A DNA stretch of 64,000 nucleotides, from positions 2,326 through 66,325 of the forward strand of contig JANOPS010000127.1 in NCBI GenBank assembly GCA_031421995.1, written 5' to 3'. Under the pieces are notes generated by a model. That model had not been told where the DNA came from and did no database searches. It was given only the letters and a program-made list of their open reading frames with translations. This document shows, one piece after another, positions 1-64,000 of the stretch; position 1 is the first letter of the stretch, and every line of letters begins with the position of its first letter. The stretch comes from Gemmatimonadaceae bacterium (GTDB lineage Bacteria; Gemmatimonadota; Gemmatimonadetes; Gemmatimonadales; Gemmatimonadaceae). The translations under genes and the position numbers were made by a program.

Positions 1-98
1 TCGTCCTCCACGAAAACAGGCGGGGCGTCGGCGGCGTCCAACTCGGCGATTTTCTCGCGCAGGAGATCGCCGAACGACTCAACCGGCTGCGCGTTCAC
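1..98 (-). CDS. Hypothetical protein, 5' fragment (runs off left edge)
   Basis: GTG at 98 overlaps the TGA of the upstream gene (GTGA coupling); the open frame MNAQPVESFGDLLREKIAELDAADAPPVFVED runs to the window edge. Confidence 0.35.
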   Translation of the reverse strand, partial: MNAQPVESFGDLLREKIAELDAADAPPVFVED

Positions 99-565
99 GG
101 CCGCACGTCCACGCGATGGGCCGACATGGCGCTGTAGCCGATCGTCGCGTTGCCGGCCCGGTGGACCTCGTCCAGTTCGCCGCGCAGTTCGGCGACGCGT
201 CGGGCAACGCGGGCGGCCAGTTCCATCGTCACGCGCTGCGTAGCCGATACCGCCGCGCACACGTCGGCAATGGTATCGTCTGCCTCATCGACCGCGCGTT
301 CGGTGGCGGCGTAAAGCGCGCTGTCCGCCGTGGGACGCTGGGATCGCAAGACCGCGATCTGTTCCGCCAGATCGCTGATCATCTCATCGCGTTGCTCGAG
401 CAGGCTGAAGAGTCGGTCGTCATCGACGCCGATCGCACGCTCGGCCTCCCGCGCCGCCGCATCCGCATGCTCGCACAGCCCCAGCGCGCGACGCGCGGCG
501 GCTTCCCGCACATCCGCCCCTCGCGCTGCGGTTCGTGGCAGCGATGCCCCTGCAGGCATATTCAT
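95..565 (-). CDS. Putative flagellar export chaperone (FliT/FlgN-like helical protein)
   Basis: Directly downstream of fliS; small all-helical coiled-coil sequence (DDDRLFSLLEQRDEMISDL). Start moved to ATG at 565 because the longer ORF overlaps fliS. Confidence 0.45.
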   Translation of the reverse strand: MNMPAGASLPRTAARGADVREAAARRALGLCEHADAAAREAERAIGVDDDRLFSLLEQRDEMISDLAEQIAVLRSQRPTADSALYAATERAVDEADDTIADVCAAVSATQRVTMELAARVARRVAELRGELDEVHRAGNATIGYSAMSAHRVDVRP

Positions 566-593
566 TTTTTCACCGGATGATTGTCGTCCGAGG

Positions 594-989
594 TCACGCC
601 GACTTCTTGAGTGCGACCATTTGCGAGGCGGCGACGGTGAATCCGTCGCGCAGGCTGGTGGCAATGCTCACGAGCTTGGCGATCGTGCGCAGATCGCCGC
701 GCGATCCTACGTCGACGAGCTCATAGAGCATGTACTGGTACAGGTCGGCGAGTTGCGTGGCGATCGCCCCGCCCTTCGTGAAATCGAGCGTGGCCAGCAG
801 CTCGGTGACCAGGTCACGCGCGCGCCGCAGCGAGGTGACGCGTAACTCGACGTCGCGACGCTCCATCGCCAGACGCGCACGCTCAAGATTGACCACCAGT
901 TGCTCGAATACGATGACGACGAGTCGCTCCGGAGAGGCAGCCTGCATTTCCATCTCTCGGTATGACGCGGACTGCGTGGCGTATGACAT
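594..989 (-). CDS. fliS: Flagellin export chaperone FliS
   Basis: 131 aa; MSYATQSASYREMEMQAASPERLVVIVFEQLV...ELLATLDFTKGGAIATQLADLYQYM is the typical FliS pattern; follows fliD. Confidence 0.95.
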   Translation of the reverse strand: MSYATQSASYREMEMQAASPERLVVIVFEQLVVNLERARLAMERRDVELRVTSLRRARDLVTELLATLDFTKGGAIATQLADLYQYMLYELVDVGSRGDLRTIAKLVSIATSLRDGFTVAASQMVALKKSA

Positions 990-1037
990 GAAGTCGGTGT
1001 GACGAGGGTACGTACGAGTGAGACGCGGTTACGTGGA

Positions 1038-1064
1038 GTATCGGCTACGAACGGTTGGCCTGAA
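1038..1064 (-). promoter_or_regulatory. Putative sigma28 (FliA) promoter for fliS
   Basis: Minus strand TTCA-N15-GCCGATAC versus consensus TAAA-N15-GCCGATAA; overlaps the fliD stop codon. Confidence 0.55.
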
Positions 1065-3141
1065 GTCCCCTTACGCTTGCAGTTAGCGAGCTGCTCTGCG
1101 AGTTGAGGCGCGCGAGCGCGCTCTCCATGCGCGTGAACTGCGCAACGAGCTGTTCCCGTCGCAGGTCCAAGCGCTTTTGCGCATCGACTTCACGACTTCG
1201 CAAGACGACGTTGTTTTCAGCGATCGTACGAAGCTGCAGGTTGATCGGACCCGAGCTGTAGCTGTTTGCCTGATCGGCAGCAGTGACGAACGCGCCGCCC
1301 ACACCACTGAATCCGAAGAGCGATTCGATTTCTGTTGGCTTGGCGTTGAACGCGGTCTTGAACGTTTCCTGGTTGAACGTCAGCAGCCCATTGCGGTCCA
1401 GCGTGACGCCGGCTGTGGTCGCGCGCGCGTAGGTGGCATTCCCGGTGACTTCCGTGCGCAGCGCGGTGGTCAGGCTTTCGACGACCCGGCGCAAGCCGCT
1501 GTCCGCATAGAGCGGTGCATCGACGGCGCGCTGCGCATCGAAGAACGCCCGAATGGCGTTGTACGACTCGACCAGTTTTTGCACCGAATCGGTGGCACCC
1601 TTGACGTCCCGTTCGATCTCGATGTCGATAGGGGCATCAGGCTCTGCGGCGGTGAGCGACAGGGTGACCCCGGGAATGCCATCGGTAATCTTGTTCGTGG
1701 TGCGCCGCACCTCGCGACCATCGACGCGAATCACGGCGTCCTGGCCCGCTTGCAGTTCGCGCGTTCGGCCGAGCACTGACGTCGTGGCCGCGCCGAGGGT
1801 GCCGGTGGTGCTGTTCGCGCGCGCGATGTTCAGGGAGAGCGAGACACGCGACGCGCCCGCCGTGTCGTCGGTCAGGCGAAGGCGACCGTCGGCACCAAGT
1901 GCCGCCGTTGCCGTGCGTGTACCGGAGCCGAATCCAGTTGTCGCGTCGTTGATTCGGTCAAGGAGTGTCTGCATCGTATCGCCAGCACCGACCACGAGGC
2001 CGATGGTGACGGCTGTCCCATCGCCGCGTGTGCCGCGAATGTTGATCGCATCGCCGACAGCGAGGTTGGCCGATGCGCCGTCGACCTTCAGTCCCGCGAG
2101 GGACGTCCCGACGGTGGCGACCGCATCCGCCGCATCGGTATACACAGCGCTCTGCACGGTCTGTGGAATGGACCCAGCAAGTCCAGCCGTGATCCCCAGG
2201 GCATCGATGACCGCTTGCGAACCCGCGTCGCCGTCAACGGCGGTGACGTTGCCGTCCAGCACCAGGCGATAGCGCGTCTGATCGCCAAACGCTTCGGGCT
2301 GCACGGATGCGGATCCGCCTGCGGCGTTAATCCGTGCCGCAATCGTCGCGAGCGACGTGGTGGCGAGATCCACCGTGATGACGGTGTTCCCCACGCGTAT
2401 CGAGGCCGGCGACGGCGAGACAGTAAGCCCAAGCGCCGCAGCGGCGGCCTGAGTGGCAGAGGACACCTGTTTCGAACGCGAATCGACGAGGCCCAGCTCG
2501 CGCGCCAGTCCGCCTGCACCGTCGGTGACCGTCATCCCGGTCGCGCCCGCGGTATTGCTGGTAAGGACCAGTCGACCGGCGGTACCGCCTTCGCTCACCA
2601 GCGACGCGGTCACGCCGGTATTGGCGTCGTTGATCTTGGTGCGAATCGTGGCCAAGGAATCGGCGGCATCTACGGCGACCGCGACCCCATTAATCTGCAT
2701 CGTCCCGGTGACGCCGCGAGCGGCCGACGTGTCCGCGACTGTTGCGCCGGCGACCTTCGCGGTATCCGCCAACTGCAGCACCTCCACACGATAGCGCCCT
2801 GGAGTGGCGGTCGCTGAAGCGCTTGCGGTCAGCAGCGATCGGCCTGAAACGGGACTCGTGGGGACCGTGGTGGTGTAGCCGCCAAATCCCGCGCGACGCA
2901 CGGCGGTCGCGTTCACGTTTACCGTGTCGATCAGCTTCTGCAGCGCCATCCATGCATCCTTCTGCTTGGTGCGTAGCGTGATGCGATCCGTGATCGGCTG
3001 GACCGTACGCGCGCTCAGCGCGTCGATGGTCGAATCAATAATGTCGTTCCACTGAATGCCGCTGCTGACGCCGCCAATGTTCAGCCGCGCCCGCGTCGCT
3101 GCGGTGGTCGTTGTGGCGGTTGTGCTGCTCGTGCTCTCCAT
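1045..3141 (-). CDS. fliD: Flagellar filament cap protein FliD (HAP2), large form
   Basis: N-terminal GGVSSGIQWNDIID motif, central YRVEVLQLA and GQDAVIRVDG..RRTTNKITDGIPGVTLSL motifs, C-terminal QLVAQFTRMESALARLNSQSSSL; SD GAGG upstream. Confidence 0.95.
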   Translation of the reverse strand: MESTSSTTATTTTAATRARLNIGGVSSGIQWNDIIDSTIDALSARTVQPITDRITLRTKQKDAWMALQKLIDTVNVNATAVRRAGFGGYTTTVPTSPVSGRSLLTASASATATPGRYRVEVLQLADTAKVAGATVADTSAARGVTGTMQINGVAVAVDAADSLATIRTKINDANTGVTASLVSEGGTAGRLVLTSNTAGATGMTVTDGAGGLARELGLVDSRSKQVSSATQAAAAALGLTVSPSPASIRVGNTVITVDLATTSLATIAARINAAGGSASVQPEAFGDQTRYRLVLDGNVTAVDGDAGSQAVIDALGITAGLAGSIPQTVQSAVYTDAADAVATVGTSLAGLKVDGASANLAVGDAINIRGTRGDGTAVTIGLVVGAGDTMQTLLDRINDATTGFGSGTRTATAALGADGRLRLTDDTAGASRVSLSLNIARANSTTGTLGAATTSVLGRTRELQAGQDAVIRVDGREVRRTTNKITDGIPGVTLSLTAAEPDAPIDIEIERDVKGATDSVQKLVESYNAIRAFFDAQRAVDAPLYADSGLRRVVESLTTALRTEVTGNATYARATTAGVTLDRNGLLTFNQETFKTAFNAKPTEIESLFGFSGVGGAFVTAADQANSYSSGPINLQLRTIAENNVVLRSREVDAQKRLDLRREQLVAQFTRMESALARLNSQSSSLTASVRGLQANRS

Positions 3142-3173
3142 GTCTGGATCCTCGGGGTCCTGCCTAAGGCGTT

Positions 3174-3207
3174 ACCCCGGGGCCGGCACACGTGCCGACC
3201 CCGGGGT
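3174..3207 (-). terminator. 16-bp stem-loop between fliC and fliD (terminator/attenuator or mRNA-stabilising hairpin)
   Basis: ACCCCGGGGTCGGCAC-GT-GTGCCGGCCCCGGGGT on the minus strand, fully paired with one G-U; no clear U-tract follows. Confidence 0.55.
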
Positions 3208-3232
3208 TACTCAACTACTGAGAACGTCGGGC

Positions 3233-3985
3233 TTAGCGGAGGAGCTGCAACACGCTCTGGCTGCCCTGGTTCGCCTGCGACAGCATGGCCTGCGCCGCCT
3301 GCGTAAGGATGTTGTTCTTGGTGAAGTTGGCCATTTCTTCCGCCATGTCGACGTCGCGAATGGTGGACTCAGCGGCGCGCACGTTCACGACCGCTGCCTT
3401 CAGGTTCTGCGTGGTGTAGTCCAGCACGTTCGTTGCGCGACCCACGTCGGCAAGGATCGTGTTGACGGCGGTCAGCGCACTGTCAGCCGTCGAGATGTCG
3501 GTGACAGCGGCCGGGGTGAACGACAACGACGCCGAGACCGTGCTGGTGGCGTCCGACACTTGGAACGACAGCGTACCAAACACCGAGGTGCCTTGGAACT
3601 TCGCTTGGCCCACGATACGCGTCTTTTCCGTATCCAGCGCCGTGAGCTCGGCCGAGATGATGGTTGAGGTGGCGGAATCCGACGTGCCGTTGGCACGCTG
3701 AATCACCAGCTCCTTCTGACGTTCGACGATGCGCTGCACCGTCGACGCGGCGCTTTCGGCGATTTGCAGCATGGCGCTACCCTGCTCGGCGTTTGCCGCG
3801 GCCTGCGACAGCGAGCGGCTCTGCGTGCGCAGCGTGTTGGCGATCGCCATGCCGGCCGCATCGTCAGCCGCGCGGCTGATGCGAAGCCCTGAGCTGAGCT
3901 TACCCATGCTCTTCTCAGTCGCCATGTTGTTCAGGAACACGTTCTTTGAAGCGGTCAGCGCGCCAACGTTGGTATTAATACGCAT
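3233..3985 (-). CDS. fliC: Flagellin, minimal 250-aa form
   Basis: MRINTNVGALTA...KLSSGLRISRAADDAAGMAIA N-terminus and AAESTIRDVDMAEEMANFTKNNILTQAAQAMLSQANQ..QSVLQLLR C-terminus; GGAGG SD before ATG 3985. Confidence 0.97.
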   Translation of the reverse strand: MRINTNVGALTASKNVFLNNMATEKSMGKLSSGLRISRAADDAAGMAIANTLRTQSRSLSQAAANAEQGSAMLQIAESAASTVQRIVERQKELVIQRANGTSDSATSTIISAELTALDTEKTRIVGQAKFQGTSVFGTLSFQVSDATSTVSASLSFTPAAVTDISTADSALTAVNTILADVGRATNVLDYTTQNLKAAVVNVRAAESTIRDVDMAEEMANFTKNNILTQAAQAMLSQANQGSQSVLQLLR

Positions 3986-3990
3986 GGTAC

Positions 3991-4026
3991 TATCCTCCGT
4001 GATGTTGTCTGAGGCATCCGTGCCTC
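3991..4026 (-). promoter_or_regulatory. Tandem CsrA-type binding sites in the fliC 5' UTR
   Basis: mRNA reads GAGGCA-CGGA-UGCCUC (GGA in a hairpin loop, 4011-4026), then a second ACGGAGGA site overlapping the SD sequence. Confidence 0.65.
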
Positions 4027-4062
4027 GCCCGAATTCGGATCTCGAATCGCGGTCACTCACCA

Positions 4063-4089
4063 GTCTCGTCGCCCGTCGATCGAACTTGA
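4063..4089 (-). promoter_or_regulatory. Possible sigma28 promoter for fliC
   Basis: TCAA-N15-GACGAGAC; correct spacing but only a partial match to the -10 consensus. Confidence 0.4.
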
Positions 4090-4194
4090 GCGCCTTTCAC
4101 AAACTCACGAGTGTCTCGGGAACGGAGTCTCACACCACCGGCACCTGCGTCTCGCGGGTGGCAGCATTCGTCACGAAACCACACCGTGTTGATC

Positions 4195-5616
4195 ATGACT
4201 GAGTTGGAGATCACGGCGTTGCTGGCGCGCGGAGAGGCCGCCCTGAACGCGTATGACTATCGCGGCGCGGCTGAGGCGTTCGGCGCGGTCGGGACGATGG
4301 TGCCGGACGACGTGACGGTGGCGCTGATGACGGCCAACGCGTGGCGCCTGGCCGACAACGCGCTTGCCGCACGCATCGTCCTGCGGCAGGTGTGCGCCCG
4401 CGCGTCGGGGTCGCTCGACGTGCCGACGCTCTTCACGCTGGGTGGAGCGCTCCTCGACACGGGCGCTCCCGAGGAGGCGCTCGACTGCTTCACGCGCGTC
4501 GCGAAGGCGATGCCGCGAGACGCCTCCGCCCTCAACGCGTTGGCAAGCGCGATGCGTGCATCCGGAGATCCCAAGGGCGCGTGGCCGGTCGTGCAGCGAG
4601 CGCTCACAATCGCCCCGTCATTGCCAGCGGCATTGCTCACGGCCGCCCACGTCCGCCAGGCACTCGGCGATCTTGCCGGCGCACAGCAGTTTCTCGATCG
4701 AGCGGACGTCGCTCGGCCGCGTCACGGACCTACGCAGTTGCAGCGCGGAATCGCGAGACTGTTGGCCGGTCCGGGTCAGGCCGGTTGGGACGGGTTTGAG
4801 TTTCGCGGACTCCCTGCACCCAAGACCAGCGCGCGCGCGTGGCACGGCGAATCCCTGGTGGGTGCGTCGATTGCGGTGATCGGCGAGCAAGGGATCGGCG
4901 ATCAATTCCACTTTGTGCGGTATGTGGCGCGTTTGACGGCGCGTGGTGCGGCGCGGGTGGTCGTCGAGTGTCATCCAGGTGCGGTGTCGCTGTTTACCGC
5001 CAGCGGCTACGATGCGGTCGCGAAAGGCGAGGCGCCCGAGACCGACTGGTACGTGCCGATGCTGTCGCTCCCACACCGGCTGGGGAGTGATGATGACACG
5101 GCCAGTGATTTAGTGCCGTATCTGAGAGCCACGGATCCGGGAGGCGAGGAGCCCGTGGAACGCGCTACCCGGCCGGCCGGTCTGCGTCGGGTAGGCCTGG
5201 TGTTGCAGGGCAACCCGGCGTTTCTCGCGACGACGCTGCGCGATTTTGACATATCCCAGCTCTCTGGTTTACTCGACATTCCGGACATCGAGTGGGTGTG
5301 GCTGCAATACCCTTCCCCGGCACCGGTGGAGCATCCGCGCCTGATGACGCCGTCAATGGACGGAAGTTGGATTGAGACGGCGCGCGTGGTCAGCTCGCTC
5401 GATGGCGTGGTGAGCGTGGATACCAGCCTCGCCCATTTAGGGGGCGCGATGGGTGTTCCGACATTTGTGCTGCTTCCCTACTCCCCGGATTGGCGGTGGG
5501 GGCTACGTCGCAGCACCACCCCGTGGTATCCGACGGCGCGTCTGATTCGGCAGGCCAAGCCGCTTGATTGGGGTTCGGCGGTGAACGAACTTATGCGTCG
5601 ACTGAGTGAATGGTAG
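4195..5616 (+). CDS. TPR-repeat glycosyltransferase (GT-B, GT9-like C-terminus), candidate flagellin-modifying enzyme
   Basis: Ala-rich TPR-like helices N-terminally; EQGIGDQFHFVRYV, DWYVPMLSLP and LDGVVSVDTSLAHLGGAMGVPTFVLLPYSPDWRWG motifs; divergent from fliC. Confidence 0.8.
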   Translation: MTELEITALLARGEAALNAYDYRGAAEAFGAVGTMVPDDVTVALMTANAWRLADNALAARIVLRQVCARASGSLDVPTLFTLGGALLDTGAPEEALDCFTRVAKAMPRDASALNALASAMRASGDPKGAWPVVQRALTIAPSLPAALLTAAHVRQALGDLAGAQQFLDRADVARPRHGPTQLQRGIARLLAGPGQAGWDGFEFRGLPAPKTSARAWHGESLVGASIAVIGEQGIGDQFHFVRYVARLTARGAARVVVECHPGAVSLFTASGYDAVAKGEAPETDWYVPMLSLPHRLGSDDDTASDLVPYLRATDPGGEEPVERATRPAGLRRVGLVLQGNPAFLATTLRDFDISQLSGLLDIPDIEWVWLQYPSPAPVEHPRLMTPSMDGSWIETARVVSSLDGVVSVDTSLAHLGGAMGVPTFVLLPYSPDWRWGLRRSTTPWYPTARLIRQAKPLDWGSAVNELMRRLSEW

Positions 5617-5675
5617 ACCGCCGGCGTAGGCTTGGCACGCCGTGTGTCTGTCGACAGCTTCGCGGACGTCGCACC

Positions 5676-5690
5676 CGGCAGTATCTGCCG
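5676..5690. promoter_or_regulatory. Palindromic enhancer-like site CGGCAGTATCTGCCG
   Basis: Perfect CGGCA-N5-TGCCG, 85 bp upstream of a sigma54 box; the same motif recurs before five other sigma54 boxes. Confidence 0.65.
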
Positions 5691-5774
5691 ATCTTGGACA
5701 CCTCTTGCCGTCGTCGCGTCGCGCGAGACCTCCGGCAGAATGTTTTAAAGTGTTGTTGAACAACGACTTATGGT

Positions 5775-5790
5775 TGGCACGAGATCTGCT
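5775..5790 (+). promoter_or_regulatory. sigma54 promoter of the glycosylation/acylation operon
   Basis: TGGCACGAGATCTGCT (GG-N10-GC); IHF-like GAACAACGACTTA at 5758-5770. Confidence 0.75.
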
Positions 5791-5845
5791 TTAGAGGTGG
5801 TGACGCAGTCTTCCTCCACCACCATGCTCGCGCCCGGAGTCGTTG

Positions 5846-6874
5846 ATGACCATTGCAGATCGCCTGCCTCGCTGGACACCCTCACGTTGGGATCGTCCGC
5901 TTGACCGGGAGATGCTCAGTCGGCTCGAAGCACGGGCCGCGACCGCGGGCATCCTGGGCCCTGGGCCGCAGTGGAGCTTCAGCAGCGGTCACATCACCTC
6001 CCTGCGCGACATGATTCACGCGTGGGTCGGATGGGGACGACTGCCGGTAACAGCGACGTCGGCAGAGTCAATCGAGACCACCGGGCATTCCGACTTCGCC
6101 ACACACGTGCTTCGCCATGTCGCACAGATCGACCACCTCGGACTGATCACGCCGAGCTTTGTCGATCACGCCAGAAAGCATCAGTGGCTTGTTGCAGACC
6201 TCTACTCTCTCATGGATGTCCTTGAACTGACCGCGTTCCTGGGCGCCACCAATGGCCCGAAGGTGCGGATCCTCGAGATCGGTGGTGGCTGGGGTCGTCT
6301 CGCGGAGATGATGCTGAAGCTGTTTCCGGGTCTCGTGGAGTATGTGATGGTTGACGCGGTGCCGATCTCTCTGGTCTCGGCCGAAGCGTATCTGCGTCAC
6401 GAGCTCCCCGAGGCGAGCATCGGCAGCTTCATCAGCGGAGACATCTACCAGCCCGGCTCCTTTGACGTGTACTTTGTGCCAAGCTGGGAAGTCGAGCAGC
6501 TTGGCACCGCGCGATTTGATGCCGTGGTGAATATCGAGAGCTTCCAGGAAATGACGCAGGAGCAAGTCGATCTGTACATCGGCTGGTTTGATCAGATGAT
6601 TGCCGACAACGGCATTGCCTACATTGCCAATTCGCACGACTACGTGATGAAAGGGAACTGGAGTTACCCCAGTTCGTGGCGCACGCTGGCGCGACACCGT
6701 ACGCCGCGCTCATGGACGATTGATAACTCCACCCACATTTTGCGGAAGGAAGTGGGACACTTTGCCGCGGCAAATGCGATCATCGACGTGTCGTACGCCG
6801 AGACGTTGCCGGTATCCGCGAACCCCGGAGTGATCGCCGCTGAGCAGCGGCGCGTCATTGTCGGCGTCGCGTAA
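5846..6874 (+). CDS. Putative sugar O-methyltransferase (class I SAM-dependent)
   Basis: ILEIGGGWGRLAE SAM-binding motif and FDAVVNIESFQEM motif typical of the putative sugar O-methyltransferase family. Confidence 0.75.
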   Translation: MTIADRLPRWTPSRWDRPLDREMLSRLEARAATAGILGPGPQWSFSSGHITSLRDMIHAWVGWGRLPVTATSAESIETTGHSDFATHVLRHVAQIDHLGLITPSFVDHARKHQWLVADLYSLMDVLELTAFLGATNGPKVRILEIGGGWGRLAEMMLKLFPGLVEYVMVDAVPISLVSAEAYLRHELPEASIGSFISGDIYQPGSFDVYFVPSWEVEQLGTARFDAVVNIESFQEMTQEQVDLYIGWFDQMIADNGIAYIANSHDYVMKGNWSYPSSWRTLARHRTPRSWTIDNSTHILRKEVGHFAAANAIIDVSYAETLPVSANPGVIAAEQRRVIVGVA

Positions 6875-6895
6875 CGACTACCCGCCCCGACTTCC

Positions 6896-7912
6896 ATGTC
6901 TCTTTTCGCAACCGACGCGACGCTCCTCGGCTCATCGACCGCGGTCGCCGGTGCCGTGCGCCGTGAAGTGCCATCCGAGAGAGCGACGGCGACTGCACAG
7001 GCTTACGAGCATGTGCAGACCACCGCATCGATTGATACTCCGGACTCCACCGCGGTATGGAGCGCGCGACTTCCCGTCGCTATCGAGGCTGCGCTTCGTC
7101 GTGGTCACGTCCGCGCAGCGGCACTGTTGCACGAAGCGGCAACGAGTCACCTCAGCACTGATAATCCAGCGCTGCTCGCCTCGCGCTCGCTGATCGACGG
7201 CGCGGCAGCCGCCGACGCCGCCATTCAGCAGCGGCAGTTGGCCGGCGACGCCTTGGTGATCCCGTCGCTCACCGAAGTGCAGCCTGGACACCCGCGATTT
7301 TTCATTGGTCTCCAGTGGAATGAGATGGCGCACCCCATCGTGCAGGACGTCGTGACGCGCGAGCTTTCCGATGGCAGTCAGGCCGAGTTGCGGAACTTCC
7401 TCGACGAATCGCTCTGCGCAACGGATACGTTTCTCGATCTTGAGCCGGGCATCGGTATCGGGCTGTTCACGGCACTGAGTGCACCGAACGGTGTGAACGG
7501 TGTGTACGCGGTCCAACGCGACCCGGGCTTGCACGCGATCTTGCGTCGCAACATCGACCGGTCATACCCTGCCGCCACGGTGGCATTGCGTGCTGACCAG
7601 AGAGGCGTTGCCGAGTGCGTACGCTCCGCACGTGGTCGACTTGTCGCGCACGTGGGCACTCACCCGCTCGACGTGCTGCAGAGCGCTCTGGCACAAATGC
7701 GTACACGCGCGGCCGCCGTCATTCTCGATCTGACCAGCGACAACGCCAGTGCTTCGCTGGGCACGCTGGACAGCATGGGATTCCGGTCATTCGTGCTCGT
7801 ATCGAATGCTGAAGAGATTGAACTGCTGCCCTTCGAAGAGCGGTACGGGGCGCAGTACGTATTCGCCCTGTCGTCGCGCTTCATCGATTCCGTCGAGGTG
7901 CCCGCACCATGA
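6896..7912 (+). CDS. Degenerate FkbM-like methyltransferase-fold protein
   Basis: FLDLEPGIGIGLFTAL...VYAVQRDPGLHAILRRNI resembles FkbM motifs I/II but is diverged; coupled to the next gene by ATGA. Confidence 0.45.
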   Translation: MSLFATDATLLGSSTAVAGAVRREVPSERATATAQAYEHVQTTASIDTPDSTAVWSARLPVAIEAALRRGHVRAAALLHEAATSHLSTDNPALLASRSLIDGAAAADAAIQQRQLAGDALVIPSLTEVQPGHPRFFIGLQWNEMAHPIVQDVVTRELSDGSQAELRNFLDESLCATDTFLDLEPGIGIGLFTALSAPNGVNGVYAVQRDPGLHAILRRNIDRSYPAATVALRADQRGVAECVRSARGRLVAHVGTHPLDVLQSALAQMRTRAAAVILDLTSDNASASLGTLDSMGFRSFVLVSNAEEIELLPFEERYGAQYVFALSSRFIDSVEVPAP

Positions 7913-8535
7913 TCGCTGACGCCCCGACGGTGGCTCGTGCAGTCTGTGCGCTGCGCCGTGCACCTGTGCGGGGGCACGTCATTGATCTCGTGCCCTACCG
8001 CGCGGCGCACCACGAGCGTGTGATTGCGCTCCGCAACACCGAGCGTGCCTCGTACTTTTTGCATCAACCGGCGCCATTGACACGCGAAGGTCAGGCGGGA
8101 TGGTTCGCGAGTTACCTGAACAAAACCGACGACCTCCAGTGGGCCATCGTTCGAAAGGACGGGGCGGTTGTGGGTGCGACCGCGTTGTATGGTATCGCCG
8201 ACGATCGTTCGATGGCGGAGAAGGGCCGGCTTGTCGCCGATCCGTTGCTCTCGAAGCAGGGGCCCTACGTGTTGGAGGCCGAGCTGTTGCTTCTCGATGT
8301 CGCATTCGCGCGGCTCGACCTGCGCGCCGTCACCACCTGCGTGCGCGATGATAACGGCGTGATGCAGCACATCAACGCTCGCCTCGGCTTCGAGCGCAGC
8401 GGGCAGCATGTCATTCGCGGTGTGGAGTACTTCGACTATCGGCTGACTGCCGACCGGTACGCACCGGAACCCCTGCGCGCCACTGCGGTCGCGTGGGCGC
8501 AACGCACTTCCCGCACCCAAGGAGCTCCCCGATGA
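7909..8535 (+). CDS. GNAT N-acyltransferase (PseH/RimL-like)
   Basis: LRNTERASYF...GWFASY...WAIVRKDGAVVGATAL...AEKGRL...TCVRDDNGVMQHINARLGF GNAT pattern. Confidence 0.8.
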   Translation: MIADAPTVARAVCALRRAPVRGHVIDLVPYRAAHHERVIALRNTERASYFLHQPAPLTREGQAGWFASYLNKTDDLQWAIVRKDGAVVGATALYGIADDRSMAEKGRLVADPLLSKQGPYVLEAELLLLDVAFARLDLRAVTTCVRDDNGVMQHINARLGFERSGQHVIRGVEYFDYRLTADRYAPEPLRATAVAWAQRTSRTQGAPR

Positions 8536-8798
8536 CAGTCCTCGCACCCGTGATCACCGCCAACCACGTGACCCGTCTTCAGCAGGTCTTTACCGCGGCC
8601 TTGGAGCTCGCGCCGGACGTCGATCACAGCGGTCTCGCGTATCGTGAAACGCCGCAATGGGATTCGGTGGCGCACCTGCAGTTGGTCATCGCACTTGAAG
8701 CCGAGTTCGATGTCATGCTGGAGACCGACGACGTCTTGTCGCTCAGCACCTTTGGTGACGCGACAACGATTCTTGGCCGACACGGCATCGCATTCTGA
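8532..8798 (+). CDS. Acyl carrier protein
   Basis: 88 aa acidic protein with WDSVAHLQLVIALEAEFDV phosphopantetheine Ser motif; ATGA overlap with the GNAT gene. Confidence 0.9.
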   Translation: MTVLAPVITANHVTRLQQVFTAALELAPDVDHSGLAYRETPQWDSVAHLQLVIALEAEFDVMLETDDVLSLSTFGDATTILGRHGIAF

Positions 8799-9538
8799 TG
8801 GCGGATCCGGCCGTCGCGTTGGTGACAGGCGCTGCGCGCGGTATCGGTGCCGCGACTGCGTCGCGCTTCGTGCGCGATGGCGCGACCGTCTTTATGGCGG
8901 GTCGCGATATCGCGTCTTTGGAGGCGCACGCGTCCACGCTGAATGCGGTGGGCCCCGGGACGGCGATCGCGCTCTCGCTGGACGTGTCCGATCCGTCGTC
9001 GATTGCGGCCGCCTTCCGCGTGGTCTTCGCGACGTCGCGTCGGCTGGACGTCCTCGTGAACAACGCCGGCGTCATGGAGCCTGGACTGATCGGTGCCATC
9101 ACTGACCTCGCGCTGGCGCGTGCCTTCGCTATCAACGCCACCGGTTCCATTCTGTGTCTGCAGGCCGCTGCACGACTCATGCAGCGGCAGAAGCACGGTG
9201 CCATTGTCAACGTGTCGTCAGTGCTGGCGACACGCGCGGCCGTCGGAAAGACCGCCTACGCCGCGTCAAAGGCTGCGATCGAGGCAGCAACACGTTCGGC
9301 CGCCCTTGAACTCGCGCCCTGGGGTATTCGGGTCAACGCCGTCGCACCGGGATGGATCGACACGGAGTTAGTCGCGCATCTCTCGGCGGCGGCGCGTGTC
9401 GAGACGCAGCGTCGCGTGCCGATGGGACGGCCCGGACGACCCGACGAAGTGGCGACGGTGATTGCGTTTCTGGCCAGTCCGACCGCGTCGTACGTCACCG
9501 GGGCGATTGTTCCGGTCGACGGCGGATACGCGCCATGA
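8798..9538 (+). CDS. SDR family oxidoreductase (FabG-like 3-oxoacyl-ACP reductase)
   Basis: TGAARGIG, NNAG, YAASK and NAVAPG motifs. Confidence 0.9.
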   Translation: MADPAVALVTGAARGIGAATASRFVRDGATVFMAGRDIASLEAHASTLNAVGPGTAIALSLDVSDPSSIAAAFRVVFATSRRLDVLVNNAGVMEPGLIGAITDLALARAFAINATGSILCLQAAARLMQRQKHGAIVNVSSVLATRAAVGKTAYAASKAAIEAATRSAALELAPWGIRVNAVAPGWIDTELVAHLSAAARVETQRRVPMGRPGRPDEVATVIAFLASPTASYVTGAIVPVDGGYAP

Positions 9539-10959
9539 TCGGCAGACTTCATCCGCCGTGTGATGGCGTTGCGTTTGTGTCACCGGCCACCACCAGCACG
9601 TTGACGTACGCCCAACTCCATGCGCTTGTGCGTGACACGGCGGCGCGTTGGACGGCGTCGCGTCGGCAGCTTGTCTTCCTCCGAGTTCGGAACGATCTGG
9701 CGAGCGTGCTTGCCTTTTTGTCGCTCCGCGAGGCCGGGCACGTGGTGGTGCTGGTGGACCATGCGCTGGCGCCTGAACTGCTCGACGCGTTGGTGAGCAC
9801 GTACCATCCGGAGCTCATTGTTTCCGGCGACAGCCGCGATCAGGCTGATCAGGCACCGTCGGGCGGCGAACTGGTGGAGATGGGCAATGTCTCGTGCATG
9901 GTCGTCGCGTCACGTCCCGCCCATGCATCCGACCTGTATGACCAGCTCGCCTTCTGCCTGACCACTTCGGGATCGACGGGAAGTCCAAAACTGGTTCGTC
10001 TCAGCGAGTCGGCGCTCACCGCCAACGCGCGATCGATCGCCGTAGCACTGGACATCTCGAGTGCGGACCGTGCCATCACGTGTCTGCCGCTGCACTACGC
10101 CTACGGCCTGTCCATTCTCACAAGTCATCTGGCGGCCGGCGCCTCGGTGGTGCTCTCGGAAGACCGCATCATGGACGGCGCCTTCTGGTCGACCGTACGC
10201 GAGCATGCGGTGACCTCGTTGGCGGGTGTTCCGTATACCTACGAAATGCTCGAACGGCTCGGGTACGGACGTGTGATTCCGTCGAGTGTCCGGACCATGA
10301 CACAGGCCGGTGGACGGCTCTCGGACGCGGCCACCCTTCGCGCGCACGCCTTCATGAGCGAACGTGGGGGTCGCTTTCATGTCATGTATGGACAGACGGA
10401 AGCCACCGCGCGCATGGCCGTTCTACCCCACGGTTGGTTGCCCGAGCACATCGGATGTGCGGGACGCGCCATTCCGGGAGGCACACTTGCCGCGTGTACG
10501 GAAGCCGGTGTGCCGCTGGGACCCGACGAGGAAGGCGAGATTGTATACCGTGGACCGAACGTGATGCTCGGCTATGCCACGACCCGCGAGGACCTCGCGC
10601 TCGGAGACGTACAGCGTGGGGTGCTGCGCACGGGAGATCTCGGCGTGGTGAGTGCCATCGGTGCAGTTCGGATTACGGGTCGGCTCAAGCGCATGGGCAA
10701 GCTCTTTGGTGTGCGCGTGGATCTCGACATGCTCGAAACGCTGGCGGGAACAACGGCGCCGGCCGCGGTCATCGAAGGCGACAACGCCCTCATCATCTTT
10801 GCGGCAGGCGGTGACGCGGTGGATCTCGAGGCGATGCGCGCGCGCATCGCGTCACGTCTCAACGTGAAGCAGCGCGTCATCGATGTGCGGCGTATCGCGG
10901 AGCTTCCGCGGACGTCGTCCGGCAAAGTGGATTATCCCACGCTCCGAGCGTGCGCATGA
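9535..10959 (+). CDS. AMP-dependent acyl-CoA/acyl-ACP ligase
   Basis: TTSGSTGSPK, MYGQTEA, TGDLG, GRLKR and PRTSSGKVD adenylation motifs; start at ATGA overlap 9535. Confidence 0.9.
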   Translation: MIGRLHPPCDGVAFVSPATTSTLTYAQLHALVRDTAARWTASRRQLVFLRVRNDLASVLAFLSLREAGHVVVLVDHALAPELLDALVSTYHPELIVSGDSRDQADQAPSGGELVEMGNVSCMVVASRPAHASDLYDQLAFCLTTSGSTGSPKLVRLSESALTANARSIAVALDISSADRAITCLPLHYAYGLSILTSHLAAGASVVLSEDRIMDGAFWSTVREHAVTSLAGVPYTYEMLERLGYGRVIPSSVRTMTQAGGRLSDAATLRAHAFMSERGGRFHVMYGQTEATARMAVLPHGWLPEHIGCAGRAIPGGTLAACTEAGVPLGPDEEGEIVYRGPNVMLGYATTREDLALGDVQRGVLRTGDLGVVSAIGAVRITGRLKRMGKLFGVRVDLDMLETLAGTTAPAAVIEGDNALIIFAAGGDAVDLEAMRARIASRLNVKQRVIDVRRIAELPRTSSGKVDYPTLRACA

Positions 10960-12077
10960 CCGCCGTCGCCTTGCCCGCCACGCGTGGTGTCGAAACACGG
11001 AAACGGGAGCAGCAGTTCGCCATTCCGCAGTACATGCTGTTGGCGGCTGACAAGCAGCCCATGCTGCTGCGCAGCCTGAACGCGCTCACGGCGCACCATC
11101 GCGCGGCCTCACCAACCTACGCGCGCATGATCGACGCGCTCTTTGATGACCGCGGTGCCGATGCACCTGACCTCGCATCGGTGCCTTTTCTGCCCGTTGG
11201 CATATTCAAATCGCACCAGCTGCAGAGCATTCCGGACAGTGAAATTGCCACGGTGTTGGTCTCGAGCGGCACGACGGGACAAATACCCAGCCGCATTGTG
11301 CTCGATCACGCGACCGCCACGCGACAGCGTGTTGCGTTGGCGAGCATCATGGGGACGCTGCTTGGACCGCGACGTCTGCCGATGTTGGTGCTTGATGCAC
11401 CGGGCATCATCAGAGCGAAGGGGCCACTCACTGCTCGCGGTGCCGGTGTTCTTGGCATGATGACGTTCGGTGGTGCGCACGTGTTCTGCCTGGATGATGC
11501 GCTGACGATTCAGCGCGATGTCATCGAGCAGTTCCTCGCGAAACATGGGCATGCGCCCTTTCTCATCTTTGGCTTCACGTTCCTCGCGTGGCAGGCGCTG
11601 ATTGAGCAGCTGCCCGTCGGCTTCCTCGATCTCTCCAATGGTATTCTCGTGCACTCGGGAGGGTGGAAGACGCTCGAGGCACGCGCCGTGACCGACGCGG
11701 TGTTCCGGCAACGGCTGTCTGAGGCCACGGGACTTACCCGGATCCACAATTTCTATGGTATGGTGGAACAGGTGGGCAGTGTGTTCCTGCAGGGCGACGA
11801 TGGATTGCTCTATCCTCCTGATTTCGCCGACGTGCTGATCCGCGATCCGCGCTCCCTTGAAATCGTCCCGCATGGGACGGAGGGCGTGATTCAGGTTGTG
11901 AGTGTGCTGCCGCATAGCTATCCGGGGCATTCGATCCTCACCGAGGACCGAGGGGTGATCGTGCACGAGGACGCGCCGTACAGTTCTCGATGCGGCAAGG
12001 GTTTTCGTGTGCTTGGGCGCGTTCCGCGCGCGGAACTTCGCGGCTGCAGTGACGTCATCGCCACGGGGATGCCGTAA
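10956..12077 (+). CDS. LuxE-family acyl-protein synthetase
   Basis: PFLPVGIFK, SSGTTG, HSGGWK, NFYGMVEQVG, PGHSILTEDRG and C-terminal ELRGCSD with the acylated Cys. Confidence 0.9.
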   Translation: MTAVALPATRGVETRKREQQFAIPQYMLLAADKQPMLLRSLNALTAHHRAASPTYARMIDALFDDRGADAPDLASVPFLPVGIFKSHQLQSIPDSEIATVLVSSGTTGQIPSRIVLDHATATRQRVALASIMGTLLGPRRLPMLVLDAPGIIRAKGPLTARGAGVLGMMTFGGAHVFCLDDALTIQRDVIEQFLAKHGHAPFLIFGFTFLAWQALIEQLPVGFLDLSNGILVHSGGWKTLEARAVTDAVFRQRLSEATGLTRIHNFYGMVEQVGSVFLQGDDGLLYPPDFADVLIRDPRSLEIVPHGTEGVIQVVSVLPHSYPGHSILTEDRGVIVHEDAPYSSRCGKGFRVLGRVPRAELRGCSDVIATGMP

Positions 12078-13333
12078 TGCTGGCCGCAACACGACCACGG
12101 AGCGTGGAGGCCGCCGCGCCGGCATGTACGGACCTCGCCACGTCGGTGTCCGCGCAATTCTCGCTCGCACCGTTGTTGCAACCGTTCGACGCCAGAACGC
12201 TGGCCTTCACGACGGACCTTTCGCGCGCCCTCGCGTCCGATCGAGAACTCCGCGGCCACGGCGCCGCGCAGGCCCTTGCGTACTGGCTGCGTCCCACGGA
12301 AACGCGACGCCTGCAGCAGTACGTCCGGGCGATTGAAGGCGACAATGCCGTTCTGGTTCCCCGTGGCACCGTGTTTCATGTGCCTCCGTCAAACGTGGAC
12401 ACGTTGTTTGTCTATTCCTGGGCTCTGGCACTGCTGGTTGGCAATCGCAACGTTGTCCGTTTGTCGACGACGCTCAGCGGCCTTGGCGCATATATCGCGT
12501 TCCTGACCGAGTCGGTCCTGGCACGCCCGGTGCACGCCGATGTCGCCGCGGGCACGGCCTTTGTGCGTTATGGACACGAAGCCGAGCCGACGCGTGCCCT
12601 GTCGGCACTCTGCGATGTGCGCGTGTTGTGGGGTGGCGATGCCGCCGTCAGCCGCCTACGTGCCGCGCCGTTGGCGCCGCACGCCATAGAACTCGTGTTT
12701 CCGGACCGATACAGTTTTGCCGCGCTGCACGTTGGTGCGGTCGATGCCCTCACCGCCGAGGAGCGCGATGTGCTTGCCGACCGGTTTGCGGCCGACGCGT
12801 TCGTCTTCGATCAACAGGCCTGCGCCTCACCACGGCTGGTGCTGTGGGTTGGCAACGCGGCGTCAATGCATCGCGTGTCTGCGGATTTCTGGACTCGGGT
12901 GGCGAGCGCCACAGCACGTCGCGGGGTGACGATTGACGCCAGCGGCGCCTTGCGGAAATTCACGGTGTCTGCCGCTTGTGCTGCAGATGAATGCGTGGAG
13001 CACATCACCCGTGTCAGCCCTGAGGTGACGGTGGTTCGTCTCGGTTCCCTCGACGGGCTTCAGCGCGTTGCGCCCGGCAGCGGCCTGTTCCATGAGGTTT
13101 GTCTCACATCACTTGAGGAACTCGCTCCCCACCTGCGCCGACGCGATCAGACGCTGACCGTGTTCGGGTTTTCCCGCGATGCGCTCGTCGCAACGGTGCG
13201 CCATCTGAATGGTCGTGGTGTTGATCGCGTGGTGCCGGTCGGGCAAGCGCTGGCCTTTGATCACGTGTGGGACGGCTACGATCTGCTGCAACAGTTCACG
13301 CGCCGCGTCGCCGTGCGCGCAGAGGACGTGTAG
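12077..13333 (+). CDS. LuxC-family acyl-CoA reductase
   Basis: PRGTVFHVPPSNVD, WGGDAAV, FPDRYSF and FDQQACASP with the catalytic Cys. Confidence 0.88.
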   Translation: MLAATRPRSVEAAAPACTDLATSVSAQFSLAPLLQPFDARTLAFTTDLSRALASDRELRGHGAAQALAYWLRPTETRRLQQYVRAIEGDNAVLVPRGTVFHVPPSNVDTLFVYSWALALLVGNRNVVRLSTTLSGLGAYIAFLTESVLARPVHADVAAGTAFVRYGHEAEPTRALSALCDVRVLWGGDAAVSRLRAAPLAPHAIELVFPDRYSFAALHVGAVDALTAEERDVLADRFAADAFVFDQQACASPRLVLWVGNAASMHRVSADFWTRVASATARRGVTIDASGALRKFTVSAACAADECVEHITRVSPEVTVVRLGSLDGLQRVAPGSGLFHEVCLTSLEELAPHLRRRDQTLTVFGFSRDALVATVRHLNGRGVDRVVPVGQALAFDHVWDGYDLLQQFTRRVAVRAEDV

Positions 13334-13462
13334 TCATGCGGCATCGCTTTGCAAGCCTTTGCACAATCACGCGATGGTCACGGCCCACTTCTTGTATGAC
13401 GGAGCGCTAGCTATGCCCCGGGATACATGGGCGTCAACGAGCACCTTCTCCCTGTCACTGCA

Positions 13463-14527
13463 ATGATGAGCACTCAACACGCGGATATCGGCGTCGGCAT
13501 AATCGGTTGTGGCTATTGGGGCCCGAACCTGATCCGGAACTTTGACCGTCATCCACGGTGCCGGGTCGAACGCGTCGCCGACGTTCGCCGCGAGCGGGCG
13601 GAGGCGATTGCGCGTGAGTTTCACGTGCCGGCCGCGAACGATGATCCCGCGTCGGTGATAGACGACCCGCGCGTTCGACTGGTGGTCATTGCGACGCCCG
13701 CGGTAACACACTTCCCGCTTGCACGTCGCGCGTTGCTGGCGGGGAAGCACGTCCTGGTCATGAAGCCGTTCACCACCTGTACCGAGCACGCCGAGGAGCT
13801 GATCGCGCTTGCGCATCGACAGGGGCTTGTGTGCGCCGTCGACCACACGTTCGTGTATACCGGCGCCGTGCAGAAGATGTACGAGACGATGCACGACGGG
13901 TCGATGGGTGATCTGTTCTACATCGATAGTGTGCGCATCAACCTTGGACTGTTCCAGAGCGACGTCAACGTGCTCTGGGATCTCGCGCCGCACGACCTCA
14001 GCATCATCGACTACCTGCTTGACGGCCAGGACCCGACCGCGATCCATTGTCTCGGGGCGGCACACGCAGGCGGCAATCAGGAGAACATCGCGTACCTCAC
14101 GGTCACGTATCCAGGCAATGTCCTGGCCCATGTCCATGTGAATTGGCTCGCGCCTGCCAAGGTACGGCGCACGATTGTGGGTGGCTCGCAGCGGATGATT
14201 GTGTATGACGACGCGGAGCCTTCGGAGAAGATCCGGATCTATGACCGAGGGGTGTCCATCGAAAAGAGCTCGTCGGCGGAAGAAGTGTATCAACAGTTTG
14301 TCAGCTACCGACAAGGCGATATGCTCGTCCCGCAGATCAGCGGCCGCGAAGCGCTTGCCGTTGAGGTCGAGCATTTGGTGGAGTGCATCCAGACGGGAGC
14401 GGCGCCGCGGAGCGACGGCCGGTCCGGTCTCCGCGTGGTCCGCATCCTTGAAGCGGCACAACAGCAACTGGAAGCGGCGCGCGCGCCAAGCCTGGCACGA
14501 CTCCGACAGGTGATGGGAGCCGCCTGA
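13463..14527 (+). CDS. Gfo/Idh/MocA family NAD-dependent sugar dehydrogenase (WbpB/WlbA-like)
   Basis: GVGIIGCGYWGPNL, IATPAVTHF, GKHVLVMKP, WDLAPHDLS motifs; an alternative start at 13427 is possible. Confidence 0.88.
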   Translation: MMSTQHADIGVGIIGCGYWGPNLIRNFDRHPRCRVERVADVRRERAEAIAREFHVPAANDDPASVIDDPRVRLVVIATPAVTHFPLARRALLAGKHVLVMKPFTTCTEHAEELIALAHRQGLVCAVDHTFVYTGAVQKMYETMHDGSMGDLFYIDSVRINLGLFQSDVNVLWDLAPHDLSIIDYLLDGQDPTAIHCLGAAHAGGNQENIAYLTVTYPGNVLAHVHVNWLAPAKVRRTIVGGSQRMIVYDDAEPSEKIRIYDRGVSIEKSSSAEEVYQQFVSYRQGDMLVPQISGREALAVEVEHLVECIQTGAAPRSDGRSGLRVVRILEAAQQQLEAARAPSLARLRQVMGAA

Positions 14528-15684
14528 TGATCGCCCCCGCCGTGATGTCGGTGGCCCCGACAGACCGTCAGACGACAGAGGCCATACCCTTTCTTGATCT
14601 TGTGGCGCCGCATCGCGAGATCGAAGAGGAACTTGTCGCCGTCTTCCGCAACGCGCTGCGCACCGCCGCTTTCGTCGGTGGACCGGATGTGGAAGGCTTC
14701 GAACGTGATTTTGCCGCATATGTGGGCACGCCGTATGCCATTGGCGTGGCCAATGGCACCGATTCGCTGCGCTTCATCTTTCAGTCGCTGGGGGTGGCCG
14801 CTGGCGATGAAGTGATCACGGCGTCGCACACCTTCATTGCCACGTCGGAGGCGATCACACAGGCGGGCGGTAGACCGGTGTTCGTCGATATTGACCCGGT
14901 CACCATGACGCTTGATCCTGCGGCAGTCGCGGCGGCCATCACTCCGCGAACGGTCGGCATTGTCCCTGTGCACATCTACGGGCAGTCTGCGGACATGGAT
15001 CCCCTGCTTGCGTGCGCACGAAAGCACGGGCTGTGGGTGGTAGAAGATGCGGCGCAGGCTCACGGCGCACGATACCGTGGCCGAGCGGTCGGGTCGATCG
15101 GAATTGCCGGATCGTTTTCCTTCTATCCGGGCAAGAACCTTGGCTCCTGCGGCGAAGGGGGCGCGGTGACGACGGCCGACCCCGCCATTCGTGAAGGCGT
15201 GCGGCGGTTGCGTGAGCACGGGCAGCGTGAGAAGTACGTGCACGTTTCTGAAGGCTATAACGGTCGATTGCACGCCATTCAAGCCGCGATCCTTCGGATC
15301 AAACTTCGGGAGCTCGCGTCCGCGACGGCGGGCCGCCAACGGGTCGCAGGCTGGTACGCCGAGGCGCTTGCCGATATCTCCGAGCTTGAACTGCCGCGCA
15401 CAGCCGCGTATGCCGACCATGTCTGGCATCTGTACGTCGTGCGCACCGCGAATCGCGAGGCCTTGCGCCACGCATTGACCTCCGCGCGCATCGAATCGGG
15501 GCTGCACTATCCGATTCCGCTGCATCGACAAGAATGCTACGCGCACCTCCAGTATGCGGCGGGCTCGTTGCCGGTGACGGAGCAGACCGCTGCCACGCTG
15601 CTAAGTCTCCCGATGTTCCCCACGCTTACGCAGGATCAGGTCAGTCGAGTTGCCGACGTGATCCGGACCCACTTCGGCGGATAG
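14527..15684 (+). CDS. DegT/DnrJ/EryC1/StrS PLP aminotransferase (WbpE/WlbC-like)
   Basis: VANGTD, VEDAAQAHGA and FSFYPGKNLG with the PLP-binding Lys intact; GYNGRL. Confidence 0.92.
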   Translation: MIAPAVMSVAPTDRQTTEAIPFLDLVAPHREIEEELVAVFRNALRTAAFVGGPDVEGFERDFAAYVGTPYAIGVANGTDSLRFIFQSLGVAAGDEVITASHTFIATSEAITQAGGRPVFVDIDPVTMTLDPAAVAAAITPRTVGIVPVHIYGQSADMDPLLACARKHGLWVVEDAAQAHGARYRGRAVGSIGIAGSFSFYPGKNLGSCGEGGAVTTADPAIREGVRRLREHGQREKYVHVSEGYNGRLHAIQAAILRIKLRELASATAGRQRVAGWYAEALADISELELPRTAAYADHVWHLYVVRTANREALRHALTSARIESGLHYPIPLHRQECYAHLQYAAGSLPVTEQTAATLLSLPMFPTLTQDQVSRVADVIRTHFGG

Positions 15685-15691
15685 GTTACGC

Positions 15692-16924
15692 ATGGGGACC
15701 GCCACCGAGGACCGACGCCACGTCGTCCTATTCATTGGGGACAGCAGCTATGGCGTGCTCTCGTATCTCACCACGGACCTTGCCCGCGCGCTCATGGCGC
15801 ACGGATGGACGACAGAGGTCGTGGATCTCACGCGACTCTCGCTCGCCACGGAGCTTCGGCGGATTCAGCGCGAGGATCGGGTGCGTTTCTTCTGCGCATA
15901 CTCGGGGTACGGAGCGGATATCATCGCCAATGACCGTCTGCTCTACGACGTGCTGGCGGTTCCGTACGTGGGATTGATGCTCGACAATCCCTGCTACTTT
16001 CCAACGCGGCACCTGACGGCCTCCGAACAGCTGATGCTGTTGCACGGTGATGATGGCCATCACGATGTGTCCGTGGAAATTTCGCCGCGGGGCAGCTGGC
16101 GCGGCCTGTTTCGTCTTGCGTCCACGCCGTCGACCGACGGCGAACGGCCTCTCGCGGCGCGCGCGTATGGGGCGATGTTCGCGAGCAAGGGCGGCGACCC
16201 GCTGCGCTATGAGCGCGAACTCCGCGCGACGCTGGACGCCTCGTCGCGCCGCTTTGTGTTTGAGGTGGCCGCGGCGCTGGGTGCCCAGCACGCGCCGCAG
16301 CGCGTGTGGGAGGTGGCGCGCGCGCACGCGGCGTTACTTGGGATAAGCACGGAACACGCGCCTTCGGTGGCCTACCATACGCTGGTGCTGCGAGCCGATC
16401 ACCTCGCGCGTCTTCGTCGTGCCACCGCCGTCGCTCGCGCCCTCTTGTCTGTTCCTGTCACCTTCGTCGGCGGCGACTGGTCACACCTGCAGTCGCCGAC
16501 CAGCCGCGCCACCTTTCTCCCGCCCGCACCGTTGCCGGTGGTTCGGCGCATGATGGCAAATAGTCGTGTGGTGCTCAACGTGCAACCTGGCACGACGGAT
16601 TCGATGCATGATCGCTTGGTACTCGGCCTTCACGCCGGTGCGGTGGTCGTCTCCGATTCCAACCGTGTCATTCGCGAGCGTGTCGGGCACGACGCCTTTG
16701 TTGTCTGGGACGGCGGCCCCGAGAGTATTGCGGACGTGGTGTCTGACTCAACGCGAGAATCGGCCGCGCTGCAGTCCCGCGCGACGCGTGGGCTGCGCAC
16801 GGCCCGCGAGCGGCTGACGCTGGCACAGATGGCGGCAGCGCTCCTGCAGACCGTCCAATTGCATGGTGCCCAGCGTGCGCAGCCGCCGGCAGTGGCCCAG
16901 CATTCCTTGGCGCGAAGCGCCTAG
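15692..16924 (+). CDS. Glycosyltransferase (CgeB/YkvP-like GT-B C-terminal domain)
   Basis: C-terminal MMANSRVVLNVQP....HDRLVLGLHAGAVVVSD motif; lies within the sugar operon. Confidence 0.65.
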   Translation: MGTATEDRRHVVLFIGDSSYGVLSYLTTDLARALMAHGWTTEVVDLTRLSLATELRRIQREDRVRFFCAYSGYGADIIANDRLLYDVLAVPYVGLMLDNPCYFPTRHLTASEQLMLLHGDDGHHDVSVEISPRGSWRGLFRLASTPSTDGERPLAARAYGAMFASKGGDPLRYERELRATLDASSRRFVFEVAAALGAQHAPQRVWEVARAHAALLGISTEHAPSVAYHTLVLRADHLARLRRATAVARALLSVPVTFVGGDWSHLQSPTSRATFLPPAPLPVVRRMMANSRVVLNVQPGTTDSMHDRLVLGLHAGAVVVSDSNRVIRERVGHDAFVVWDGGPESIADVVSDSTRESAALQSRATRGLRTARERLTLAQMAAALLQTVQLHGAQRAQPPAVAQHSLARSA

Positions 16925-16945
16925 TACCGCATCATACCGCTCTCT

Positions 16946-18862
16946 ATGTCACTCGACGCCGCCAGTACCTGTGCCACGCTCACGGACATCATTGAAGACA
17001 TCGCGGTGCGACTGCGCGCGGCGCATGACTGGCCGCTCATTGCCCCCGCGCCGGACGCCCAACTGGTCGACGAGCTTCGCCGCGCACGCGAGGAGTTCTG
17101 CGCGCAACTCGGCGCGTGTACCGCCGCCGAAGCCAACACGATCCTGAGGTCCGCACTCTTCGCGGTCGGCGAGGCACCTGTGCACACAGGATTGATACAC
17201 GACAGGCCTGAGGCCGCGAGGCAGCGTATTGCCGCCGCGCACGGCATCATGGGCACGGGATGGAACCATCCGATGGCGATCCACGCATTCCTGATCGCTG
17301 TGCTGCACGTGTCACCGCACGAGATGCCGCTGATGCAGGACCTGCACGCCTGCCCTGATGTGGTGGTCGAGCGCTACTTGGCGTGGCTGTTCCGACGCCC
17401 CAATTTCCGGACTATGGGCGACGACGCCCGCTACGTCACCTGGCTTGCCGACATGCTGCAGTGGCTGCGCGCGCAAATCCTGGATGCACGACTGTCCGCG
17501 CGCCTCCCGTTGATGCTGAATCAGGTGCTGCAGCGCCTCGATATCGGCATGATCATCTACAGCGACGTCTCGATCCGGGCCGTCCTTGATGCACGTGCCG
17601 CGCTCCTGGAAACGGTGACCGCACAGGCCAACGTGCTGCGCGGATCGCGCATCGCAGGCCCTGGCCCCCGCCCTCGCGGACGGAAGATTCGTTTGGGATT
17701 CCTGATCCGCACGATCATGCGTCACCCAGATCCCCTCGCCTTCTGCGCCCAATTCGAGCACTTTGATCCCGAGCGCTACGAACTCGTGCTGTACTCACAC
17801 GACCTGGTCGACCGACAGTGCGAGCACGACATCAGTCTCTATCGGCGCATCTTTGCGATCGCAACGGCGATTCATTCGCTGCATGGGTTGTCCGTTCGAC
17901 AGATGATCGACCGCGTCCACGAGGACGATCTCGACATCTTCGTGTATTCGTATGCGGCAACCATCGGCGTCACGCCGACCGAGTGTATGGTGAGCGCGCG
18001 TCTGGCACGCATCCAGGTCGTGATGAATAGCCACGTGCCGCTGGCCACCGGCCTCCCGAGCTTCACCCACGTCGCGACCGTTGCACCACCGGCCGAATCA
18101 CGCGCCTCGGTGATGTCAGAGTGCCGAGAGACACTTGCCGAAATTCCACGCGTGCTGCTGAGCTATCCGCCGGTGCGTCGCGAGGTGCCTGACCGTGTGA
18201 TCACGCGCCAGACGTTGGGGATTGCTGAAAATGTGCCGGTCTTTTACAACGGTGGCGCCGTGGACAAGATTGTGCCACTGCTTGCCCACACGTGGATTCG
18301 GGCGCTTGCGCGGACACCACACAGCCGTCTGGTGCTGGCGCCGTTCAACCCCGGCTGGCTCGGTGTTCGAGGGAAGACCACGTTATCGGGTTTGCTCGAC
18401 ACCGTCTGCGCTCTGGAGGGTGTGGACCGCGGCCGCGTCATCGTATTGCGCGAGCTCAGTCCGCGAGATACACAACAAATTCTCGATTTCACCAGCGTCT
18501 ACCTCGGCACATTTCCTCACGGAAGCTCGACATCGGTGGCGCTCGCCCTGCAGGCGTGCGTACCGGTTGCCACGCGACGGTCTCCCTGGCTTCGTGGGAC
18601 CGGCGATGCCAGTATCGTGTCGTCGATTGGGCTCCACGAACTGATCGCGCCTGACACCGACGCGTATGTCGATCTCGCCGTGCGATTGGCATCCGATCAC
18701 GATTGGAACGCCAATCTGCGGGCCGCCATTGGCGCTGCGCTCCCCGGAGCGCCGTTTCTCAGCGGGACGGAGTACGGGCACGGCCTGCAGCGCATGTTCG
18801 ACACGTTGGCACAGGAGGCCTTCGGGTACCCGGTTCCCACGAGCGTCAGCGAAGCGGCCTGA
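16946..18862 (+). CDS. GT41-family protein glycosyltransferase (O-GlcNAc transferase/HMW1C-like), without N-terminal TPRs
   Basis: RKIRLGFL, LDIFVY, RLARIQ and VYLGTFPHGSSTSVALALQACVPVAT...GLHELIA...YVDLAVRLASD match the GT41 catalytic lobes. Confidence 0.72.
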   Translation: MSLDAASTCATLTDIIEDIAVRLRAAHDWPLIAPAPDAQLVDELRRAREEFCAQLGACTAAEANTILRSALFAVGEAPVHTGLIHDRPEAARQRIAAAHGIMGTGWNHPMAIHAFLIAVLHVSPHEMPLMQDLHACPDVVVERYLAWLFRRPNFRTMGDDARYVTWLADMLQWLRAQILDARLSARLPLMLNQVLQRLDIGMIIYSDVSIRAVLDARAALLETVTAQANVLRGSRIAGPGPRPRGRKIRLGFLIRTIMRHPDPLAFCAQFEHFDPERYELVLYSHDLVDRQCEHDISLYRRIFAIATAIHSLHGLSVRQMIDRVHEDDLDIFVYSYAATIGVTPTECMVSARLARIQVVMNSHVPLATGLPSFTHVATVAPPAESRASVMSECRETLAEIPRVLLSYPPVRREVPDRVITRQTLGIAENVPVFYNGGAVDKIVPLLAHTWIRALARTPHSRLVLAPFNPGWLGVRGKTTLSGLLDTVCALEGVDRGRVIVLRELSPRDTQQILDFTSVYLGTFPHGSSTSVALALQACVPVATRRSPWLRGTGDASIVSSIGLHELIAPDTDAYVDLAVRLASDHDWNANLRAAIGAALPGAPFLSGTEYGHGLQRMFDTLAQEAFGYPVPTSVSEAA

Positions 18863-18904
18863 CCGTGAGCGGGCTTCCGGAAAGCGACCGTTTCCTTCGG
18901 CCCC

Positions 18905-19951
18905 CTACCGCCACGACTCCATCAGGCCGCGCACGCGTTCCGCGCCGCCGCCGTCCACCAGCCGCGCGCCCGCGCGTGCCATGTGCTCTCTGACCGTGTG
19001 GTCGTCGCACAGGGCCGCGATCATGTGGTGCAGGCGCGATGCCTGAAGCGCATTCGCCGCGCCAAGCGACCATGCGGCTCCCGAGCCCACGTACGCCTTG
19101 AGCGCATGGGTGTTGCGGCGGTCGCCGTGGACCACCAACGCGGGCAGTTGCATCGCTGCGATCGCTGCCAGGCGGGTTCCACCCTCGGTGATCGCGACGT
19201 CGCCCCACGCCATCAAGGAAGGGATGTCTTCCACGGTCGTCAGCACGGATATGCGATCAGCGTTGTCGGGGTCCGCCGAGATCAAGGTGCGGAGTGATTC
19301 GACATGCGGGTTGATTGCATCGACGACGATGCGCGCTGTGATATCCGGGCTCGCTTGTATCGCGGCGATCACGAGTGCGTTGAGGTTGTGAGGGTCGATC
19401 TCACTGAGCATGACCAGCACGCGCCGCGCGATGATGGGGATCTGGCGTGACCATGCACGCCACGCGGCAAACTCGCTCCCAATCAACGCATATGAGGCCC
19501 CCGCAAGGACCACGGCAGACGGAGCCGATCGCGTGTACGCGTCAATCGTGCTCCCGATGTTGGGATTGAGGATCACGTCCGCGTCCCACGCCGGCCGAGC
19601 GGCATGGTCATCAAGCATCAGTACGCGGGCATCTCCCCGGCGAACTGCACGCTGCCACGAAAGATTGAAGCCGCTGCCATCGGCAAGAATCCAGTCGGAC
19701 GAGCGCGCCCGGGCAAGACGCGTCGTTTGTTGCGCGTCATCTACGCTGCCAATCGCCGCATCAACGGGCACGAAGGTGACGCCGAACGCCTCAAATCGGT
19801 GTCGGAGCGCGAGCGGCACGCTGGCGCTGGCCAGGGCAACCGTGTGACCAGCGGCGCGGAGTGCTTCGGCCAGCGGCAGACTTCGGGCGGCGTGCTCTGG
19901 GGCGACGGTCGGTGACGCGTCAGTACGTATCACGACGTCGAGCGCGCGCAT
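18905..19951 (-). CDS. PseG/SpsG-like UDP-sugar hydrolase (GT-B fold), diverged
   Basis: VIRTDAS...EHAARSLPLA, ILADGSGF, LMLDD, DVILNPN, LIGSEF, LMAWGDVAITEGG; start moved to ATG 19951. Confidence 0.7.
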   Translation of the reverse strand: MRALDVVIRTDASPTVAPEHAARSLPLAEALRAAGHTVALASASVPLALRHRFEAFGVTFVPVDAAIGSVDDAQQTTRLARARSSDWILADGSGFNLSWQRAVRRGDARVLMLDDHAARPAWDADVILNPNIGSTIDAYTRSAPSAVVLAGASYALIGSEFAAWRAWSRQIPIIARRVLVMLSEIDPHNLNALVIAAIQASPDITARIVVDAINPHVESLRTLISADPDNADRISVLTTVEDIPSLMAWGDVAITEGGTRLAAIAAMQLPALVVHGDRRNTHALKAYVGSGAAWSLGAANALQASRLHHMIAALCDDHTVREHMARAGARLVDGGGAERVRGLMESWR

Positions 19952-20044
19952 GCCTACGTCGCGTGCGCGCTGTGGCGCGTACAACGTCCGGGTTCTGCCA
20001 CAGTCGTAGCGTGATGCGCCGGGACGATCACCCTGCACCCCCCT

Positions 20045-21367
20045 TTACGCATACACAGCCACTTCGGCCAGCACGGCGTCGATCACCCGCTCTTGCAGGT
20101 CAAACGAAAGGCCAGACCACAGCGGCAGTGTGAGCAGACTCTCGGACGCCAGTTCCGCGACAGGACACAGGCCACGGTTGTAGCCCAGCTCACGCCAGTA
20201 GGGGTGCAGATAGATCGGTCGAGCCGGCGGACTCGCGTCTATGCCGCGAGCACGTAAGCCTTGGCAGAGCGACTCCCGTGCTTCCGCCGGTTCGGCGGCC
20301 TCCAGCCGTATCGGAAATTGTTGAACGGCATGCGTGCGATCCACAGGAATCGTTTGCGTCACGAGAGCCGGAATCCCCGCGAATGCGGCACGGTACCGTT
20401 GCGCGAGCGCCTGACAATGAGCAGTTCTGTCGGTGAGCCGTTGCAGCTGACGCAGCCCGAGCGCGCTGTGCGCATCGCTGACGCGATAGTCGAACCCGAG
20501 GGATACAACGTCCTGCTCACGTCTGGCGATTGCACCGAAGGCCGGTGTCTCACAACCAGCGGTGCCGGTGCGAAGACCAAAATGGCGCAACTCGCGCAAA
20601 CGTTCGGCGACGGTGGCATCATTGGTCGTGATCATGCCCGCCTGACCGATAGACGCCTGCTGGCCCGGCAGCAAACTGAATACGGTGCAGTCGGTAACGC
20701 TGCCAACACGACAACCTTCGAACTCGGCACCCGGTGTGGTGCCAGCGTCTTCGATGAGCATCAACGCGTGTTGTGCGGCGAGCGCCTGCAGCGCGCCGAG
20801 ATCGGCGGGCAACCCCGCATAATCCACGGCGATGATTGCCCGCGTACGGCGAGTGATCAACGACGCGACGTGCGACACGTTGATGGTGAGCGTCTCCGCG
20901 CAAACGTCCGCAAACACCGCGGTCGCTCCGACATATCGCACGCACGTTGCACACGCCGCGGAGGCCAGCGCCGGCACGATGACCTCGTCTCCGGGACCGA
21001 TCCCAGCCACCTGCAACGCGAGGTGAAGTGCAGCCGTTCCGCCCGAGACGGCGATGGCATGCGATGCGCTGGTCGCGGCGGCGAATGCCATCTCAAACAT
21101 CCCAACGGTCGATCCTCGCACGCGGCCGTTGCCACGCAGCGATGCGATCACTGCCAGCAGATCGTCCTCGTCGATCACATGACGATCGTTGGGAATGCGA
21201 TCTTCAAGGACAAGCAGGGGGTCAGCATGCTCACGGCGGGGACGACGGCGGCGATCTTCGAAAAGCCCCGCGACACCAGCGACCAAGAGCGGCGGCGAGT
21301 CGACCGGCGAGTCGGTTGGTGGTGCAAACGTTGAGAAACCGAGCGAGAGATCGGGAGTGTGTATCAT
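20045..21367 (-). CDS. PseC-like DegT-family aminotransferase homolog lacking the PLP lysine
   Basis: IPNDRHVIDEDDL..V, SGGTAALHLA, IIAVDYAG; the active-site loop reads FSLLPGQQ instead of FSFxPxK. Confidence 0.75.
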   Translation of the reverse strand: MIHTPDLSLGFSTFAPPTDSPVDSPPLLVAGVAGLFEDRRRRPRREHADPLLVLEDRIPNDRHVIDEDDLLAVIASLRGNGRVRGSTVGMFEMAFAAATSASHAIAVSGGTAALHLALQVAGIGPGDEVIVPALASAACATCVRYVGATAVFADVCAETLTINVSHVASLITRRTRAIIAVDYAGLPADLGALQALAAQHALMLIEDAGTTPGAEFEGCRVGSVTDCTVFSLLPGQQASIGQAGMITTNDATVAERLRELRHFGLRTGTAGCETPAFGAIARREQDVVSLGFDYRVSDAHSALGLRQLQRLTDRTAHCQALAQRYRAAFAGIPALVTQTIPVDRTHAVQQFPIRLEAAEPAEARESLCQGLRARGIDASPPARPIYLHPYWRELGYNRGLCPVAELASESLLTLPLWSGLSFDLQERVIDAVLAEVAVYA

Positions 21368-21413
21368 AAGAGGCGGCAACGGAGCGTGGGCAGGACGATC
21401 AAACCGTCACTTA

Positions 21414-21429
21414 TGCAGACGCCGTGCCA
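21414..21429 (-). promoter_or_regulatory. sigma54 promoter for the pseC/pseG-like pair
   Basis: TGGCACGGCGTCTGCA (GG-N10-GC) on the minus strand. Confidence 0.75.
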
Positions 21430-21446
21430 CGTCTCATGTCACAACA

Positions 21447-21459
21447 AATCAATCGCTTA
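21447..21459. promoter_or_regulatory. IHF-like binding site
   Basis: AATCAATCGCTTA is an exact match to WATCAANNNNTTR and lies between the enhancer palindrome and the sigma54 box. Confidence 0.65.
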
Positions 21460-21481
21460 GCCATCCAGGCTGTTTCGCAGG

Positions 21482-21496
21482 CGGCACATCCTGCCG
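21482..21496. promoter_or_regulatory. Palindromic enhancer-like site CGGCACATCCTGCCG
   Basis: Perfect CGGCA-N5-TGCCG upstream of the minus-strand sigma54 box. Confidence 0.65.
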
Positions 21497-21546
21497 CCCT
21501 GAACGTCCTTCTGGGTCGCCTTTTCGGCACGCCCGTCAGCGAGGCC

Positions 21547-22062
21547 CTAGGCCGCCCGAATCCGCAGGCCGTCGGGCTGCGGTGGGAAGGCATCCAGCGT
21601 GACCGGTCGCCGAAGCGCATGTGCGTCGTCGCGGCTGACGACCTGCATCCCAGTCCCCTTGGTCAGGTTAAAGACGATCGGGGCACGGAAGTTCGCCGTC
21701 GCGCCGTCCTCGCTCGCGGCGGGAAGCGTGATCATGACCAGGCCAAAGGCGTCGGATGGTTCTTCAATGTCCAGCGCCGCGCGCTCGGACTCTCCGAGGT
21801 CGATGCCATATGTCGGATCAAGTGTGAACGGATCAGCCAAGAGAAAAATGAGCGCCGTGTCGTGTACGGACTGCATCCACCACAGTCCATCGCGCGCCGC
21901 CGGCAACAGGGCGTATTCGGTATGTTCCGCGAATCCCCACAGGGGCGTCGGAAAGGCCATAAAGACGCCGGGCGCAGCCTCGATCTCGCCAAGAATGGCG
22001 GAGGTGACGGTACGCGTGGGCAGCGCGAGTGGTGACGGATCGGCGTGTGTGATTGAGGGCAT
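21547..22062 (-). CDS. fliW: Flagellar assembly factor FliW (CsrA antagonist)
   Basis: FPTPLWGF, WWMQS, FLLADPF..Y, TANFRAPIVFN...GMQVV motifs; follows flgL. Confidence 0.9.
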   Translation of the reverse strand: MPSITHADPSPLALPTRTVTSAILGEIEAAPGVFMAFPTPLWGFAEHTEYALLPAARDGLWWMQSVHDTALIFLLADPFTLDPTYGIDLGESERAALDIEEPSDAFGLVMITLPAASEDGATANFRAPIVFNLTKGTGMQVVSRDDAHALRRPVTLDAFPPQPDGLRIRAA

Positions 22063-22069
22063 TGGCGTC

Positions 22070-22978
22070 TTACAGGTAGTTGGCGAGGCTCAGGCCGAGA
22101 ATGCGCGTCGTCGCGCTCATCGCTGCCTGATGCAGCGTTTGTTTACTGACCAACGACGCGATGGCCGATTCCACGTCTGTGTCGCGAAGATCGGCGCGGT
22201 AGCCGCTGAGGGAGAGCTCGGTCGATCCGAGCGTGAGGCGTGCGCTCTCCATAGCGTCGACGCGCGCGCCATGGGAACCGAGCAGGCCTTGCACCTGTCC
22301 GTTGGCGGCGGTGACTGCATCCATCGCCGCTTGAATAGCCGGCACATCGTTGTTGCCGAGCGCGGTGGAAAGCGCCCGCAGCGACTCGAGGGCGTTGGTG
22401 GAGAGAAAAACCTCCGTGGCGTTATGCGTCGGCGCGACGAATTCTCCTTCGCCGATCTCCAGCTCGATCGCGCCGCTGGGGTTGACGGGATTGCCCGCCA
22501 ACGTGAGCGCGGAGAATCCGTCGGCTGGGGTTGGCGGTACTCGTAGCGGCCGCTCACCAGCACGCGAGCCGCCGAACAGATACTCGTCGCCCATCTTCGT
22601 ATTGGCCAGCTCGACCGCACTGCTGATCACTTGGTCCACCTCGGCCTTTGCGATGAGCCGTGTTTGTGCGGTCGCGGTGCCATTCGCCGCCGAGATCCCC
22701 AGGTCGATCGCGCGGTTCAGGCCGTTGGACAGCTGATCCAGCACGACATCCTCACGGGAGGCACGGGCAAGGCCGAGGTCGATGTTCCGTCGATATTGGG
22801 TGATCGCGCGCAGGGAGCTGTTGAGGCGCACAACGGTGCCGGCGGCCGTGGGATCATCCGAGACCTTTCTGAGCGAAACGCCGGACGAGATATCCTCGCG
22901 CAGCCGATCGATGCCCTGCAAGCCTGTTTGCAGGCGCGCCTGGCTGTTTCGCGTGATCATCTGATTGGTGACGCGCAT
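22070..22978 (-). CDS. flgL: Hook-filament junction protein FlgL (HAP3)
   Basis: MRVTNQM...ISSGVSLRKVSDDPTAA...ANTKMGDEYLFGG...DTDVESAI flagellin-like termini of FlgL. Confidence 0.93.
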   Translation of the reverse strand: MRVTNQMITRNSQARLQTGLQGIDRLREDISSGVSLRKVSDDPTAAGTVVRLNSSLRAITQYRRNIDLGLARASREDVVLDQLSNGLNRAIDLGISAANGTATAQTRLIAKAEVDQVISSAVELANTKMGDEYLFGGSRAGERPLRVPPTPADGFSALTLAGNPVNPSGAIELEIGEGEFVAPTHNATEVFLSTNALESLRALSTALGNNDVPAIQAAMDAVTAANGQVQGLLGSHGARVDAMESARLTLGSTELSLSGYRADLRDTDVESAIASLVSKQTLHQAAMSATTRILGLSLANYL

Positions 22979-23051
22979 CGGGAGAAGCGACGAGGCCCCG
23001 GGCGGTTACGAACCGGTACGGTCGTAACACACGGAAGGCGGACCTTAGACA

Positions 23052-23078
23052 GTATCGGACGCTTCCTCCGAGGTCTTA
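23052..23078 (-). promoter_or_regulatory. sigma28 promoter for flgL-fliW
   Basis: TAAG-N15-TCCGATAC on the minus strand, close to consensus TAAA-N15-GCCGATAA. Confidence 0.75.
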
Positions 23079-23128
23079 ACCCTTCGAGGAAAGATCACAT
23101 ATCTGCGCAGTCAACAAATTTTGGGAGG

Positions 23129-23143
23129 CGGACAAGTTTGCCG
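23129..23143. promoter_or_regulatory. Enhancer-like palindrome variant upstream of the sigma54 activator gene (possible autoregulation)
   Basis: CGGACAAGTTTGCCG, a variant of CGGCA-N5-TGCCG. Confidence 0.4.
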
Positions 23144-23263
23144 GGAGGACACAAATGCCACATACTATAGGTGACGCGTGTTCGTGCGCGAGGACGCGTC
23201 TTCGTGAGCGGGGTCACCGATCGGCCCCGACCGAATGTTCTTTCTCCCTCCCGAACGTACTAC

Positions 23264-24700
23264 ATGGCGACAATCCTGTACGTGGATGACGAACCAAGTG
23301 TCGGACTGATTCTCGACGACACACTCAGCCGCGCGGGGCACACCCCGGTAGGAGCAATAGGAGTACCGCAGGCACTTCAGGTCTTGGAACGCGGCGGCGT
23401 TGACCTGATCATTTCGGACTACCGAATGCCTGGGCTTTCGGGACTGGAGTTTATCCAGCTTCTGACGCGCGAGGGGTATGACATTCCCCTCATCATGTTG
23501 ACAGGGTACGCGAGCATCGAGCATGCAGTTGCCTCGATCAAAGCCGGTGCCGTCGACTATATCACCAAACCGATTCGCCCCCAGCAACTCGAGCTCGCCG
23601 TCGAGCAGGCGCTCGAGTTTGTTCGGCTCCGCCGCGAGAACGAGTCGCTTCGCAAAGAGGTGATGCAGTTCCGCAACGAGCGGCAGATCATTGGCGATTC
23701 GCCACCGATTCGCCGCATCCTGCAGACGGTGTCGATGGCAGCGCCGACGCGGGCTACCGTGCTGCTTCAAGGAGAGTCGGGGACCGGCAAAGAGCTGTTT
23801 GCGCGAGCGATTCATGATCAGAGCGAACGACGTGACCGTCCGTTCATCAAACTGAACTGCGCGGCACTTCCCGAGGGATTGATCGAATCCGCGCTGTTCG
23901 GACATGAAAAGGGCGCGTTCACCGGTGCGATCAAACGAGTTGAGGGTGCCTTTGAGCGCGCCAACCGAGGCACGCTCTTGCTGGACGAAGTCTCGGAGAT
24001 GCGTTTGGACCTGCAGGCAAAGCTCCTTCGCGTTTTGCAGGAACAGGAGTTTGAGCGCGTGGGTGGAACGTCATCAATCAAGGTAGACGTACGCATCGTG
24101 GCGACCACCAACCGCGACCTCGCCGCGGAGGCCGACGTCGGCCATTTCCGGCAGGACCTCTACTATAGACTGTCGACGATCCCGATCCTCATCCCGCCGT
24201 TACGGGAGCGCGTTGAGGACATCCCGGTCTTGGCATTGCGATTCGCGCTCCGCAATGCCGCAGAGCTTGGGAAAAAGATCGAAGGCATAGCGCCCAGCGC
24301 CCTTGAGGCCCTGCAAAAGTACGCGTGGCCGGGCAACATCCGAGAGCTGCAGCACGTGATTGAACGCGCAGTCATCCTGACCACCGACTCGATGATTCAA
24401 CAGAATTCTCTGGAAGGGACGCGTTTCGGACTGGCCCATTCCCTTGGGTCCACGGCAATTCGCCCAAGGTCGGTGACGAATCCGAGCGGCAACTATGCCG
24501 TGGTCAACAGTGCCGTCCCAGGCTCGATCAGTCTCGCGAGCATGAACGTGGGCGATGCGGAACGCGTGCTGATCCAGCATGCCCTGGTCGCCGCATCCAA
24601 CAACAGAACGCGGGCGGCAGAATTGTTGGGGATCAGCGTGCGAACGCTGCGCAACAAGCTGAATGGTCCAGGACGCGAATCGGAGATCGACGACGAATAG
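23264..24700 (+). CDS. sigma54-dependent response regulator (REC-AAA+-HTH; FlgR/FleR/NtrC-type), likely flagellar class activator
   Basis: ILYVDDE and IISDYRMP receiver, GESGTGKE Walker A, HEKGAFTGA, LLLDE, Fis-type HTH NNRTRAAELLGISVRTLRNKL. Confidence 0.92.
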   Translation: MATILYVDDEPSVGLILDDTLSRAGHTPVGAIGVPQALQVLERGGVDLIISDYRMPGLSGLEFIQLLTREGYDIPLIMLTGYASIEHAVASIKAGAVDYITKPIRPQQLELAVEQALEFVRLRRENESLRKEVMQFRNERQIIGDSPPIRRILQTVSMAAPTRATVLLQGESGTGKELFARAIHDQSERRDRPFIKLNCAALPEGLIESALFGHEKGAFTGAIKRVEGAFERANRGTLLLDEVSEMRLDLQAKLLRVLQEQEFERVGGTSSIKVDVRIVATTNRDLAAEADVGHFRQDLYYRLSTIPILIPPLRERVEDIPVLALRFALRNAAELGKKIEGIAPSALEALQKYAWPGNIRELQHVIERAVILTTDSMIQQNSLEGTRFGLAHSLGSTAIRPRSVTNPSGNYAVVNSAVPGSISLASMNVGDAERVLIQHALVAASNNRTRAAELLGISVRTLRNKLNGPGRESEIDDE

Positions 24701-24710
24701 CGCCTGGGTC

Positions 24711-24855
24711 CGGAAGATCCTGCCGACCACCGTTCGTGCCGGTTGGTAGGCAACTACGACCACTTCGGTGGCGGCAGGATTTTCCGTTTTACCCGGTATT
24801 TGTTCGCAACATCGCATCAGTCTTCGCCATGCGAGGCGATCGGCACGTATTGCCG
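24711..24855. promoter_or_regulatory. Three enhancer-like palindromes upstream of the flgB promoter
   Basis: CGGAAGATCCTGCCG (24711-25), CGGCAGGATTTTCCG (24772-86), CGGCACGTATTGCCG (24841-55). Confidence 0.65.
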
Positions 24856-24940
24856 GATGAATTGTAAGTTCTTTCTTTGCAGGAGTTTGGCTTCGCCAAT
24901 TGTCGCGGCAATTGCCAAAGTATGTGATGGATGCGGAGTT

Positions 24941-24956
24941 TGGCCCGCGCATTGCT
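24941..24956 (+). promoter_or_regulatory. sigma54 promoter of the flgB operon
   Basis: TGGCCCGCGCATTGCT (GG-N10-GC, TTGCT -12). Confidence 0.8.
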
Positions 24957-25002
24957 TTTCACCGTGGCAGAGACGTTCGCCTTTCTCCCACGGAACTCGC
25001 CG

Positions 25003-25302
25003 ATGCTTTTCGGATTCGTCGATCGCGTCACCTCAGCGTCATCGCTCAAGACATCGCTCGATCGGAGCGTCGAACGGTCGCGTACCATCGCCGACCGCGT
25101 CAGCAAAGCCTCGCTGCAAAATGGCGACGGGTTTTCGCTGGCCGCCAACGGAAAGACGGCGTCCGCGAGCGCCAATCCGATCAATGTCGAGGACGAGATG
25201 ATCGCGCTCGCCGATGAGCAAATCCGATTCCTGGCGACCTCGAAGCTTCTCGAAAAGACGTATGCGAGTCTTCGCGGCGCCATCAAGGGCACCGGCGTCT
25301 GA
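25003..25302 (+). CDS. flgB: Basal-body rod protein FlgB
   Basis: RTIADRVSKAS...NPINVEDEMIALADEQIRFLATSKLL; start moved downstream of the sigma54 box. Confidence 0.85.
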   Translation: MLFGFVDRVTSASSLKTSLDRSVERSRTIADRVSKASLQNGDGFSLAANGKTASASANPINVEDEMIALADEQIRFLATSKLLEKTYASLRGAIKGTGV

Positions 25303-25919
25303 TGCCGATTCCGCCGATCAAGAGCCCGTCGCTCCTGCCACTGCCGAGTCAATCGGGCATCCGCCCAATGTTCCGCTCCTTGGCGATCGCGGGCAGCGGC
25401 CTGTCGGTACAGCGCCAACGGATGGAAACGATCGCGCAGAACATGGCGAATGCCGACGTGACGCGCGGCGCCGATGGGCAACCGTACAAGCGACGCGACG
25501 TCGTGCTCGAAGCGTCAACGTCGCAGAACGCGATGTACGGCGATGGGGCTTCGGGTGCGGGACTTGGCGTTTCGCCCAACGGCGTGGCGGGTCCAAGCCA
25601 ATTCGACGCACCGCTCACGGCTGGCGATGGACCGCGCGCCATCGAAGTGCCGGTCCTTCCTCGCAGCGCGTCCGGCGCGGGTCCGGATGCCGGCGAGTAT
25701 GGCGTGCGCGTATCGGGCATCGCCGAGGACCAAGGTGAGGGGCGCTTGGTCTATGAGCCCGGACATCCCGATGCGAATGCCAGCGGCTATGTGCGCTATC
25801 CCAACATCGATACCACGCAAGAACTCGTGAAACTGATGGACGCGAAGCGCATGTACGAAGCCAACGCCGCGGTGTTCCAAACCGCGAAGTCGATTCTGCG
25901 CGCGTCACTCGACATTTGA
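25302..25919 (+). CDS. flgC: Basal-body rod protein FlgC
   Basis: AGSGLSVQRQRMETIAQNMANADVT...PYKRR...YEPGHPDANASGYVRYPNID...YEAN. Confidence 0.95.
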   Translation: MPIPPIKSPSLLPLPSQSGIRPMFRSLAIAGSGLSVQRQRMETIAQNMANADVTRGADGQPYKRRDVVLEASTSQNAMYGDGASGAGLGVSPNGVAGPSQFDAPLTAGDGPRAIEVPVLPRSASGAGPDAGEYGVRVSGIAEDQGEGRLVYEPGHPDANASGYVRYPNIDTTQELVKLMDAKRMYEANAAVFQTAKSILRASLDI

Positions 25920-26028
25920 TGCCCTCTCCTCACTACGCCGCGGGTCCGGGGATTGATGTGAATTCCTCCTCCTCCTCTCCGAAGCCACATCGGTCCCCGG
26001 TCCGCAGCGTCTTTCCACAACCCACGGT

Positions 26029-26403
26029 ATGAGCATCAACGGCGTCACTAATCCACTCCTCGCAAACCTCCACGCCCTCGGTCGACCGGATGCCATGCGT
26101 CCGCTGTCCGAACGTGCTGCGCAGGCCCGTCCAGGGTCGAGCGCCGCAAGCAACGCCACCAGCGCGCAGCCGGCACTCAAAGCCCAAGCGCCGATTGCCG
26201 GGCATGGTGCGGCGCAGAGCACTGTGCCGGTCGATGCGCCCGCTGGTACGGACCCGGCGTTGTGGAGCGTACTCACGAATGACGAGCGCAACTTTTTTGC
26301 GAAGAGCGCTACCCTCGGCCCGCTGACCTACGGTCGGATCAAGGCCGTGTCCCATCCCACGCCGCCGTCGGTCCGCGGCGTGCGCCTTGATGTTCGCGCC
26401 TGA
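26029..26403 (+). CDS. Hypothetical small protein between flgC and fliE
   Basis: 124 aa in-operon ORF; low-complexity N-terminus MSINGVTN and C-terminal RGVRLDVRA. Confidence 0.7.
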   Translation: MSINGVTNPLLANLHALGRPDAMRPLSERAAQARPGSSAASNATSAQPALKAQAPIAGHGAAQSTVPVDAPAGTDPALWSVLTNDERNFFAKSATLGPLTYGRIKAVSHPTPPSVRGVRLDVRA

Positions 26404-26420
26404 TCCCGAGAGCCACGATT

Positions 26421-26735
26421 ATGCAAACACGTCTTGATCTCCTCACGCGCTCGCTACCCGATCTCATCGGGCGTGATACGGGCGCGAAGCAGGTACCGGT
26501 TATCAGCGAAGGCGACAACTCGTTTGGGAGCACGCTGACGCGCGCGCTGAACGAAGTCTCCGACGCGCGCGACAGGAGTGGCGACCTCACCCAGCGCTTT
26601 GCCGCGGGAGAGAATGTCGAACTCCACCAAGTCATGGCCGCCAGTGAAGAAGCAGGAATCGCGCTCGATCTCTTGATCGAACTGCGCAACAAGGCCGTTG
26701 AAGCCTATCGGTCCGTGATCTCGATGCAGTCCTGA
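26421..26735 (+). CDS. fliE: Hook-basal body protein FliE
   Basis: FGSTLTRALNEV...GENVELHQVMAASEEAGIALDLLIELRNKAVEAYRSVISMQ. Confidence 0.95.
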   Translation: MQTRLDLLTRSLPDLIGRDTGAKQVPVISEGDNSFGSTLTRALNEVSDARDRSGDLTQRFAAGENVELHQVMAASEEAGIALDLLIELRNKAVEAYRSVISMQS

Positions 26736-26751
26736 GCCCCAGCGATTTCCC

Positions 26752-28353
26752 ATGGCGTCTTTCTTTGAATCAATTTTCGGTCGGATGAGCGGTGGTCGCC
26801 AGGCGGCGATCATCGCCGTCGGCATCGCGGTCACGGCGGCGGTCTTCGGCGTATCGCAATGGGCGACGCGTCCGACCATGGTCCCGTTGTATGCGGATCT
26901 GCCTGTCGGACAAGTCAAGAAGGTGACCGATAAGCTGACGGAACTGGGCATTGCCCACGAGCTCGACGTGACGGGGACGACCGTGCGGGTCGCGAGCACG
27001 GATATGGTCAAAGCCCGCGTGGATCTCGCTGCAGAGACGATGCCAGGCGGCGGCCGGCCGGGATTGGAATTGTTTGATCGACCGTCGTGGGGCATGACGG
27101 ACTTTACGCAGAAGGTGAATTACCGGCGCGCCCTTGAGGGGGAACTGGAACGCTCCATCGGTGCTCTGGCCAACGTGGAAGCGGTGCAAGTCCACTTGGC
27201 GCTGGAAGACGACAAGCTCTTCAAAGAGAACGAACGGCATTCGAAGGCCTCGGTGACGCTCACGATGTCGAACGGCACGACGCCGAAGCCAGAGACGGTG
27301 CAAGGCATCGCGAGTCTTGTCGCCAGCAGTGTCGGCGGCCTTGATCCGGAGCACGTGACCATTGTTGATGCGCGCGGGCAAGCGCTCACGATGCAGGATG
27401 ACGGCTCGATGGCCGGACTCTCGAGTCGACAGCTCGCCGCACAGCGCGAGGTTGAGTCGTACATGGAAATGAAGGCGGACAAGATTCTCTCGAGCCTTGT
27501 CGGTCCCGGGAATGCGCGCGTTCAGGTATCTGCATCGATCAACTTCGACAAAGTCGAGCGGACCACGCAGGCCGTGGATCCTGAGAAGCAGGCGCTGTCG
27601 ACGGAGCAGAAGTCGGAGGTCACGCCCAGTTCGCCCCAGCAGGGCGCTGGGTATACGCAGACGGCCACCGCGTACGAGAACACGCGGAGTGTGGAAAGTT
27701 TTAGCGGCGCGATTGGGAATCTGAAAAAGCTCACCGTGGCGGTGTTGATCGCCGACAAGGTAACCGCGGCGCCAATCACCGACACGTCCGCGACCGCCAC
27801 AGTTGTCGCGCCAACGATTACGACCCGCACGCCTGACGAAATTGCGCGCATCGAAACGCTGATGCGCTCGGCGCTTGGCGTCGACTCAGCGCGCGGTGAT
27901 ATGATTTCGGTGGTCAGTGCCCCGTTCGATCTGCCGACCCCGATCCTTGCCAGGAAAGATTCTGTTGTCGCGCCGGATATGCTCGCGCGCGTCCAAAGTA
28001 ACCCCAAACCGATTGTCGCGATCGCGGCGTTGGTCGTGCTGTTGATACTCGCGGTACTGATGCTGCTGGCGCTCAAACCCAAAAAGGCGCCCGTCAACAC
28101 GGAACAAGCATCGCTTGCTGCCGGCATGAACTACCCGGCCTTACCCGCGTCGTCGCAAATGCAAAGCGCGCTGGACACCGCTGCCGGTCGGGCAGCGGAT
28201 GATCAGATGCAAGCGCAGCTTGACGGGGATGCACGCCGTCAGATCATGCTGCCACCGCCGACGACGACACCCGAGCGCGAACAGGCGATTGCGACGGTCG
28301 ACCAGCGCCCAGACGCAGCGCTCCGCGTCACGCGCACGTGGCTTCGCTCCTGA
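26752..28353 (+). CDS. fliF: MS-ring protein FliF
   Basis: GLELFD..WGMTDFTQKVNYRRALEGELERSI...ASVTL...SSVGGLDPEHVTIVD; two TM segments. Confidence 0.96.
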   Translation: MASFFESIFGRMSGGRQAAIIAVGIAVTAAVFGVSQWATRPTMVPLYADLPVGQVKKVTDKLTELGIAHELDVTGTTVRVASTDMVKARVDLAAETMPGGGRPGLELFDRPSWGMTDFTQKVNYRRALEGELERSIGALANVEAVQVHLALEDDKLFKENERHSKASVTLTMSNGTTPKPETVQGIASLVASSVGGLDPEHVTIVDARGQALTMQDDGSMAGLSSRQLAAQREVESYMEMKADKILSSLVGPGNARVQVSASINFDKVERTTQAVDPEKQALSTEQKSEVTPSSPQQGAGYTQTATAYENTRSVESFSGAIGNLKKLTVAVLIADKVTAAPITDTSATATVVAPTITTRTPDEIARIETLMRSALGVDSARGDMISVVSAPFDLPTPILARKDSVVAPDMLARVQSNPKPIVAIAALVVLLILAVLMLLALKPKKAPVNTEQASLAAGMNYPALPASSQMQSALDTAAGRAADDQMQAQLDGDARRQIMLPPPTTTPEREQAIATVDQRPDAALRVTRTWLRS

Positions 28354-28370
28354 ACGCTGATATCTGACAC

Positions 28371-29411
28371 ATGGCTACCGCACTCGCGAAAGACACTGAT
28401 CGCTGGGCCCCCGAACGTCTGACGGGGCGCCAGAAAGCGGCGATCGTCTGCATGGCACTGGGCACTGAACACGCGGCCAAGATCACAAGTGGCTTGGAGG
28501 CGGATGAGGTCGAGACGGTCGCCCTGGAGGTGGCACAGCTGGATCGCATTCCACCCAGCACCGTGTCGGCCGTGCTTGCGGAATGGCTTGAGCTCACGCT
28601 CGGCGTGGATTCCGTTAGTACGGGTGGTGTGGAGTTCGCCAAAGAGGTCCTTGAAGCGGCCTTCGGTGCGCCGAAGGCCAGCGTCATTCTCAAGCGCATT
28701 CAAGGACAACTGGCCGATAGTGATCGCTTTGGCCGCCTGCGCCGCGCGGATCCACAGCAGCTCAGCAATACGCTTCGTGGAGAGCATCCGCAGACGATCG
28801 CGCTGATCCTTGCCCATCTCGATCCGTCGCACGTGGCAGCGATCATCCGCGAGATCGATCCCGCGCTGGGCGGCGACGTGATGTTCCGTATCGCCAAGAT
28901 GGAAAAGGTGGCACCAGACATGATCTCGCTCGTGGAACGTGCCATTGGCAGTGAAGCCGACATGGCGTTCGCGCAAGGGATGAGCTCTGTGGGGGGGCCG
29001 GCGGCGGTTGCCGCGGTGCTCAACCTGGTCAGCGCGACGCTAGAGAAGGAAGTCCTCGATCTTGTGGCCGAGCGCGACTCCGCACTCAGCGACCAGATCA
29101 AGAACCTCATGTTCGTGTTCGAAGATCTCACGGCGCTCGACGACAAGTCGCTGCAGCGTCTGTTGCGCGAAGTCGATGTCAAGCAGTTGGCGCTGGCGCT
29201 CAAGGCCGCGAGCCCAGGACTGCGCTCCAAGATCATGGGAACGATGTCTCAGCGCGCGGTCGCAGGTCTCAAAGAAGAGATCGAGTTCCTCGGTCCCGTC
29301 AAGATGCGCGACGTCGAAGCCGCACAAAGCGATATCGTGTCGAAGATCCGCGCGCTCGAAGAGACCGGAGAAATCGTGTTGAGCGCCGGTACTGACGATG
29401 TCATCGTCTGA
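28371..29411 (+). CDS. fliG: Motor switch protein FliG
   Basis: LTGRQKAAIV, EHPQTIALILAHL, MFVFEDL, MSQRA, GPVKMRDVEAAQ. Confidence 0.97.
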   Translation: MATALAKDTDRWAPERLTGRQKAAIVCMALGTEHAAKITSGLEADEVETVALEVAQLDRIPPSTVSAVLAEWLELTLGVDSVSTGGVEFAKEVLEAAFGAPKASVILKRIQGQLADSDRFGRLRRADPQQLSNTLRGEHPQTIALILAHLDPSHVAAIIREIDPALGGDVMFRIAKMEKVAPDMISLVERAIGSEADMAFAQGMSSVGGPAAVAAVLNLVSATLEKEVLDLVAERDSALSDQIKNLMFVFEDLTALDDKSLQRLLREVDVKQLALALKAASPGLRSKIMGTMSQRAVAGLKEEIEFLGPVKMRDVEAAQSDIVSKIRALEETGEIVLSAGTDDVIV

Positions 29412-30072
29412 TCGGCCGATGCCTCCACTGCACGCCACCGCGTGGGCCCTCGATGAACTCGAAATGCCCGACATCTTCAGCTCCCTCTCGGCCGATAGCC
29501 GCGCGCTTGCGAGGGTCGCGGACGGCGAGCCCGCGCCCGCGATGGACGAGCGGGCGCGTGATGCGGCTGAACGAACCCGGGTGGAGGCCGAGTGCTATGC
29601 CAACGGCTATCGCGATGCAGAACGGGTGATGGCCGACGTCGGCGTCGACGAACGCGCATCGGTACTCGCGGCGCTGGCGGATGCCATTGCCTCGGTGCAA
29701 CTGCACACCGCACGATGGACTGCGAACGCCGAAGAGAACATCGCGGCGCTCGCGGTGGCCGTGGCGCGTCACATCGTTGAACGAGAGGTCACCATTGATC
29801 CGAGCATCGTTCGCGATCTGGTGCAGCGCGCGTTGATGCAGTTTCCGATAGACCAGCAGATCATTGTACGGTTGCACCCGCAGGACGCCGCGTCCTGTAG
29901 CGGCATCGGCACCGAGGGTAATCATGCGGCGACCCACGAGGTTCGCGTGGTCGCGGACCCGCACATCGTGCGGGGCGGCTGTCTCGTGGAGGGGCGCGAA
30001 CGCATCATCGACGGCCGTGTCGATACCTCGCTGGAGCGCGCGTATCGCAGCATTGGTCAGGTACAGGCATGA
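29398..30072 (+). CDS. fliH: Flagellar export protein FliH
   Basis: Between fliG and fliI; VRLHPQD and ADPHIVRGGCLVE...IIDGRVD C-terminal motifs. Confidence 0.88.
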   Translation: MSSSDRPMPPLHATAWALDELEMPDIFSSLSADSRALARVADGEPAPAMDERARDAAERTRVEAECYANGYRDAERVMADVGVDERASVLAALADAIASVQLHTARWTANAEENIAALAVAVARHIVEREVTIDPSIVRDLVQRALMQFPIDQQIIVRLHPQDAASCSGIGTEGNHAATHEVRVVADPHIVRGGCLVEGRERIIDGRVDTSLERAYRSIGQVQA

Positions 30073-31466
30073 CGCTGTCGATACATGCCGACCCGTCGCT
30101 GGGTATCGGACCCGGCGCAGCGCTCACACCCCTCGTGGAATCGATGCTGGGCCGCCTCGACCCGGCTGATCGGTTTGCGACCTACGGCCGTGTGACGCGT
30201 GTCGTCGGCCTCGTGCTTGAGGCGACTGGTCTCGACGTCGGACTGGGATCCTTGTGTCGCATCACGAACCATGCGCGCGATCGGTCCGTGCTCGCGGAAG
30301 TCGTTGGGTTTCACGAGCGCGGTGTGTTGCTCATGCCGCTCGGAGAGCTTGACGGCATGCACCCGGGCAGTTCTGTGCAGCCGCTCGGCCGCACCTTTGG
30401 CGTTGACGTCGGTCCGGGCCTGTTGGGTCGCGTCCTGAACGGACTCGGCCATCCGATCGACGGGAAGGGCAAGGTCGATGTGATCGATCGTGTTCCACTT
30501 GCCGCCGAACCTCCGAATCCGCTGGAGCGCGAGATCATTGATCGCCCGATGGAGACCGGTGTGCGGGCCATTGACGGCTTGCTGACGATCGGGCGTGGTC
30601 AGCGTGTCGGCATTTTTGCGGGATCTGGCGTTGGCAAGAGTACCATGCTTGGGATGATCGCACGCAACGCGCGAGCGGATGTCAATGTCATTGCCCTCCT
30701 TGGAGAGCGCGGTCGTGAAGTTCGCGATTTTATTGAGAACTCGCTGGGCGCGGAAGGACTGGCGCGGTCGGTTGTGATTGTCGCGACCGGTGATCAGGCC
30801 GCACTGGTGCGTGCGCGCGGGGCTTTGGTGGCAACCGCCATCGCCGAATATTTTCGCGATCAAGGAAAAGATGTGCTGCTGATGGTCGACTCCGTCACGC
30901 GTGTCGCCATGGCGTGGCGCGAGATTGGGCTGGCCACCGGTGAACCGCCAACGACCAAGGGCTATCCGCCATCGGTCTTTGCCGCGCTGCCGCGCCTCCT
31001 CGAGCGCGCGGGCAATGGTGCGCGCGGCGGGATCACGGGGATCTATACCGTGCTGGTTGACGGCGACGATTTCAACGAGCCGGTGGCCGATGCCGCGCGC
31101 TCAATTTTGGACGGACACATCGTGCTGACGCGAAAGCTCGCGTCCCAGAATCACTTTCCCTCGATCGATATCCTCGAATCCAAGAGTCGCGTTCGGGACC
31201 ATATCATCAATGAGACGCAACGCCGTGCCGGTAGCGCGCTCTTGCGACTTGAGGCCGCCTATCGCGAGAAGGAAGACCTGATCATGGTGGGTGCATACCA
31301 GAAGGGCAGCGATGCCTACGTCGATGCGGCCATCCTGTATCGCGAGCGGTCGCTGGAATTCCTGCGACAGCGTCCGGATGAAACGTCGCTCTACGGCGAC
31401 ACCAATACGGCGCTCGCGAGGATCGCCGACGCGATCGAGGCGTCGGTCGCGATGGCTCGTCGATGA
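30069..31466 (+). CDS. fliI: Flagellar export ATPase FliI
   Basis: GQRVGIFAGSGVGKST, GERGREV, DSVTR, GEPPTTKGYPPSV, ILDGHIVL. Confidence 0.97.
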   Translation: MTLSIHADPSLGIGPGAALTPLVESMLGRLDPADRFATYGRVTRVVGLVLEATGLDVGLGSLCRITNHARDRSVLAEVVGFHERGVLLMPLGELDGMHPGSSVQPLGRTFGVDVGPGLLGRVLNGLGHPIDGKGKVDVIDRVPLAAEPPNPLEREIIDRPMETGVRAIDGLLTIGRGQRVGIFAGSGVGKSTMLGMIARNARADVNVIALLGERGREVRDFIENSLGAEGLARSVVIVATGDQAALVRARGALVATAIAEYFRDQGKDVLLMVDSVTRVAMAWREIGLATGEPPTTKGYPPSVFAALPRLLERAGNGARGGITGIYTVLVDGDDFNEPVADAARSILDGHIVLTRKLASQNHFPSIDILESKSRVRDHIINETQRRAGSALLRLEAAYREKEDLIMVGAYQKGSDAYVDAAILYRERSLEFLRQRPDETSLYGDTNTALARIADAIEASVAMARR

Positions 31467-31990
31467 TGTTCAAATTTCGGTTGCAACGCATCCTTGAACT
31501 GCGCCAGCAGGCTGAGCAAGCGCGCGCCCGGGAACTCGTTTCGGCGCGCGACGATGCCGACGTGGCTCGCGAGGCGCAGAAGACCATCGAGGAGCTGCAC
31601 ACCACGTCGCGCGCACAGACGAACGCCGCGCAGCAGGCGACGCCGCGCGTCGGGCATCTTCAACAGCTGGGAATCGTGCTCCAGTCGCTGGACGCGCGAG
31701 TGGCGCAGGCCGGCGAGGAGGTTCGTGCGGCCGATGATGTGGTCGTCAGCGCCCAGAGGGTTCTTGAGGACGCGGCGCGCGATCGTCGCATTTTGGACCG
31801 CTTGAAGGACCGCCACGCGGAGCAGTGGACCGCTGATGCGGCACAGAAGGACCGACTAGGCATGGACGAAGTGGCGCTGGCGCGGTTTACGCGCACCGCC
31901 GATGTGCGCGCCTCCGATGATGCAGCAACCCGTACCCGCAGCGATGACGCCGCGCGGAAATCACCTCGGCACGATGGTTCGAACTCATGA
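31463..31990 (+). CDS. fliJ: Flagellar export protein FliJ
   Basis: FKFRLQRILELR start, coiled coil, DEVAL near the C-terminus; follows fliI. Confidence 0.88.
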   Translation: MMFKFRLQRILELRQQAEQARARELVSARDDADVAREAQKTIEELHTTSRAQTNAAQQATPRVGHLQQLGIVLQSLDARVAQAGEEVRAADDVVVSAQRVLEDAARDRRILDRLKDRHAEQWTADAAQKDRLGMDEVALARFTRTADVRASDDAATRTRSDDAARKSPRHDGSNS

Positions 31991-32670
31991 AGAAACTCCT
32001 CATTCCCGTAGTCATTGCGTTGCTCGCCGGTGTTGGTGGGGGCTCGGGCTTCGCCTATATGGGTGCGTCCAAGGCATACGTCGCCGACTCTACCCAACGC
32101 GCCGACAGCCTGGAGAAGCATCCGGCCGCGGAACGGGACTCGTCGTCGCATGAAGCCGCCGCCAAGCCCGCGACGGACGCTGACCATGCGTCGGCAGACT
32201 CTGCGGCCCACGCATCGCCATCGCACGACGTGTCGCAAACACCGGCCGATAGTGTGCGGGACGCCGCGACCTCGCACACGCCGCTGCAGACAGCCACCAA
32301 GGATCTGCATGATGCATTGCCAAGCGAGAAGTCTGTTGCCTCATCGACCACGCACACCGCGCCCGCGGCGAAGACCGATGCCGGTGCAAAGGCCGCGGCG
32401 AGCACGACGAGTGCTGCCAACGTGGTTCGTGAAGCACGCAACGAGGCGATCGCCACAACGCTCCCCGAGCAACGGCTTGCCAAGATCTTCGCCGCGATGT
32501 CCGCGAAGGATGCGGCCAAAGTGCTGGAGCAGATGCCCGATGCCGACGTGCGTTCGATCCTCTCACTCATGAACGACCGCAGCGCGGCCGCGGTCCTTGC
32601 ACAATTTGGCGCGGCGCGAGCAGCCGCCATCACTAAAGGCACGAAAGGCGCGCCGGGAGGTACGCCATGA
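31987..32670 (+). CDS. MotE/FlbB/YlxF-like protein (N-terminal TM, C-terminal MgtE_N-like repeats)
   Basis: LAKIFAAMSAKDAAKVLEQMPDADVRSILSLMNDRSAAAVLAQF; located between fliJ and fliK. Confidence 0.75.
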   Translation: MKKLLIPVVIALLAGVGGGSGFAYMGASKAYVADSTQRADSLEKHPAAERDSSSHEAAAKPATDADHASADSAAHASPSHDVSQTPADSVRDAATSHTPLQTATKDLHDALPSEKSVASSTTHTAPAAKTDAGAKAAASTTSAANVVREARNEAIATTLPEQRLAKIFAAMSAKDAAKVLEQMPDADVRSILSLMNDRSAAAVLAQFGAARAAAITKGTKGAPGGTP

Positions 32671-34724
32671 ACATCAACAACATCTTTACTCCGCGTCGCG
32701 ATCCGAAACCGGACGCCGACGTCCGCCCGGACAGCAACATGGCGCTGCGTTCCACGTCGCGCGCCGAACGGTCGGACGCGCTTGCGCGTCGCAGTCGCGT
32801 ACGCGACACCGACGACGACACCACCGCCGAGCGCGTGGCCCGTGCCAAGTCGCGAGCACAATTCTCGGCCATGCTGGCGGCGCTTGCTGGTGTCGATGGC
32901 AACATGCCGAGCGCGGCGCTACCGGAATCCTCGCCTGCCGATGACGCCCTCCTCGATCGACTGCTCAATGGTTCACTCGGCGCATCGGATGGCGAGTTGC
33001 GCTCTGACGATGCCCTGCAGACCACCAGCGACGCCGCAGACGCGCTGCAGTATCGGCTCCGTGGGACGGCGGCGGCCGGGGATCGGCCGGCCGCAAACAT
33101 GTCCGGTCTCGCGCGCACCGATGGCGAGGCGCTGGGTTTGCAACGTGACGCCATGCACACGCGGATCAACGAGGTGATCGGACGTATCGTCGCTCGACGC
33201 GGGACCTCGGTTGAAGACTTCAAAGCGCTCGGCGACGACCGCGCCGCGAACCTCTTGGTGGCATTGGACGCGTTGCTCTCGAAGGCCGGGACGCCAGCCG
33301 GGCTGGAACTCGCGGACGCAAGTGCGCGCGCAGCGCTCGAAGCAGCCATGACCGCGCTGAGGAGTGCGTCCGCTGCCTCCGCAGCGGACGTGACGACGGC
33401 GGTGCGCGAGGTTGAGGGGCTCGCACCCGCGCTTCAGGCGCGACTCGGGCGCGTCATCGATCGTATGAAGTCCGAGTACGGACACGACGTGAGCGTGGTC
33501 GAGACCGTGCGCAGCCAGGAGCGACAGGACTTTTTGTACGAACAAGGGCGGACGCGGCCGGGTGCGGTGGTCACGTGGACGCGTGATTCGGCGCATCTCT
33601 CGGGCGACGCGGTCGACGTACTCGTTGACGGCTCGTGGACCAACGCCGAAGGCTTCGGTCGCCTGCAGCGCATCGCGCAAGAGGAGGGGCTCCGTACGCT
33701 CGGCGTGCGCGACCCGGGGCATCTGGAGCTGCCTCGCGACGAACGGCGAAATGCGGCGGGCGGCGGGCTCGCGTCGAAGGCGCTGCTCTCCACGTCGCCG
33801 GTGCAGTCCGTGATTGCCACGACTGCTGCACAGTCAGCTGGCGCGCAGTCAAGCGGCGCAGCGTCTGGTGTCGCTCGTGTTGCTGGCGTCGCGCAAGCGG
33901 CCGCCGTGGCACGAGTCGCCGACGCCAGCGGTGCGCGACGCTTTACGGGCACATACGCGACGCCCTCCGACAACGCAGGCCCGGTGACTCAAACGGCGGG
34001 CGTGGTGCCTACAGCGGTCGATAGCGGTGCGGCATCACGGCAATCATCGGGTGAGGCTGCGCACGATGAGTCGACCAGCGATCGGAAGTCCTCGCCGGGG
34101 TCGGCGCGGTCGTCCGATGGCTCGACGCCACCGGCGTTTGGTGCGACGCATGGCGCGACGCCGATTGCCAGCGCCTCAGACGTGACCCCCGTCGCGACTC
34201 CCGCCGGCGCCCAGTCGGCGGAGCGCGTGGCTGACGTGCAACAGCTACGCGAGAACGCACCCGCGGGTTCCGTGTCGCGGATGACGCTCAACGTCGACAC
34301 ACCAGATGGCGGGCAGGATCGTATCACGGTTGATCTTCGCGGGGCGACCGTTGATACACACATCAGCACCGATGCGGCAAATGCCGACCGCCTACGTGTC
34401 CGCACCGCCGAACTGCAGGACGCGCTCGGTCGGCACGGCCTCGAGGGCGACAGCGTACGCATTTCGGGAACCCCACGTACGGATGCCACTGAGGCCGCGC
34501 GCGTTGTCGCTGGTGAGCGGGATGGAGTCCGCTTCGGTGGAGCACAGCAGGGCGCCCCTGGGGACGGGGCGACGAGTCAGGGCCAGCGCGAGCGCGCGGC
34601 CAACGCGCGGGAATGGGATCGTCCTGAGTCTTCTCGTCAGTCGCGCGACGAGCAACGAGAATCTTCAAAGCGTGGCGCGGGCCAGCCTGGTCAGCGCGAA
34701 ACGTACAACGGGAGTGATCGATGA
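32667..34724 (+). CDS. fliK: Hook-length control protein FliK with an internal M15-family zinc peptidase domain
   Basis: Position between the motE-like gene and flgD; low-complexity A/S/T-rich ruler; C-terminal Flg_hook-like domain (~34270-34465); M15 motifs RS-x3-Q-x2-LY-x-QGRT, S-x-H-x6-D and D-x2-H at ~33420-33735. Confidence 0.8.
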   Translation: MNINNIFTPRRDPKPDADVRPDSNMALRSTSRAERSDALARRSRVRDTDDDTTAERVARAKSRAQFSAMLAALAGVDGNMPSAALPESSPADDALLDRLLNGSLGASDGELRSDDALQTTSDAADALQYRLRGTAAAGDRPAANMSGLARTDGEALGLQRDAMHTRINEVIGRIVARRGTSVEDFKALGDDRAANLLVALDALLSKAGTPAGLELADASARAALEAAMTALRSASAASAADVTTAVREVEGLAPALQARLGRVIDRMKSEYGHDVSVVETVRSQERQDFLYEQGRTRPGAVVTWTRDSAHLSGDAVDVLVDGSWTNAEGFGRLQRIAQEEGLRTLGVRDPGHLELPRDERRNAAGGGLASKALLSTSPVQSVIATTAAQSAGAQSSGAASGVARVAGVAQAAAVARVADASGARRFTGTYATPSDNAGPVTQTAGVVPTAVDSGAASRQSSGEAAHDESTSDRKSSPGSARSSDGSTPPAFGATHGATPIASASDVTPVATPAGAQSAERVADVQQLRENAPAGSVSRMTLNVDTPDGGQDRITVDLRGATVDTHISTDAANADRLRVRTAELQDALGRHGLEGDSVRISGTPRTDATEAARVVAGERDGVRFGGAQQGAPGDGATSQGQRERAANAREWDRPESSRQSRDEQRESSKRGAGQPGQRETYNGSDR

Positions 34725-35500
34725 TTAGTGCAATTTCACGAAGCGTCTTCGACACCGTATCCAACGGTGTGGCCGTTGCCGAACCACCGAGAGGCGCGGC
34801 AGAGCAGTCGCAACCGCGGGTACTGCCGACCAATTCGGCAGGAATGGGGCGGGACCAGTTCCTCAAGCTCCTGGTTTCACAGCTCAAGAATCAGGATCCG
34901 CTCAACCCGATGGATGGAAAGGATATGGCCGCGCAACTCGCGCAATTCTCCGCCGTGGAGCAACTGATCGACATCAACAAGTCGGTGACTGCGGCGCAGG
35001 AGGCACAAGAGGCGACGGCCGCCGCGATCGAATCGCTCGAAAAGACGCAGAACGAGCGCGCCAATGAACTCGCGTCATTGATCGAGGGACAGATGGCCGT
35101 ATCGACGGTTGGCAAAATCGGCGTCACCACGGGCAACACCGTGTTCGTCGACCGCGAAGGGATCGGTCAGTTGGTGGTTGATACCGGTACACTCAAGGGT
35201 GTAGGGCAAGTCACGGTGATGGACGACAAGGGCAACACCGTGTCGCGCGGTCTGCTTCCGAAAGTCGGGACGGGGTCGCAGGCGTTTGACATGCGGGACA
35301 TCGCGTTCGACCCGCCGGTCGAGCCAGGGAAGTACAGCTACAAGTTTGAGGTCGCCACGGATGGCGGCCAGTGGCGTCAGGTCAAGACGTACACCGCCGG
35401 ACGGATTACCGGCATGAAGTACGATAACGGGAATCCCATTCTGATCATTGGCGACAGCTTGGCCGTTCCGATGTCGCAACTGATTCAAATCCGCGGCTGA
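34721..35500 (+). CDS. flgD: Hook capping protein FlgD
   Basis: MGRDQFLKLLVSQLKNQDPLNPMD...AQLAQFSAVEQL. Confidence 0.95.
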   Translation: MISAISRSVFDTVSNGVAVAEPPRGAAEQSQPRVLPTNSAGMGRDQFLKLLVSQLKNQDPLNPMDGKDMAAQLAQFSAVEQLIDINKSVTAAQEAQEATAAAIESLEKTQNERANELASLIEGQMAVSTVGKIGVTTGNTVFVDREGIGQLVVDTGTLKGVGQVTVMDDKGNTVSRGLLPKVGTGSQAFDMRDIAFDPPVEPGKYSYKFEVATDGGQWRQVKTYTAGRITGMKYDNGNPILIIGDSLAVPMSQLIQIRG

Positions 35501-35530
35501 CCACCACACCTCAACGAGGACCATCCGACA

Positions 35531-37042
35531 ATGCTTCGCTCTCTCTATGCCGGTGTCTCCGGCCTGCGCAACAACCAAACGCGCATGGACGTGATCGGCA
35601 ATAACATCGCGAACGTGAATACCGTCGCGTTCAAGGCCGGCCGCGTGACCTTCAAAGAAGGCTTCGCGCAATTGCTGCAAGGCGCCAGCCGTCCGCCCGG
35701 CGATCAAGGCGGTATCAACCCGATCCAGATCGGGCTCGGGATGCAGATTGGATCGATTGACCAGATCTTCAATCAAGGCAACCTGGAAACGACGGGACTC
35801 AATACTGACGTCGCGATTCAAGGGGACTCGTTCTTCGTCGTACGCAAGGGGAACCAGAGCTTCTTCACCCGCGCCGGCAATTTTCAAGTCGATTCGCTCG
35901 GGCAGCTGGTAACACCGGCCAACGGCTTCATCGTGCAGGGCCGCATGTACGAGAACGGCGTCCTGCTGGACGGTATTCGCGACGTACGCCTCCCGTTCGG
36001 ACAGAAAGTGTCGGCAAAAACGACGACCGAAGCCACACTTGGTGGGAACCTGAACGCCTCGTCGCCGACCTTCCAGGGCGACTTCAACGATCCGCTCGAT
36101 CGTGCGCTGCCGATCAACGAAAAAGCATGGACGGAAACGCAGATCGCCGTCTTCGATTCACAGGGTACGAAGCACGACGTCAAGATTCAGCTCTGGAAGA
36201 CAGGGCAGAACACGTGGGACTGGCGGCTTGATCCGAACGCCTCAGCCACCACCTCCACCTTTGGGACGGATGCGCTGTCGCCGCCTTCCGATATCGCGTT
36301 GCCGGTCCCGCCGTCCGGCTACGAAATTCTGCCCGCGAATGTGCGCGTGACGAGTGCCTCGGGTACGGAGTTCACGTCACCGGCCGACTTCACCTTCGCC
36401 CCGCCGAATGTGCAGTTCACTGCCAACATGCCGTCGAACTCTGAGATCAAAATCTCGTACTTCATGAGCCCGACCACCGTGGTGCCAACTGTGAACAGCG
36501 GCACGTTCACCTTTGATACCAGCGGGATCATGAACACCAACGTCGCGGCATCACTGGATTTTGCGGTACCGGGCGCGGCACCACTGCTCATCAACCTCAA
36601 GTTGGCCGGTGGCGTCAATGGCCTCACGCAATTCGCGGCGACCAGTTCAACCGCTGTCCTGCGAGACCAGAACGGCTTCACCGCCGGCGCGCTCGAGGAC
36701 TTTGCGATCGATCGCTTCGGACTGATCACGGGCTTCTTCACCAACGGCACCACGTCGTCCTTGGCCAAGATCGTTCTGGCCGACTTCAGCAACCCGTCCG
36801 GTCTGATCCGCTCAGGCGACAACATGTACCAGGAGTCGGCAAACTCCGGCGGAGCAGTGCTCGGATTTGCGCTCGAGGGTTCGCAGTCGGCGCTGACCAG
36901 CGGCGCGCTGGAAATGTCAAACGTGGATCTCGCTCAGGAATTCACGAACATGATCGTGGCACAGCGATCGTTCCAAGCGAACGGCAAAGTCATTACGACG
37001 GCCGACGAGATGCTGCAGGAGCTGATGAACGTGAAGCGGTAG
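35531..37042 (+). CDS. flgE: Hook protein FlgE
   Basis: MLRSLYAGVSGL...IGNNIANVNTVAFK...FTRAGNF...GALEMSNVDLAQEFTNMIVAQRSFQAN. Confidence 0.97.
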   Translation: MLRSLYAGVSGLRNNQTRMDVIGNNIANVNTVAFKAGRVTFKEGFAQLLQGASRPPGDQGGINPIQIGLGMQIGSIDQIFNQGNLETTGLNTDVAIQGDSFFVVRKGNQSFFTRAGNFQVDSLGQLVTPANGFIVQGRMYENGVLLDGIRDVRLPFGQKVSAKTTTEATLGGNLNASSPTFQGDFNDPLDRALPINEKAWTETQIAVFDSQGTKHDVKIQLWKTGQNTWDWRLDPNASATTSTFGTDALSPPSDIALPVPPSGYEILPANVRVTSASGTEFTSPADFTFAPPNVQFTANMPSNSEIKISYFMSPTTVVPTVNSGTFTFDTSGIMNTNVAASLDFAVPGAAPLLINLKLAGGVNGLTQFAATSSTAVLRDQNGFTAGALEDFAIDRFGLITGFFTNGTTSSLAKIVLADFSNPSGLIRSGDNMYQESANSGGAVLGFALEGSQSALTSGALEMSNVDLAQEFTNMIVAQRSFQANGKVITTADEMLQELMNVKR

Positions 37043-37087
37043 GCCGCGCTGATGGGTTGATCGGCTTCGACTAAAAGGCCAGTTGAG

Positions 37088-37140
37088 GACGGAGGGCGGC
37101 GCGCGAAGGCGCCGTCCGCCGTCTTTGACGTTTGTTCTTG
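37088..37140 (+). terminator. Intrinsic terminator after flgE
   Basis: GACGGAGGGCGGCGC-loop-GCGCCGTCCGCCGTC stem followed by TTTGACGTTTGTTCTT. Confidence 0.65.
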
Positions 37141-37142
37141 AC

Positions 37143-37314
37143 GGGAAAGAATTGCCGTGTCCGGTCAGTGCTGCCGGGTCTTGAGATGCGCACGCGCTAC
37201 ATTCATCTTCCAGAGCAGGGGCGCGTCAGTTGACATAAGCCATTGTCAAATAGGCTTTTAACTGCCGTCACGCTGCGCCGATGCGCGCGCTGCATTCGTG
37301 GCACCAGTCCTGCT
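37143..37314 (+). promoter_or_regulatory. sigma54 promoter module of the fliL operon (enhancer variant, IHF-like site, -24/-12)
   Basis: GGGAAAGAATTGCCG (37143-57); TGACAATGGCTTA on the minus strand (37236-48); TGGCACCAGTCCTGCT (37299-314). Confidence 0.72.
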
Positions 37315-37355
37315 TTCTGTGTGGACGTTCGCTCCCTCCCACGACTGCAATTCCT

Positions 37356-37946
37356 ATGGCTGCTCACGAACCCGCTCCAACACAACCTGGCCACGATGCC
37401 GCACCCGCGCCAACGGGTATGAAGGCGAAGCTGCCGATGATCGCGATGATCGCTGTCGGACTTGCGATCGGCGGCGGAACTGGCGCCGCGTTCATCGGTC
37501 CCATGGTCGCCAAAAAGATGGGCAAGTCCGCCCCCGCAAGGACCGAGGCGGCCGCGCACGATGGCGAAGCCGGCGCTGACGGTTCGCACGACGCCGCGGC
37601 CGCCGAAGGCGATCATGCGGCTCCCGAAGGTGACAAGGCCGCTGAAGCCACGGTTCACGTCCTCGAGAACCTCGTACTCAATCCTGCAGGAAGCGGCGGC
37701 AGTCGCTTTCTGTTGTTGACGGTGGCCATTGAAGCGGGCACCGCAGCAGTCGCTGCCGACATGACGACGCGCGACGCCGAACTGCGAGACATCATCCTGA
37801 CCTCGCTCGGCTTGAAGACGGTGGACCAGCTGACGGATATGGCCGTGCGAGACAGCATCAAGACGGAGGTACAAACCGCCATTGCGGCCCGCTTCGGCAA
37901 AAAGTCCGTCAAGCGCCTGTACTTTCCGCAGTTCGTCGTCCAATAG
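37356..37946 (+). CDS. fliL: Flagellar basal-body protein FliL
   Basis: Single TM, then LENLVLNPAGSGGSRFL...ELRDIIL...LYFPQFVVQ. Confidence 0.93.
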   Translation: MAAHEPAPTQPGHDAAPAPTGMKAKLPMIAMIAVGLAIGGGTGAAFIGPMVAKKMGKSAPARTEAAAHDGEAGADGSHDAAAAEGDHAAPEGDKAAEATVHVLENLVLNPAGSGGSRFLLLTVAIEAGTAAVAADMTTRDAELRDIILTSLGLKTVDQLTDMAVRDSIKTEVQTAIAARFGKKSVKRLYFPQFVVQ

Positions 37947-37964
37947 GGCGAAAGCGCGTCTGCC

Positions 37965-38972
37965 ATGGCCAACGAAACTCTGAGTCAAAACGACATCGAT
38001 CGGTTGTTGAGCGGAAGCGGCACTGGGTCGCGCTCCACGCCCGGTGGCGTCCCTGGTGCCGACGTGCAGATCTATGATTGGCGTCGACCGCATCGCGTCT
38101 CGAAAGAACGACTCCGATCACTCGAGGCGATGTACGAGCGGTTGGTCAAAGGACTCGAAGCATGGCTCACGTCGCGTGTGCGTGGACAGATGGAAGTGCG
38201 CCTGCAAAGCGTGGAACAGTTTTCCTTTGGCGAGTTCGCGCTGTCGCTCCCGATGCCCTGCTCATCGTTCATTTTTGATGTGGCCGGAACGGGTCACCGT
38301 GGCGTCATCGATGTTGGTCCCGAACTTTCGACGTTTCTCATCGATCGGTTTTTCGGTGGTGAGGGCACCGGGAATGCGCTCACGCGCATCCTCACGCCGA
38401 TTGAACGGCTGGCGGTGCGCGGCGCCGCCGATCGTATCGCCTCGCTCCTGCAGGAGATCTGGTCTGACCACGTGCCGATGGAGATCGCCGTCTCGGGCTT
38501 TGAGTCGTCTCCGGAGATTCTTCAGGTGGTCGACCGGGACGATCCCGTGCTGGTGGCCAACGTCGAGTTCTCCGCGGGCAACGTCAGCAGTCTCGTACTG
38601 ATCTGTCTTCCGCTCTCGGCGCTCGACAAGTTCTTCTCGTCAAGCGGACCCAAGCGCGCGCCAACGGTATCACTCAGCGCGGCCGAGCAGGAGAGCGCCC
38701 GGCAGCGCAGCGAAGCGGCGTTGCGTGCCACGAAAGTGCCGCTCACCGCGCGCCTGCCGGACTTTCATCTCTCGATGCGCGACATCGCTCGACTTGAAGT
38801 GGGGAGTGTCATCCCTACCGGTATCTCGAAAGACGCGCGCGTGATCGTTCGTGCCGGGTCGCAAGAGCGGTTCATCGGGCACGCCGGACGCGTCTCCGGC
38901 AACCTCGCCATTCGCATTCTCGACGCAGTACCCTCCGCGTCCCCGACTCCAGACACACGGACACCTGTATGA
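37965..38972 (+). CDS. fliM: Motor switch protein FliM
   Basis: LSQNDIDRLL CheY-binding peptide, YDWRRPHRVSKERLRSL, C-terminal SpoA-like domain. Confidence 0.95.
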   Translation: MANETLSQNDIDRLLSGSGTGSRSTPGGVPGADVQIYDWRRPHRVSKERLRSLEAMYERLVKGLEAWLTSRVRGQMEVRLQSVEQFSFGEFALSLPMPCSSFIFDVAGTGHRGVIDVGPELSTFLIDRFFGGEGTGNALTRILTPIERLAVRGAADRIASLLQEIWSDHVPMEIAVSGFESSPEILQVVDRDDPVLVANVEFSAGNVSSLVLICLPLSALDKFFSSSGPKRAPTVSLSAAEQESARQRSEAALRATKVPLTARLPDFHLSMRDIARLEVGSVIPTGISKDARVIVRAGSQERFIGHAGRVSGNLAIRILDAVPSASPTPDTRTPV

Positions 38973-39388
38973 ATCCCGATGAAATCGACGCCCTCGTGGC
39001 GAGCGCACAGGCAACGAAAGCTGCTGGCCAGCCGCTGTCCTCTCTCGCGAATGATGCACCGGCGGTGCCCGTGCCGCGCGCACCACAGTTCACGGAATTC
39101 GAACAGACGATGCTGAACAGCAGCGAAGTGCCCATCGGCATGCTGCTGGATCTGTCATTGCCGATTTCGATTGAACTCGGGCGGACGACGATGACGGTGC
39201 AGGAGCTCCTGCGACTTGGTCGTGGTTCTGTGGTGCAGTTAGAGCGCCTTGCCGGCGAACCCATTGACATCTACGTCGGCGATCGTCGCTTTGCCGAGGG
39301 TGAAGTGGTGGTGCTTGGCGAGCATTTCGGCGTGCGAATCACGCGCATCATACAGACCGGGAACGCCGGCAACCAGCAGCTGGCCTAG
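38969..39388 (+). CDS. fliN: Motor switch protein FliN
   Basis: LLDLSLPISIELGRT...GSVVQLERLAGEPIDIYV...GEVVVLGEHFGVRIT. Confidence 0.95.
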   Translation: MNPDEIDALVASAQATKAAGQPLSSLANDAPAVPVPRAPQFTEFEQTMLNSSEVPIGMLLDLSLPISIELGRTTMTVQELLRLGRGSVVQLERLAGEPIDIYVGDRRFAEGEVVVLGEHFGVRITRIIQTGNAGNQQLA

Positions 39389-39394
39389 CCGCTC

Positions 39395-41023
39395 ATGCTC
39401 TCCGCCGCGCTTGCCGTTGTCGCTTCCCTCGCCTTTGTGCTAGGGCTCGGCGCACTATGTCTCTGGGCGCTCAAGCGCTGGGGCTCTCTGTCCCTCGCGT
39501 CGAAGCCGCGCATCGCGGTCGAGGTCGTGCAACGGATCGCGCTTGGACCGAAGACAGGACTGGCCGTGGTGCGCGTTGGTGAAAAGGTCATGGCCGTGTC
39601 GGTTGGCGAGGGGGGAATTCGCACACTCTTCGAGCTGGACGAAGCCGATCGACGGCACGTGATCGAGAGCAGTCAGGTCCCTACGCCGATGGTGTCGAGT
39701 CGTGCAGCATCGACCGCGTTCGCCAAGTTCCTTCCTGGAGCGTTTGGCGAGGCAATGTCGACGGCGATGTCCAATACCACGGCGACGAACCACGTCACGA
39801 CGGCTGCCCCAAGCGCAGCGATGACTCCTTTCGCCGAGGGGACATATGTCGCCAGACCGCTCGAAGGTGATCTCCGTATCATGTTCGGTGGCGCGCTCAG
39901 TGGCGCGACTCGGCTCCTCGTACTCGCGGGTTTCGTGGTCATGGGCTCAACGCGTGCGTCAGAGCTCGCGGCGCAAACGATCACGCCGACCGTGCCCGCT
40001 GCAACCACGCCGAGACCCGCCGCAACAACACCAGGTGCCCTCCCCGCTCGTGCCGGTGCAGCGCCGACCGTTGGCACCGGGCAACCAACGCCACCGGTGG
40101 CACCATCGGCGCCGCTTGTTCCACCGTCCATGCGTTCCGGTCGTGGTGCGGCCACCCGTACCGCAACGCCAGCCGCCACAGCGGCTCCGGCCCAGGGCAA
40201 TGGCGCCGCGACAACCGCGGACGGTACGGCGACGCGTCGACCGATGTCGCAGATGCAGGTCGACTCGTCGGCCAAGAGCGGCGCGAGTGCGCGCGCCACT
40301 AGCGCGCCGCCCGCCGCCGTCGGCGCTGACGAGGCCATCATGCGTATGCTCCCCCAGATGGACGTCCAGTTGGGTGATGCGAAAGATGGCGGGCTTCGAC
40401 TGAACGGCACGGTTGGCATCGTCGTGATGATGGGGCTGTTGACCTTGCTGCCGACGCTCCTCCTGATGATGACTGGATTCACGCGCATCCTGATCGTACT
40501 GCACTTCCTGAAACAGGCGATGGGCACGCAGAGTGCACCGCCTGCTCAGTTGCTCGCTGCGATGGCTCTGCTGCTGACCGGGTTTGTCATGGCCCCCACG
40601 CTAAGCGAGGTAAATAGCAAGGCAATTACTCCGTGGCTGGACGGCACCATCACACAGGTCGAGATGATGAAGACCGGCGTGGTCCCGATGCGCGAGTTCA
40701 TGCTCAAGCAAACCCGAGAGTCGGATCTGAAGACGTTCGTGGAGATGAGCCGCCTCCCGCGGCCCAATACGGCCGCCGATGTGCCACTCCACGTCTTGAT
40801 GTCCGCGTTCGTGGCCAGTGAGTTGCGGACCGCGTTCCAGATCGGCTTCGCGATCTACCTCCCCTTCATCATCATCGATACGGTGGTGGCATCGGTGTTG
40901 ATGAGCATGGGCATGTTCATGTTGCCGCCAGCCATGATTTCCTTGCCATTCAAACTGCTGCTCTTTGTCTTGGTTGACGGATGGAGCCTGACCATTAGCA
41001 GTCTGGTACAAAGCTTCAAATAG
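39395..41023 (+). CDS. fliP: FliO-FliP fusion protein
   Basis: N-terminal FliO domain (TM then VQRIALGPKTGLAVVRVGEK), long P/A/T-rich linker, C-terminal FliP core (TGFTRILIVL..LKQAMGTQSAPP...PAFxxSEL...MGMFMLPP..ISLPFKLLLFVLVDGW); one uninterrupted frame. Confidence 0.92.
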   Translation: MLSAALAVVASLAFVLGLGALCLWALKRWGSLSLASKPRIAVEVVQRIALGPKTGLAVVRVGEKVMAVSVGEGGIRTLFELDEADRRHVIESSQVPTPMVSSRAASTAFAKFLPGAFGEAMSTAMSNTTATNHVTTAAPSAAMTPFAEGTYVARPLEGDLRIMFGGALSGATRLLVLAGFVVMGSTRASELAAQTITPTVPAATTPRPAATTPGALPARAGAAPTVGTGQPTPPVAPSAPLVPPSMRSGRGAATRTATPAATAAPAQGNGAATTADGTATRRPMSQMQVDSSAKSGASARATSAPPAAVGADEAIMRMLPQMDVQLGDAKDGGLRLNGTVGIVVMMGLLTLLPTLLLMMTGFTRILIVLHFLKQAMGTQSAPPAQLLAAMALLLTGFVMAPTLSEVNSKAITPWLDGTITQVEMMKTGVVPMREFMLKQTRESDLKTFVEMSRLPRPNTAADVPLHVLMSAFVASELRTAFQIGFAIYLPFIIIDTVVASVLMSMGMFMLPPAMISLPFKLLLFVLVDGWSLTISSLVQSFK

Positions 41024-41262
41024 CCTGTTGGGGAGTGGAAGGATCGTCGCACCGCGCAAACGGCCTGCTGAAAGCCCGGCGCACCGCGACGAATGGAGCG
41101 GCCGTTCACTCTCTCGTGGACGGCCGTTCGTCGTATCGGGCCGTTGCGGCGTGACGCCCTGCACCGCGTGTCGTCATGTGATACGGAAGTCCGCCGCGAA
41201 TCCTGTTGCCGGAACGAACGCCGAAGCCGGTGTCGTCCTGCTGCCGAGCATGGACCGTGGAC

Positions 41263-42750
41263 ATGTCAGTCTTCATTGCCATGCGAATGTCTGTGCCGCA
41301 CGCCACATCATGTGTCGTGGCGCTTTCCGAATTGATCACGAGACTCGCCACACGAGCGGATTTTGTGTCGATCAAGGAGGTCTTCGCCTCGCTGTGCTTG
41401 TTTGCCAGTGAGGGACATATCGAGTTGGTGGACTCGGACGATGGACTCCGCGCCAACGACCTGCAGTTCCCCCCATACAGCGATGACGCGCGCGCCCTGC
41501 TGGAGTCCATGCGCTGGCACGGGATCGCCGCGCTTGATGTGGATTGGTCTGCCGAACCGGAGGAGCTGTTCCAGTTGGCGCGATTGCTTGGCGACCGCTC
41601 CGAGAACGGCCACGCAGCTGACGATTCGTTTGACAGTCAGGCGCATCGTGCCGGCTGTTGGCATGTCGCGGTGCGCATGCGCGCGAGTACCGAACCGCAG
41701 ACAGCGCTGGGTCTTTTGGAGCAGAACGAGACCGCACCCGTGGCGCTCGCTGACAGCGTTCAGTCGCTGGCGCAAGCGCTTGGACTCGCGGAGACGACCG
41801 TGCGACGCGCACGTGATCTTGAAGGGGAAGGTGCCGCGCTAGAACTCACGCGCGTCTTGCGCGACGTCCTGCGCGTTGAAGGTGCGCTGTGCGGCGCCCA
41901 CGATGAGCTAGCCGCCGTGCGGAAGGTGTGGAGCAACACCTTTGACCGCATCGTAACGCGCGACGTCCTGGAACTCGTGTCGTTGTTGCTGCCATCGCGA
42001 GGGCACGCTGACCCAGACGTCCTCGCGGTGTTGGCGCGGGCCGGCGAGACGGCCGCAGGCGTGTTGATCCGCCGTCTGCTGGGAGCGCAAACCCTGTCGG
42101 AGCGCCGCGTGCTGTACGATGCAATTGTGCATGTGCGCGCGGGCTTCAGCACACTGGTGCGCTGCCTCAATCACTCGCAGTGGCATGTCGTACGTAATGC
42201 GGCGCTGCTCCTCGGGTCCATGCGCGCCCGGAATGTCGAGAGCGATCTGGCACGCACACTCAAGCACAGTGACGCTCGCGTCCGTCTGGCGGTGGTGACG
42301 GCGCTATCCCACATCGCCTCGGTCCCGGCACTGACGCTCGTGGAAATGGCGATGGCCGACCGCGACAGGTCCGTCCGTCTCCGTGCCTTTCGGAGTCTGC
42401 ATGCGCGTCACGACTACCAGATCTCCGCTCGCTCCATCGCTGACGCCCTTGACGTCGAGCAGAACGCTCATGTGCAGATCGATCTCCTCCAGGCCCTTAT
42501 TGACGCGCCCAGCGCAAACCTCGTGCCGAAGCTGATGCGCTTCTGCACCCCCGGTCATCACCGCAGGTTCTCCGCCGACGTGCGACTGGCCCTGCTCGAA
42601 GCGCTCGCCAAGCTTCGGCCAACACCGGCAGAACCCCTGCTGCGACTCGCTCGACACGATCACGATCCCATGATCCGCGAACGAGCGAATCGGCTCGTTC
42701 AAAAACCGCGCGACGCGAGTCCCTCTCACGACGCAGCACACCAGCTGTGA
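41263..42750 (+). CDS. HEAT/PBS-lyase repeat protein
   Basis: Repeated helical units WHVVRNAALLLG, DARVRLAVVTALS, DRSVRLRAFRSL, DPMIRERA; start uncertain (41206-41287). Confidence 0.75.
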   Translation: MSVFIAMRMSVPHATSCVVALSELITRLATRADFVSIKEVFASLCLFASEGHIELVDSDDGLRANDLQFPPYSDDARALLESMRWHGIAALDVDWSAEPEELFQLARLLGDRSENGHAADDSFDSQAHRAGCWHVAVRMRASTEPQTALGLLEQNETAPVALADSVQSLAQALGLAETTVRRARDLEGEGAALELTRVLRDVLRVEGALCGAHDELAAVRKVWSNTFDRIVTRDVLELVSLLLPSRGHADPDVLAVLARAGETAAGVLIRRLLGAQTLSERRVLYDAIVHVRAGFSTLVRCLNHSQWHVVRNAALLLGSMRARNVESDLARTLKHSDARVRLAVVTALSHIASVPALTLVEMAMADRDRSVRLRAFRSLHARHDYQISARSIADALDVEQNAHVQIDLLQALIDAPSANLVPKLMRFCTPGHHRRFSADVRLALLEALAKLRPTPAEPLLRLARHDHDPMIRERANRLVQKPRDASPSHDAAHQL

Positions 42751-42795
42751 CAATCTCCGTTCGCACGCCTCGGCAATTCCGCCCTATCACAAGAT

Positions 42796-42919
42796 AGGCA
42801 GTTTCTGCCGCTGGCGGCGAGACGTCTCGGTGTCCTTTTGGCGAGGGAAACATAAGTCGTTGTGAATGCGTGGTTTACGCGATAATCGTCAGTTCGGTCG
42901 GAATGGTATGATCTGTGCC
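42796..42919 (+). promoter_or_regulatory. sigma54 promoter module of the fliQ operon
   Basis: AGGCAGTTTCTGCCG (42796-810); TCACAACGACTTA on the minus strand (42853-65); TGGTATGATCTGTGCC, GG-N10-GC (42904-19). Confidence 0.65.
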
Positions 42920-42983
42920 TTTGGAGGTGCCTGAGTCGCTACGTCCGCGACACCGCTGTCCCCTCAGCCCCAACCGACGCACG

Positions 42984-43253
42984 ATGTCTCATCAGATGGT
43001 CATCGACCTCACCCGCGACGCGATCATGACGGCGCTCATGATCGCCGCGCCCATGCTGCTCATCGCGCTCGGCGTGGGATTGATCGTCAGCGTCATCCAG
43101 TCGGTCACCCAGATTCAGGAACAGACCCTGGCCTTCGTTCCGAAGCTGATTCTTGTTGGCGGCGCATTCATTGTCGGGATGCCGTGGTTGCTGCAGATCC
43201 TGATCCGCTTCACGACAGAGCTCATTCGCGGCATCCCCGCGATGGTGGCCTGA
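42984..43253 (+). CDS. fliQ: Export apparatus protein FliQ
   Basis: GLIVSVIQSVTQIQEQTLAFVPKL. Confidence 0.96.
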   Translation: MSHQMVIDLTRDAIMTALMIAAPMLLIALGVGLIVSVIQSVTQIQEQTLAFVPKLILVGGAFIVGMPWLLQILIRFTTELIRGIPAMVA

Positions 43254-43258
43254 GCATC

Positions 43259-44104
43259 GTGCCCACCCCGCCGCTTGGCATGGTCGACTTCGGGCTTCCG
43301 GACTTCTTCGCGCCCGGTGCGGCCGCGGCGTGCGTACTCACCGCGCTGCGTGTCGGCGGCCTGCTCCTGATCGCGCCAGCGTGGTCGGCGAAGACCGTCC
43401 CGATGCGATTGCGCACCGCGATGATGGTCATGTTCGCGGTGCTCTTGCTGCCGGCCGCCCAGGCGCATGTCGACGTCGCGACCGTGCGCATTACCCCCGC
43501 CACGTTTCTCGCTGAATCGACGGTGGGCTTCATGATCGGCATGGCCGGGGCCTTGGTGATTGCCGCCGCGGAGTTCGCCGGTGAACTGATGACGACGACG
43601 ATTGGCCTCTCTGGCGCGGCCATCTTCGACCCGATCAACAATACGCAAGGCTCGCTGTTGCAACCGCTCCTGCAATTCATGGCGGTCATCATCGTGATGA
43701 TGGGCGGCGGACACATCATCATGCTGCAGGCAATTGCGCAGAGCTTTGTCTCGCTGCCACTCGGTGCTCCGCTCTCCGTTGGGGCGGGTGCCCACACCAT
43801 CGTGCTGGCGACGAAGTCGATCATCACTACTGGCGTACAATTCGCAGCTCCGGTGATCGCTGCCGTACTCCTGCTGAATCTCGCGATCGCCGTGCTTGGC
43901 CGCGCGGCACCGCAGCTCAACATCATGAGCGTGGCGTTCCCGCTGCAGATCGGCATGGGGCTGCTGACGTTCGCGGGTTCCCTCGCGCTGATCGTGCATG
44001 CGATGAGCGATTGGACACCCGAGTTTTCGACAACGATCGAATCGATGGCGCGCGCGACCCGCGGTTCGATGTCCGCCGCCAACCTCCCGCCCACGGTGCG
44101 CTGA
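43259..44104 (+). CDS. fliR: Export apparatus protein FliR
   Basis: LRVGGLLLIAP, AGELMTTTIGLSGAAIFDP, LGRAAPQLNIMSVAFPLQI; start 43259 (GTG) or 43280 (ATG). Confidence 0.94.
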   Translation: MPTPPLGMVDFGLPDFFAPGAAAACVLTALRVGGLLLIAPAWSAKTVPMRLRTAMMVMFAVLLLPAAQAHVDVATVRITPATFLAESTVGFMIGMAGALVIAAAEFAGELMTTTIGLSGAAIFDPINNTQGSLLQPLLQFMAVIIVMMGGGHIIMLQAIAQSFVSLPLGAPLSVGAGAHTIVLATKSIITTGVQFAAPVIAAVLLLNLAIAVLGRAAPQLNIMSVAFPLQIGMGLLTFAGSLALIVHAMSDWTPEFSTTIESMARATRGSMSAANLPPTVR

Positions 44105-44105
44105 C

Positions 44106-45200
44106 ATGGCTGAAGGCGAAACCGGCGAAAAAACCGAAGAGGCAACGAGCCGGCGCAAAGAAGAGGCGCGGGAGAAGGGACAGATCGCGAAGAGCCCCGA
44201 GCTCACAACGGCGGCGTTCCTCTTCGGTTCGACCGTGACCCTGTCCGTGGCGGGGCCCTCGTTATGGCGCTTTCTGCTCGACACGATGGGCCAGAGTCTT
44301 GCCACCGCCTTCGACCAGGAACGCATTGGCGTCTCGGCGATTCCCTGGCTGCAAACACTTGGGTTTCGCACGATTGTCGCACTGCTCGGCTTTGCTGGCG
44401 CGATGGCCTTGGTCGCCATTGCCGTCCAGGCTGCGCAAGCCGGCGGCATCATCACGACCAAGGCGTTGGCGCCGAACTTTCAGCGTCTCAACCCGATGTC
44501 GAACATTGGGCGCATCGCCGGAAAGCAATCGTGGGTCGAGCTGGCCAAGGCACTGTTAAAAATGGCCATCGTGAGCTGGGCGGTTTATGGCACACTGGTC
44601 GACGCGTGGCCCGACATTCAGGCGTTGGCACTCGAATCGCCACTCGCACTGCTGGACATTGTGCGCAAGTACGGCGTCGGCCTTCTCAAGAATGCCGGGC
44701 TGATGTTTCTCGCGCTCGCTGCCGCTGACTACGCGTGGCAGCGATGGAGTACGGCCGAGCAGATGAAGATGACCAAGCAAGAGGTGAAGGAAGAGTCGAA
44801 GTCGCAGGAAGGGAATGCCGAGATGAAGAGCCGTCGTCGTCAGGTGGGTCGCGAACGCATTCGACGTGCGATGTTCGCCGCCGTTCCCAAGGCCGACGTG
44901 GTGATTGTGAATCCGATTCATATCGCCATCGCCATCAAGTACGATCCCAGCATTGCGCCCGCCCCGATGGTTGTCGCGCTTGGCCAACGCAAGATCGCAG
45001 AGCGGATCAAGGCGCTCGCGTTTCAGCACGGCGTCCCGGTGATCGAGAACGTTCCGCTCGCCCGCGCACTCCTCGCGTCCACCAAAGTCGGCACGATGAT
45101 TCCCGTAGATATGTATCTCGCCATCGCTGAAGTGCTCGCCTTCATCCTTCGCCAGCGGCAGCGGTATGGGAACGCCTGGCGCGGCACGGTGGCCGCATGA
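44106..45200 (+). CDS. flhB: Export apparatus protein FlhB
   Basis: EKTEEATSRR, MTKQEVKEE.KSQEGN, VVIVNPIH autocleavage motif (NPxH). Confidence 0.96.
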   Translation: MAEGETGEKTEEATSRRKEEAREKGQIAKSPELTTAAFLFGSTVTLSVAGPSLWRFLLDTMGQSLATAFDQERIGVSAIPWLQTLGFRTIVALLGFAGAMALVAIAVQAAQAGGIITTKALAPNFQRLNPMSNIGRIAGKQSWVELAKALLKMAIVSWAVYGTLVDAWPDIQALALESPLALLDIVRKYGVGLLKNAGLMFLALAAADYAWQRWSTAEQMKMTKQEVKEESKSQEGNAEMKSRRRQVGRERIRRAMFAAVPKADVVIVNPIHIAIAIKYDPSIAPAPMVVALGQRKIAERIKALAFQHGVPVIENVPLARALLASTKVGTMIPVDMYLAIAEVLAFILRQRQRYGNAWRGTVAA

Positions 45201-47293
45201 CCGCCGCCGCCATGCCCATGGCCTTCGAGGGGCCCGACTCCAAGAAGCGTGCCGAGTTCGCGCTGGCGATTGCGGTTGTCCTGATGATCGCGCTGATCGT
45301 CGTACCGTTGCCTGCGGTGCTGCTGGATCTCTGTCTCGCGGCGAGCATCGGTGTCTCGCTGATCGTTTTGCTTGTCTCGCTGTACACCACCAATCCGCTG
45401 GACTTCAGCGTGTTTCCCGTGCTGTTGTTATTGTTGACGCTCTTTCGCATCGGACTGAACGTCTCGTCCACGCGTCTGATCCTGACGCAGGGGCACGCGG
45501 GCAAGGTGATCGAGGCGTTCGGGCAGTTCGTGATCGGCGGCAACTACGCCGTGGGTATTGTGATTTTCCTGCTGCTCATCGGCATCAACTTCATCGTGAT
45601 TACGAAGGGTGCCGGGCGCATCGCCGAAGTCGGCGCGCGCTTTGCGCTTGATGCGATGCCGGGCAAGCAGATGGCGATCGATGCCGACCTCTCGGCTGGC
45701 TTGATTGACGAAAAGGAAGCGCGCATCCGGCGCGACGAGATTTCGCGCACCGCCGATTTCTATGGCGCGATGGACGGCGCCTCGAAGTACGTGAAAGGCG
45801 ATGCCATTCTCGGCATTCTCGTCGTTGCGGTCAACATCCTCGGCGGCATCTTCATCGGCGTCGTCCAAAAGGGCATGCCGCTCGACAAGGCCGCGAGCAC
45901 GTATACGCTGCTCACGGTTGGCGACGGTCTCGTGTCGCAATTGCCTGCGCTGATTATCAGCACGGCGGCAGGTCTCATGGTCACCAGCCCAACGGGCGGT
46001 GACCGCATGGGCGTTGTGTTGAGTCGTCAGCTTGGTGCACATCCGCGTGCCATGTGGGTCACCGCGGCCGTGTTGGGATCGTTTGCCTTGATCCCTGGGC
46101 TGCCCATGTTTCCGTTCATCACGCTGGCTGGTGGTGCGGCGATCTTAGCGCGTCTTTCCGGCAAGGCGGAAACGCGCCGAACGGACATGGCGGCCGTGTC
46201 GGCCGCGGCGCCCACCGAGATTGAGGCGCCTGCACCAGCCGATCCGATGCGCGATCTGTTGCAGATCGACCCCATCGAACTGGAAGTAGGCTACGCGCTC
46301 ATCCCGCTGATTGATGAGAGCCAAGGGGGAGACCTGCTTGAACGCATTTCGCTGCTGCGCAAGCAGGCCGCCGTCGAACTCGGCATACTCGTGCCGTCAA
46401 TTCGCATTCGCGACGATATCCGTTTGCCCGCCAATGAATATGTCATCAAGCTACGCGGCTCCGAAGTTGCGCGTGCCGAGGTGCTGCCACGATTCATGAT
46501 GGCGCTCAACACGGGCGGTGTCATCGCCGAGATCGACGGCATGGAGTCTGTTGATCCGTCGTTCGGGATGCCCGCGCGATGGATTGCTGGGTCGCGTCGC
46601 GGCGAGGCAGAATCGCTTGGCTATGTCGTCGTTGAACCCACCACCGTCGTTGCGACCCACTTGCTGGAGACCTTGAAGGCCAGTGCCGCCGATCTCCTCG
46701 GGCGTCAGGAAGTGCAGGAGATGGTGGAAACGCTCAAGAAGACGCATCCGGCGCTCGTTGAGGAGATCATCCCCGCGAAGGTTTCGCTGAGTGTGCTGCA
46801 TCGCGTACTGCAGCGCCTGTTGCGCGAGCGTGTGCCGATCCGGGATCTCGTCACGATTCTTGAAGCCCTCGGCGACGGTGCTGAGACTACAAAGGATCCT
46901 GAGGCGCTTACCGAAGTTGTTCGGAAGTCACTTACGAATGTCATCGCTCGCCTATTCGCCGATAGCACCGGCGTCGTACGCGGTATCACGATCGGTGGAC
47001 GATTGGAATCGGCACTGCTGGGCCTCTTCTCGCCGCGTGCATCGAATCCGAACGCGCCTGTTCTTACACCAGAATCACTTGCCGGTATGCTGCGCGATCT
47101 CAACAACCTTGCCACGACCTATGCGATGGATGGCCGTCCGTTGCCATTGATCACGCCTCCGTCGCTGCGCGTCGGTGTGCGCCGGCTGATCGAGCCGGTA
47201 TTGCCCAGTCTTCCGGTGGTCTCGCTGGCTGAATTGCCGGCGGCGATTACTCTGAGCAGCGTTGCCTCCTGGGAGATGCCACATGGCTCCTGA
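45197..47293 (+). CDS. flhA: Export apparatus protein FlhA
   Basis: RIAEVGARFALDAMPGKQMAIDADL, FYGAMDGASKYVKGDA, large cytoplasmic domain. Confidence 0.97.
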   Translation: MTAAAMPMAFEGPDSKKRAEFALAIAVVLMIALIVVPLPAVLLDLCLAASIGVSLIVLLVSLYTTNPLDFSVFPVLLLLLTLFRIGLNVSSTRLILTQGHAGKVIEAFGQFVIGGNYAVGIVIFLLLIGINFIVITKGAGRIAEVGARFALDAMPGKQMAIDADLSAGLIDEKEARIRRDEISRTADFYGAMDGASKYVKGDAILGILVVAVNILGGIFIGVVQKGMPLDKAASTYTLLTVGDGLVSQLPALIISTAAGLMVTSPTGGDRMGVVLSRQLGAHPRAMWVTAAVLGSFALIPGLPMFPFITLAGGAAILARLSGKAETRRTDMAAVSAAAPTEIEAPAPADPMRDLLQIDPIELEVGYALIPLIDESQGGDLLERISLLRKQAAVELGILVPSIRIRDDIRLPANEYVIKLRGSEVARAEVLPRFMMALNTGGVIAEIDGMESVDPSFGMPARWIAGSRRGEAESLGYVVVEPTTVVATHLLETLKASAADLLGRQEVQEMVETLKKTHPALVEEIIPAKVSLSVLHRVLQRLLRERVPIRDLVTILEALGDGAETTKDPEALTEVVRKSLTNVIARLFADSTGVVRGITIGGRLESALLGLFSPRASNPNAPVLTPESLAGMLRDLNNLATTYAMDGRPLPLITPPSLRVGVRRLIEPVLPSLPVVSLAELPAAITLSSVASWEMPHGS

Positions 47294-48125
47294 ACGCTTT
47301 CGTGGGGCTGACCTGTCGCAGGTCGCGGATCGTGCCCGCCGCGCATTGGGCGAGGATGTGATGATCCTGCACACGCGTACCGTGCGCGACGGCGGCGTGC
47401 CGATGGTGGAGGTGTTGGCCGCCACGTCAGACACGGTGGATCGCGTACGTGCGCGGCTTGAACCAGCGCCATTCCCCCGCAGCATGCACGCCGCAGACGG
47501 CACGCCGTATCGCATCGCGTTGGTCGGTCCGACGGGCGCGGGCAAGACGACCACGGCCGCGAAGCTCGCGGTTCGGCGCGGCATGTTCGGCACCGCGCGC
47601 ACGGGATTGCTCACTCTCGACACGTATCGTGTTGGGGGAATGGAGCAACTGGCCACGTACGCCGAGCTTGCCGACGTGCCGTTCGAAGTCATCTACGATG
47701 CGCGCGAGATCGCGGGCGCCATGAAGCGTCTGTCACAGTGCGATGTGGTGATCATCGATACCCCTGGAAGAAGCCCGGCGTCTGCAGAACTCACGGAGCG
47801 GTGGCGCACCCTGCTGGATGCGCTGACCCCAGACGAGATCCATCTGGTGCTGCCCGCCTCACTGCGTCCGGATCTCGCGGTCGATGTGGCGCGGGCCTAT
47901 GGCGCCACACGGACACATCGCGGGGCCACGCATCTGCTCATTTCCAAGATCGACGAAGTGCCTCGGGAAAGTGGAGTCGCCGACCTCGCTCTTTCGCTCG
48001 AGATGCCTTCGCGGTGGGTCACCGACGGACAGGACGTGCCGACGGATCTCAAGCCCGGCGTCGCCCGCATTCTGCGCGCCTATGGGCTCTCGGTCGATAC
48101 CGAAGCGGACTGGATGCCCGCATGA
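47283..48125 (+). CDS. flhF: SRP-family GTPase FlhF (compact)
   Basis: GPTGAGKTTTAAKLA, DTYRVG, DTPGRS, SKIDE, TDGQDVP; follows flhA. Confidence 0.92.
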   Translation: MAPERFRGADLSQVADRARRALGEDVMILHTRTVRDGGVPMVEVLAATSDTVDRVRARLEPAPFPRSMHAADGTPYRIALVGPTGAGKTTTAAKLAVRRGMFGTARTGLLTLDTYRVGGMEQLATYAELADVPFEVIYDAREIAGAMKRLSQCDVVIIDTPGRSPASAELTERWRTLLDALTPDEIHLVLPASLRPDLAVDVARAYGATRTHRGATHLLISKIDEVPRESGVADLALSLEMPSRWVTDGQDVPTDLKPGVARILRAYGLSVDTEADWMPA

Positions 48126-49006
48126 GTGTCTCTCTCGCCTCACCCATGCAGCATGTCGCGACACAGCTGGACGTGTTACGTCAGCGCCGATCCGACGCAC
48201 TCACGCCAACTCGCGGACATGAGGCCGTCGCTGGCGTGCCCACGTTGCTCTGCGCCAGTGGCCGCGGCGGCAGTGGTACCACGCTGCTCTCCGCGCTGCT
48301 TGCCGTAGCCGCCGCGGGCGACGGGTATCGCGTGCTCTTGGTTGATGCTGATGAACATGTTGGCCCGTTGGCGATGCTACTTGGTGTGAAGCCGCGTGGC
48401 AGTTGGCAAGATGTCCGCGGTGGGCAGTTTGGCGCGATTGATGTGGCAACGCCGCTGAGTACAACGCTTACGCTTGTCGCCGGTGGTCCGGCGCTCCGCA
48501 CAACCCAGAACGCATCGCCGATCACCGCCGCCGAACGGCGCGCCTGCCTGCGTCGCATCAGCGCACTCGCGCACGGCATGGACCTGGTGGTGATGGACTG
48601 TGGTTCACGGTTCGAAACCGTCATGGCGTCCGTCGCGCCACATGAAGGTGAGCGTCTGCTCGCCATCACCGCCAGCGTCGATCCCATCGGTCTCGCCGCG
48701 ACATATGCGCTGTGCAAGGCGGTGCATGCACGACACAGCGCGTTGCCACTTGATGTGCTTGTCAACCGGCATGACGGCAACGACGCCTTGCGCTGCTTCG
48801 AGGCCATTGATGCCGGTGCCCGCCAGTTCCTCGCCTGCGCACTTGGCCACGCTGGTGCAGTACCCAGTGATCCAACCCTTGATGCGGCACTTCGCGCGGG
48901 AATGCCCTTCCCCGACGCCGCTGCCGGTTCGCCCGCCGCTATCGCCGCACACGAGATCGTGATGCACACACTCGCTCGTTCGTTTTCTCCTCGAAAAGGT
49001 GTCTGA
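48122..49006 (+). CDS. flhG: FlhG/FleN (MinD-like) protein with a degenerate Walker A motif
   Basis: Between flhF and fliA; RVLLVDAD, LVAGG, DLVVMDCG; the P-loop reads SGRGGSGTT. Confidence 0.8.
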   Translation: MSVSLASPMQHVATQLDVLRQRRSDALTPTRGHEAVAGVPTLLCASGRGGSGTTLLSALLAVAAAGDGYRVLLVDADEHVGPLAMLLGVKPRGSWQDVRGGQFGAIDVATPLSTTLTLVAGGPALRTTQNASPITAAERRACLRRISALAHGMDLVVMDCGSRFETVMASVAPHEGERLLAITASVDPIGLAATYALCKAVHARHSALPLDVLVNRHDGNDALRCFEAIDAGARQFLACALGHAGAVPSDPTLDAALRAGMPFPDAAAGSPAAIAAHEIVMHTLARSFSPRKGV

Positions 49007-49008
49007 TT

Positions 49009-49797
49009 GTGACCACTGCTACGCCCCAAGGATCACCGGCCATGAACACCGCGCTCTGGCAGTCGTATCACGCAGGAAGTGACGCCGCGCGTGATACGCT
49101 GCTCGTCGAGCATTTGGGACTGGTGCATCATGTCGCTCGACAAGTCTCACGAACGCTCGCCGTGCGCGCCGACTTTGATGAACTCGTGAGTGCCGGCACG
49201 ATGGGGCTGATGGCGGCGCTGGAGGGATTTGATGCCACGCGCGGACTCGCCTTCAGCACCTTTGCGGCGCCGCGTATTCGCGGCGCCATCCTCGATGAAC
49301 TGCGCAAACAAGATCACGTGCCGCGGTCTATTCGCCGCAAGACGCGCGAGATGAGCGCGGCCCGCGAGGCATGGATGCGCGCCCACGGTCGCGCACCCGA
49401 TGATCGGGAGTTGGCGGCGCAACTCAATGTGGACATGGATACGCTGTGGCGTTGGAAGGCGGACGTCGAAGGCGCACATCATATCCCCATCGATCGAGCC
49501 CCTGGTGAGCGTGACAACAGTGCTCCCGCATATTCGGAACTCTCGGCAGGCAGCGAACACTCCGAGGTCGAGGAGCAGCTCACGCACGAGCAAGAGGTTG
49601 ACCATCTGAAAGACGCGCTGCTGCGTCTCAAGGCGCAGGAGCGCATTGTGTTGTCGCTCTACTACTTCGAGGAGTTGAAGCTGCACGAGATCGCGAAGGT
49701 GCTCGAGCTCACGGAATCGCGCGTGTCGCAGATCCGCTCAAAGGCGCTCAGCAAACTCCGGCTCGATCTCAAGCCCATGCGGGGCATCTTCGCATGA
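49009..49797 (+). CDS. fliA: RNA polymerase sigma factor FliA (sigma28)
   Basis: DELVSAGTMGLMAAL..FD..RG..FSTFAAPRIRGAILDELRKQD, region 4 YYFEELKLHEIAKVLELTESRVSQI. Confidence 0.95.
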   Translation: MTTATPQGSPAMNTALWQSYHAGSDAARDTLLVEHLGLVHHVARQVSRTLAVRADFDELVSAGTMGLMAALEGFDATRGLAFSTFAAPRIRGAILDELRKQDHVPRSIRRKTREMSAAREAWMRAHGRAPDDRELAAQLNVDMDTLWRWKADVEGAHHIPIDRAPGERDNSAPAYSELSAGSEHSEVEEQLTHEQEVDHLKDALLRLKAQERIVLSLYYFEELKLHEIAKVLELTESRVSQIRSKALSKLRLDLKPMRGIFA

Positions 49798-50429
49798 GTG
49801 CGGGCAGCCATCCCGCGATACCGTCGCAAAAAGCGGCGTCGCCGGTGTCATCGCGCGTACAGCCGATCCTCCAGCGCCTGCGGGTCGCAACCAGAAAGTC
49901 GGTTTTGCTGCGAGTGCTGTTGGTCAGCCTGCTGGCCATGGCGGTCACCACGGCCGGCGTGGTGGCCGGTGCGTTGGTGGTCGCTCCAGTGGTCGCCCAG
50001 GCGGATGCGCTCGGTGCCGGGACAGCGCTGTCGTCTCAGCTGGCGACCGTGTCAGCCGCCGCCGGAACCGCCGCACGCGACGCGTGGAGCCGTGTCGACC
50101 GTATGACGGCCGAGCAACTCGCGACCTTGCCCGATCCTGTGGCCAGATATCTGCTGCCATCGATCGCGATCCTCTCCATCATCGGTGCCGTGTTGGCGTT
50201 GCTCCTCCCGTCTCGCACACCGGGCGTGACGAAGACGCGCACTCCGCCGACGAACAGCACCAGACTTGTGACCAGAAAGCACCGCACGCCGAAAGCCGTC
50301 GAAGCGTTGGCCGCGTCGGGTGCCTCCACCGCCGACATCGCGTGGAAGACGGGCCTGCCAATCGATGCCGTCAAACTGCTGCTCGCCATTTCTTCCGGCC
50401 CTCGGCAAGTCCATCCGGATACGGCATGA
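49794..50429 (+). CDS. Membrane protein with a C-terminal HTH-like tail (similar to the post-fliA DUF2802/YlxL-type genes)
   Basis: Two hydrophobic segments and KAVEALAASGASTADIAWKTGLPIDAVKLLLAI; ATGA overlap with fliA. Confidence 0.6.
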   Translation: MSAGSHPAIPSQKAASPVSSRVQPILQRLRVATRKSVLLRVLLVSLLAMAVTTAGVVAGALVVAPVVAQADALGAGTALSSQLATVSAAAGTAARDAWSRVDRMTAEQLATLPDPVARYLLPSIAILSIIGAVLALLLPSRTPGVTKTRTPPTNSTRLVTRKHRTPKAVEALAASGASTADIAWKTGLPIDAVKLLLAISSGPRQVHPDTA

Positions 50430-50453
50430 ACTGCCGTGCGGCGTTTTGTGCCG
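50403..50453. promoter_or_regulatory. Three tandem enhancer-like palindromes upstream of the flgF promoter
   Basis: CGGCAAGTCCATCCG (50403-17), CGGCATGAACTGCCG (50422-36), CGGCGTTTTGTGCCG (50439-53). Confidence 0.68.
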
Positions 50454-50521
50454 CCTGCCACGTCGGTCTGAGAGAAATCCCGTTAACGCCTTACTGGCAA
50501 ACACTTTAGCACAATGTCTTT

Positions 50522-50546
50522 TGGTCGGGCCACTGTGGCCCGACCA
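50522..50546. repeat. Perfect 12-bp inverted repeat overlapping the flgF sigma54 -24 box
   Basis: TGGTCGGGCCAC-T-GTGGCCCGACCA. Confidence 0.85.
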
Positions 50547-50551
50547 TTGCG
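50536..50551 (+). promoter_or_regulatory. sigma54 promoter of the flgF operon
   Basis: TGGCCCGACCATTGCG (GG-N10-GC). Confidence 0.75.
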
Positions 50552-50594
50552 TTTAGGGGAGTTGACTTCGTACACCCTTTCCCTAACGCGCACC

Positions 50595-51299
50595 ATGCCA
50601 GATCCCGTACGCCTGAACGGAATGAGCAGCTCCGCCGCCGCCCTCCAGATGCTGGAGCGACGGCAGCAGGTGCTGTCCAACAATCTCGCCAACGCCTCAA
50701 CACGCGGCTTCAAGGCCGAAGCGGCGTTCACGCGCATGATGAACGACGCGATGGCCGTCACCGATACGGCGCTCGATCTCACGCAAGGCACGCTGACCGA
50801 GACCCACAACGCGCTCGATCTGGCGATTGAAGGTGAAGGGTTTTTCGTCACACAGACGCCGGCGGGCGATCGCTTCGTGCGCAACGGCAGCTTCCGCCTC
50901 GACCCCGATCGTCGCCTCGTCGACGACAAGGGCAACGCCGTGCTCGGCGACGACGGGGCGATTGTCCTGCCGCCTGGCGACATCGAGATCGACAAGGACG
51001 GCATGGTCAAGGTGAACGGCAAACCGGTGCAGCGCCTCCGCGTCGAGCGCGTTCCCGTGGGCACACAGCTCGAACACGAGGGCGGCACACAATTTGTGCC
51101 GGACAAATTACGACAGGTCGTGCCCCCCGACGAGCGCGTCGTGCGACAGGGCTTCGTGGAAGAGTCCAACGTCAACCCGATGTCAGCGATGACCTCGATG
51201 CTTGAACTGCTGCACCGATACGGCGCTGCCCAGAAAGCGCTCTCCACCATCGACGCGGTTCGCGGCATCGCCGTGACCGATCTCGCCAAACCCGTCTAA
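50595..51299 (+). CDS. flgF: Basal-body rod protein FlgF
   Basis: LSNNLANASTRGFK, THNALDLAIEGEGFF, RNGSFRL, EESNVNPM; first of two rod paralogs. Confidence 0.88.
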   Translation: MPDPVRLNGMSSSAAALQMLERRQQVLSNNLANASTRGFKAEAAFTRMMNDAMAVTDTALDLTQGTLTETHNALDLAIEGEGFFVTQTPAGDRFVRNGSFRLDPDRRLVDDKGNAVLGDDGAIVLPPGDIEIDKDGMVKVNGKPVQRLRVERVPVGTQLEHEGGTQFVPDKLRQVVPPDERVVRQGFVEESNVNPMSAMTSMLELLHRYGAAQKALSTIDAVRGIAVTDLAKPV

Positions 51300-51312
51300 C
51301 AGGAACGATTCT

Positions 51313-52101
51313 ATGGATCCGGCACTCCGCGCCGCCGCCACTGGCATGATGGCGCAGCAAACACGCACCGAAGTCATCTCCAATAACCTGGCGAACGTCA
51401 ACACGCCGGGCTTCAAGCGCAGCCGCGCGCACTTTGAAGATCTGCTGTATCAGACCGTGCAAGGACAGCAGATTCTCGGCGATCCGGACACGCAGACCAG
51501 CCCAGCGGTCCAAGTCGGTCGCGGCACGCGGCTGGCGGGCGTGCAACGCATGCACCAGCAAGGGCCGCTCGAACAAACCAATCGCAACCTGGACATCGCT
51601 GTTGAGGGCGAGGGGTTCTTTCAGCTCCAGATGCCCGATGGGAGCACCACCTACACACGCGACGGCAGCTTTCAGATCTCCGATCAGGGATTGCTGGTGG
51701 CCAGCAGTGGACAGGCGTTGCAGCCACCCATTCGCGTCCCTGCAGACTCCGCCGAACTCACCATCTCCAGCTCCGGCATTGTCAGTGTTCGCCGCGGCCA
51801 GGAAATCCAACCCACCGAGATCGGCCGCATTGAGCTTGCCCGCTTTGCCAATCCGTCGGGACTGATCGCACTCGGACAGAACTTGTATGCACCGACAGCG
51901 GCATCGGGTCAGCCCGTTGTGGGATTCCCCGCCGATGAAGGCATGGGTCGCACGCAACAAGGCAGTCTGGAAGGCAGCAACGTCGAGATCGTGCAGGAGA
52001 TGGTGGAGATGATCAGCGCCATGCGTGCCTATGAAATCAATTCGAAGGCCATCAAGACGGCCGACGAAATGGGCCAGATCGCGAACAACATCACGCGCTA
52101 G
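51313..52101 (+). CDS. flgG: Distal rod protein FlgG
   Basis: AATGMMAQQTRTEVISNNLANVNTPGFKRSRAHFEDLLYQT...QGSLEGSNVEIVQEMVEMISAMRAYEINSK. Confidence 0.96.
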   Translation: MDPALRAAATGMMAQQTRTEVISNNLANVNTPGFKRSRAHFEDLLYQTVQGQQILGDPDTQTSPAVQVGRGTRLAGVQRMHQQGPLEQTNRNLDIAVEGEGFFQLQMPDGSTTYTRDGSFQISDQGLLVASSGQALQPPIRVPADSAELTISSSGIVSVRRGQEIQPTEIGRIELARFANPSGLIALGQNLYAPTAASGQPVVGFPADEGMGRTQQGSLEGSNVEIVQEMVEMISAMRAYEINSKAIKTADEMGQIANNITR

Positions 52102-52625
52102 TGCTCGCACACATGTTCGCCCGTCTTACCGCCGTCGCGCTGGTCGCACTCACCGTGTTGTCGCCGCTGTGGTCATCACTCGCGGCGCAGGGTGCCGACA
52201 CCAGCCTCGTCGCTCGGTCCGCGGCACCGCCAAGTGGTACGGTACGCGTGCGACTGTCCGTTTCCACGCGGGCGTTGCAGCGTGGTGACACGCTGCGTGC
52301 TGCCGATATCGCCGTGGTCGACACCGCCATCGTCTGGCGCTGGTCCACCGCCATACCTGACACATCGCGCGCGCAAGTCGGCTGGGTGACACGACGGCCG
52401 ATCGCTGCCGGTGAAGTCCTTCGCTATCCCGCGGTCGGCCAGCCGCCGCTGGTGCACGTCGGCCAGCGGGTGTCGGCCGTGTATCAGGATGGACCCGTGC
52501 GCATTCTCCTTACAGGCACCGCCACCAACAGCGCGCCACTCGGCGCACCCGTCGGCGTTCGCATCGACCCGACCCGCAGGCTCGACGGAATTGCCGTCGC
52601 GCTCAACACCGTTCGACTTCGCTAA
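52101..52625 (+). CDS. flgA: P-ring formation chaperone FlgA (short form)
   Basis: Signal peptide, SAF-like TRRPIAAGEVL, PPLVHVGQRV; between flgG and flgH. Confidence 0.82.
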   Translation: MLAHMFARLTAVALVALTVLSPLWSSLAAQGADTSLVARSAAPPSGTVRVRLSVSTRALQRGDTLRAADIAVVDTAIVWRWSTAIPDTSRAQVGWVTRRPIAAGEVLRYPAVGQPPLVHVGQRVSAVYQDGPVRILLTGTATNSAPLGAPVGVRIDPTRRLDGIAVALNTVRLR

Positions 52626-52636
52626 GGCTCTCGCTT

Positions 52637-53365
52637 ATGCAACGCGCCGTCACTTCGCCTTCATCGCCACACGCCACACTGCATGCGTCTCTGCATGCGT
52701 CATCGCGTCGACTGATCGTCGCCGCACTGTTGGTCAGCGCCTCGCGCCTCGGCGCGCAGGCCGCACCAACGACACCACCCGCCGGCACACCGACGCCCGC
52801 CGGCGCGCCCGGTGCGACCATCGCTGCGACAACGGCGTCCAACACTACCACGCGGCCGCCTCGCGAGTCGTGGACCAGCGATCGACGGAACTACGTCGTC
52901 GGCGATCTCATCACCGTCCTGATCGACGACTACACCATCTCGACCGCACTCAAGGAAAACATGGCGACGGATACGCGCACCCGTGGCCTGTCCGCCAGCG
53001 CCCGGCTGCCAACGGCCACCGGCTCAAACAAGAACCTCGGTATTGATACCAGAAACACCTCAGACCAACAACAGCGCGGATCCGCACGACGTGAAAACCG
53101 GTTCCAAAACGAACTGAGCGTACGCGTCATTGCGATCGCGCCGAATGGTCTGCTGCAACTCAAGGGCACCAAAAACATCAACATCGACAAAAGCGGTCAA
53201 GACGTGGTCTTCACCGGCTACGTGCGACCACAGGACATTTCAATCACCAACATGGTGGAGTCCAATCGCGTTGCAGATGCCCAGTTGGGTTATCTGTCGC
53301 CCGGCCCGCTCGGCAAGCCGAAACAAGGCATGGTGACCAAACTCTTGGGAGCGTTCTGGCCATGA
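52637..53365 (+). CDS. flgH: L-ring protein FlgH (no lipobox Cys)
   Basis: SDRRNYVVGDLITVLI, VRVIAIAPNGLLQLKG, TGYVRPQDI, VESNRVADAQLGY. Confidence 0.9.
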   Translation: MQRAVTSPSSPHATLHASLHASSRRLIVAALLVSASRLGAQAAPTTPPAGTPTPAGAPGATIAATTASNTTTRPPRESWTSDRRNYVVGDLITVLIDDYTISTALKENMATDTRTRGLSASARLPTATGSNKNLGIDTRNTSDQQQRGSARRENRFQNELSVRVIAIAPNGLLQLKGTKNINIDKSGQDVVFTGYVRPQDISITNMVESNRVADAQLGYLSPGPLGKPKQGMVTKLLGAFWP

Positions 53366-54429
53366 GCATGATGCGATCGTTCGCCTGTCGTGCGCGGCAG
53401 GTCTTCCTGCGCTCCACCATCCTCGTTGCGCTCCCGTTCGCGGCGCACGCACAGGGTGACGTCAAGATTCGCGACATCACCTCGCCCGAAGGCGCCCTGC
53501 CCGTTCGCCTCGTCGGCTACGGACTGGTCGTTGGACTGGATGGCACCGGTGACCGTGCGGTGGGTGGCCAGTCGGCCGGACAGACCGTACAAGGCGTACT
53601 CAACATTCTCCGACGCTTCAACATTGAAGTCCCGGCCGACCTGATTCGCATGCGTAATGTCGCGGCCGTTTTGGTCACTGCGGAAGTCTCTCCGTTCCTG
53701 CGATCGAGCGGCCGCTTCGAGGTGCATGTGTCGTCCATGGGCGACGCGCGATCACTGAAAGGCGGCGTGCTCTACATGACACCGCTCGTCGCAGATCCCA
53801 ACGGGCCGGCGCTGGCTACTGCGCAGGGCAGTGTGTTGGTCAGCGAAGGTGGCGCTGCAACGCGGTACGCCGCGACGATCGAAACATCGGCGCGCATCCC
53901 TACGGGCGGCGTCCTCGAAGCGGACCTGCCACGGCCCACGATTGCGGCGACGTCGCGACTCTTGCTGCGCGAGCCTGACCTTGGCACCGCATCACGCATT
54001 GCCACCGCGATCAACACGGCCTTTGGCGACAAAACCGCCGTAGTCGAAGACGAAGGATCCGTGCAGGTCACGCTTGCCGACAGCATGGTGAAGGCGACCG
54101 CGTATACCAAGATCCGCGAACTCAGTATTCGCCCTGAACGTGCGCCACGTTTGGTGATTGACGGAAAAGACGGCACCGTAGTTGCTGGCGGTGACATGAC
54201 CGTTGGCGCCGCCACCGTCAGTCACGGGGCCATCACACTCGCCCTCGGTCCGGATGTATCGGCCGACACGAGTGCGGTACCTGGCAGCGTACGGCTCCCG
54301 GCCAACATCTCGGTGCAGCGTGTCGCGGCGGCCCTGCACGCGGTGCGCACGCCACCGGCGGAGATCGCCGCGATCTTTGCCGCACTGCGCGAAGTGGGCG
54401 CGCTCATGGCTGAGGTCATCATTCGATGA
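53362..54429 (+). CDS. flgI: P-ring protein FlgI
   Basis: LVGYGLVVGLDGTGD, NVAAVLVTA, SSMGDARSLKGG.L, GTVVAGG, VSHGAI. Confidence 0.96.
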   Translation: MSMMRSFACRARQVFLRSTILVALPFAAHAQGDVKIRDITSPEGALPVRLVGYGLVVGLDGTGDRAVGGQSAGQTVQGVLNILRRFNIEVPADLIRMRNVAAVLVTAEVSPFLRSSGRFEVHVSSMGDARSLKGGVLYMTPLVADPNGPALATAQGSVLVSEGGAATRYAATIETSARIPTGGVLEADLPRPTIAATSRLLLREPDLGTASRIATAINTAFGDKTAVVEDEGSVQVTLADSMVKATAYTKIRELSIRPERAPRLVIDGKDGTVVAGGDMTVGAATVSHGAITLALGPDVSADTSAVPGSVRLPANISVQRVAAALHAVRTPPAEIAAIFAALREVGALMAEVIIR

Positions 54430-54761
54430 TCGACGCGATTGGAGGGCTCACCGCACCGCCATCACGAGCCGAAGCACGTCATTCGTCCCTCAAGAAGGCC
54501 TCCGAGCAGTTGGAAGGCATGTTCGTGCAGCAACTGTACAAGGCCATGCGCGACACCGTTCCACAGCAGGAAGGAATCGTTTCAGGCGGAGCCGGTGAAG
54601 ATATTTTCACCGGACTACTGGATCAGCACCTTGCTGCCGAGACTCCCAAGCATTGGCAGACCGGACTGTCTGACGCGCTCTATCGTCAACTCAGCCGCGG
54701 CATGCCATCCGACATTCCCCAGGCGGCGGCCGCGCCGACCATAGACACTCCCGCACTCTGA
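54426..54761 (+). CDS. flgJ: Rod-cap protein FlgJ, rod-binding domain only (no muramidase)
   Basis: LKKASEQLEGMFVQQLYKAMRDT...DIFTGLLDQHLA...GLSDALYRQL; 111 aa. Confidence 0.88.
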   Translation: MIDAIGGLTAPPSRAEARHSSLKKASEQLEGMFVQQLYKAMRDTVPQQEGIVSGGAGEDIFTGLLDQHLAAETPKHWQTGLSDALYRQLSRGMPSDIPQAAAAPTIDTPAL

Positions 54762-55303
54762 TGTCGCTGACCTTGCTTACTCCAGTCTCACCACCGCGCT
54801 TCACGTTACCGACCGCCTCGCTGCTGGAAGCGTTGCACGACGCGTTGATCAGCGAGCGGCGGTTGCTCGATGAGTTGGTGGCGCAGATGCGCCGCCAACG
54901 CGCCGCCGTGGGCGCCGACGACATCAATGGCGTTGACGACACGACCTTCGTGACCCACCGCGTGCTGGCCACGCTGGGCCAAGCGCGCCAACGTCGACGT
55001 CAGCTCAACATGCTCCTTACCGGCAGCGAAGACTGCACGCTGCGCGATCTCGAAGAGCAACTGGGCGACCAGGTGGATCCCCGGCTGCGGGATGCGCGCA
55101 TGCGTCTGCAGCAGTCGGCCGATGTCCTCACCCGCGAGGTCGGGATGAATCGCAAGCTGTTGCGCGAGGCGCTGTCGTCGAACGACAAGCAAATCCGGAC
55201 GCTGGTTGGTGGCCCGACGACCACGTCGACGTACAACACAGAGCCGTCGAATCTGGCCATCCCCGAGGCGCCACGCGGCCGCCTCGTCAACCGGACCGTC
55301 TGA
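54761..55303 (+). CDS. flgN: FlgK/FlgL export chaperone FlgN
   Basis: Helical protein directly before flgK; LLDELVAQMRRQRAAV...NRKLLREAL. Confidence 0.8.
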   Translation: MSLTLLTPVSPPRFTLPTASLLEALHDALISERRLLDELVAQMRRQRAAVGADDINGVDDTTFVTHRVLATLGQARQRRRQLNMLLTGSEDCTLRDLEEQLGDQVDPRLRDARMRLQQSADVLTREVGMNRKLLREALSSNDKQIRTLVGGPTTTSTYNTEPSNLAIPEAPRGRLVNRTV

Positions 55304-55305
55304 CC

Positions 55306-56754
55306 ATGAGCTCCGGCATCTTCAGCGTTGCGCGAAGTGCGCTCGTCACCCATCAGGCGGCAATGCAGACCATCTCGCAGAATATCGCGAACGCGGAGAC
55401 GCCGGGCTATTCCCGTCAGGAAGCGCAACTCGTGGCGAATACCCCCGTGAAGCTCCCCTTCGGCATGGTGGGTACCGGCGTCAGTGTCAGCACGATCATT
55501 CGCAAACGCGACGTGCTGCTCGACGAGACGTTTCGCGCGGCCCAGGTGCAAACCGGAGAGATGGAACTTCGTGGCAATCTGCTGGGCCAGATGGAAGGGG
55601 TATTCGGTGAGCCCACCGATGCCGGCATGTCGAACGCCCTCGATCAGTTCTGGAATTCGTGGAGCGACCTTTCGTCCAATCCCAGCAGCAGCGCCGCTCG
55701 TGGCGTGGTACAGCAACGCGGACGACAGGTCGCGCAGCTCTTCAACAGTTATGACACGCAGTTGACCCAACAGCGCACGGACTCGATGGAGCGCTTGTCG
55801 GGGACGGTTGCGCAAATCAACGCCTACGCCACACAGATCGCTGGTCTGAACACGCGCATCCTGGCATCTGAGTCTGGAGGGGCGCCGGCCAACGACCTGC
55901 GCGACAAACGGGATATGGCGTTGGATAGCCTCGCCCGCATCGCCGGGACGCGCGTGATCAATCAGGCAAACGGCACAGTATCCGTCGTGATCGGCAATTC
56001 CACGCTGGTTGACGGAGACAGCGCTCGTCCACTGTCGATTCAGCTCGAAATCCCCACGCCGCCGCCGACGGTCACGCCCAGTGACACCGCCGTGCGTATT
56101 CGGCTTGGCGAGTCGCCCGACAAGTTGCAGCCGCTTGCCGGCGAGCTGAAGGCGATCGTTGACAATCTGAATACGAATATCCCCGGCTTGCGCGGACGGC
56201 TCGACGCGATGGCGTCGTCGTTGGCGACGACCGTGAACGCCGCGCATACGGCAGGCTACACGTTCGTTGGCGCGACGATTCCCGGTACCACGGCGGGTAA
56301 TTTCTTTGACGCTGGGACGCTCGCCAGCCCCGTCCGGGGAAGCACCCTGCGACTGGACTCGATCGTTGCAGCGGACGCCACCAAGATTGCGGCGAGTGAC
56401 GACGCCAACGCGCCAACCGACAATGCCGTCGCACGCGCCATGAGCGGATTACGGAGCAGTAGCGGCTCGGTGACATACACCTCACCCGCCGGCGTGGTCG
56501 AGACCAACAGCTTTCTGGGCTTCTTCCGCAATACCGTCACCACGCTCGGCATCGATGTGCGAGGGGCGCAGGATGACGCCTCGGTGTATCGGACGTTGTC
56601 TGAGCAGAGCGAGGCGCGCCGCCAGTCGGTCAGCGGTGTGAGCACCGACGAAGAACTCGTGCAGATGCTGCGCGTCCAGCAATCATATACCGCCGCAACC
56701 AAGCTGATTCGAGTGGCGGATGAGATGCTGCAAACACTGCTCCAACTGATCTGA
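55306..56754 (+). CDS. flgK: Hook-filament junction protein FlgK (HAP1)
   Basis: ISQNIANAETPGYSRQ, NDLRDKRD, SVSGVSTDEELVQML..QQSYTAATK. Confidence 0.95.
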   Translation: MSSGIFSVARSALVTHQAAMQTISQNIANAETPGYSRQEAQLVANTPVKLPFGMVGTGVSVSTIIRKRDVLLDETFRAAQVQTGEMELRGNLLGQMEGVFGEPTDAGMSNALDQFWNSWSDLSSNPSSSAARGVVQQRGRQVAQLFNSYDTQLTQQRTDSMERLSGTVAQINAYATQIAGLNTRILASESGGAPANDLRDKRDMALDSLARIAGTRVINQANGTVSVVIGNSTLVDGDSARPLSIQLEIPTPPPTVTPSDTAVRIRLGESPDKLQPLAGELKAIVDNLNTNIPGLRGRLDAMASSLATTVNAAHTAGYTFVGATIPGTTAGNFFDAGTLASPVRGSTLRLDSIVAADATKIAASDDANAPTDNAVARAMSGLRSSSGSVTYTSPAGVVETNSFLGFFRNTVTTLGIDVRGAQDDASVYRTLSEQSEARRQSVSGVSTDEELVQMLRVQQSYTAATKLIRVADEMLQTLLQLI

Positions 56755-56760
56755 TTTCTG

Positions 56761-57078
56761 ATGCTTATTCTCGGACGCCGTGAAGGCGAGTCTATCCTGA
56801 TTGAAGGCGGTATTCGTATCGTGGTCGTCGCCTGTGAACGTGGCGGCGTCCGCATCGGTATCGAAGCTCCACCGGATGTGAAGATTCTGCGCGGGGAGAT
56901 CGCCGACAAGGTCGCGCTGGAAAACCAGCGCGCGACGGCGGCGTCTGCCTCGTCGCCGTTGCTGGCCTCGTTGCTCGGCCCGGCCGCACGTGCCGTTTCG
57001 ATACCATCTGCAGCGTCAGACGCGGCGCATCCCGCACCGGCCGACGCGGGACACACGTCAACCTCGTGCCCGCTGTGA
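56761..57078 (+). CDS. csrA: Carbon storage regulator CsrA with a C-terminal extension
   Basis: MLILGRREGESILI...VRIGIEAPPDVKILRGEI followed by a helical tail. Confidence 0.93.
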   Translation: MLILGRREGESILIEGGIRIVVVACERGGVRIGIEAPPDVKILRGEIADKVALENQRATAASASSPLLASLLGPAARAVSIPSAASDAAHPAPADAGHTSTSCPL

Positions 57079-57083
57079 CCTCG

Positions 57084-57752
57084 CTACGGGCGTTGGGCGC
57101 GGCGCGCCGCCTGCAACGTGGGCAGCGCGACGGTCATGCGACCCGGCTCACCGGTCGCGTCGCCGCCGCTGGACGCCAACAGCCATCGTACCGCCGCGAC
57201 ATCGTCGGCAATCGCCTGCTCCAGCGCGGGCACGTCAGACTCGCCAGCCGAGTGGGCCGTGACGATGAGGCGCACCCACTCCGTGTCGCACGCGATGCGC
57301 ACGACCACCCGTCCATGCGATCCGGCCGCGCGCTGCGCAGCCGCGATCGCGACCGTCAACGCCAGAATTGTGCTGACGGGATCCACGTAGGCCGGCTGCA
57401 GATCACCATCGAGCGCTGTATCAATGGCGATGTCGCCGAGCTCCGGATGGTATCGGAGCAGCGCGCACGCCTGCGCCGTCATATCAGTGGGCACCACCGG
57501 CTCGTTCGCGGCATCAGCCCGTCGGGGAAGCAAGCGCAAGAGTTGCAGCTGTCCATCGAGCTGGTCGCTTTCGTCGCGCAGCGTCACGGCGGCGCTTGCC
57601 ACCGTTTCGGGCATCGATCCCAGCAGATACGATGCCGCCGCAATGGTTCCCACGCGATTGCTCAGCGCATGTGTCAGCCCGCGCAACAGATCGTCATGTA
57701 CGGTGAGCCAACGGGCGCTGCCCGATCGCTCGTCGCTTACTGATTCGTCCAC
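57084..57752 (-). CDS. Histidine kinase-fold protein with an H-box but degenerate ATP-binding domain (phosphotransferase-like)
   Basis: LLRGLTHALSNRVGTI H-box-like helix; no recognisable N, G1 or G2 boxes; SD GAGGTG before the GTG. Confidence 0.6.
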   Translation of the reverse strand: MDESVSDERSGSARWLTVHDDLLRGLTHALSNRVGTIAAASYLLGSMPETVASAAVTLRDESDQLDGQLQLLRLLPRRADAANEPVVPTDMTAQACALLRYHPELGDIAIDTALDGDLQPAYVDPVSTILALTVAIAAAQRAAGSHGRVVVRIACDTEWVRLIVTAHSAGESDVPALEQAIADDVAAVRWLLASSGGDATGEPGRMTVALPTLQAARRAQRP

Positions 57753-57773
57753 TTACACCTCAGGATCCGCTGC

Positions 57774-58631
57774 GTGTTTGTCATTATTGGTCTCGTTATC
57801 GTCATGGGCTCGGTGATTGGTGGCTATGTCATGCACCATGGCCAGATCGCGGTACTGATCCAACCCAACGAATTCCTGATTCTTGGCGGCGCTGGACTCG
57901 GTTCGATGATTATTGCGAATCCACCAGCAGTCCTCAAAGCCAGTCTCGCCCAGACGATGGGACTGCTGAAGCCGAATCCCTACGGGGCCAAGGCCTACGC
58001 CGAACTCCTGCAGGTACTCTACGAGATCTTCCAGAAGGCGCGCAAGGACGGCTTGGTCGGACTCGAAGCACACATCGAGAATCCGGAAGGTAGCGACATC
58101 TTTCAGAAGTATCCGTCGTTCAGCAAAAACCATCATGCGGTGTCGCTCCTCTGCGATACCCTCAAGGTGCTGCTCACCGGAACCGTGGAAGATCACAACC
58201 TCGCGGATATCCTTGACGTCGATCTCGAGAAACATCACCACGAAGCGATGTTAGTGCCCCACGCCGTCACGGCCGTTGGCGATGCGATGCCTGGCTTCGG
58301 GATCGTCGCCGCCGTACTCGGCGTCATCATCACCATGGGGTCCATCGGCGGCGCGGCGTCGGAGATCGGTGAAAAGGTGGCCGCGGCACTCGTCGGAACA
58401 TTCCTTGGCATCTTGCTGGCGTACGGCGTCTTTGGCCCAGTCGCCAAGGCCATGGAAATGCGCATCCACGCCGAGCACGACTACATGTTGTGCATCCGCA
58501 CCGCGTTGCTGTCCTTTGCCCGCGGCGATGCGCCGATGACCGCCGTCGAGTTCTCTCGCCGCAATATCGAACCGCACGAACGGCCCAGCTTTACCGAGCT
58601 GGAAGAACTGACACGCAAAAAGGCAGCGTAA
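57774..58631 (+). CDS. motA: Flagellar stator protein MotA
   Basis: ARKDGLVGLE, DAMPGFGIVAAVLG, AAALVGTFLGILLAYG. Confidence 0.96.
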   Translation: MFVIIGLVIVMGSVIGGYVMHHGQIAVLIQPNEFLILGGAGLGSMIIANPPAVLKASLAQTMGLLKPNPYGAKAYAELLQVLYEIFQKARKDGLVGLEAHIENPEGSDIFQKYPSFSKNHHAVSLLCDTLKVLLTGTVEDHNLADILDVDLEKHHHEAMLVPHAVTAVGDAMPGFGIVAAVLGVIITMGSIGGAASEIGEKVAAALVGTFLGILLAYGVFGPVAKAMEMRIHAEHDYMLCIRTALLSFARGDAPMTAVEFSRRNIEPHERPSFTELEELTRKKAA

Positions 58632-58634
58632 ACC

Positions 58635-59540
58635 ATGGCCGCGCGCGCCGGAAAGAAGATCGTCGTCGTCAAGAAAGTCATCAAAGGTGGCGGTGGCCAC
58701 CATGGCGGCTCATGGAAGGTGGCCTACGCCGACTTCGTCACCGCCATGATGGCCTTCTTCATGGTGATGTGGATCCTTGGCATGGACGAGAAGTCCAAGC
58801 AGGCTATCGAGGGCTACTTCGCGAATCCGGTTGGCTACAAGAAGGGCTACGGCTCCGGCGCAAGCCCTCTCTCGACCGGCTCCACACCCTCCAGCGTGCA
58901 GAAGACACAGCTGCGTATGCTGATGCGCTCCACCGAACAGCGCACGTTTGAAGAGTTGAAGACCGCGATCCTCGGTAAGCTTGCAGCCAGCGATTCCCTC
59001 AAACGCCTTAACGCAGTGGTGGATGTGCAGGTCACAGCCCAGGGACTGCGCATTGAGCTGGTCGAGTCCGGCGCTGGTGACATCTACTTCCCGCTCGGCT
59101 CCGCCAAAATGAAATCGGCAACCATGCTTGCGCTCCAACTCGTTGGCCCAGAACTCGCCAGTTTGCAGCACCCCGTGGTGATCGAAGGCCACACCGATGG
59201 TGCGAAGTTTGGCGCCGAGGGTGGCTATGGCAACTGGGAACTTTCAGCCGATCGTGCGAATGCCGCACGTCGCGTGCTGGAATCCGTTGGCGTGACCGGC
59301 GGGCGGATTGTCGGCGTGAATGGACTGGCGGACACGCGCCCGCGTGTGCCTTCTGATCCCCTTGCCGCGGCAAACCGGCGCATTTCGATTTTGTTGCCCT
59401 TCAGCACCGTGCCCAACGACGACACGAACGCCGAGGACATGGCCACCACCAAACGCGACTCATTGGTCTCGAGCATCGGCAAGTCATTGCCGCAGACGAA
59501 ATCGGTTAACCTGCCCGCGTCGGCTTTACCGCCACGCTAA
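58635..59540 (+). CDS. motB: Flagellar stator protein MotB
   Basis: HHGGSWKVAYADFVTAMMAFF with the conserved Asp; OmpA-like IEGHTD...NWELSADRANAAR...NRRISI. Confidence 0.96.
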   Translation: MAARAGKKIVVVKKVIKGGGGHHGGSWKVAYADFVTAMMAFFMVMWILGMDEKSKQAIEGYFANPVGYKKGYGSGASPLSTGSTPSSVQKTQLRMLMRSTEQRTFEELKTAILGKLAASDSLKRLNAVVDVQVTAQGLRIELVESGAGDIYFPLGSAKMKSATMLALQLVGPELASLQHPVVIEGHTDGAKFGAEGGYGNWELSADRANAARRVLESVGVTGGRIVGVNGLADTRPRVPSDPLAAANRRISILLPFSTVPNDDTNAEDMATTKRDSLVSSIGKSLPQTKSVNLPASALPPR

Positions 59541-60780
59541 CCAATCGTGCGTTCGCCCACGCAATCGCATCGCTATACGCATTCGTGAGTGCGAGGGCCA
59601 TCGGACCCGACCGGGCCCGGTCGACATCGTCCCACCGCGCCGCTTCGAACGCACACGCAAGCGCAAGGCACTCTGCATGGGGACCGGTACCATCCAACAG
59701 TGCGTCCCGTACGTCCGCATGCACGGGCAACTGCGCGAGAACGTGCGCCATAGGTTGACCCAGCAGCGCATCAATGCGTGACAACAGGCCCACCAAGAAG
59801 CGCGCGCCGGAGTCTCCCGAGCCGTCGTGCTCGGTGACCAGTTCGCAGAATCGCCCTCGCACCATCGCCTGCATCACCACTTCGTTCGCCACGGGACTCT
59901 GCGCCGCGACCGACGCCACCAGCAACACCATCAGCCATCGCGCCAGCGCATCGCGCCCAACCAGGCGAATGGCATGAGTGATGGACGACACGGCCCGCGC
60001 GCCAAATGATGCCGAGTTGACGATGCGCAGCAATGCGAATGACAGCGAGGGATGCGAGCGAAACGCATCCTCCAGCTGTGCATCGGTGATCGCCGCGTTG
60101 CCGAGGAGTCCCATGATGTTGACCATCGTGGTCTGCTGCATGGTGATCGCGCGACCATCCATGGTTTCCGGCCGACTGAACACGTATCCCTGAAACAAGC
60201 TGCAGCCGAGATCACGACAGGTCCGGTGGACGTCGACCGTTTCGACGCGCTCTGCCAACACCGTCAGGCCTCGCTCACACAACCGCGAGACGACCGGCGC
60301 CAGCTGCTCGGCAGTTTGATGCAGGACGTCGAGCTTGACGATCTTCACGAACGGCAGCAGCACATCGAGCGACGGCCGAGCGTCATAGTCGTCGAGGGCC
60401 AGCGTGTACCCCGCCGCGACAGCACGTGCGCAGCCCGCCACCACCTCGTCATCCCCATCGATCGACTCCAGCAGCTCCAGCACCACGGTTGAGGGGTCAA
60501 ACACGCGATACAGCTCCGCGAGCAAATGATCGCGCGTGATATTTACGAACGCCGAGACGCCGCCGGTGAGACGATCGAGACCGATCGACACGACCGAGTG
60601 CAGCGCCGTGTCGCTGGACGTGACATCGGTCGCGATCTGCCCTGACCCTGTCGCGGAGGCCGAGTCACGATAGAGCAATTCATAGGCGACGCATCGATTC
60701 GACACATCGAAGATCGGATGTCGCGCGACGTAGACCACCTGCGTTGACGCGTCCAGACTCTGCAGCTCTATTGTTGTCAT
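59506..60780 (-). CDS. EAL-HDOD protein (YuxH/PdeH/CdgJ-like c-di-GMP phosphodiesterase)
   Basis: YVARHPIFD, YELLYR, LALDDY, VKLDV, LAERVET, FQGYVFSRP, then HDOD LSFALLRIVNSA...AIRLVG. Confidence 0.88.
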   Translation of the reverse strand: MTTIELQSLDASTQVVYVARHPIFDVSNRCVAYELLYRDSASATGSGQIATDVTSSDTALHSVVSIGLDRLTGGVSAFVNITRDHLLAELYRVFDPSTVVLELLESIDGDDEVVAGCARAVAAGYTLALDDYDARPSLDVLLPFVKIVKLDVLHQTAEQLAPVVSRLCERGLTVLAERVETVDVHRTCRDLGCSLFQGYVFSRPETMDGRAITMQQTTMVNIMGLLGNAAITDAQLEDAFRSHPSLSFALLRIVNSASFGARAVSSITHAIRLVGRDALARWLMVLLVASVAAQSPVANEVVMQAMVRGRFCELVTEHDGSGDSGARFLVGLLSRIDALLGQPMAHVLAQLPVHADVRDALLDGTGPHAECLALACAFEAARWDDVDRARSGPMALALTNAYSDAIAWANARLVSVAVKPTRAG

Positions 60781-60886
60781 CGACCCTGAACGGAACGCCG
60801 GTGGGTGTGCCGGCGTAGTCATATAGTATGGGCGGGTCCGTGATCATCTACGAAGACCGCATTCTTTAGCGAGTATCGACCGCACC

Positions 60887-61879
60887 GTGCCACAACTGTC
60901 GTCGTTCTTCGAAGTTCGCCGAATCCTGGTCTGTGGCCTGTCGCTGTTCGCGGTCGGCGCGGGCACGGCCTGCGATCGGAGCAACCGCGTGGCGTCGACA
61001 GACTCGCTGCTCATGCGAGACTTGACGCTGGCCGGAAGCTCGGCGGCCCCTGCGACTACGCCGTCGCTGGGCGACACCGCCACAACAATACCTGCTGCGC
61101 GAGCGCCCCTACCCCCACCGCTGTCGGTCTCCACTAAGAAGGCCACCTCGGCACCGTCACCGCCGACGACGCCGTCGCGGGTCGCGGCGCGCCCGACACA
61201 GCAAGTCGCGCCGACCAGCGCGCCCAGCCCCGTTGTCGCCGAGCCAGCTCCGCAAACCGCCCCTGCGCCCGTCCTCACGCCAGCCACGACGGTCGATCGT
61301 GTCGGCGCAGGCGCCGGCACCCAATCCGACGGCGCAGATGGCGCGGCGGCTGGCACCACATCCAGGGGCGCGATCGGCGTCGGCTCGACGCTGACCGGAA
61401 AAACAGGGTCGCAAATTTGTTCGCTGGCAAACCGTCCTGGAGACAGGCTCGTTGCCAATCTCGCGGCCGAGATGATCGCGTCGGATGGGTCTCGCTTGGC
61501 GGCAGGCACGCCAATCTTGATCGAGATGGCAGCGCCGGCCACGCCGGGGGACTTTGCCTTCCGCGTCAAAGCGGTGCAGGTTGACGGCGTGCTCATTCCT
61601 GTTCAGGGCACGGTGGTGATTGAAGGCGTGACATCGGAGCGGCGCGTGTCCAAGGGCGGCGATCAAGGCAAAGTGATCACCGGCGCCATCGCTGGTGCGA
61701 TTCTCGGTCGGGTCTTGGGCGGCGGAACCAAGGGCGCCGTGATTGGCGCAGCAGGCGGTGCAGCTGCTGGTACGGCAGCGGCCGCGCGAAACAGTGTCAC
61801 TGAGCGCTGCCTTCCGGCCGGTGCAACGGTTACCGTCACTCTGTCCGCACCGCTTGTGCTCTCTCCCGGAGTGCTGTGA
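60887..61879 (+). CDS. Hypothetical lipoprotein with a P/T-rich linker and glycine-zipper region
   Basis: Signal peptide ending AGTAC; GAIAGAILGRVLGGG.KGAVIGAAGGAAAG. Confidence 0.7.
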   Translation: MPQLSSFFEVRRILVCGLSLFAVGAGTACDRSNRVASTDSLLMRDLTLAGSSAAPATTPSLGDTATTIPAARAPLPPPLSVSTKKATSAPSPPTTPSRVAARPTQQVAPTSAPSPVVAEPAPQTAPAPVLTPATTVDRVGAGAGTQSDGADGAAAGTTSRGAIGVGSTLTGKTGSQICSLANRPGDRLVANLAAEMIASDGSRLAAGTPILIEMAAPATPGDFAFRVKAVQVDGVLIPVQGTVVIEGVTSERRVSKGGDQGKVITGAIAGAILGRVLGGGTKGAVIGAAGGAAAGTAAAARNSVTERCLPAGATVTVTLSAPLVLSPGVL

Positions 61880-62619
61880 TCGAAGTTGAGCAATACACAA
61901 AAGTGTACGGCGACATGGTGGCCGTGAACGGCTTGTCGTTTACCGTGCCCGCTGGCGATGTCGTGGGCTTGGTTGGCCCCAATGGCGCCGGGAAGACGAC
62001 GACGCTGCGTGCGTTGGCCGGGATTCTCCAACCCACGTCGGGCAGCATTCGCATTGGCGGGATCGATCTCAAGACCCATCCCGTCGACGCCAAGGCCAAA
62101 CTCGCGTTCATTCCTGATGAGCCGCAGCTGTTTGATTACCTCACGGTGACCGAGCATTTGCAATTTGTGGCGCGACTCTATCGTGTGGCCGACGCCGCGC
62201 CGCGCATTCCGCTGTTGCTTGAAGAACTCGAGCTCACGCCCAAGAAAGACGCGTTGCCGCCCGAACTCTCGCGCGGCATGAAGCAAAAACTGGCCATCGC
62301 CTGCGGACTGCTGCATCGCCCAAGCGCCGTCTTACTCGACGAACCGCTCACCGGGCTGGATCCCGTCGGCATTCGCCGTATGAAGGAGACGATTCTGGCG
62401 CGTGCGCGCGAGGGCGCCGCGGTCGTGCTCAGCTCACATCTGCTGCACTTGGTCGAAGAGCTGTGCACGCGCATTCTCGTCATCCGGAAGGGCGAAGCGG
62501 TCGCCTTTGGTACGATTGGCGAGATCGTCGCCGCACACCCGCACTTGGCTGGCCGGTCGCTCGAGGAGATGTTCATCGCCCTCACCGGCGATGGCGGCAC
62601 CGAATCGATCACGGCGTGA
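61876..62619 (+). CDS. ABC transporter ATP-binding protein
   Basis: GPNGAGKTT, LSRGMKQK, LLDEPLTGLD, SSH. Confidence 0.93.
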   Translation: MIEVEQYTKVYGDMVAVNGLSFTVPAGDVVGLVGPNGAGKTTTLRALAGILQPTSGSIRIGGIDLKTHPVDAKAKLAFIPDEPQLFDYLTVTEHLQFVARLYRVADAAPRIPLLLEELELTPKKDALPPELSRGMKQKLAIACGLLHRPSAVLLDEPLTGLDPVGIRRMKETILARAREGAAVVLSSHLLHLVEELCTRILVIRKGEAVAFGTIGEIVAAHPHLAGRSLEEMFIALTGDGGTESITA

Positions 62620-64000
62620 GCAATCCGACGTCCGTATCATCGCCGGCGGCGGCGATGTGGTTCTTGTACACACGAACGGCCGTCAATCGCTTGCGTTCGC
62701 AAATCAAGCGCGCGCGCAACCCACGCTACCTGACCGCGGTGCTCTTAGGTGCGCTCTACCTCTGGTGGGCGCTCTTCCGGAACACGCGCATGAGCGGCGG
62801 CGCATTGAACAGCGTGGTCAAGACCGAGATGATTCTCCCGGTCTTCGCGGCGTTTTTGCTTATTGCCGCGGCGCGCTGGTGGATCTTCGGCGCCGAACGC
62901 GGCACACTGGCCTTTGCGCCGGCTGAAGTGCAATTCCTCTTCCCCGCCCCAGTCTCGCGGCGTGCGCTGATCCACGCCAAGCTTGTACGCACGCAACTCG
63001 CCATTCTGCTCAACACCATCATCTTTTCCGTCCTGTTGCGCGGCAACTCCGCGTCGGCAGAGGGATGGCGCCGCGGGCTCGCGCTGTGGATCGGGTTCTC
63101 CGTCCTGGCACTCCATCGCTTGGGTGCGTCGATCGTGCGTGCCAACGCGCTCGAGCATGAACGCCCGGGCCAACGCCGCAGTGTGGTGCCAATTGCCGTG
63201 TTCAGCGCACTGCTTGGCGCAGTCGCGTGGGGACTGATCAGCCAATTCGAGATCATTCGCGACGCCAGCGCGCAAGGCGCCACGGCCGTTGGGCGCGCGA
63301 TGGTTGTCGCACTCCAACAACCCATCCCGTCGGCCGCGTTGTGGCCAGTACGCGCCGTCATTGCTCCTGTGTTCGCGTCGGACCTGCAGAGTTGGCTGGC
63401 CGCGCTGCCCTTTGCGATCGGCATGCTGCTGGTGCACTACCTCTGGGTGGTGCGACTTGACGCATCGTTTGAAGAAGCGGCGCTTGAAGCCACGCAACAT
63501 CGCGCCGAACGCCTGCTGCGCGTGCGCTCATCACAACTTGGCAAAACGCGTTCGCGGAAAGGCAAGCTGGTGCGCGTCCCGAAGCTCCCGATGATGGGCC
63601 CGCCGGCCGTCGCCATCGCCTGGAAAAATGTCGCGGCCGCCATGCGCGGCGGCGCGTGGCGCACGCAACTCGTGTCATTCACCGTCGGGTTGGTCGTGAT
63701 GGCGGTGCTCATTCGCACGGCCTCCGAAGACGCCGCCGACATCTTCCTCGGCGTCGTCGTCGGCTGGGGCGCGATGCTGGTCTTCGTGGGTCCGCTGTGG
63801 ATGCGGTTCGACCTGCGGCTCGATTTGCCGCGTTTGGCCATTCTGAAAACGTGGCCACTTCCCGGCACCCAGATCGTCGCCGCAGAGATCGCTGCGGTGA
63901 CCGTGCTGCACTCTGTCACCATCTGGGCGCTGATGCTGGTCCCGCTCGTGCTGGTGGTGATGGACCCGTCGCTCCTGAAGTCAAGCATTGCGGCCCCATC
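62616..64000 (+). CDS. ABC exporter permease, 5' part (runs off right edge)
   Basis: GTGA overlap with the ATPase gene; frame MSNPTS...RYLTAVLLGALYLWWALFR continues as a multi-TM protein to the window end. Confidence 0.8.
   Translation, partial: MSNPTSVSSPAAAMWFLYTRTAVNRLRSQIKRARNPRYLTAVLLGALYLWWALFRNTRMSGGALNSVVKTEMILPVFAAFLLIAAARWWIFGAERGTLAFAPAEVQFLFPAPVSRRALIHAKLVRTQLAILLNTIIFSVLLRGNSASAEGWRRGLALWIGFSVLALHRLGASIVRANALEHERPGQRRSVVPIAVFSALLGAVAWGLISQFEIIRDASAQGATAVGRAMVVALQQPIPSAALWPVRAVIAPVFASDLQSWLAALPFAIGMLLVHYLWVVRLDASFEEAALEATQHRAERLLRVRSSQLGKTRSRKGKLVRVPKLPMMGPPAVAIAWKNVAAAMRGGAWRTQLVSFTVGLVVMAVLIRTASEDAADIFLGVVVGWGAMLVFVGPLWMRFDLRLDLPRLAILKTWPLPGTQIVAAEIAAVTVLHSVTIWALMLVPLVLVVMDPSLLKSSIAAP

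What the first reader, a model, noticed from the sequence alone, without database searches (positions are those of the whole stretch)
5676..50551. Complete sigma54 flagellar regulon readable from DNA: palindromic CGGCA-N5-TGCCG enhancer, IHF site and -24/-12 box at six promoters
Seen: GG-N10-GC boxes at 5775(+), 21414-29(-), 24941(+), 37299(+), 42904(+) and 50536(+). Each has, about 50-150 bp upstream, a 15-bp palindrome: perfect copies at 5676, 21482, 24841 and 50422, and variants at 24711, 24772, 37143, 42796, 50403 and 50439. IHF-like WATCAANNNNTTR sites lie between the two elements at 21447 (exact), 5758, 37236 and 42853. A variant at 23129 sits before the activator gene. Inference: this is the binding site of the REC-AAA+-HTH activator at 23264-24700, and it places the glycosylation island in the same transcriptional class as the basal-body genes. 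I did not exhaustively scan for copies elsewhere.
Basis: partly seen in the sequence, partly recalled or inferred. Interest (0 to 1): 0.65.

Follow-up and report, generated by a model that had tools for sequence, protein, structure and literature searches.

The report
FlbD-type flagellar enhancer sites, Gemmatimonadota
The repeated palindrome CGGCA-N5-TGCCG is a real, conserved docking site for a sigma-54 activator in front of the flagellar and flagellin-sugar operons of a Gemmatimonadota bacterium. Its core sequence is the "ftr" enhancer already known from Caulobacter FlbD, so this is a known control system in a new phylum.

Summary
All six -24/-12 boxes and the four perfect palindromes are at the stated coordinates. 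Genome-wide there are 36 perfect copies (about 49 expected), so the word itself is not enriched. However, the only four copies lying 50-240 bp upstream of a sigma-54 box are all in this cluster.

In 13 genomes of the same genus, 39 of 44 orthologous flgB, fliL, fliQ and flgF promoters keep a palindrome with at most one mismatch, against 6% of random windows. The palindromes sit at fixed distances from the promoter, with conserved half-sites and free spacers.

A conserved CAA-N4-TTR (IHF-like) block lies between enhancer and promoter. rpoN is present. The adjacent regulator is a canonical REC-AAA+(GAFTGA)-HTH_8 protein and is syntenic across the class.

The core motif equals the published Caulobacter FlbD ftr consensus. 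Unlike FlbD, this regulator keeps its phospho-acceptor Asp, no FliX was found in this 99%-complete draft, and the sites also precede early genes and the glycosylation island.

- Sites 24711 and 24772 are the arms of a terminator-like hairpin.
- The E. coli IHF consensus is not enriched.
- flgL-fliW and flagellin use sigma-28-type promoters.

This scan has found the same motif before in other phyla. Verdict: new member of a known kind.

The parts
5676..5690 (.). Perfect palindrome CGGCAGTATCTGCCG. Enhancer for the island promoter, starting 99 bp upstream of the -24 T.
   Evidence: relatives have palindromes about 98-100 bp upstream of island sigma-54 boxes
5761..5770 (+). IHF-like core CAACGACTTA (CAA-N4-TTR) between enhancer and promoter
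5775..5790 (+). Sigma-54 -24/-12 promoter TGGCACGAGATCTGCT, 68 nt before the sugar O-methyltransferase gene (5843) that heads the glycosylation island
21414..21429 (-). Sigma-54 promoter TGGCACGGCGTCTGCA, 50 nt before the PseC-like / PseG-like genes (21379 to 18905)
21447..21459 (+). The only exact match to the E. coli IHF consensus (AATCAATCGCTTA) among the promoter sites
21482..21496 (.). Perfect palindrome CGGCACATCCTGCCG, 67 bp upstream of the minus-strand -24 box
23051..23078 (-). Sigma-28 (FliA)-type promoter for flgL-fliW: TAAG-N16-CCGATAC. The block is conserved in all 13 same-genus genomes.
23129..23166 (+). Variant palindrome CGGACAAGTTTGCCG (CGGCTAATTTTGCCG in relatives). It overlaps a -35-like TTGCCG, followed by N17 and a -10-like CATACT, before the regulator gene. 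Candidate autoregulatory operator.
   Evidence: the function is inferred
23264..24700 (+). Activator gene: REC (DD8-9, D52, T80, K102) - sigma-54 AAA+ (GAFTGA) - AAA lid - Fis-type HTH_8 (residues 431-466)
24711..24790 (+). Long hairpin whose arms are the one-mismatch 'variants' at 24711 and 24772, followed by TTTT. Probably the intrinsic terminator of the regulator gene; the arms may also serve as weak binding sites.
   Evidence: -56 kcal/mol, z = -6.3; similar GGAAGAT...TGCCG elements in distant relatives
24841..24855 (.). Perfect palindrome CGGCACGTATTGCCG, 100 bp upstream of the flgB promoter
24864..24889 (+). Position of the conserved TAAG...AA-N4-TTR block in the flgB promoter (degenerate in this genome)
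24941..24956 (+). Sigma-54 promoter TGGCCCGCGCATTGCT for flgB-flgC-fliE-F-G-H-I-J-fliK-flgD-flgE. A strict-pattern match was found at this position in 28 of 30 same-genus loci.
37143..37176 (.). Two degenerate sites, GGGAAAGAATTGCCG and CGGTCAGTGCTGCCG, 156 and 137 bp upstream of the fliL promoter. These are the positions where relatives carry perfect copies.
37236..37261 (+). IHF-like conserved block TAAGCCATTGTCAAATAGGCTTTTAA
37299..37314 (+). Sigma-54 promoter TGGCACCAGTCCTGCT for fliL-fliM-fliN-fliO/P-HEAT protein
42771..42810 (.). Conserved upstream half-site CGGCAATTCCGCC, plus the one-mismatch palindrome AGGCAGTTTCTGCCG (42796) 108 bp upstream of the fliQ promoter
42853..42877 (+). IHF-like conserved block TAAGTCGTTGTGAATGCGTGGTTTA
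42904..42919 (+). Sigma-54 promoter TGGTATGATCTGTGCC (mostly TGGTAC-N5-CTGCT or TGGCAC-N5-CTGCT in relatives) for fliQ-fliR-flhB-flhA-flhF-flhG-fliA-unknown
50403..50453 (.). Three sites: 50403 CGGCAAGTCCATCCG (conserved as CGGCAACTCCAGCCG in relatives), 50422 perfect CGGCATGAACTGCCG (114 bp upstream), and 50439 CGGCGTTTTGTGCCG (not conserved). They overlap the 3' end of ORF 49794-50429.
50484..50508 (+). IHF-like block TAACGCCTTACTGGCAAACACTTTA (TAA-N13-AAA-N4-TTA)
50536..50551 (+). Sigma-54 promoter TGGCCCGACCATTGCG for flgF-G-A-H-I-J-flgN-flgK-csrA

Best explanation
This is a Gemmatimonadota flagellar gene cluster run by a three-tier transcriptional cascade.

Tier 1. A promoter that is not of the sigma-54 type, and looks sigma-70-like, makes the NtrC-family response regulator encoded at 23264-24700.

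Tier 2. Once activated, presumably by phosphorylation of Asp52, the regulator's C-terminal Fis-type helix-turn-helix dimer binds the palindrome CGGCA-N5-TGCCG 67-156 bp upstream of six sigma-54 promoters. A conserved A/T-rich CAA-N4-TTR element in between is probably bent by the genome's single IHF-like protein. This brings the AAA+ ring to the closed sigma-54 holoenzyme, and ATP hydrolysis through the GAFTGA loop opens the promoter. Tier 2 switches on four flagellar operons: flgB-flgE (rod, MS ring, switch, export ATPase, hook); fliL-fliP (motor switch and export gate); fliQ-fliA (export gate, flhF, flhG, fliA); and flgF-csrA (distal rod, rings, hook junction). It also switches on both arms of the flagellin glycosylation island.

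Tier 3. FliA (sigma-28), made from the fliQ operon, then transcribes flgL-fliW and flagellin.

A conserved variant of the palindrome overlaps the -35-like hexamer of the regulator's own promoter and may give negative autoregulation, as ftr4 does for the operon encoding flbD in Caulobacter.

What is shown: the sequence elements, their specificity within the genome, their conservation, and the domain content of the regulator. What is inferred: binding, phosphorylation, bending, the autoregulation and the order of the tiers.
For: - Motif and promoters are at the stated coordinates.
- All 4 genome-wide perfect palindromes that lie 50-240 bp upstream of a sigma-54 box are in this cluster; the other 32 perfect copies have no box.
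- Of 44 orthologous promoters in 13 same-genus genomes, 39 have a palindrome with at most one mismatch and 21 have a perfect one. Random windows of the same DNA give 6.3% and 0.9%. Distances are fixed: fliL 145-156, fliQ 108-113, flgF 112-116. Half-sites are invariant and the spacer is variable.
- Seventy-eight neighbourhoods of unrelated NtrC-family paralogs from other phyla show no palindrome/sigma-54 pair.
- The regulator has REC, a sigma-54 AAA+ domain with GAFTGA, and HTH_8. It is syntenic between flgL and flgB across genus, family and class.
- rpoN is present.
- An AA-N4-TTR block occurs in 40 of 44 promoters against 5.4% of random windows. The genome has a single IHF/HU-family gene, which scores highest against IHF models.
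- Sigma-28-type blocks are conserved before flgL and flagellin, and fliA lies in the fliQ operon.
- The published FlbD ftr consensus CCCGGCAxxxxxTGCCGGG and the Desulfovibrio DVU1063 motif GGCA...TGCC share the same core (PMC3333781). FlbD represses through ftr4 (PMC3930126).
Against:
- The genome has 11 sigma-54 activator genes, so assigning the motif to this one rests on location and synteny.
- No histidine kinase lies next to the regulator.
- The palindrome as a word is not enriched genome-wide: 36 observed against about 49 expected. One-mismatch copies cannot be told from chance in a single genome.
- The E. coli IHF consensus is not enriched, and the IHF-like gene scores below the curated cut-offs.
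- Five relatives that lack FlhA and FliG keep the regulator with its sites, so its role is not strictly flagellar.
Confidence: 0.8

Rival explanations
1. The palindromes are real enhancer sites, but a different DNA-binding protein binds them: either one of the other ten sigma-54 activators of the genome or an unrelated dimeric regulator. Under this reading, the regulator at 23264 either acts from solution, as Helicobacter/Campylobacter FlgR can, or recognises another sequence.
For: The genome has eleven sigma-54 activator genes. No experiment links this protein to the motif. FlgR-type flagellar activators are known to work without DNA binding (established knowledge; the review PMC3930126 covers these systems).
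Against: The regulator keeps a Fis-type HTH_8 that passes the Pfam cut-off. This C-terminal region is 72-93% identical in the best 120 public matches, whose source names are nearly all Gemmatimonadota. The gene stays next to the palindrome-bearing promoters across the class, and it even stays with them in relatives that have lost the flagellum. The motif equals the site of FlbD, a protein of the same family and role.
Confidence: 0.1
2. The palindromes are not protein-binding sites. They are RNA or DNA structural elements (small hairpins, terminators of upstream genes) or compositional chance in GC-rich DNA.
For: Genome-wide the word is not over-represented: 36 observed against about 49 expected. 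Two of the listed variants do form a strong terminator-like hairpin. Site 50422 overlaps the end of an ORF, and the regulator-proximal element in some relatives resembles a GC stem followed by a T run.
Against: A 5-bp stem with a 5-nt loop is too weak to act as a terminator. Sites 5676, 21482 and 24841 have no T run. Half-sites are conserved while spacers drift, and distances to the -24 box are fixed across 13 genomes. This is the signature of a dimeric protein site, not of a hairpin, which would tolerate compensatory changes. All box-coupled perfect copies are in one cluster.
Confidence: 0.04
3. The conserved TAAG...CAA-N4-TTR block between enhancer and promoter is not an IHF bend site. It is the operator of a second, dimeric regulator (repressor or co-activator), because in several relatives it forms an inverted repeat of the type AAGTCGTT-N7-AACGACTT.
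For: There are near-perfect inverted repeats in relatives, for example CAAGTCGTTC-N5-GAACGACTTG before fliQ in G011. The E. coli IHF consensus is not enriched in the window. The single IHF/HU-family gene scores below the IHF cut-offs.
Against: The columns that are most conserved are those of the asymmetric IHF core (CAA, TTR), plus an upstream TAA. The fliL consensus AATCAATGACTTA across relatives is an exact IHF consensus. The left half of the repeat is often missing. Caulobacter ftr promoters use IHF in the same position, according to the title of Gober and Shapiro 1992 as cited in PMC3096577.
Confidence: 0.2

Closest known systems
Caulobacter crescentus FlbD and its ftr enhancer elements (sigma-54 class III/IV flagellar promoters with IHF sites)
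   Same: - Same core recognition sequence: CGGCA-N5-TGCCG, against the published CCCGGCAxxxxxTGCCGGG (PMC3333781).
- Same protein family: REC, sigma-54 AAA+ domain and Fis-type HTH.
- Same promoter layout: enhancer, then an IHF-like element, then the -24/-12 box.
- A site overlapping the promoter of the regulator's own transcription unit, paralleling ftr4 repression of the fliF promoter (PMC3930126); that flbD lies in the fliF operon is from my own knowledge.
   Different: [quoted passage not shown]
- No FliX was found in this 99%-complete draft.
- The protein scores 355.6 bits against the 750-bit cut-off of the NCBIfam FlbD model, below its scores for the AtoC and NtrC models.
- The CC/GG flanks of ftr are not conserved here.
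- The sites also precede early genes (fliF, flhA, fliQ) and a glycosylation island, which are CtrA-dependent or absent in Caulobacter.
- FliA drives flagellin here, whereas Caulobacter flagellins are sigma-54 dependent.
Desulfovibrio vulgaris DVU1063 flagellar sigma-54 response regulator (motif GGCA-N-TGCC)
   Same: It is a response-regulator type sigma-54 activator with GAFTGA. It has a large flagellar regulon (12 operons) and a GGCA...TGCC palindrome, shown by DAP-chip (PMC3333781; PMC4641369).
   Different: - DVU1063 is described as having an atypical receiver.
- Many of its sites lie 40-70 bp downstream of the promoter, whereas all sites here are upstream.
- D. vulgaris also has a FleQ/FlrA-like second flagellar activator (DVU2894). 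No second motif or activator is seen in this cluster.
FlrC / FleR / FlgR two-component flagellar activators of Vibrio, Pseudomonas, Campylobacter and Helicobacter
   Same: It is a phosphorylatable REC-AAA+ response regulator that activates sigma-54 rod and hook operons. FliA controls late genes. flhF and flhG are present in the cluster. The closest solved AAA+ domains include FlrC.
   Different: - No adjacent FlrB/FleS/FlgS kinase.
- No FlrA/FleQ master tier seen in the cluster.
- The enhancer sequence differs from the sites known for those proteins.
- Early export-gate genes here are also under the same activator.

Membership tests
Sigma-54 (-24/-12) promoter | GG-N10-GC with a TGGCAC-N5-TTGC-like context, placed shortly upstream of an operon start | tested here: met
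   Six boxes lie 50-102 nt before the first gene. The four core boxes are conserved in 9-13 same-genus genomes.
Sigma-54 (-24/-12) promoter | The genome encodes RpoN | tested here: met
   TIGR02395 scores 417 bits against a cut-off of 277, at C593:49215-50672.
Sigma-54 (-24/-12) promoter | Transcription starts about 12 nt downstream of the GC and depends on rpoN | not testable with these tools
Bacterial enhancer-binding protein (NtrC-type response regulator) | Sigma-54 interaction AAA+ domain with a GAFTGA loop | tested here: met
   PF00158 at 233 bits; GAFTGA is read in the translation.
Bacterial enhancer-binding protein (NtrC-type response regulator) | Receiver domain with acidic pocket, phospho-acceptor Asp, and Thr and Lys switch residues | tested here: met
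   PF00072 at 84 bits. DD8-9, D52 (LIISDYRMPG), T80 and K102 are read. The assignment is by eye against the usual receiver pattern, not by a structural alignment.
Bacterial enhancer-binding protein (NtrC-type response regulator) | C-terminal Fis-type HTH DNA-binding domain | tested here: met
   PF02954 at 43.5 bits against a cut-off of 22, residues 431-466.
FlbD / ftr system | Binding-site core CGGCA-N5-TGCCG upstream of flagellar sigma-54 promoters | tested here: met
   against the consensus quoted in PMC3333781.
FlbD / ftr system | Extended ftr flanks (CC...GG, the 19-bp element) | tested here: not met
   Flank columns of 52 aligned sites show no strong preference.
FlbD / ftr system | Protein passes the FlbD equivalog model | tested here: not met
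   NF050807 scores 355.6 bits against a cut-off of 750. It ranks below the AtoC, NtrC, NifA, PEP-CTERM and ZraR models.
FlbD / ftr system | Activity set by FliX and not by phosphorylation (atypical receiver) | tested here: not met
   The receiver is canonical. FliX (PF10768) was not found in the 99%-complete genome, while the Caulobacter control was positive.
FlbD / ftr system | IHF site between ftr and promoter | tested here: inconclusive
   A conserved CAA-N4-TTR block is present. The E. coli consensus is not enriched, and the lone IHF-like gene scores below its cut-off.
FlbD / ftr system | The protein physically binds the palindrome, and activates as well as represses | not testable with these tools
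   Only a conserved site overlapping the regulator's own -35-like hexamer hints at repression.
FlrC/FleR/FlgR two-component flagellar activators | Cognate sensor kinase encoded next to the regulator | tested here: not met
   The neighbours are flgL and flgB. A hybrid kinase follows the regulator only in a distant relative, G168. A conserved small ORF at 57084-57752(-) has no Pfam or PDB match.
FlrC/FleR/FlgR two-component flagellar activators | Passes the curated FlgR or related models | tested here: not met
   NF049963 (FlgR) scores 325.7 bits against a cut-off of 750.

The most novel reading that the evidence does not exclude
The CGGCA-N5-TGCCG/FlbD-type recognition pair is an ancient flagellar enhancer code shared across phyla. 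It is documented in Alphaproteobacteria and Desulfovibrio, is now seen in Gemmatimonadota, and unchecked notes of this scan report it in Verrucomicrobia and other lineages.

In Gemmatimonadota it would work in what may be its simplest form. A single phosphorylatable response regulator acts as sole master of early genes, middle genes and flagellin-glycosylation genes, with no FleQ/CtrA tier above it. The regulator, enhancer and sigma-54 module also outlives the flagellum: in three genera without FlhA or FliG it is kept, and in two of them it sits in front of a FliA-like sigma factor gene. That would imply it has been re-used for a non-flagellar regulon.
Probability: 0.3. Interest if true: 0.55.

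Novelty: new member of a known kind. Interest (0 to 1): 0.33.

Why it matters
It gives a DNA-level wiring diagram for flagellar gene control in Gemmatimonadota. I found no paper on this subject for the phylum in the held library, and public records name the regulator only generically.

It shows that the FlbD ftr recognition sequence is used far outside the Proteobacteria. It also shows that a flagellin glycosylation island can be wired into the same sigma-54 class as the basal body.

The practical value is in annotation. These regulators can be named flagellar activators, and their regulons can be predicted from the motif. It does not reveal a new mechanism.

Tried and rejected
- **E. coli IHF consensus scan.** Not enriched, and only one exact promoter site. 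I replaced it with phylogenetic footprinting.
- **One-mismatch palindrome plus sigma-54 pairs genome-wide.** At chance level, 13 against about 12, so variants cannot be called from one genome.
- **Genome-wide enrichment of the word.** None: 36 observed against about 49 expected.
- **Other perfect copies.** All other perfect copies that are intergenic or at a gene end lack a correctly placed sigma-54 box, so no extra regulon members were found.
- **Neighbourhoods of 78 bEBP genes about 40-45% identical, from other phyla.** No pairs; these serve as a negative control and are not orthologs.
- **Direct comparison with FlbD.** I could not fetch a FlbD or DVU1063 sequence:
  - the NCBIfam FlbD accession was not accepted by the genome search;
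  - the HTH-region search returned generically named proteins, nearly all Gemmatimonadota where a source is named;
  - the primary FlbD papers are not held.

  Orthology versus convergence with FlbD therefore remains untested.
It is conserved in relatives, but has no Pfam hit and no PDB sequence relative. It remains a lead only.

Full report
**What the window is.** The 64-kb window (63.5% G+C) is contig C127 of a 6.3-Mb draft genome that is 99% complete. The closest named records are Gemmatimonadaceae and Longimicrobiaceae genomes assembled from metagenomes.

Family searches give a nearly complete flagellar cluster:
- fliS, fliD and flagellin on the minus strand
- a TPR/GT9 protein
- a 15-kb sugar-modification island (5843-18862 on the plus strand; PseG-like and PseC-like genes at 18905-21379 on the minus strand)
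- fliW and flgL on the minus strand
- a response-regulator sigma-54 activator (23264-24700)
- flgB to flgE
- fliL to fliO/P plus a HEAT protein
- fliQ-fliR-flhB-flhA-flhF-flhG-fliA plus an unknown gene
- flgF-G-A-H-I-J-flgN-flgK-csrA
- motAB

**Check of the observation.** The sixth, 42904 TGGTATGATCTGTGCC, is weaker, but relatives keep a box at this position, mostly as TGGTAC-N5-CTGCT or TGGCAC-N5-CTGCT.

The four perfect palindromes are confirmed. A fifth, unlisted copy lies inside fliD at 1890. Five copies against 0.35 expected was reached by none of 100 shuffles.

The wider picture is more nuanced. In the whole genome there are 36 perfect copies, against about 49 expected from half-site frequencies, and spacing 5 is not favoured over other spacings. 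What stands out is position. Exactly four perfect copies lie 50-240 bp upstream of a strict sigma-54 box, and all four are in this cluster. The other copies that are intergenic or at a gene end have no suitable box. Copies with one mismatch coupled to a box are as frequent as chance (13 against about 12). The 'variants' therefore cannot be judged from this genome alone.

**Comparative test.** An ortholog of the regulator (77-89% identity) is present in 35 of 36 genomes of the same genus. I fetched the cluster from 12 of them; gene order is the same.

Across 44 orthologous flgB, fliL, fliQ and flgF promoters (the 12 relatives plus this genome), 39 carry a palindrome with at most one mismatch within 225 bp upstream, and 21 carry a perfect one. 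Random 225-bp windows of the same DNA give 6.3% and 0.9%. These genomes are related, so the figures overstate the number of independent observations.

Distances to the -24 T are nearly fixed:

| Promoter | Distance to the -24 T (bp) |
|---|---|
| fliL | 145-156 |
| fliQ | 108-113 |
| flgF | 112-116 |
| flgB | 88-230, variable |

In 52 aligned sites the GG and CC columns are invariant and the other half-site letters nearly so. The exception is the first G of TGCCG, which is T in 12 of the 52. The five spacer positions drift, with only an A/T preference at the centre. This is the pattern of a dimeric protein-binding site, not of an RNA hairpin.

The weak sites in this window at 37143 (156 bp upstream), 42796 (108 bp) and 50403 sit exactly where relatives have better copies. 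Site 50439 is not conserved.

The variable sugar islands of relatives also carry palindrome/sigma-54 pairs about 100 bp apart. This supports the claim that the island belongs to the same class.

In another genus of the family (G322), perfect copies precede flgB, fliL and fliQ. In other families (regulator 52-62% identical) the sites drift towards GGCA-N5-TTCC but are still found before sigma-54 boxes. Seventy-eight neighbourhoods of unrelated NtrC paralogs from other phyla contain no such pair.

- The sites at 24711 and 24772 are the two arms of a long hairpin (-56 kcal/mol, z = -6.3) followed by TTTT, directly after the regulator's stop codon. The simplest reading is an intrinsic terminator. 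Similar GGAAGAT..TGCCG elements before flgB in distant relatives leave open that they also bind the protein.
- The E. coli IHF pattern is not enriched. The fliL consensus among relatives, AATCAATGACTTA, is an exact IHF consensus.
- AA-N4-TTR occurs in 40 of 44 promoters against 5.4% of random windows. That control is mostly coding DNA, so the contrast is inflated.
- The genome has a single HU/IHF-family gene. It scores higher against IHF-beta and IHF-alpha models (89 and 84 bits) than against HU models (58 and 50 bits), but below the curated cut-offs.
- In some relatives the block is an inverted repeat, so a second dimeric regulator cannot be excluded.

**The regulator.** P0001 has a receiver, a sigma-54 AAA+ domain with GAFTGA, an AAA lid and a Fis-type HTH. 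The receiver carries the acidic pair, Asp52, Thr80 and Lys102, so it looks phosphorylatable. Its closest solved relatives are Aquifex NtrC1 and NtrC4, LuxO, ZraR and the FlrC AAA+ domain.

rpoN is present. There are 11 sigma-54 activator genes in the genome, and only this one lies in the cluster. No kinase gene is adjacent.

It is conserved in relatives but has no Pfam or PDB relative.

**The rest of the hierarchy.**
- The flgL-regulator spacer contains a block conserved in all 13 genomes. On the flgL strand it reads TAAAG-N14-TCCGATAC, a sigma-28-type promoter.
- A related block, TCAAG-N14-ACGAGACT, precedes flagellin.
- fliA lies in the fliQ operon.
- The variant at 23129 is conserved as CGGCTAATTTTGCCG. 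It overlaps TTGCCG-N17-CATACT, which looks like a sigma-70-type promoter for the regulator.
- By analogy with ftr4 repression of the Caulobacter fliF promoter (PMC3930126) I infer negative autoregulation; that flbD is encoded in that operon is from my own knowledge. This is not shown.

**Comparison with what is known.** Rajeev et al. (PMC3333781) quote the Caulobacter FlbD site as CCCGGCAxxxxxTGCCGGG and report GGCA...TGCC for the Desulfovibrio flagellar regulator DVU1063. The core here is identical. The layout of enhancer, IHF-like element and sigma-54 promoter is also that of Caulobacter class III/IV promoters.

The system therefore works like FlbD/ftr. Membership in the FlbD family is not established:
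- the NCBIfam FlbD model scores 355.6 bits against a cut-off of 750, below the AtoC and NtrC models;
- the receiver is canonical;
- FliX was not found in this draft, while the Caulobacter control was positive;
- the ftr flanks are not conserved.

The regulon also differs. Early genes (fliF, flhA, fliQ) and the glycosylation island are included, and sigma-28 takes over the late genes.

I could not obtain a FlbD sequence to test orthology against convergence. I found no paper on flagellar regulation in this phylum in the held library.

Earlier notes of this scan report the same ftr-type motif in Verrucomicrobia, Sphingomonas, a lineage labelled Myxococcales, and others. I did not test those. They agree with the view that the motif is widespread.

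**Verdict.** The kind of element is already known. This is a new member of the FlbD/ftr type of flagellar enhancer system, in a phylum where I found no published description of it, with a phosphorylatable regulator and a broader target set. Interest is modest.

Noticed in passing
L157:3964-4300, L158:3973-4300, L161 (reverse strand) about 1100-1400, L166:208: Five relatives in three genera (95-97% complete) have no FlhA or FliG but keep a roughly 70%-identical ortholog of the regulator. In three of them (two genera) a double palindrome lies before a FliA-like sigma factor gene; the two I inspected closely (L157, L158) also have an IHF-like block and a sigma-54 box (TGGTCCCGCGGTTGCC) there. In a fourth (L166) one perfect palindrome lies beside the regulator and no fliA-like gene is in view; the fifth (G124) was not inspected. 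The module seems to outlive the flagellum. Its targets there are unknown.
   Followed up: partly
window 3992-4026 (minus strand, flagellin 5' leader): The flagellin leader has a conserved hairpin, GAGGCACGGATGCCTC, with GGA in the loop. It also has CATCACGGAGGAT over the ribosome-binding site, conserved in 11 genomes. This looks like two CsrA-binding GGA sites. Together with fliW (21547-22062) and csrA (56761-57078) in the cluster, it suggests a FliW-CsrA-flagellin partner switch as in Bacillus subtilis.
   Followed up: partly
window 4061-4090 (minus strand) and 23051-23078 (minus strand): Sigma-28-type promoter blocks before flagellin (TCAAG-N14-ACGAGACT) and before flgL-fliW (TAAAG-N14-TCCGATAC in relatives). 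Both are conserved across the genus, so the late genes are not in the sigma-54 class.
   Followed up: yes
window 57084-57752 (minus strand): A 222-aa ORF between csrA and motA, on the opposite strand, is conserved at 37-53% identity in six same-genus relatives. It contains an H-box-like LTHALSNRVGTI but has no Pfam or PDB sequence match.
   Followed up: partly
window 1890-1904: A fifth perfect palindrome, CGGCACCAAGTGCCG, lies inside the fliD coding region with no sigma-54 box nearby. It is probably chance. I did not check its conservation in relatives.
   Followed up: no
L170:12735-15614 (minus strand; genome G168) and L173:4404-5453 (genome G242): In two more distant relatives, signalling genes are inserted between the regulator and flgB. 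One is a MASE1-PAS-HisKA-HATPase-REC hybrid kinase. The other is a REC-HD (HD-GYP-like) protein. These are possible lineage-specific inputs to the regulator.
   Followed up: partly
window 23175-23235: The regulator's leader contains a conserved pair GACGC...GCGTCAC (an inverted repeat) in most same-genus genomes. It may be a 5' UTR hairpin; its function is unknown.
   Followed up: no

What the first reader, a model, noticed from the sequence alone, without database searches (positions are those of the whole stretch)
7909..13333. LuxC/LuxE acyl-reduction cassette (GNAT-ACP-SDR-ligase-LuxE-LuxC) embedded in a flagellin modification island
Seen: six translationally coupled genes, with the thioester Cys intact in LuxE (RGCS) and LuxC (QQAC) and no luxA/B/D. 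Established: a comparable ACP + acyl ligase + LuxC/E-like set in the Vibrio cholerae O1 rfb/wbe locus is proposed to make the tetronate acyl group of perosamine, and luxC-like genes have been reported in Aeromonas flagellar glycosylation islands (recalled, should be verified). Inference: the cassette builds an unusual hydroxy-acyl group on the ACP, and the GNAT transfers it to the amino sugar made by the adjacent dehydrogenase/aminotransferase pair, giving an undescribed acylated and methylated flagellin glycan.
Basis: partly seen in the sequence, partly recalled or inferred. Interest (0 to 1): 0.65.

Follow-up and report, generated by a model that had tools for sequence, protein, structure and literature searches.

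The report
Acyl-tailoring gene cassette beside flagellin
A soil-type Gemmatimonas genome carries, inside its flagellar gene cluster, a widespread but never biochemically solved gene cassette that most likely makes a small hydroxy-acid and attaches it to an amino sugar that probably decorates the flagellum; the same cassette has already been noted in Aeromonas and enterobacterial flagellin islands, so this is a new example rather than a new system.

Summary
Seven + strand genes (6896-13333) are joined by 1- or 4-nt start/stop overlaps: an orphan 338-aa protein, GNAT, ACP, SDR, AMP-ligase, LuxE and LuxC. ACP Ser45, LuxE Cys364 and LuxC Cys249 are intact. The genome has no LuxD.

The five-gene core ACP-SDR-ligase-LuxE-LuxC keeps this order in 68-78 of the 80 best loci, from more than 578 species in about ten phyla. 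Its commonest immediate neighbour is an amino-sugar N-acyltransferase, of the LbH/PglD, GNAT or AAC(3) type.

In Gemmatimonadota the core is part of an 11-gene block that also holds a C3 dehydrogenase/aminotransferase pair and two glycosyltransferases. Here the block fills a hypervariable slot between flagellin/FliD/TPR-glycosyltransferase and FlgL. In two relatives it lies outside flagellar loci.

The most likely chemistry has four steps, all inferred:
- LuxE/LuxC and the SDR reduce one carboxyl of a dicarboxylic acid to an alcohol.
- The ligase loads the other carboxyl on ACP.
- The GNAT N-acylates a 3-amino sugar.
- The sugar goes to flagellin.

The same core, annotated but untested, is published for Aeromonas and Enterobacteriaceae flagellin islands. 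This scan noted such cassettes 35 times on other DNA.

Verdict: a new member of a known kind, of moderate interest.

The parts
6896..7912 (+). Orphan 338-aa protein, possibly a divergent class-I methyltransferase fold; first gene of the coupled run
   Evidence: No Pfam or NCBIfam hit. Only 9 homologues, all lineage-restricted. AF2 mean pLDDT 59; Foldseek top hits are all SAM methyltransferases but weak, TM 0.25-0.43. ATGA overlap with the GNAT. Kept in front of the GNAT in L007, L008, L009 and L089.
7909..8535 (+). GNAT (Acetyltransf_3, RimJ/RimL-like) acyltransferase; proposed N-acyl transferase to the amino sugar
   Evidence: Pfam 3e-13. Weak PseH similarity, 2.7e-6, far below cut-off. Homologues found only in Gemmatimonadota-type sequences, 28 clusters.
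8532..8798 (+). Dedicated acyl carrier protein, 88 aa, Ser45 in a WDS motif
   Evidence: Ser conserved in 74/74 cassettes. AGGAG ribosome-binding site at 8520-8524.
8798..9538 (+). FabG-like SDR with a YxxxK motif; proposed aldehyde-to-alcohol (or keto) reductase
   Evidence: Pfam 5e-64. Below the FabG equivalog cut-off, 211 vs 297.75 bits. Tyr and Lys kept in 68/68.
9535..10959 (+). ANL (AMP-forming) ligase, 474 aa; proposed loader of the ACP
   Evidence: Pfam 4e-46. TSGSTGSPK and SSGK motifs. The A10 Lys is kept in 78/78. Similar in length to V. cholerae WbeL, 471 aa.
10956..12077 (+). LuxE-family acyl-protein synthetase, 373 aa, C-terminal Cys364
   Evidence: Pfam 1.3e-45. Aligns over residues 71-372 with 7xc6_E, including the acylated Cys. 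Cys kept in 80/80. Single copy in the genome.
12077..13333 (+). LuxC-family thioester reductase, 418 aa, Cys249
   Evidence: Pfam 4e-26. Profile alignment to 7xc6_A puts Cys249 on the LuxC active-site Cys. Invariant in alignment A1.
13427..14527 (+). Gfo/Idh/MocA oxidoreductase, probably a nucleotide-sugar 3-dehydrogenase
   Evidence: Pfam. Best NCBIfam hit is UDP-GlcNAc 3-dehydrogenase, 4.5e-38, below cut-off. PDB hits.
14527..15684 (+). DegT-family aminotransferase, C3-type
   Evidence: Among the best PDB hits: 2oga (1e-100), QdtB 3frk (1e-88), WbpE (4e-79). That 2oga is DesV, and that all three act at C3 of the sugar, is established knowledge.
15692..16924 (+). Glycosyltransferase-like protein belonging to the 11-gene block
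   Evidence: Pfam Glyco_trans_1_2, 5e-6. Conserved after DegT in L008, L009 and L089.
16946..18862 (+). GT41 (OGT)-like glycosyltransferase, last gene of the 11-gene block
   Evidence: Pfam Glyco_transf_41, 1e-8. Conserved in L008, L009 and L089.
5843..6874 (+). NanM-type sugar O-methyltransferase; among the loci compared (L007-L009, L089, L119-L121) found only in this genome's version of the island
   Evidence: TIGR04371, 1.1e-48, 166 bits vs cut-off 44. Not found by tblastn in L007, L008, L009, L089, L119, L120 or L121.
5775..5789 (+). Sigma54-like -24/-12 element (TGGCACGAGATCTGC) in the 227-nt gap upstream of the operon; a hint only
   Evidence: There are 11 one-mismatch matches in the window against 5.9 expected, so this is not significant on its own. 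A similar element lies at 21415-21429(-) upstream of the second DegT gene.
4111..5616 (+). TPR + GT-B protein with FlmG-like architecture, conserved next to flagellin in all congeners checked (start may be ATG 4196)
   Evidence: Pfam TPR repeats plus a weak Glyco_transf_9 hit. Present next to flagellin in L007, L008, L119, L120 and L121. FlmG architecture taken from PMC7591256.
3233..3985 (-). Flagellin, about 250 aa from ATG 3985 (the ORF list gives GTG 4060)
   Evidence: Pfam Flagellin_N and Flagellin_C. Start codon and ribosome-binding site read.
1045..3141 (-). FliD filament cap
   Evidence: Pfam FliD_N, FliD_C and Flagellin_IN.
22070..22978 (-). FlgL-like hook-associated protein; far boundary of the variable glycosylation slot
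   Evidence: Pfam Flagellin_N and Flagellin_C. Conserved boundary in L008 and L119.

Best explanation
Genes 6896-18862 are an 11-gene sugar-tailoring block sitting in the variable glycosylation slot of the flagellar locus.

Its core (ACP, SDR, ANL ligase, LuxE, LuxC) is a portable cassette that makes a small oxygenated acyl group on a dedicated carrier protein.

Proposed flow; every step is inferred and none is shown:
1. LuxE adenylates one carboxyl of a short dicarboxylic acid (L-malate, succinate or similar) and passes it, through its C-terminal Cys364, to Cys249 of LuxC.
2. LuxC reduces the thioester to an aldehyde with NAD(P)H.
3. The SDR reduces the aldehyde to an alcohol.
4. The ligase adenylates the remaining carboxyl and loads it on Ser45-phosphopantetheine of the ACP. 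The order of loading and reduction may be reversed.
5. The Gfo/Idh/MocA enzyme and the DegT enzyme make a 3-amino-3-deoxy nucleotide sugar, most simply UDP-GlcNAc3N.
6. The GNAT moves the hydroxyacyl group from the ACP to that amine.
7. One or two methyltransferases add methyl groups.
8. The glycosyltransferases of the block put the sugar on flagellin, together with the conserved flagellin-adjacent TPR-glycosyltransferase.
For: Shown directly:
- The genes, their overlaps and their intact catalytic residues are real.
- The five-gene core in this order recurs in 68-78 of the 80 best loci from about ten phyla.
- The commonest immediate neighbour of the core is a PglD-like LbH N-acyltransferase (20 flanking genes). 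Chlamydiae have an AAC(3)-type N-acetyltransferase instead, and Gemmatimonadota a GNAT.
- Actinomycete and planctomycete loci add DegT, Bac_transf, a 4,6-dehydratase, a flippase and a PPTase. Different acyltransferase families filling the same place argues for an acyl-donor role.
- DegT is closest to C3 aminotransferases, and the Gfo enzyme to UDP-GlcNAc 3-dehydrogenase.
- The block lies between flagellin/FliD/TPR-GT and FlgL in the window, L007, L008, G067 and G216.
- A congener without the cassette has other GTs, a DegT, an LbH transferase and a methyltransferase in the same slot.
- FlmG of Caulobacter shows that a TPR + GT-B protein glycosylates flagellins.

Inference:
- Two carboxyl-activating enzymes, one carrier and no ketosynthase imply a substrate with two carboxyls.
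- No LuxD exists to supply fatty acids.
- From established knowledge, recalled: V. cholerae O1 uses an ACP, a ligase, an alcohol dehydrogenase, a LuxE/LuxC-like protein and an acyltransferase for 2,4-dihydroxybutanoyl-perosamine. Only wbeL is supported here.
- In Aeromonas strains carrying the same core, the flagellin linking sugar is a 376-Da pseudaminic acid derivative (oxonium 377.16), and an unassigned 102-Da unit occurs. By my arithmetic, +60.02 Da over Pse5Ac7Ac equals replacing acetyl with a C4H6O3 acyl group, and C4H6O3 weighs 102.03 Da.
Against: - There is no experiment on any member of this cassette. Substrate, order of steps and product are unknown.
- The same 11-gene block lies outside flagellar loci in L089 (flanked by peptidases and DUF5916) and in L009, so the target could be another protein or glycan.
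- GNATs normally use acyl-CoA, not acyl-ACP.
- The SDR looks most like FabG-type ketoreductases, so it may reduce a keto group rather than an aldehyde.
- The Aeromonas mass match cannot tell C4H6O3 isomers apart, for example O-methylglyceroyl. The published Aeromonas deletions did not remove the cassette alone.
- LuxC matches the Pfam model over only part of its length, and that model also hits unrelated genomes.
Confidence: 0.55

Rival explanations
1. Liposugar reading, as proposed by the Aeromonas and Enterobacteriaceae authors. The cassette channels a long-chain fatty acid, as in bioluminescence, into a fatty aldehyde or fatty acyl-ACP, and the glycan carries a lipid.
For: LuxC/LuxE of luminous bacteria act on C14 acids (established knowledge). 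Published annotations call these genes 'fatty acid synthesis' genes and suggest a liposugar.
Against: - Scores against the true LuxC and LuxE equivalogs are tiny: 25.5 vs 750 bits and 46.3 vs 550 bits.
- No LuxD is present, and the block contains no ketosynthase, dehydratase or enoyl reductase.
- The only homologous module with a known product (V. cholerae, recalled) makes a C4 acid.
- The unexplained masses in Aeromonas are 60 and 102 Da, not lipid-sized.
Confidence: 0.12
2. Same chemistry, different target. The acylated amino sugar goes to LPS, EPS, an S-layer protein or another glycoprotein, and lying next to flagellin reflects only a permissive insertion site.
For: The block is found away from flagellar genes in L089 and L009. 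In most phyla the core sits in polysaccharide-type loci with Bac_transf, a flippase and GT4 genes.
Against: - At least four Gemmatimonas genomes other than the window have the block or its LuxE gene beside FliD/flagellin; in L007 and L008 the whole block lies right after flagellin/TPR-GT, and in L008, as in the window, FlgL closes the slot.
- That slot holds alternative glycan genes in a congener.
- The block has no initiating phosphoglycosyl transferase, flippase or polymerase. It does carry a GT41-like enzyme, a family that acts on proteins.
- A possible sigma54 element lies upstream.
Confidence: 0.2
3. The aldehyde is the point of the pathway. The LuxC product is used for C-C extension or for reductive N-alkylation of the amino sugar, with the SDR as imine or keto reductase, rather than simply being reduced to an alcohol.
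For: Variant cassettes carry transketolase subunits next to the core (L020, L023 and L061; a Rhizobium plasmid). This shows that an aldehyde intermediate can be elaborated.
Against: This window has no transketolase, ThDP or aldolase gene. The majority form is core plus SDR only. An ACP, a ligase and an acyltransferase would be unnecessary for N-alkylation.
Confidence: 0.08
4. A free small molecule, a leupeptin-like acyl or peptide aldehyde, is made and released, unrelated to glycans.
Against: There is no peptide ligase, NRPS or exporter in the block. The core is in strict synteny with Gfo/DegT and glycosyltransferases in all four related Gemmatimonadota loci examined (L007, L008, L009, L089), where the locus reaches that far, and with sugar genes in other phyla.
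Confidence: 0.03

Closest known systems
[quoted passage not shown] The Acp/FabG/CaiC/LuxE/LuxC genes of Enterobacteriaceae flagellin islands are the same kind (PMC4875605).
   Same: The same five families in the same order, preceded by a GNAT-type N-acyltransferase gene, inside a flagellin glycosylation island. There is no luciferase. The function is untested in both cases.
   Different: In Aeromonas the cassette sits among pseudaminic acid genes and Maf-type transferases. Here there are no pse genes. Instead there is a Gfo/DegT C3-amination pair, an orphan methyltransferase-like gene, and TPR and GT41-type transferases. The phylum also differs (Gemmatimonadota). Sequence identity to the Aeromonas genes was not measured.
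Vibrio cholerae O1 wbeK-wbeO (rfbKLMNO) genes assigned to the tetronate (2,4-dihydroxybutanoyl) group of N-acyl-perosamine
   Same: An ACP, an ANL ligase of about 470 aa (WbeL is 471 aa), LuxE/LuxC-type acid reduction, an aldehyde-reducing dehydrogenase and an N-acyltransferase acting on an amino sugar. The gene content is recalled from Morona et al. 1995 and genome annotation and was not read here.
   Different: By recollection, V. cholerae uses an iron alcohol dehydrogenase rather than an SDR, a hexapeptide acetyltransferase rather than a GNAT, and a fused LuxE-LuxC protein. Its target is an O-antigen sugar aminated at C4. No sequence comparison was possible with the tools.
Pseudomonas syringae viosamine island (vioA, vioB, vioM, vioR, vioS, vioT, acp) making N-(3-hydroxy-1-oxobutyl)-2-O-methyl-viosamine on flagellin (PMC3927599)
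   Same: It is experimentally shown that flagellin carries an amino sugar that is both hydroxyacylated and O-methylated. The island has an ACP, a FabG-like reductase, an aminotransferase, an acyltransferase and a methyltransferase.
   Different: The acyl chain there is built by a KAS III ketosynthase. It has no ligase, LuxE or LuxC. The sugar is aminated at C4 on a dTDP-6-deoxyhexose.
LuxCDE fatty acid reductase of luminous bacteria (structure 7xc6)
   Same: Homologous LuxE and LuxC, with both acyl-accepting cysteines conserved.
   Different: No LuxD and no adjacent luxAB. Scores against the curated LuxC and LuxE equivalog models are far below cut-off.

Membership tests
LuxCDE fatty acid reductase (bioluminescence) | LuxE with an acylatable C-terminal Cys, and LuxC with an active-site Cys | tested here: met
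   Cys364 aligns with the 7xc6_E Cys. Cys249 aligns with the 7xc6_A Cys.
LuxCDE fatty acid reductase (bioluminescence) | Scores above the curated LuxC and LuxE equivalog cut-offs | tested here: not met
   LuxE 46.3 bits vs 550; LuxC 25.5 bits vs 750.
LuxCDE fatty acid reductase (bioluminescence) | LuxD acyl-transferase and luxAB luciferase in the operon | tested here: not met
   No PF02273 hit in the 99%-complete genome. The neighbouring genes are sugar and flagellar genes.
Flagellin-island acyl cassette (Aeromonas group II / Enterobacteriaceae type) | ACP, FabG-like SDR, AMP-ligase, LuxE and LuxC as adjacent co-directional genes | tested here: met
   The order matches that described in PMC7874193.
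Flagellin-island acyl cassette (Aeromonas group II / Enterobacteriaceae type) | Location within a flagellin glycosylation island | tested here: met
   The block lies between flagellin/FliD and FlgL. The slot is variable among congeners.
Flagellin-island acyl cassette (Aeromonas group II / Enterobacteriaceae type) | Association with pseudaminic acid (pse) genes and Maf transferases | tested here: not met
   No pse or maf families among the window genes scanned. The GNAT matches PseH only weakly, 27.5 bits vs 93.1.
Flagellin-island acyl cassette (Aeromonas group II / Enterobacteriaceae type) | Sequence orthology to the Aeromonas proteins | not tested
   No Aeromonas sequence was available in the collections used.
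V. cholerae O1 tetronate module (wbeK-O) | ACP + ANL ligase + LuxE/LuxC-type reductase + N-acyltransferase beside an amino-sugar pathway | tested here: met
   for the window. The V. cholerae gene content is recalled; only wbeL is confirmed.
V. cholerae O1 tetronate module (wbeK-O) | Iron-type alcohol dehydrogenase and a hexapeptide acetyltransferase | tested here: not met
   The window has an SDR and a GNAT instead.
V. cholerae O1 tetronate module (wbeK-O) | Product is 2,4-dihydroxybutanoyl on the sugar amine | not testable with these tools
   Needs MS or NMR of the glycan, or enzyme assays.

The most novel reading that the evidence does not exclude
The ACP-SDR-ligase-LuxE-LuxC core is a general machine that turns a central-metabolism dicarboxylic acid (for example L-malate) into an omega-hydroxyacyl-ACP. 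It would use an acyl-ACP-dependent GNAT (or an LbH or AAC(3) enzyme elsewhere) to N-acylate amino sugars. This would explain at once the V. cholerae tetronate group, the unassigned 376-Da and 102-Da units of Aeromonas flagellin, and hundreds of unannotated glycan loci. In Gemmatimonas it would give flagellin a 3-N-(dihydroxybutanoyl)-type GlcNAc3N, a sugar I do not know to have been reported on flagellin.
Probability: 0.3. Interest if true: 0.6.

Novelty: new member of a known kind. Interest (0 to 1): 0.4.

Why it matters
The cassette occurs in more than 578 species across about ten phyla. It also sits in flagellin or O-antigen loci of pathogens (Aeromonas, Enterobacteriaceae, V. cholerae O1), yet its chemistry has never been reconstituted.

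The Gemmatimonas version is compact and tightly coupled, and it comes with its own sugar-amination pair and acyltransferase. All partners needed for an in vitro reconstitution are therefore in one 11-gene block.

Solving it would put a name on a common class of glycan N-acyl decorations. It could also resolve unassigned masses in published flagellin glycoproteomics.

As a genome finding it is not surprising: the gene set has been noted in the literature and 35 times in this scan.

Tried and rejected
- Single-sequence PDB search with LuxC found nothing useful. A profile of 24 homologues was needed.
- The Pfam LuxC model is not specific: it also hits 8 of 14 control genomes. LuxE was therefore used for the distribution counts.
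- Literature searches linking tetronate, perosamine, ACP, LuxC and rfbK-O returned no usable paper. Two hits for LuxC were only lux-reporter citations. The V. cholerae gene content therefore stays recalled.
- No search found a paper assigning a dihydroxybutanoyl group to pseudaminic acid.
- The orphan 338-aa protein has no Pfam or NCBIfam hit even at E=5. Its AF2 model is poor (pLDDT 59) and the fold matches to methyltransferases are weak. I treat the methyltransferase call as tentative.
- The GNAT homologue search reached only close Gemmatimonadota relatives. It could not test whether this GNAT subfamily accompanies the cassette elsewhere.
- The sigma54 pattern count in the window is not above chance (11 vs 5.9 expected; 3 of 100 shuffles reach it). 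Only the position of two sites is suggestive.
- I considered a true fatty-acid reductase and rejected it, because LuxD is missing and the equivalog scores are far below cut-off.

Full report
**1. What is in the sequence**

The + strand between 6896 and 13333 carries seven genes whose stops and starts overlap by one or four bases:
- ATGA at 7909, 8532, 9535 and 10956
- TGATG at 8796
- TAATG at 12075

Pfam and NCBIfam assign them as follows:

| Gene | Coordinates | Assignment |
|---|---|---|
| orphan | 6896-7912 | 338 aa, no family hit |
| GNAT | 7909-8535 | Acetyltransf_3 type |
| ACP | 8532-8798 | 88-aa acyl carrier protein |
| SDR | 8798-9538 | FabG-like |
| ligase | 9535-10959 | 474-aa AMP-forming ligase |
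| LuxE | 10956-12077 | LuxE family |
| LuxC | 12077-13333 | LuxC family |

The ORF list gives longer frames for ACP, ligase and LuxE. The overlaps and an AGGAG site fix the real starts.

The ACP is weak in the profile libraries. It has the WDS motif, and its Ser45 is kept in 74 of 74 homologous cassettes.

LuxE aligns over residues 71-372 with the solved LuxE chain 7xc6_E, including the C-terminal Cys. A profile of 24 LuxC-like homologues aligns the invariant Cys249 (FDQQAC) with YDQQAC of the solved LuxC 7xc6_A.

The genome is 99% complete. It has one LuxE gene, no LuxD, and three phosphopantetheinyl transferases elsewhere.

**2. Surroundings**

Upstream lie:
- FliD (1045-3141, -) and flagellin (3233-3985, -)
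- a TPR + GT-B protein (4111-5616)
- a NanM-type sugar O-methyltransferase (5843-6874; TIGR04371, 166 bits against a cut-off of 44)

Downstream lie:
- a Gfo/Idh/MocA oxidoreductase, whose best family match is UDP-GlcNAc 3-dehydrogenase
- a DegT aminotransferase; among its best solved relatives are DesV (2oga), QdtB and WbpE, all C3 aminotransferases
- a GT-like protein
- a GT41-like glycosyltransferase

After two minus-strand genes come an FlgL-like protein, a sigma54 activator, rod proteins and FliF. The cassette is thus deep inside the flagellar cluster.

A sigma54-like element lies 54 bp upstream of the methyltransferase gene start (5775-5789). A similar one precedes the second DegT gene. 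The pattern count in the window is not above chance, so this is only a hint of co-regulation.

**3. The core is a portable, widespread cassette**

Among the 80 best loci, tblastn with the window proteins finds:
- LuxE in 78
- the ligase in 77
- ACP in 74
- the SDR in 68

They are nearly always in the order ACP-SDR-ligase-LuxE-LuxC. The taxa span Gemmatimonadota, Acidobacteriota, Planctomycetota, Actinomycetota, Deinococcota, Chlamydiota, Myxococcota, Bacillota, Chloroflexota and Pseudomonadota.

All catalytic residues checked are conserved:
- LuxE Cys in 80/80
- ligase A10 Lys in 78/78
- SDR Tyr and Lys in 68/68

A census of the genes immediately flanking the core shows one dominant neighbour, a PglD-like hexapeptide N-acyltransferase with 20 members. 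Chlamydial loci have an AAC(3)-type N-acetyltransferase. Other neighbours are polysaccharide deacetylases, GT2 enzymes, transketolase subunits and a Bac_transf-GT4 fusion.

Annotated contexts in Actinoplanes, Virgisporangium and a planctomycete add DegT, 4,6-dehydratases, Bac_transf, a flippase and a phosphopantetheinyl transferase.

Cultured carriers include Rhizobium, Deinococcus, Ponticoccus and Nonomuraea replicons.

Three unrelated acyltransferase families fill the same position next to the same core. To me this is the strongest argument that the core supplies an acyl donor for amino-sugar N-acylation.

**4. The Gemmatimonadota block and the flagellin link**

In relatives L007, L008, L009 and L089 the core is embedded in one conserved block: orphan, GNAT, ACP, SDR, ligase, LuxE, LuxC, Gfo, DegT, GT-like, GT41-like.

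In the window, L007 and L008 the block follows flagellin and the TPR-GT directly. In genomes G067 and G216 the LuxE gene lies about 7 kb from FliD.

LuxE is patchy within the lineage: 3 of 13 other genomes of the genus and 3 of 69 of the family have it.

Three congeners without the cassette keep FliD-flagellin-TPR-GT. In one of them (L119) the slot before FlgL holds other GT4 enzymes, a DegT, a hexapeptide transferase and a methyltransferase. The slot is therefore a hypervariable flagellin glycosylation island.

The conserved TPR-GT has the architecture of Caulobacter FlmG, whose TPR domain binds flagellins.

Against a simple reading, the whole block lies outside flagellar genes in L089 (flanked by peptidase S51, DUF5916 and peptidase M24) and in L009. 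Flagellin as the target is likely, at about 0.6, but not established.

**5. Mechanism**

None of the steps has been tested anywhere. My reasoning is as follows.
- The block has two carboxyl-activating enzymes (ANL ligase and LuxE), one carrier, a thioester reductase and a reductase. It has no ketosynthase, dehydratase or enoyl reductase, and no LuxD.
- A monocarboxylic acid reduced by LuxE/LuxC would lose the only group that can form an amide. A dicarboxylic acid fits better: one carboxyl is reduced to an aldehyde by LuxE/LuxC and then to an alcohol by the SDR. The other is loaded on the ACP by the ligase and transferred by the GNAT to the C3 amine made by Gfo/DegT.
- By recollection, the V. 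cholerae O1 module has an ACP, a ligase, an iron alcohol dehydrogenase, a LuxE/LuxC-like protein and an acetyltransferase, and is assigned to 2,4-dihydroxybutanoyl-perosamine. That acid is what reduction of the C4 carboxyl of L-malate would give. One search confirms only that the 471-aa WbeL and the genes downstream of it are held to make tetronate.
- Earlier notes of this scan describe variants with an iron alcohol dehydrogenase in place of the SDR. If correct, this supports an aldehyde-reducing role for that position. I did not test it.
- In Aeromonas strains with the same core, the flagellin linking sugar is a 376-Da pseudaminic acid derivative (oxonium 377.16), and an unassigned 102-Da unit is reported. 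By my arithmetic the difference from Pse5Ac7Ac (316 Da) is 60.02 Da. That equals exchanging acetyl (C2H2O) for a C4H6O3 acyl group, and C4H6O3 weighs 102.03 Da. This is suggestive only. Isomers such as O-methylglyceroyl fit equally well, and the published deletions did not remove the cassette alone.

**6. Comparison with what is known**

- The five-gene core, preceded by a GNAT gene (pseH), is described for Aeromonas group II flagellin islands. There it is read as 'fatty acid' genes that might give a liposugar. The same families are listed for Enterobacteriaceae flagellin islands.
- P. syringae flagellin carries N-(3-hydroxybutanoyl)-2-O-methyl-viosamine, made with an ACP, a KAS III, a FabG-like reductase, an acetyltransferase and a methyltransferase. 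A hydroxyacylated, methylated amino sugar on flagellin is therefore not a new kind of glycan.
- The window's LuxC and LuxE are homologues, not members, of the bioluminescence reductase. Their equivalog scores are far below cut-off and LuxD is absent.
- What is particular here is the phylum, the pairing with a C3 amination route rather than nonulosonic acid genes, the lineage-restricted GNAT, the orphan gene, and FlmG/GT41-type rather than Maf-type transferases.

**7. Earlier notes of this scan**

Thirty-five earlier findings on other genomes describe LuxE/LuxC/ACP/ligase cassettes in glycan loci, and 24 of the scan's notes mention flagellin. They give the same closest relatives and the same verdict of 'widespread, untested'. 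I treated them as leads. My own counts agree with them.

**8. Verdict**

I class this as a new member of a known, biochemically unsolved cassette, with interest 0.4.

Noticed in passing
L063:5704-6618 and L085 (next to LuxC): In two Capillimicrobium (Solirubrobacterales) loci a luciferase-like monooxygenase (Bac_luciferase, 3.5e-48) lies directly downstream of LuxC. It is probably an F420/FMN oxidoreductase acting on the aldehyde rather than a light-emitting enzyme.
   Followed up: no
G015:C1:47764-48855 (L090) and G137:C21:42139-43062 (L094): Two genomes of the same phylum have LuxE matches inside open frames of 824 and 834 aa. This suggests fused LuxE-LuxC proteins like the V. cholerae RfbN that I recall. 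G015 scores much closer to canonical LuxE (6e-93).
   Followed up: no
L089 (JGI contig, 4865-16815) and L009: The complete 11-gene block, from the orphan gene to the GT41-like gene, occurs outside any flagellar locus. In L089 it is flanked by peptidase and DUF5916 genes. The block therefore moves as a unit.
   Followed up: partly
L119:4802-13175 (congener G257): The same slot between the flagellin-adjacent TPR-GT and FlgL holds a different glycan gene set: a 919-aa GT4, a CAP59-like transferase, DegT, a hexapeptide transferase, a methyltransferase and a 618-aa GT4.
   Followed up: partly
window 20045-21379 (-) and 18905-20038 (-): A second DegT-family gene (2.9e-87) and a 377-aa protein with only faint DUF5865 and B12-binding hits close the island before FlgL. 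Another first-reader note says this DegT lacks the PLP lysine. DegT-family sugar dehydratases also lack it (recalled). I did not examine this.
   Followed up: no
L122 (Rhizobium anhuiense plasmid pRA_T24_2, 185517-197700): A cultured rhizobium carries an extended variant on a plasmid: split transketolase, LpxA-like acyl-ACP transferase, ACP, ligase, GT, DegT, LuxE, LuxC, SDR, GMC oxidoreductase, FabZ and a methyltransferase.
   Followed up: no
L044:11188-12015 and L075 (Chlamydiae MAGs): An aminoglycoside 3-N-acetyltransferase-family gene (Antibiotic_NAT, 2e-34) directly follows LuxC. It may be a third type of acyltransferase recruited to the cassette.
   Followed up: no
window 5775-5789 (+) and 21415-21429 (-): Two sigma54-like -24/-12 elements (TGGCACG....TCTGC) sit in the intergenic regions that head the island's two transcription directions, near a sigma54 activator gene (23171-24700). 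The overall count is not above chance.
   Followed up: partly

Follow-up and report, generated by a model that had tools for sequence, protein, structure and literature searches.

The DNA analyzed here, referred to as the window, is a 64,000-nucleotide stretch from a Gemmatimonas species that contains, on its forward strand, an intact open reading frame (ORF) of 685 amino acids (32667-34724) in the slot of fliK, the gene for the flagellar hook-length control protein. The order of genes in this slot is fliJ, a ylxF-like gene, the ORF, flgD and flgE. The ylxF-like gene immediately upstream (31987-32670, forward strand) encodes an MgtE_N domain (Pfam MgtE_N, E=1.2e-8), while flgD, immediately downstream (34721-35500, forward strand), encodes the hook cap (Pfam FlgD, E=1.6e-22), and fliK shares 4-nt ATGA overlaps with both neighbors. 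Its start codon is ATG, preceded by a GGGAGG Shine-Dalgarno-like motif 7 nt 5' of it, and an alignment of homologs reveals that the start codon and the N-terminus are conserved.

Five regions, all read from the forward strand, can be distinguished in the encoded protein. The N-terminal region (residues 1-244, 32667-33398) begins with a disordered stretch followed by helices between residues 51 and 238 in the AlphaFold2 (AF2) model; it is weakly conserved, with 31-39% identity and many indels, and is presumed, by analogy with the N-terminal part of FliK (FliK-N), to comprise an export signal and the ruler segment. It is followed by a LAS/M15 zinc peptidase domain (residues 245-365, 33399-33761), recognized through PDB, PHROG, AF2 and Foldseek, and by an Ala/Ser/Gly-rich linker (residues 366-514, 33762-34208) that is disordered in the AF2 model, its residues 366-512 being modeled at pLDDT <50. 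The T3S4/Flg_hook substrate-specificity-switch domain (residues 515-605, 34209-34481) precedes a charged C-terminal tail (residues 606-685, 34482-34724), likewise disordered according to the model and the alignment. The GC content is 68.6% in the peptidase domain and 68.2% in fliK, with no compositional sign of recent acquisition.

Identity of the ruler protein

This ORF is the flagellar hook-length ruler FliK and has the T3S4 fold; its export by the flagellar type III system and its control of hook length or of FlhB specificity are predicted. The Pfam family Flg_hook (PF02120) matches residues 531-600 (nt ~34257-34466) with E=6.4e-5 and 23.1 bits against a cut-off of 29.8, and 19 of 28 homologs match the same family at E<=0.01, the best at 2.2e-6. 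When a family profile of the whole protein was compared with the PDB, endolysins were retrieved, but the C-terminal domain of FliK (FliK-C, 2rrl) was not found by sequence; the C-terminal domain was connected with FliK and PscP by fold search only. Residues 515-605 are modeled at pLDDT ~80-84, and a Foldseek search with the whole-protein model, which also matches ChiX, placed FliK-C (2rrl, prob 0.99) and the SS domain of PscP (5cuk, prob 1.00, TMt 0.62) at ranks 2 and 3. Across homologs, the switch domain displays 63% identity.

FliK of Salmonella and E. coli and the YscP/PscP proteins, all members of the T3S4 family, have the same general plan, with a disordered or helical N-terminal ruler and a C-terminal switch domain of the same fold, and FliK of Salmonella and E. 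coli also occupies the same gene slot before flgD. In contrast to the 405 residues of Salmonella FliK, the protein described here has 685, and a folded zinc peptidase of ~120 residues lies inside its ruler. We know of no characterised type III ruler that contains an enzyme. A literature search found no paper on a FliK-peptidase fusion, in agreement with the preliminary description of this DNA, which had mentioned no characterised example.

The embedded peptidase domain

The family membership of the peptidase was established with the excised domain, through solved structures, PHROGs and fold comparison. As a single sequence, it matches the solved endolysins LysB4 (E=1e-5) and Ply500 (E=7e-5), and a profile from 17 genomes strengthens these matches to E=9e-11 and E=6e-10, respectively; PHROG endolysin families match it at E=3.5e-17. 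The domain model is of high quality (pLDDT 87, pTM 0.80), and the top 18 PDB matches obtained with it in Foldseek (E<=1e-3) belong without exception to the M15/LAS enzymes, with Ply500 (E=1.8e-7, TMq 0.66), LysB4 (TMq 0.69), LysECD7 (0.63) and ChiX (0.58) at the head of the list. Pfam matches of the excised domain stay below the cut-offs for both Peptidase_M15_3 (E=0.012, 16.2 bits versus 23.2) and VanY (E=0.055, 13.7 bits versus 25), and the full-length protein receives no M15 call from Pfam or NCBIfam. The domain is a divergent, compact member of the M15/LAS group, with the L-Ala-D-Glu endopeptidases Ply500, LysB4 and ChiX as its nearest relatives, and its own activity is predicted from these sequence and fold matches. 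Bond specificity is not readable from sequence, as the LAS group counts carboxypeptidases and dipeptidases among its members, too (VanXY, LdcB).

Three motifs make up the predicted active site. The R282-S283-x2-R286-Q287 motif (33510-33527, forward strand) provides the putative substrate or transition-state arginine, H310-x6-D317 (33594-33617, forward strand) the first and second zinc ligands, and D349-x2-H352-x-E354 (33711-33728, forward strand) the catalytic acid together with the third zinc ligand; the codons of the latter two motifs were checked. R282, H310, D317, D349 and H352 align with the motifs of Ply500 and LysB4, and these five key residues map one to one onto the catalytic set of ChiX from Serratia marcescens (5opz), namely Arg47, His68, Asp75, Asp120 and His123 (PMC5778951). 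A zinc site of the same H-x6-D ... D-x2-H form, together with the conserved arginine, is present in the phage endolysins Ply500 (2vo9), LysB4 (6akv), LysECD7 (8q2g) and the T5 endolysin (2mxz), which are L-Ala-D-Glu endopeptidases of the MEROPS M15C type. Unlike these endolysins, the FliK domain has neither a wall-binding domain nor a holin partner, and it is shorter and more compact at its C-terminal end. ChiX, for its part, is a free-standing enzyme whose entry into the periplasm is aided by a holin and whose task lies in the secretion of chitinase rather than in flagella.

Among distinct domains, R282, R286 and Q287 are kept in 306 of 307, and R282, H310, D317, D349 and H352 in all 306 that are complete. 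The peptidase block is the best-conserved part of the protein, with a mean pairwise identity of 74% and no gaps across homologs; the values for ruler and linker lie at 28-42%, with the indel-rich linker at 28%. At the level of sequence, this pattern demonstrates strong purifying selection on the block. The domain is predicted to be catalytically competent, its active-site residues being intact.

The main elements of the preliminary description are borne out by these results. It had placed a 685-residue ORF at the fliK position, which is indeed open and flanked by flagellar genes, and a Flg_hook-like domain near its C-terminus, which lies where it had been located (residues 531-600), is sub-threshold in Pfam and matches 2rrl and 5cuk in fold. 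The M15 segment that it had quoted is present at residues 252-357, and its assignment to the Ply500/CwlK type (M15C-like) with an intact motif agrees with the sequence, PHROG and fold matches. The profile searches and AF2 models that it had proposed as a check recovered both an M15 fold and a Flg_hook-type fold, each with sub-threshold Pfam scores.

Other wall hydrolases and distribution of the fusion

The flgJ gene of the same cluster (54426-54761, forward strand) encodes 111 amino acids that consist of the rod-binding domain (Pfam Rod-binding, E=2.7e-16); in line with the preliminary description, Pfam detected no GH73, SLT or M23 domain on this protein. Also in keeping with the earlier claim that the cluster holds no other wall hydrolase, Pfam scans of ~50 ORFs of the window found none, and a genome-wide scan placed no SLT or M23 domain on the 69-kb contig. 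The 99.4%-complete genome has no glucosaminidase (GH73) domain and no paralog of the peptidase domain. The genome does have three SLT genes at other sites, unlinked to the flagellar contig, and these could open the wall instead of the FliK peptidase.

In a scan of genome collections with a signature specific to the FliK-M15 family, the best 80 loci from 224 species genomes all had the domain in the slot between fliJ and ylxF on one side and flgD and flgE on the other. A profile search of 1.84 billion proteins yielded 453 clusters at E<=1e-30, and the top 150 listed all belonged to the family. A search for free-standing relatives gave nine matches, the strongest of which are apparently short fragments of the FliK-M15 family, and the closest match that is clearly a distinct protein, an M15 peptidase of PF13539, has 47% identity, so that no donor lineage can be named.

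Within Gemmatimonadota, the FliK-M15 fusion is patchy and not phylum-wide, which is a new observation. In a sample of 55 flagellated members of the phylum, the fusion is intact in 18, decayed to a relic in one and lost in one. Plain FliK accompanied by an SLT domain on FlgJ occurs in 13, all belonging to another class (fused in 12, split in 1; the fusion was seen, for example, in L025 and L026), and the remaining 22, all from a sister family, lack both FliK-M15 and a hydrolase on FlgJ. In these sister-family genomes, SLT genes sit far from the flagellar cluster, and no linked lytic transglycosylase was found near the flagellar clusters of five of them. FlgJ-SLT is absent from every FliK-M15 genome examined; since the genomes are related and perhaps two or three evolutionary events account for this non-overlap, it does not constitute a statistical association.

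Even the source's own family is not uniform: one genome (G089) has a FliK without the peptidase, and another (G140) retains a peptidase relic whose H..D motif is gone, indicating that the domain is dispensable in some lineages. Given the 22 genomes with neither arrangement, the loss and the relic, the peptidase is not a general need of flagella whose FlgJ has no muramidase. The preliminary description had tied the fusion to a muramidase-less FlgJ; the two do co-occur in the source genome, but the link is much looser than claimed, because GH73 FlgJ is missing from all flagellated Gemmatimonadota sampled.

Proposed wall opening and competing explanations

The passage of the flagellar rod through the cell wall remains a matter of debate. 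In beta- and gammaproteobacteria, a dual-domain FlgJ combines the rod cap with a GH73 glucosaminidase, and in another class of Gemmatimonadota with SLT. As would be the case for FliK-M15, the wall hydrolase is joined to a substrate that type III export handles early and is delivered through the nascent rod; in FlgJ, however, the carrier is the rod cap rather than the ruler, and glycan strands are cleaved, whereas the metallopeptidase described here is predicted to cleave peptide bonds. To our knowledge, SltF (Rhodobacter), PleA (Caulobacter), BB0259 (Borrelia) and TagX (Acinetobacter) are stand-alone wall enzymes, none of which travels through a type III channel or is joined to a ruler or another machine subunit. 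All four, including BB0259 (PMC8517470), are dedicated cutters that allow a trans-envelope machine to pass the sacculus in organisms with a single-domain FlgJ. TagX is an endopeptidase of type VI secretion and, like the domain described here, a peptidase rather than a glycosidase (PMC5061870).

As the preliminary description had suggested, the FliK peptidase may be the means by which the source bacteria open the wall for the rod. It is slightly more probable than not that FliK, with its embedded peptidase, cuts the wall for the rod after type III export. FliK is among the early substrates of flagellar type III export; in this reading, it would pass through the growing rod in unfolded form and, as long as the outer membrane is not yet breached, be released at the rod tip into the periplasm. 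The peptidase would fold again there, take up zinc and cleave the stem peptides of the peptidoglycan nearby. Such cutting would ease rod penetration and P/L-ring assembly, a job equivalent to that of the FlgJ-fused hydrolase elsewhere. Once the hook has crossed the outer membrane, FliK would leave the cell, and wall cutting would consequently be confined to the stage of rod growth.

This proposal is supported by the strong conservation of the domain, by the finding that FliK-M15 never occurs together with the FlgJ-SLT of the other class, and by published work showing that secretion of FliK goes on for as long as rod and hook are being assembled, and that beta-lactamase fused to FliK folds into active enzyme in the periplasm (PMC13344023). 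[quoted passage not shown] In a 2026 paper, the hydrolase activity of Salmonella FlgJ was reported to raise the efficiency of flagellar assembly without being essential (PMC13584718), so that any phenotype of the FliK peptidase may be mild. In a broader form, the ruler would double as a vehicle that carries an enzyme through the type III channel; the peptidase would act only while the rod tip is in the periplasm, so that the geometry of assembly would both time and place the opening of the wall, and the wall hydrolase would be a module that can reside on FlgJ, on FliK or at an unlinked locus. The chances of this form of the proposal are about even.

An unlikely alternative is that the peptidase is active but remodels the wall for the P-ring or the stator (MotB) or in turnover, while unlinked lytic transglycosylases let the rod pass. 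The three SLT genes of the source genome, the sister-family flagellar gene sets accompanied by unlinked SLTs only, and the dispensability of FlgJ hydrolase activity in Salmonella are all consistent with it. Nevertheless, a housekeeping role does not explain why the domain occurs solely as part of a ruler exported by type III secretion, nor why it has no paralog, and ring or stator fitting is not separable from wall opening for the rod by sequence data. A little less likely still is a non-catalytic module that binds zinc and peptidoglycan and thereby pauses or positions FliK, tuning how length is measured or when the switch occurs. Its position inside the ruler would suit such a function, as folded or slowly exported segments could alter the kinetics of measurement, and some members of the family, among them the N-terminal domain of hedgehog, are not hydrolytic. 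Yet conservation in essentially every copy extends beyond the metal ligands to the catalytic acid D349 and to R282, which is unexpected for pure binding, and the decayed G140 copy has lost the whole motif set rather than keeping a binding shell.

The preliminary description had also considered the release of a lytic effector, in which case the peptidase would act outside the cell on neighboring bacteria or shed wall fragments and flagellar export would be a secretion route only; this we regard as rather improbable. FliK does pass into the medium once the hook is extracellular, as established for Salmonella (PMC13344023), and the domain is nearest to the catalytic domains of phage endolysins; on the other hand, it carries no cell-wall-binding module, is never free-standing in the FliK-M15 genomes examined, and has no immunity-like gene adjoining fliK. 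Moreover, an external peptidase has no access to the wall of diderm neighbors, FliK is a low-copy substrate, and the domain has stayed with the fliK slot in at least two orders, which fits a role in assembly better. An artefact, in which an assembly or frameshift error joins two genes or the peptidase merely adjoins the true fliK, is rejected as extremely improbable: although one metagenome-assembled genome (L051) has peptidase and switch domain in different frames, the two share one frame at 74 of the 80 independent loci, full-length homologs number more than 239 and are found on closed chromosomes as well (which disposes of the error that the preliminary description had asked to be checked), the start codon and N-terminus are conserved, and the ORF at 32667-34724 gives the sole Flg_hook-like match in the 99.4%-complete genome.

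Annotation pipelines name the protein 'M15 family metallopeptidase' or 'CwlK', and fliK therefore seems absent from FliK-M15 genomes. Three arrangements occur naturally within Gemmatimonadota (FliK-M15, FlgJ-SLT and neither), together with variants of loss and decay; the phylum thus offers a comparative system, which is testable since cultured Gemmatimonas species exist. If FliK indeed delivers the peptidase, the wall-opening function would be able to move between export substrates, a peptide-cutting enzyme would be able to replace a glycan-cutting one, and the ruler would have gained a second job.

Identity and setting of the FliK ruler

The open frame at 32667-34724 (+) encodes 685 residues and had been assigned in the preliminary description to the hook-length ruler FliK, lying before flgD and carrying a C-terminal Flg_hook-like domain. 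Flg_hook is the sole Pfam match on the full ORF (residues 531-600, E=6.4e-5), at 23.1 bits below the 29.8-bit cut-off, and the sequence profile taken alone does not identify the protein as FliK. The same model is matched by 19 of 28 homologs at E<=0.01 and by no other ORF in the 6.3-Mb, 99.4%-complete genome. In a structure model built from the 28 homologs, residues 515-605 fold confidently and, by fold comparison, match the FliK C-terminal domain 2rrl and the substrate-switch domain of PscP (5cuk). This uniqueness, the switch-domain fold and the gene position together make the FliK assignment secure.

The ORF begins with ATG, preceded by GGGAGG, and overlaps both neighbours by ATGA, at the upstream stop codon and at the start of flgD, so that it is translationally coupled within an operon. 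The surrounding order is fliF, fliG, fliH, fliI, fliJ, a ylxF-like MgtE_N gene, the fliK ORF, flgD, flgE and fliM, with fliN, a single FliO- and FliP-domain ORF, fliR, flhB, a CbiA/ParA-type P-loop NTPase gene (probably flhF or flhG), a sigma-70-family factor gene (probably fliA), flgF, flgG, flgA, flgH, flgI, flgJ, flgN, flgK, and then csrA, motA and motB farther along. Upstream lie fliD, a flagellin gene, a probable sugar-modification island, a sigma-54 activator, a rod-protein gene and fliE, and the entire window is one flagellar regulon.

An apparent FliO-FliP fusion of 542 aa (39395-41023 (+)) joins a FliO domain (24-113) to a complete FliP domain (345-537), and a 514-aa HEAT-repeat protein is encoded amid the export-gate genes, between fliP and fliR (41206-42750 (+)). 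Beside flagellin and fliD, positions 9352-21379 carry genes for an AMP-binding enzyme, a LuxC-like acyl-CoA reductase, two DegT-type aminotransferases and a GT41-like glycosyltransferase, a set that looks like a flagellin glycosylation island. At 56761-57743 (+), csrA follows flgK and precedes a 225-aa ORF without Pfam match in a frequent fliW position; the gene for an EAL+HDOD protein (59506-60822 (-)) adjoins motB.

The embedded LAS/M15 peptidase and its conservation

A segment of FliK at ~33420-33735 had been read as M15 of the CwlK and Ply500/Ply118 type retaining its arginine and zinc ligands, and this reading is borne out for residues 245-365. Pfam M15 models score below threshold on the segment, and NCBIfam yields no match. 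The excised segment matches the endolysins LysB4 (E=1e-5) and Ply500 (E=7e-5); a 17-genome profile matches the same two proteins (E between 9e-11 and 6e-10) and then, weakly, other LAS proteins; and PHROGs returns phage endolysin families (E=3.5e-17). The domain is modelled with confidence (pLDDT 87, pTM 0.80), and all 18 significant PDB fold matches (E<=1e-3) are M15 wall or D-Ala-D-Ala peptidases, headed by the L-Ala-D-Glu endopeptidases Ply500, LysB4, LysECD7 and ChiX (TMq 0.58-0.69). In the ChiX structure, His68, Asp75 and His123 bind zinc, Asp120 is the catalytic acid and Arg47 the substrate arginine (PMC5778951). Their counterparts in FliK are H310, D317, H352, D349 and R282, respectively. 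Sequence and model show a LAS/M15 peptidase domain with an intact set of catalytic residues, and the genome has no paralog of this domain.

The protein has more than 239 homologs that are full length (600-800 aa); all source names among those listed are Gemmatimonadota, and several sources annotate them as "CwlK" or "M15 family metallopeptidase". When 1.84 billion representatives were searched with a profile, 453 clusters scored E<=1e-30, and in nearly all of them the peptidase domain lies within a 430-860-aa protein. Across the 28 homologs, mean pairwise identity is 74% in the peptidase block, which has no gaps, 63% in the switch domain and 28-42% elsewhere. R282, R286, Q287, S308, H310, D317, D349 and H352 are unchanged in all 306 distinct complete domains, a set biased towards copies with good scores. 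With each species represented by a single genome, a scan detected the signature in 224 genomes, whose labels include Gemmatimonadaceae, Gemmatimonadales and Longimicrobiales; among the best 80, the peptidase domain lies between ylxF and flgD in every case and shares a frame with the switch domain in 74. The peptidase block is shown to be under purifying selection and the domain to be tied exclusively to fliK.

The 648-aa homolog P0150 combines an intact peptidase (395-503) with an incomplete second copy of the domain upstream (173-237), now decayed. In a Gemmatimonas MAG (L051:1460-3806), peptidase and switch domain occupy different overlapping frames, a split that is a frameshift, pseudogene or sequencing error; its 479-aa product is publicly named "M15 family metallopeptidase". 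Two loci binned as "Candidatus Kuenenia stuttgartiensis" and "Chloroflexales" (L041 and L100) carry a Gemmatimonas-type fliJ, ylxF, fliK-M15, flgD, flgE block, with L041 flgD matching that of the window at E=1e-111, and both contigs are probably mis-binned.

FliK and FlgJ domain types across Gemmatimonadota

As the preliminary description had stated, the window's FlgJ (54426-54761) comprises the rod-binding domain alone (111 aa), and no other wall hydrolase was found among the approximately 50 window ORFs. The genome contains no GH73 glucosaminidase domain; it has three SLT and seven M23 domains, none of them on this contig.

Among 200 evenly sampled Gemmatimonadota genomes and the window genome, 55 count as flagellated, defined by flgD and rod-binding FlgJ. 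A GH73 domain occurs in only one sampled genome, on a contig away from its flgJ and flgD. The first group (20 flagellated genomes) comprises the window's family and two families of other orders, each represented by one genome; 18 of the 20 encode intact FliK-M15, and FlgJ is single-domain in those read (the window and G089). In G140, a member of the window's family, the FliK peptidase region (L005:4833-6554 (-)) is a decayed relic in which a "VVETVR...VVTW" stretch remains recognisable and the S-x-H...D and D-x2-H motifs are gone. G089 encodes a 645-aa Ser/Asn-rich FliK without peptidase (L004:8420-10354 (+)) alongside single-domain FlgJ (L029); the presence of FliK-M15 in three further genomes of the genus makes this look like a recent loss.

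The second group, from a different class (13 flagellated genomes), gave no M15 match in any genome. FliK is plain in the single example read throughout (L003), with a strong Flg_hook match (E=6e-20), and FlgJ combines the rod-binding domain with SLT, fused in 12 genomes and split over two adjacent frames in one. These FlgJ-SLT proteins are about 297 aa long with a C-terminal SLT (E=4.5e-33; L025:1787-2680 (-), L026:1835-2725 (+)). The third group, a sister family within the window's own order (22 flagellated genomes), likewise lacks any M15 match; the two FliK proteins read throughout (L002, L006) are plain, FlgJ is single-domain, and five closed or near-closed genomes have all their SLT genes at a long distance from the flagellar cluster.

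None of the 55 genomes combines FliK-M15 with FlgJ-SLT, which fits functional substitution, but the pattern traces back to a small number of evolutionary events among related genomes. FliK-M15 is present in about a third of the flagellated genomes sampled. The proposed association of the fusion with muramidase-less FlgJ is considerably looser than the preliminary description suggested: the third group, the G089 loss and the G140 decay show that a single-domain FlgJ does not by itself make the peptidase necessary.

A possible role in rod passage

No description of a FliK-peptidase fusion was found in literature searches covering FliK and M15 peptidases, FliK in Gemmatimonas, and fusions of hook-length control proteins with peptidoglycan hydrolases. 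FliK-M15 is a type III ruler carrying an extra enzyme domain and may be functionally parallel to dual-domain FlgJ, whose hydrolase domain leaves through the same export pathway and makes rod passage more efficient, although it is not essential (PMC13584718). FliK belongs to the early substrates; its secretion goes on throughout rod and hook assembly, into the periplasm for as long as the outer membrane has not been crossed, and a beta-lactamase fused to it folds and works there (PMC13344023). [quoted passage not shown]

Among other explanations, service in another flagellar or housekeeping wall task is unlikely, a non-catalytic binding or timing module slightly more so, and an extracellular lytic effector is improbable. 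An artefactual fusion is refuted by the data. The explanation favoured here, with moderate confidence, is that Gemmatimonas FliK would release the peptidase at the tip of the rod, and the enzyme would there cut stem peptides and produce a local loosening of the mesh; after the hook has emerged, FliK would exit the cell and wall cutting would stop.
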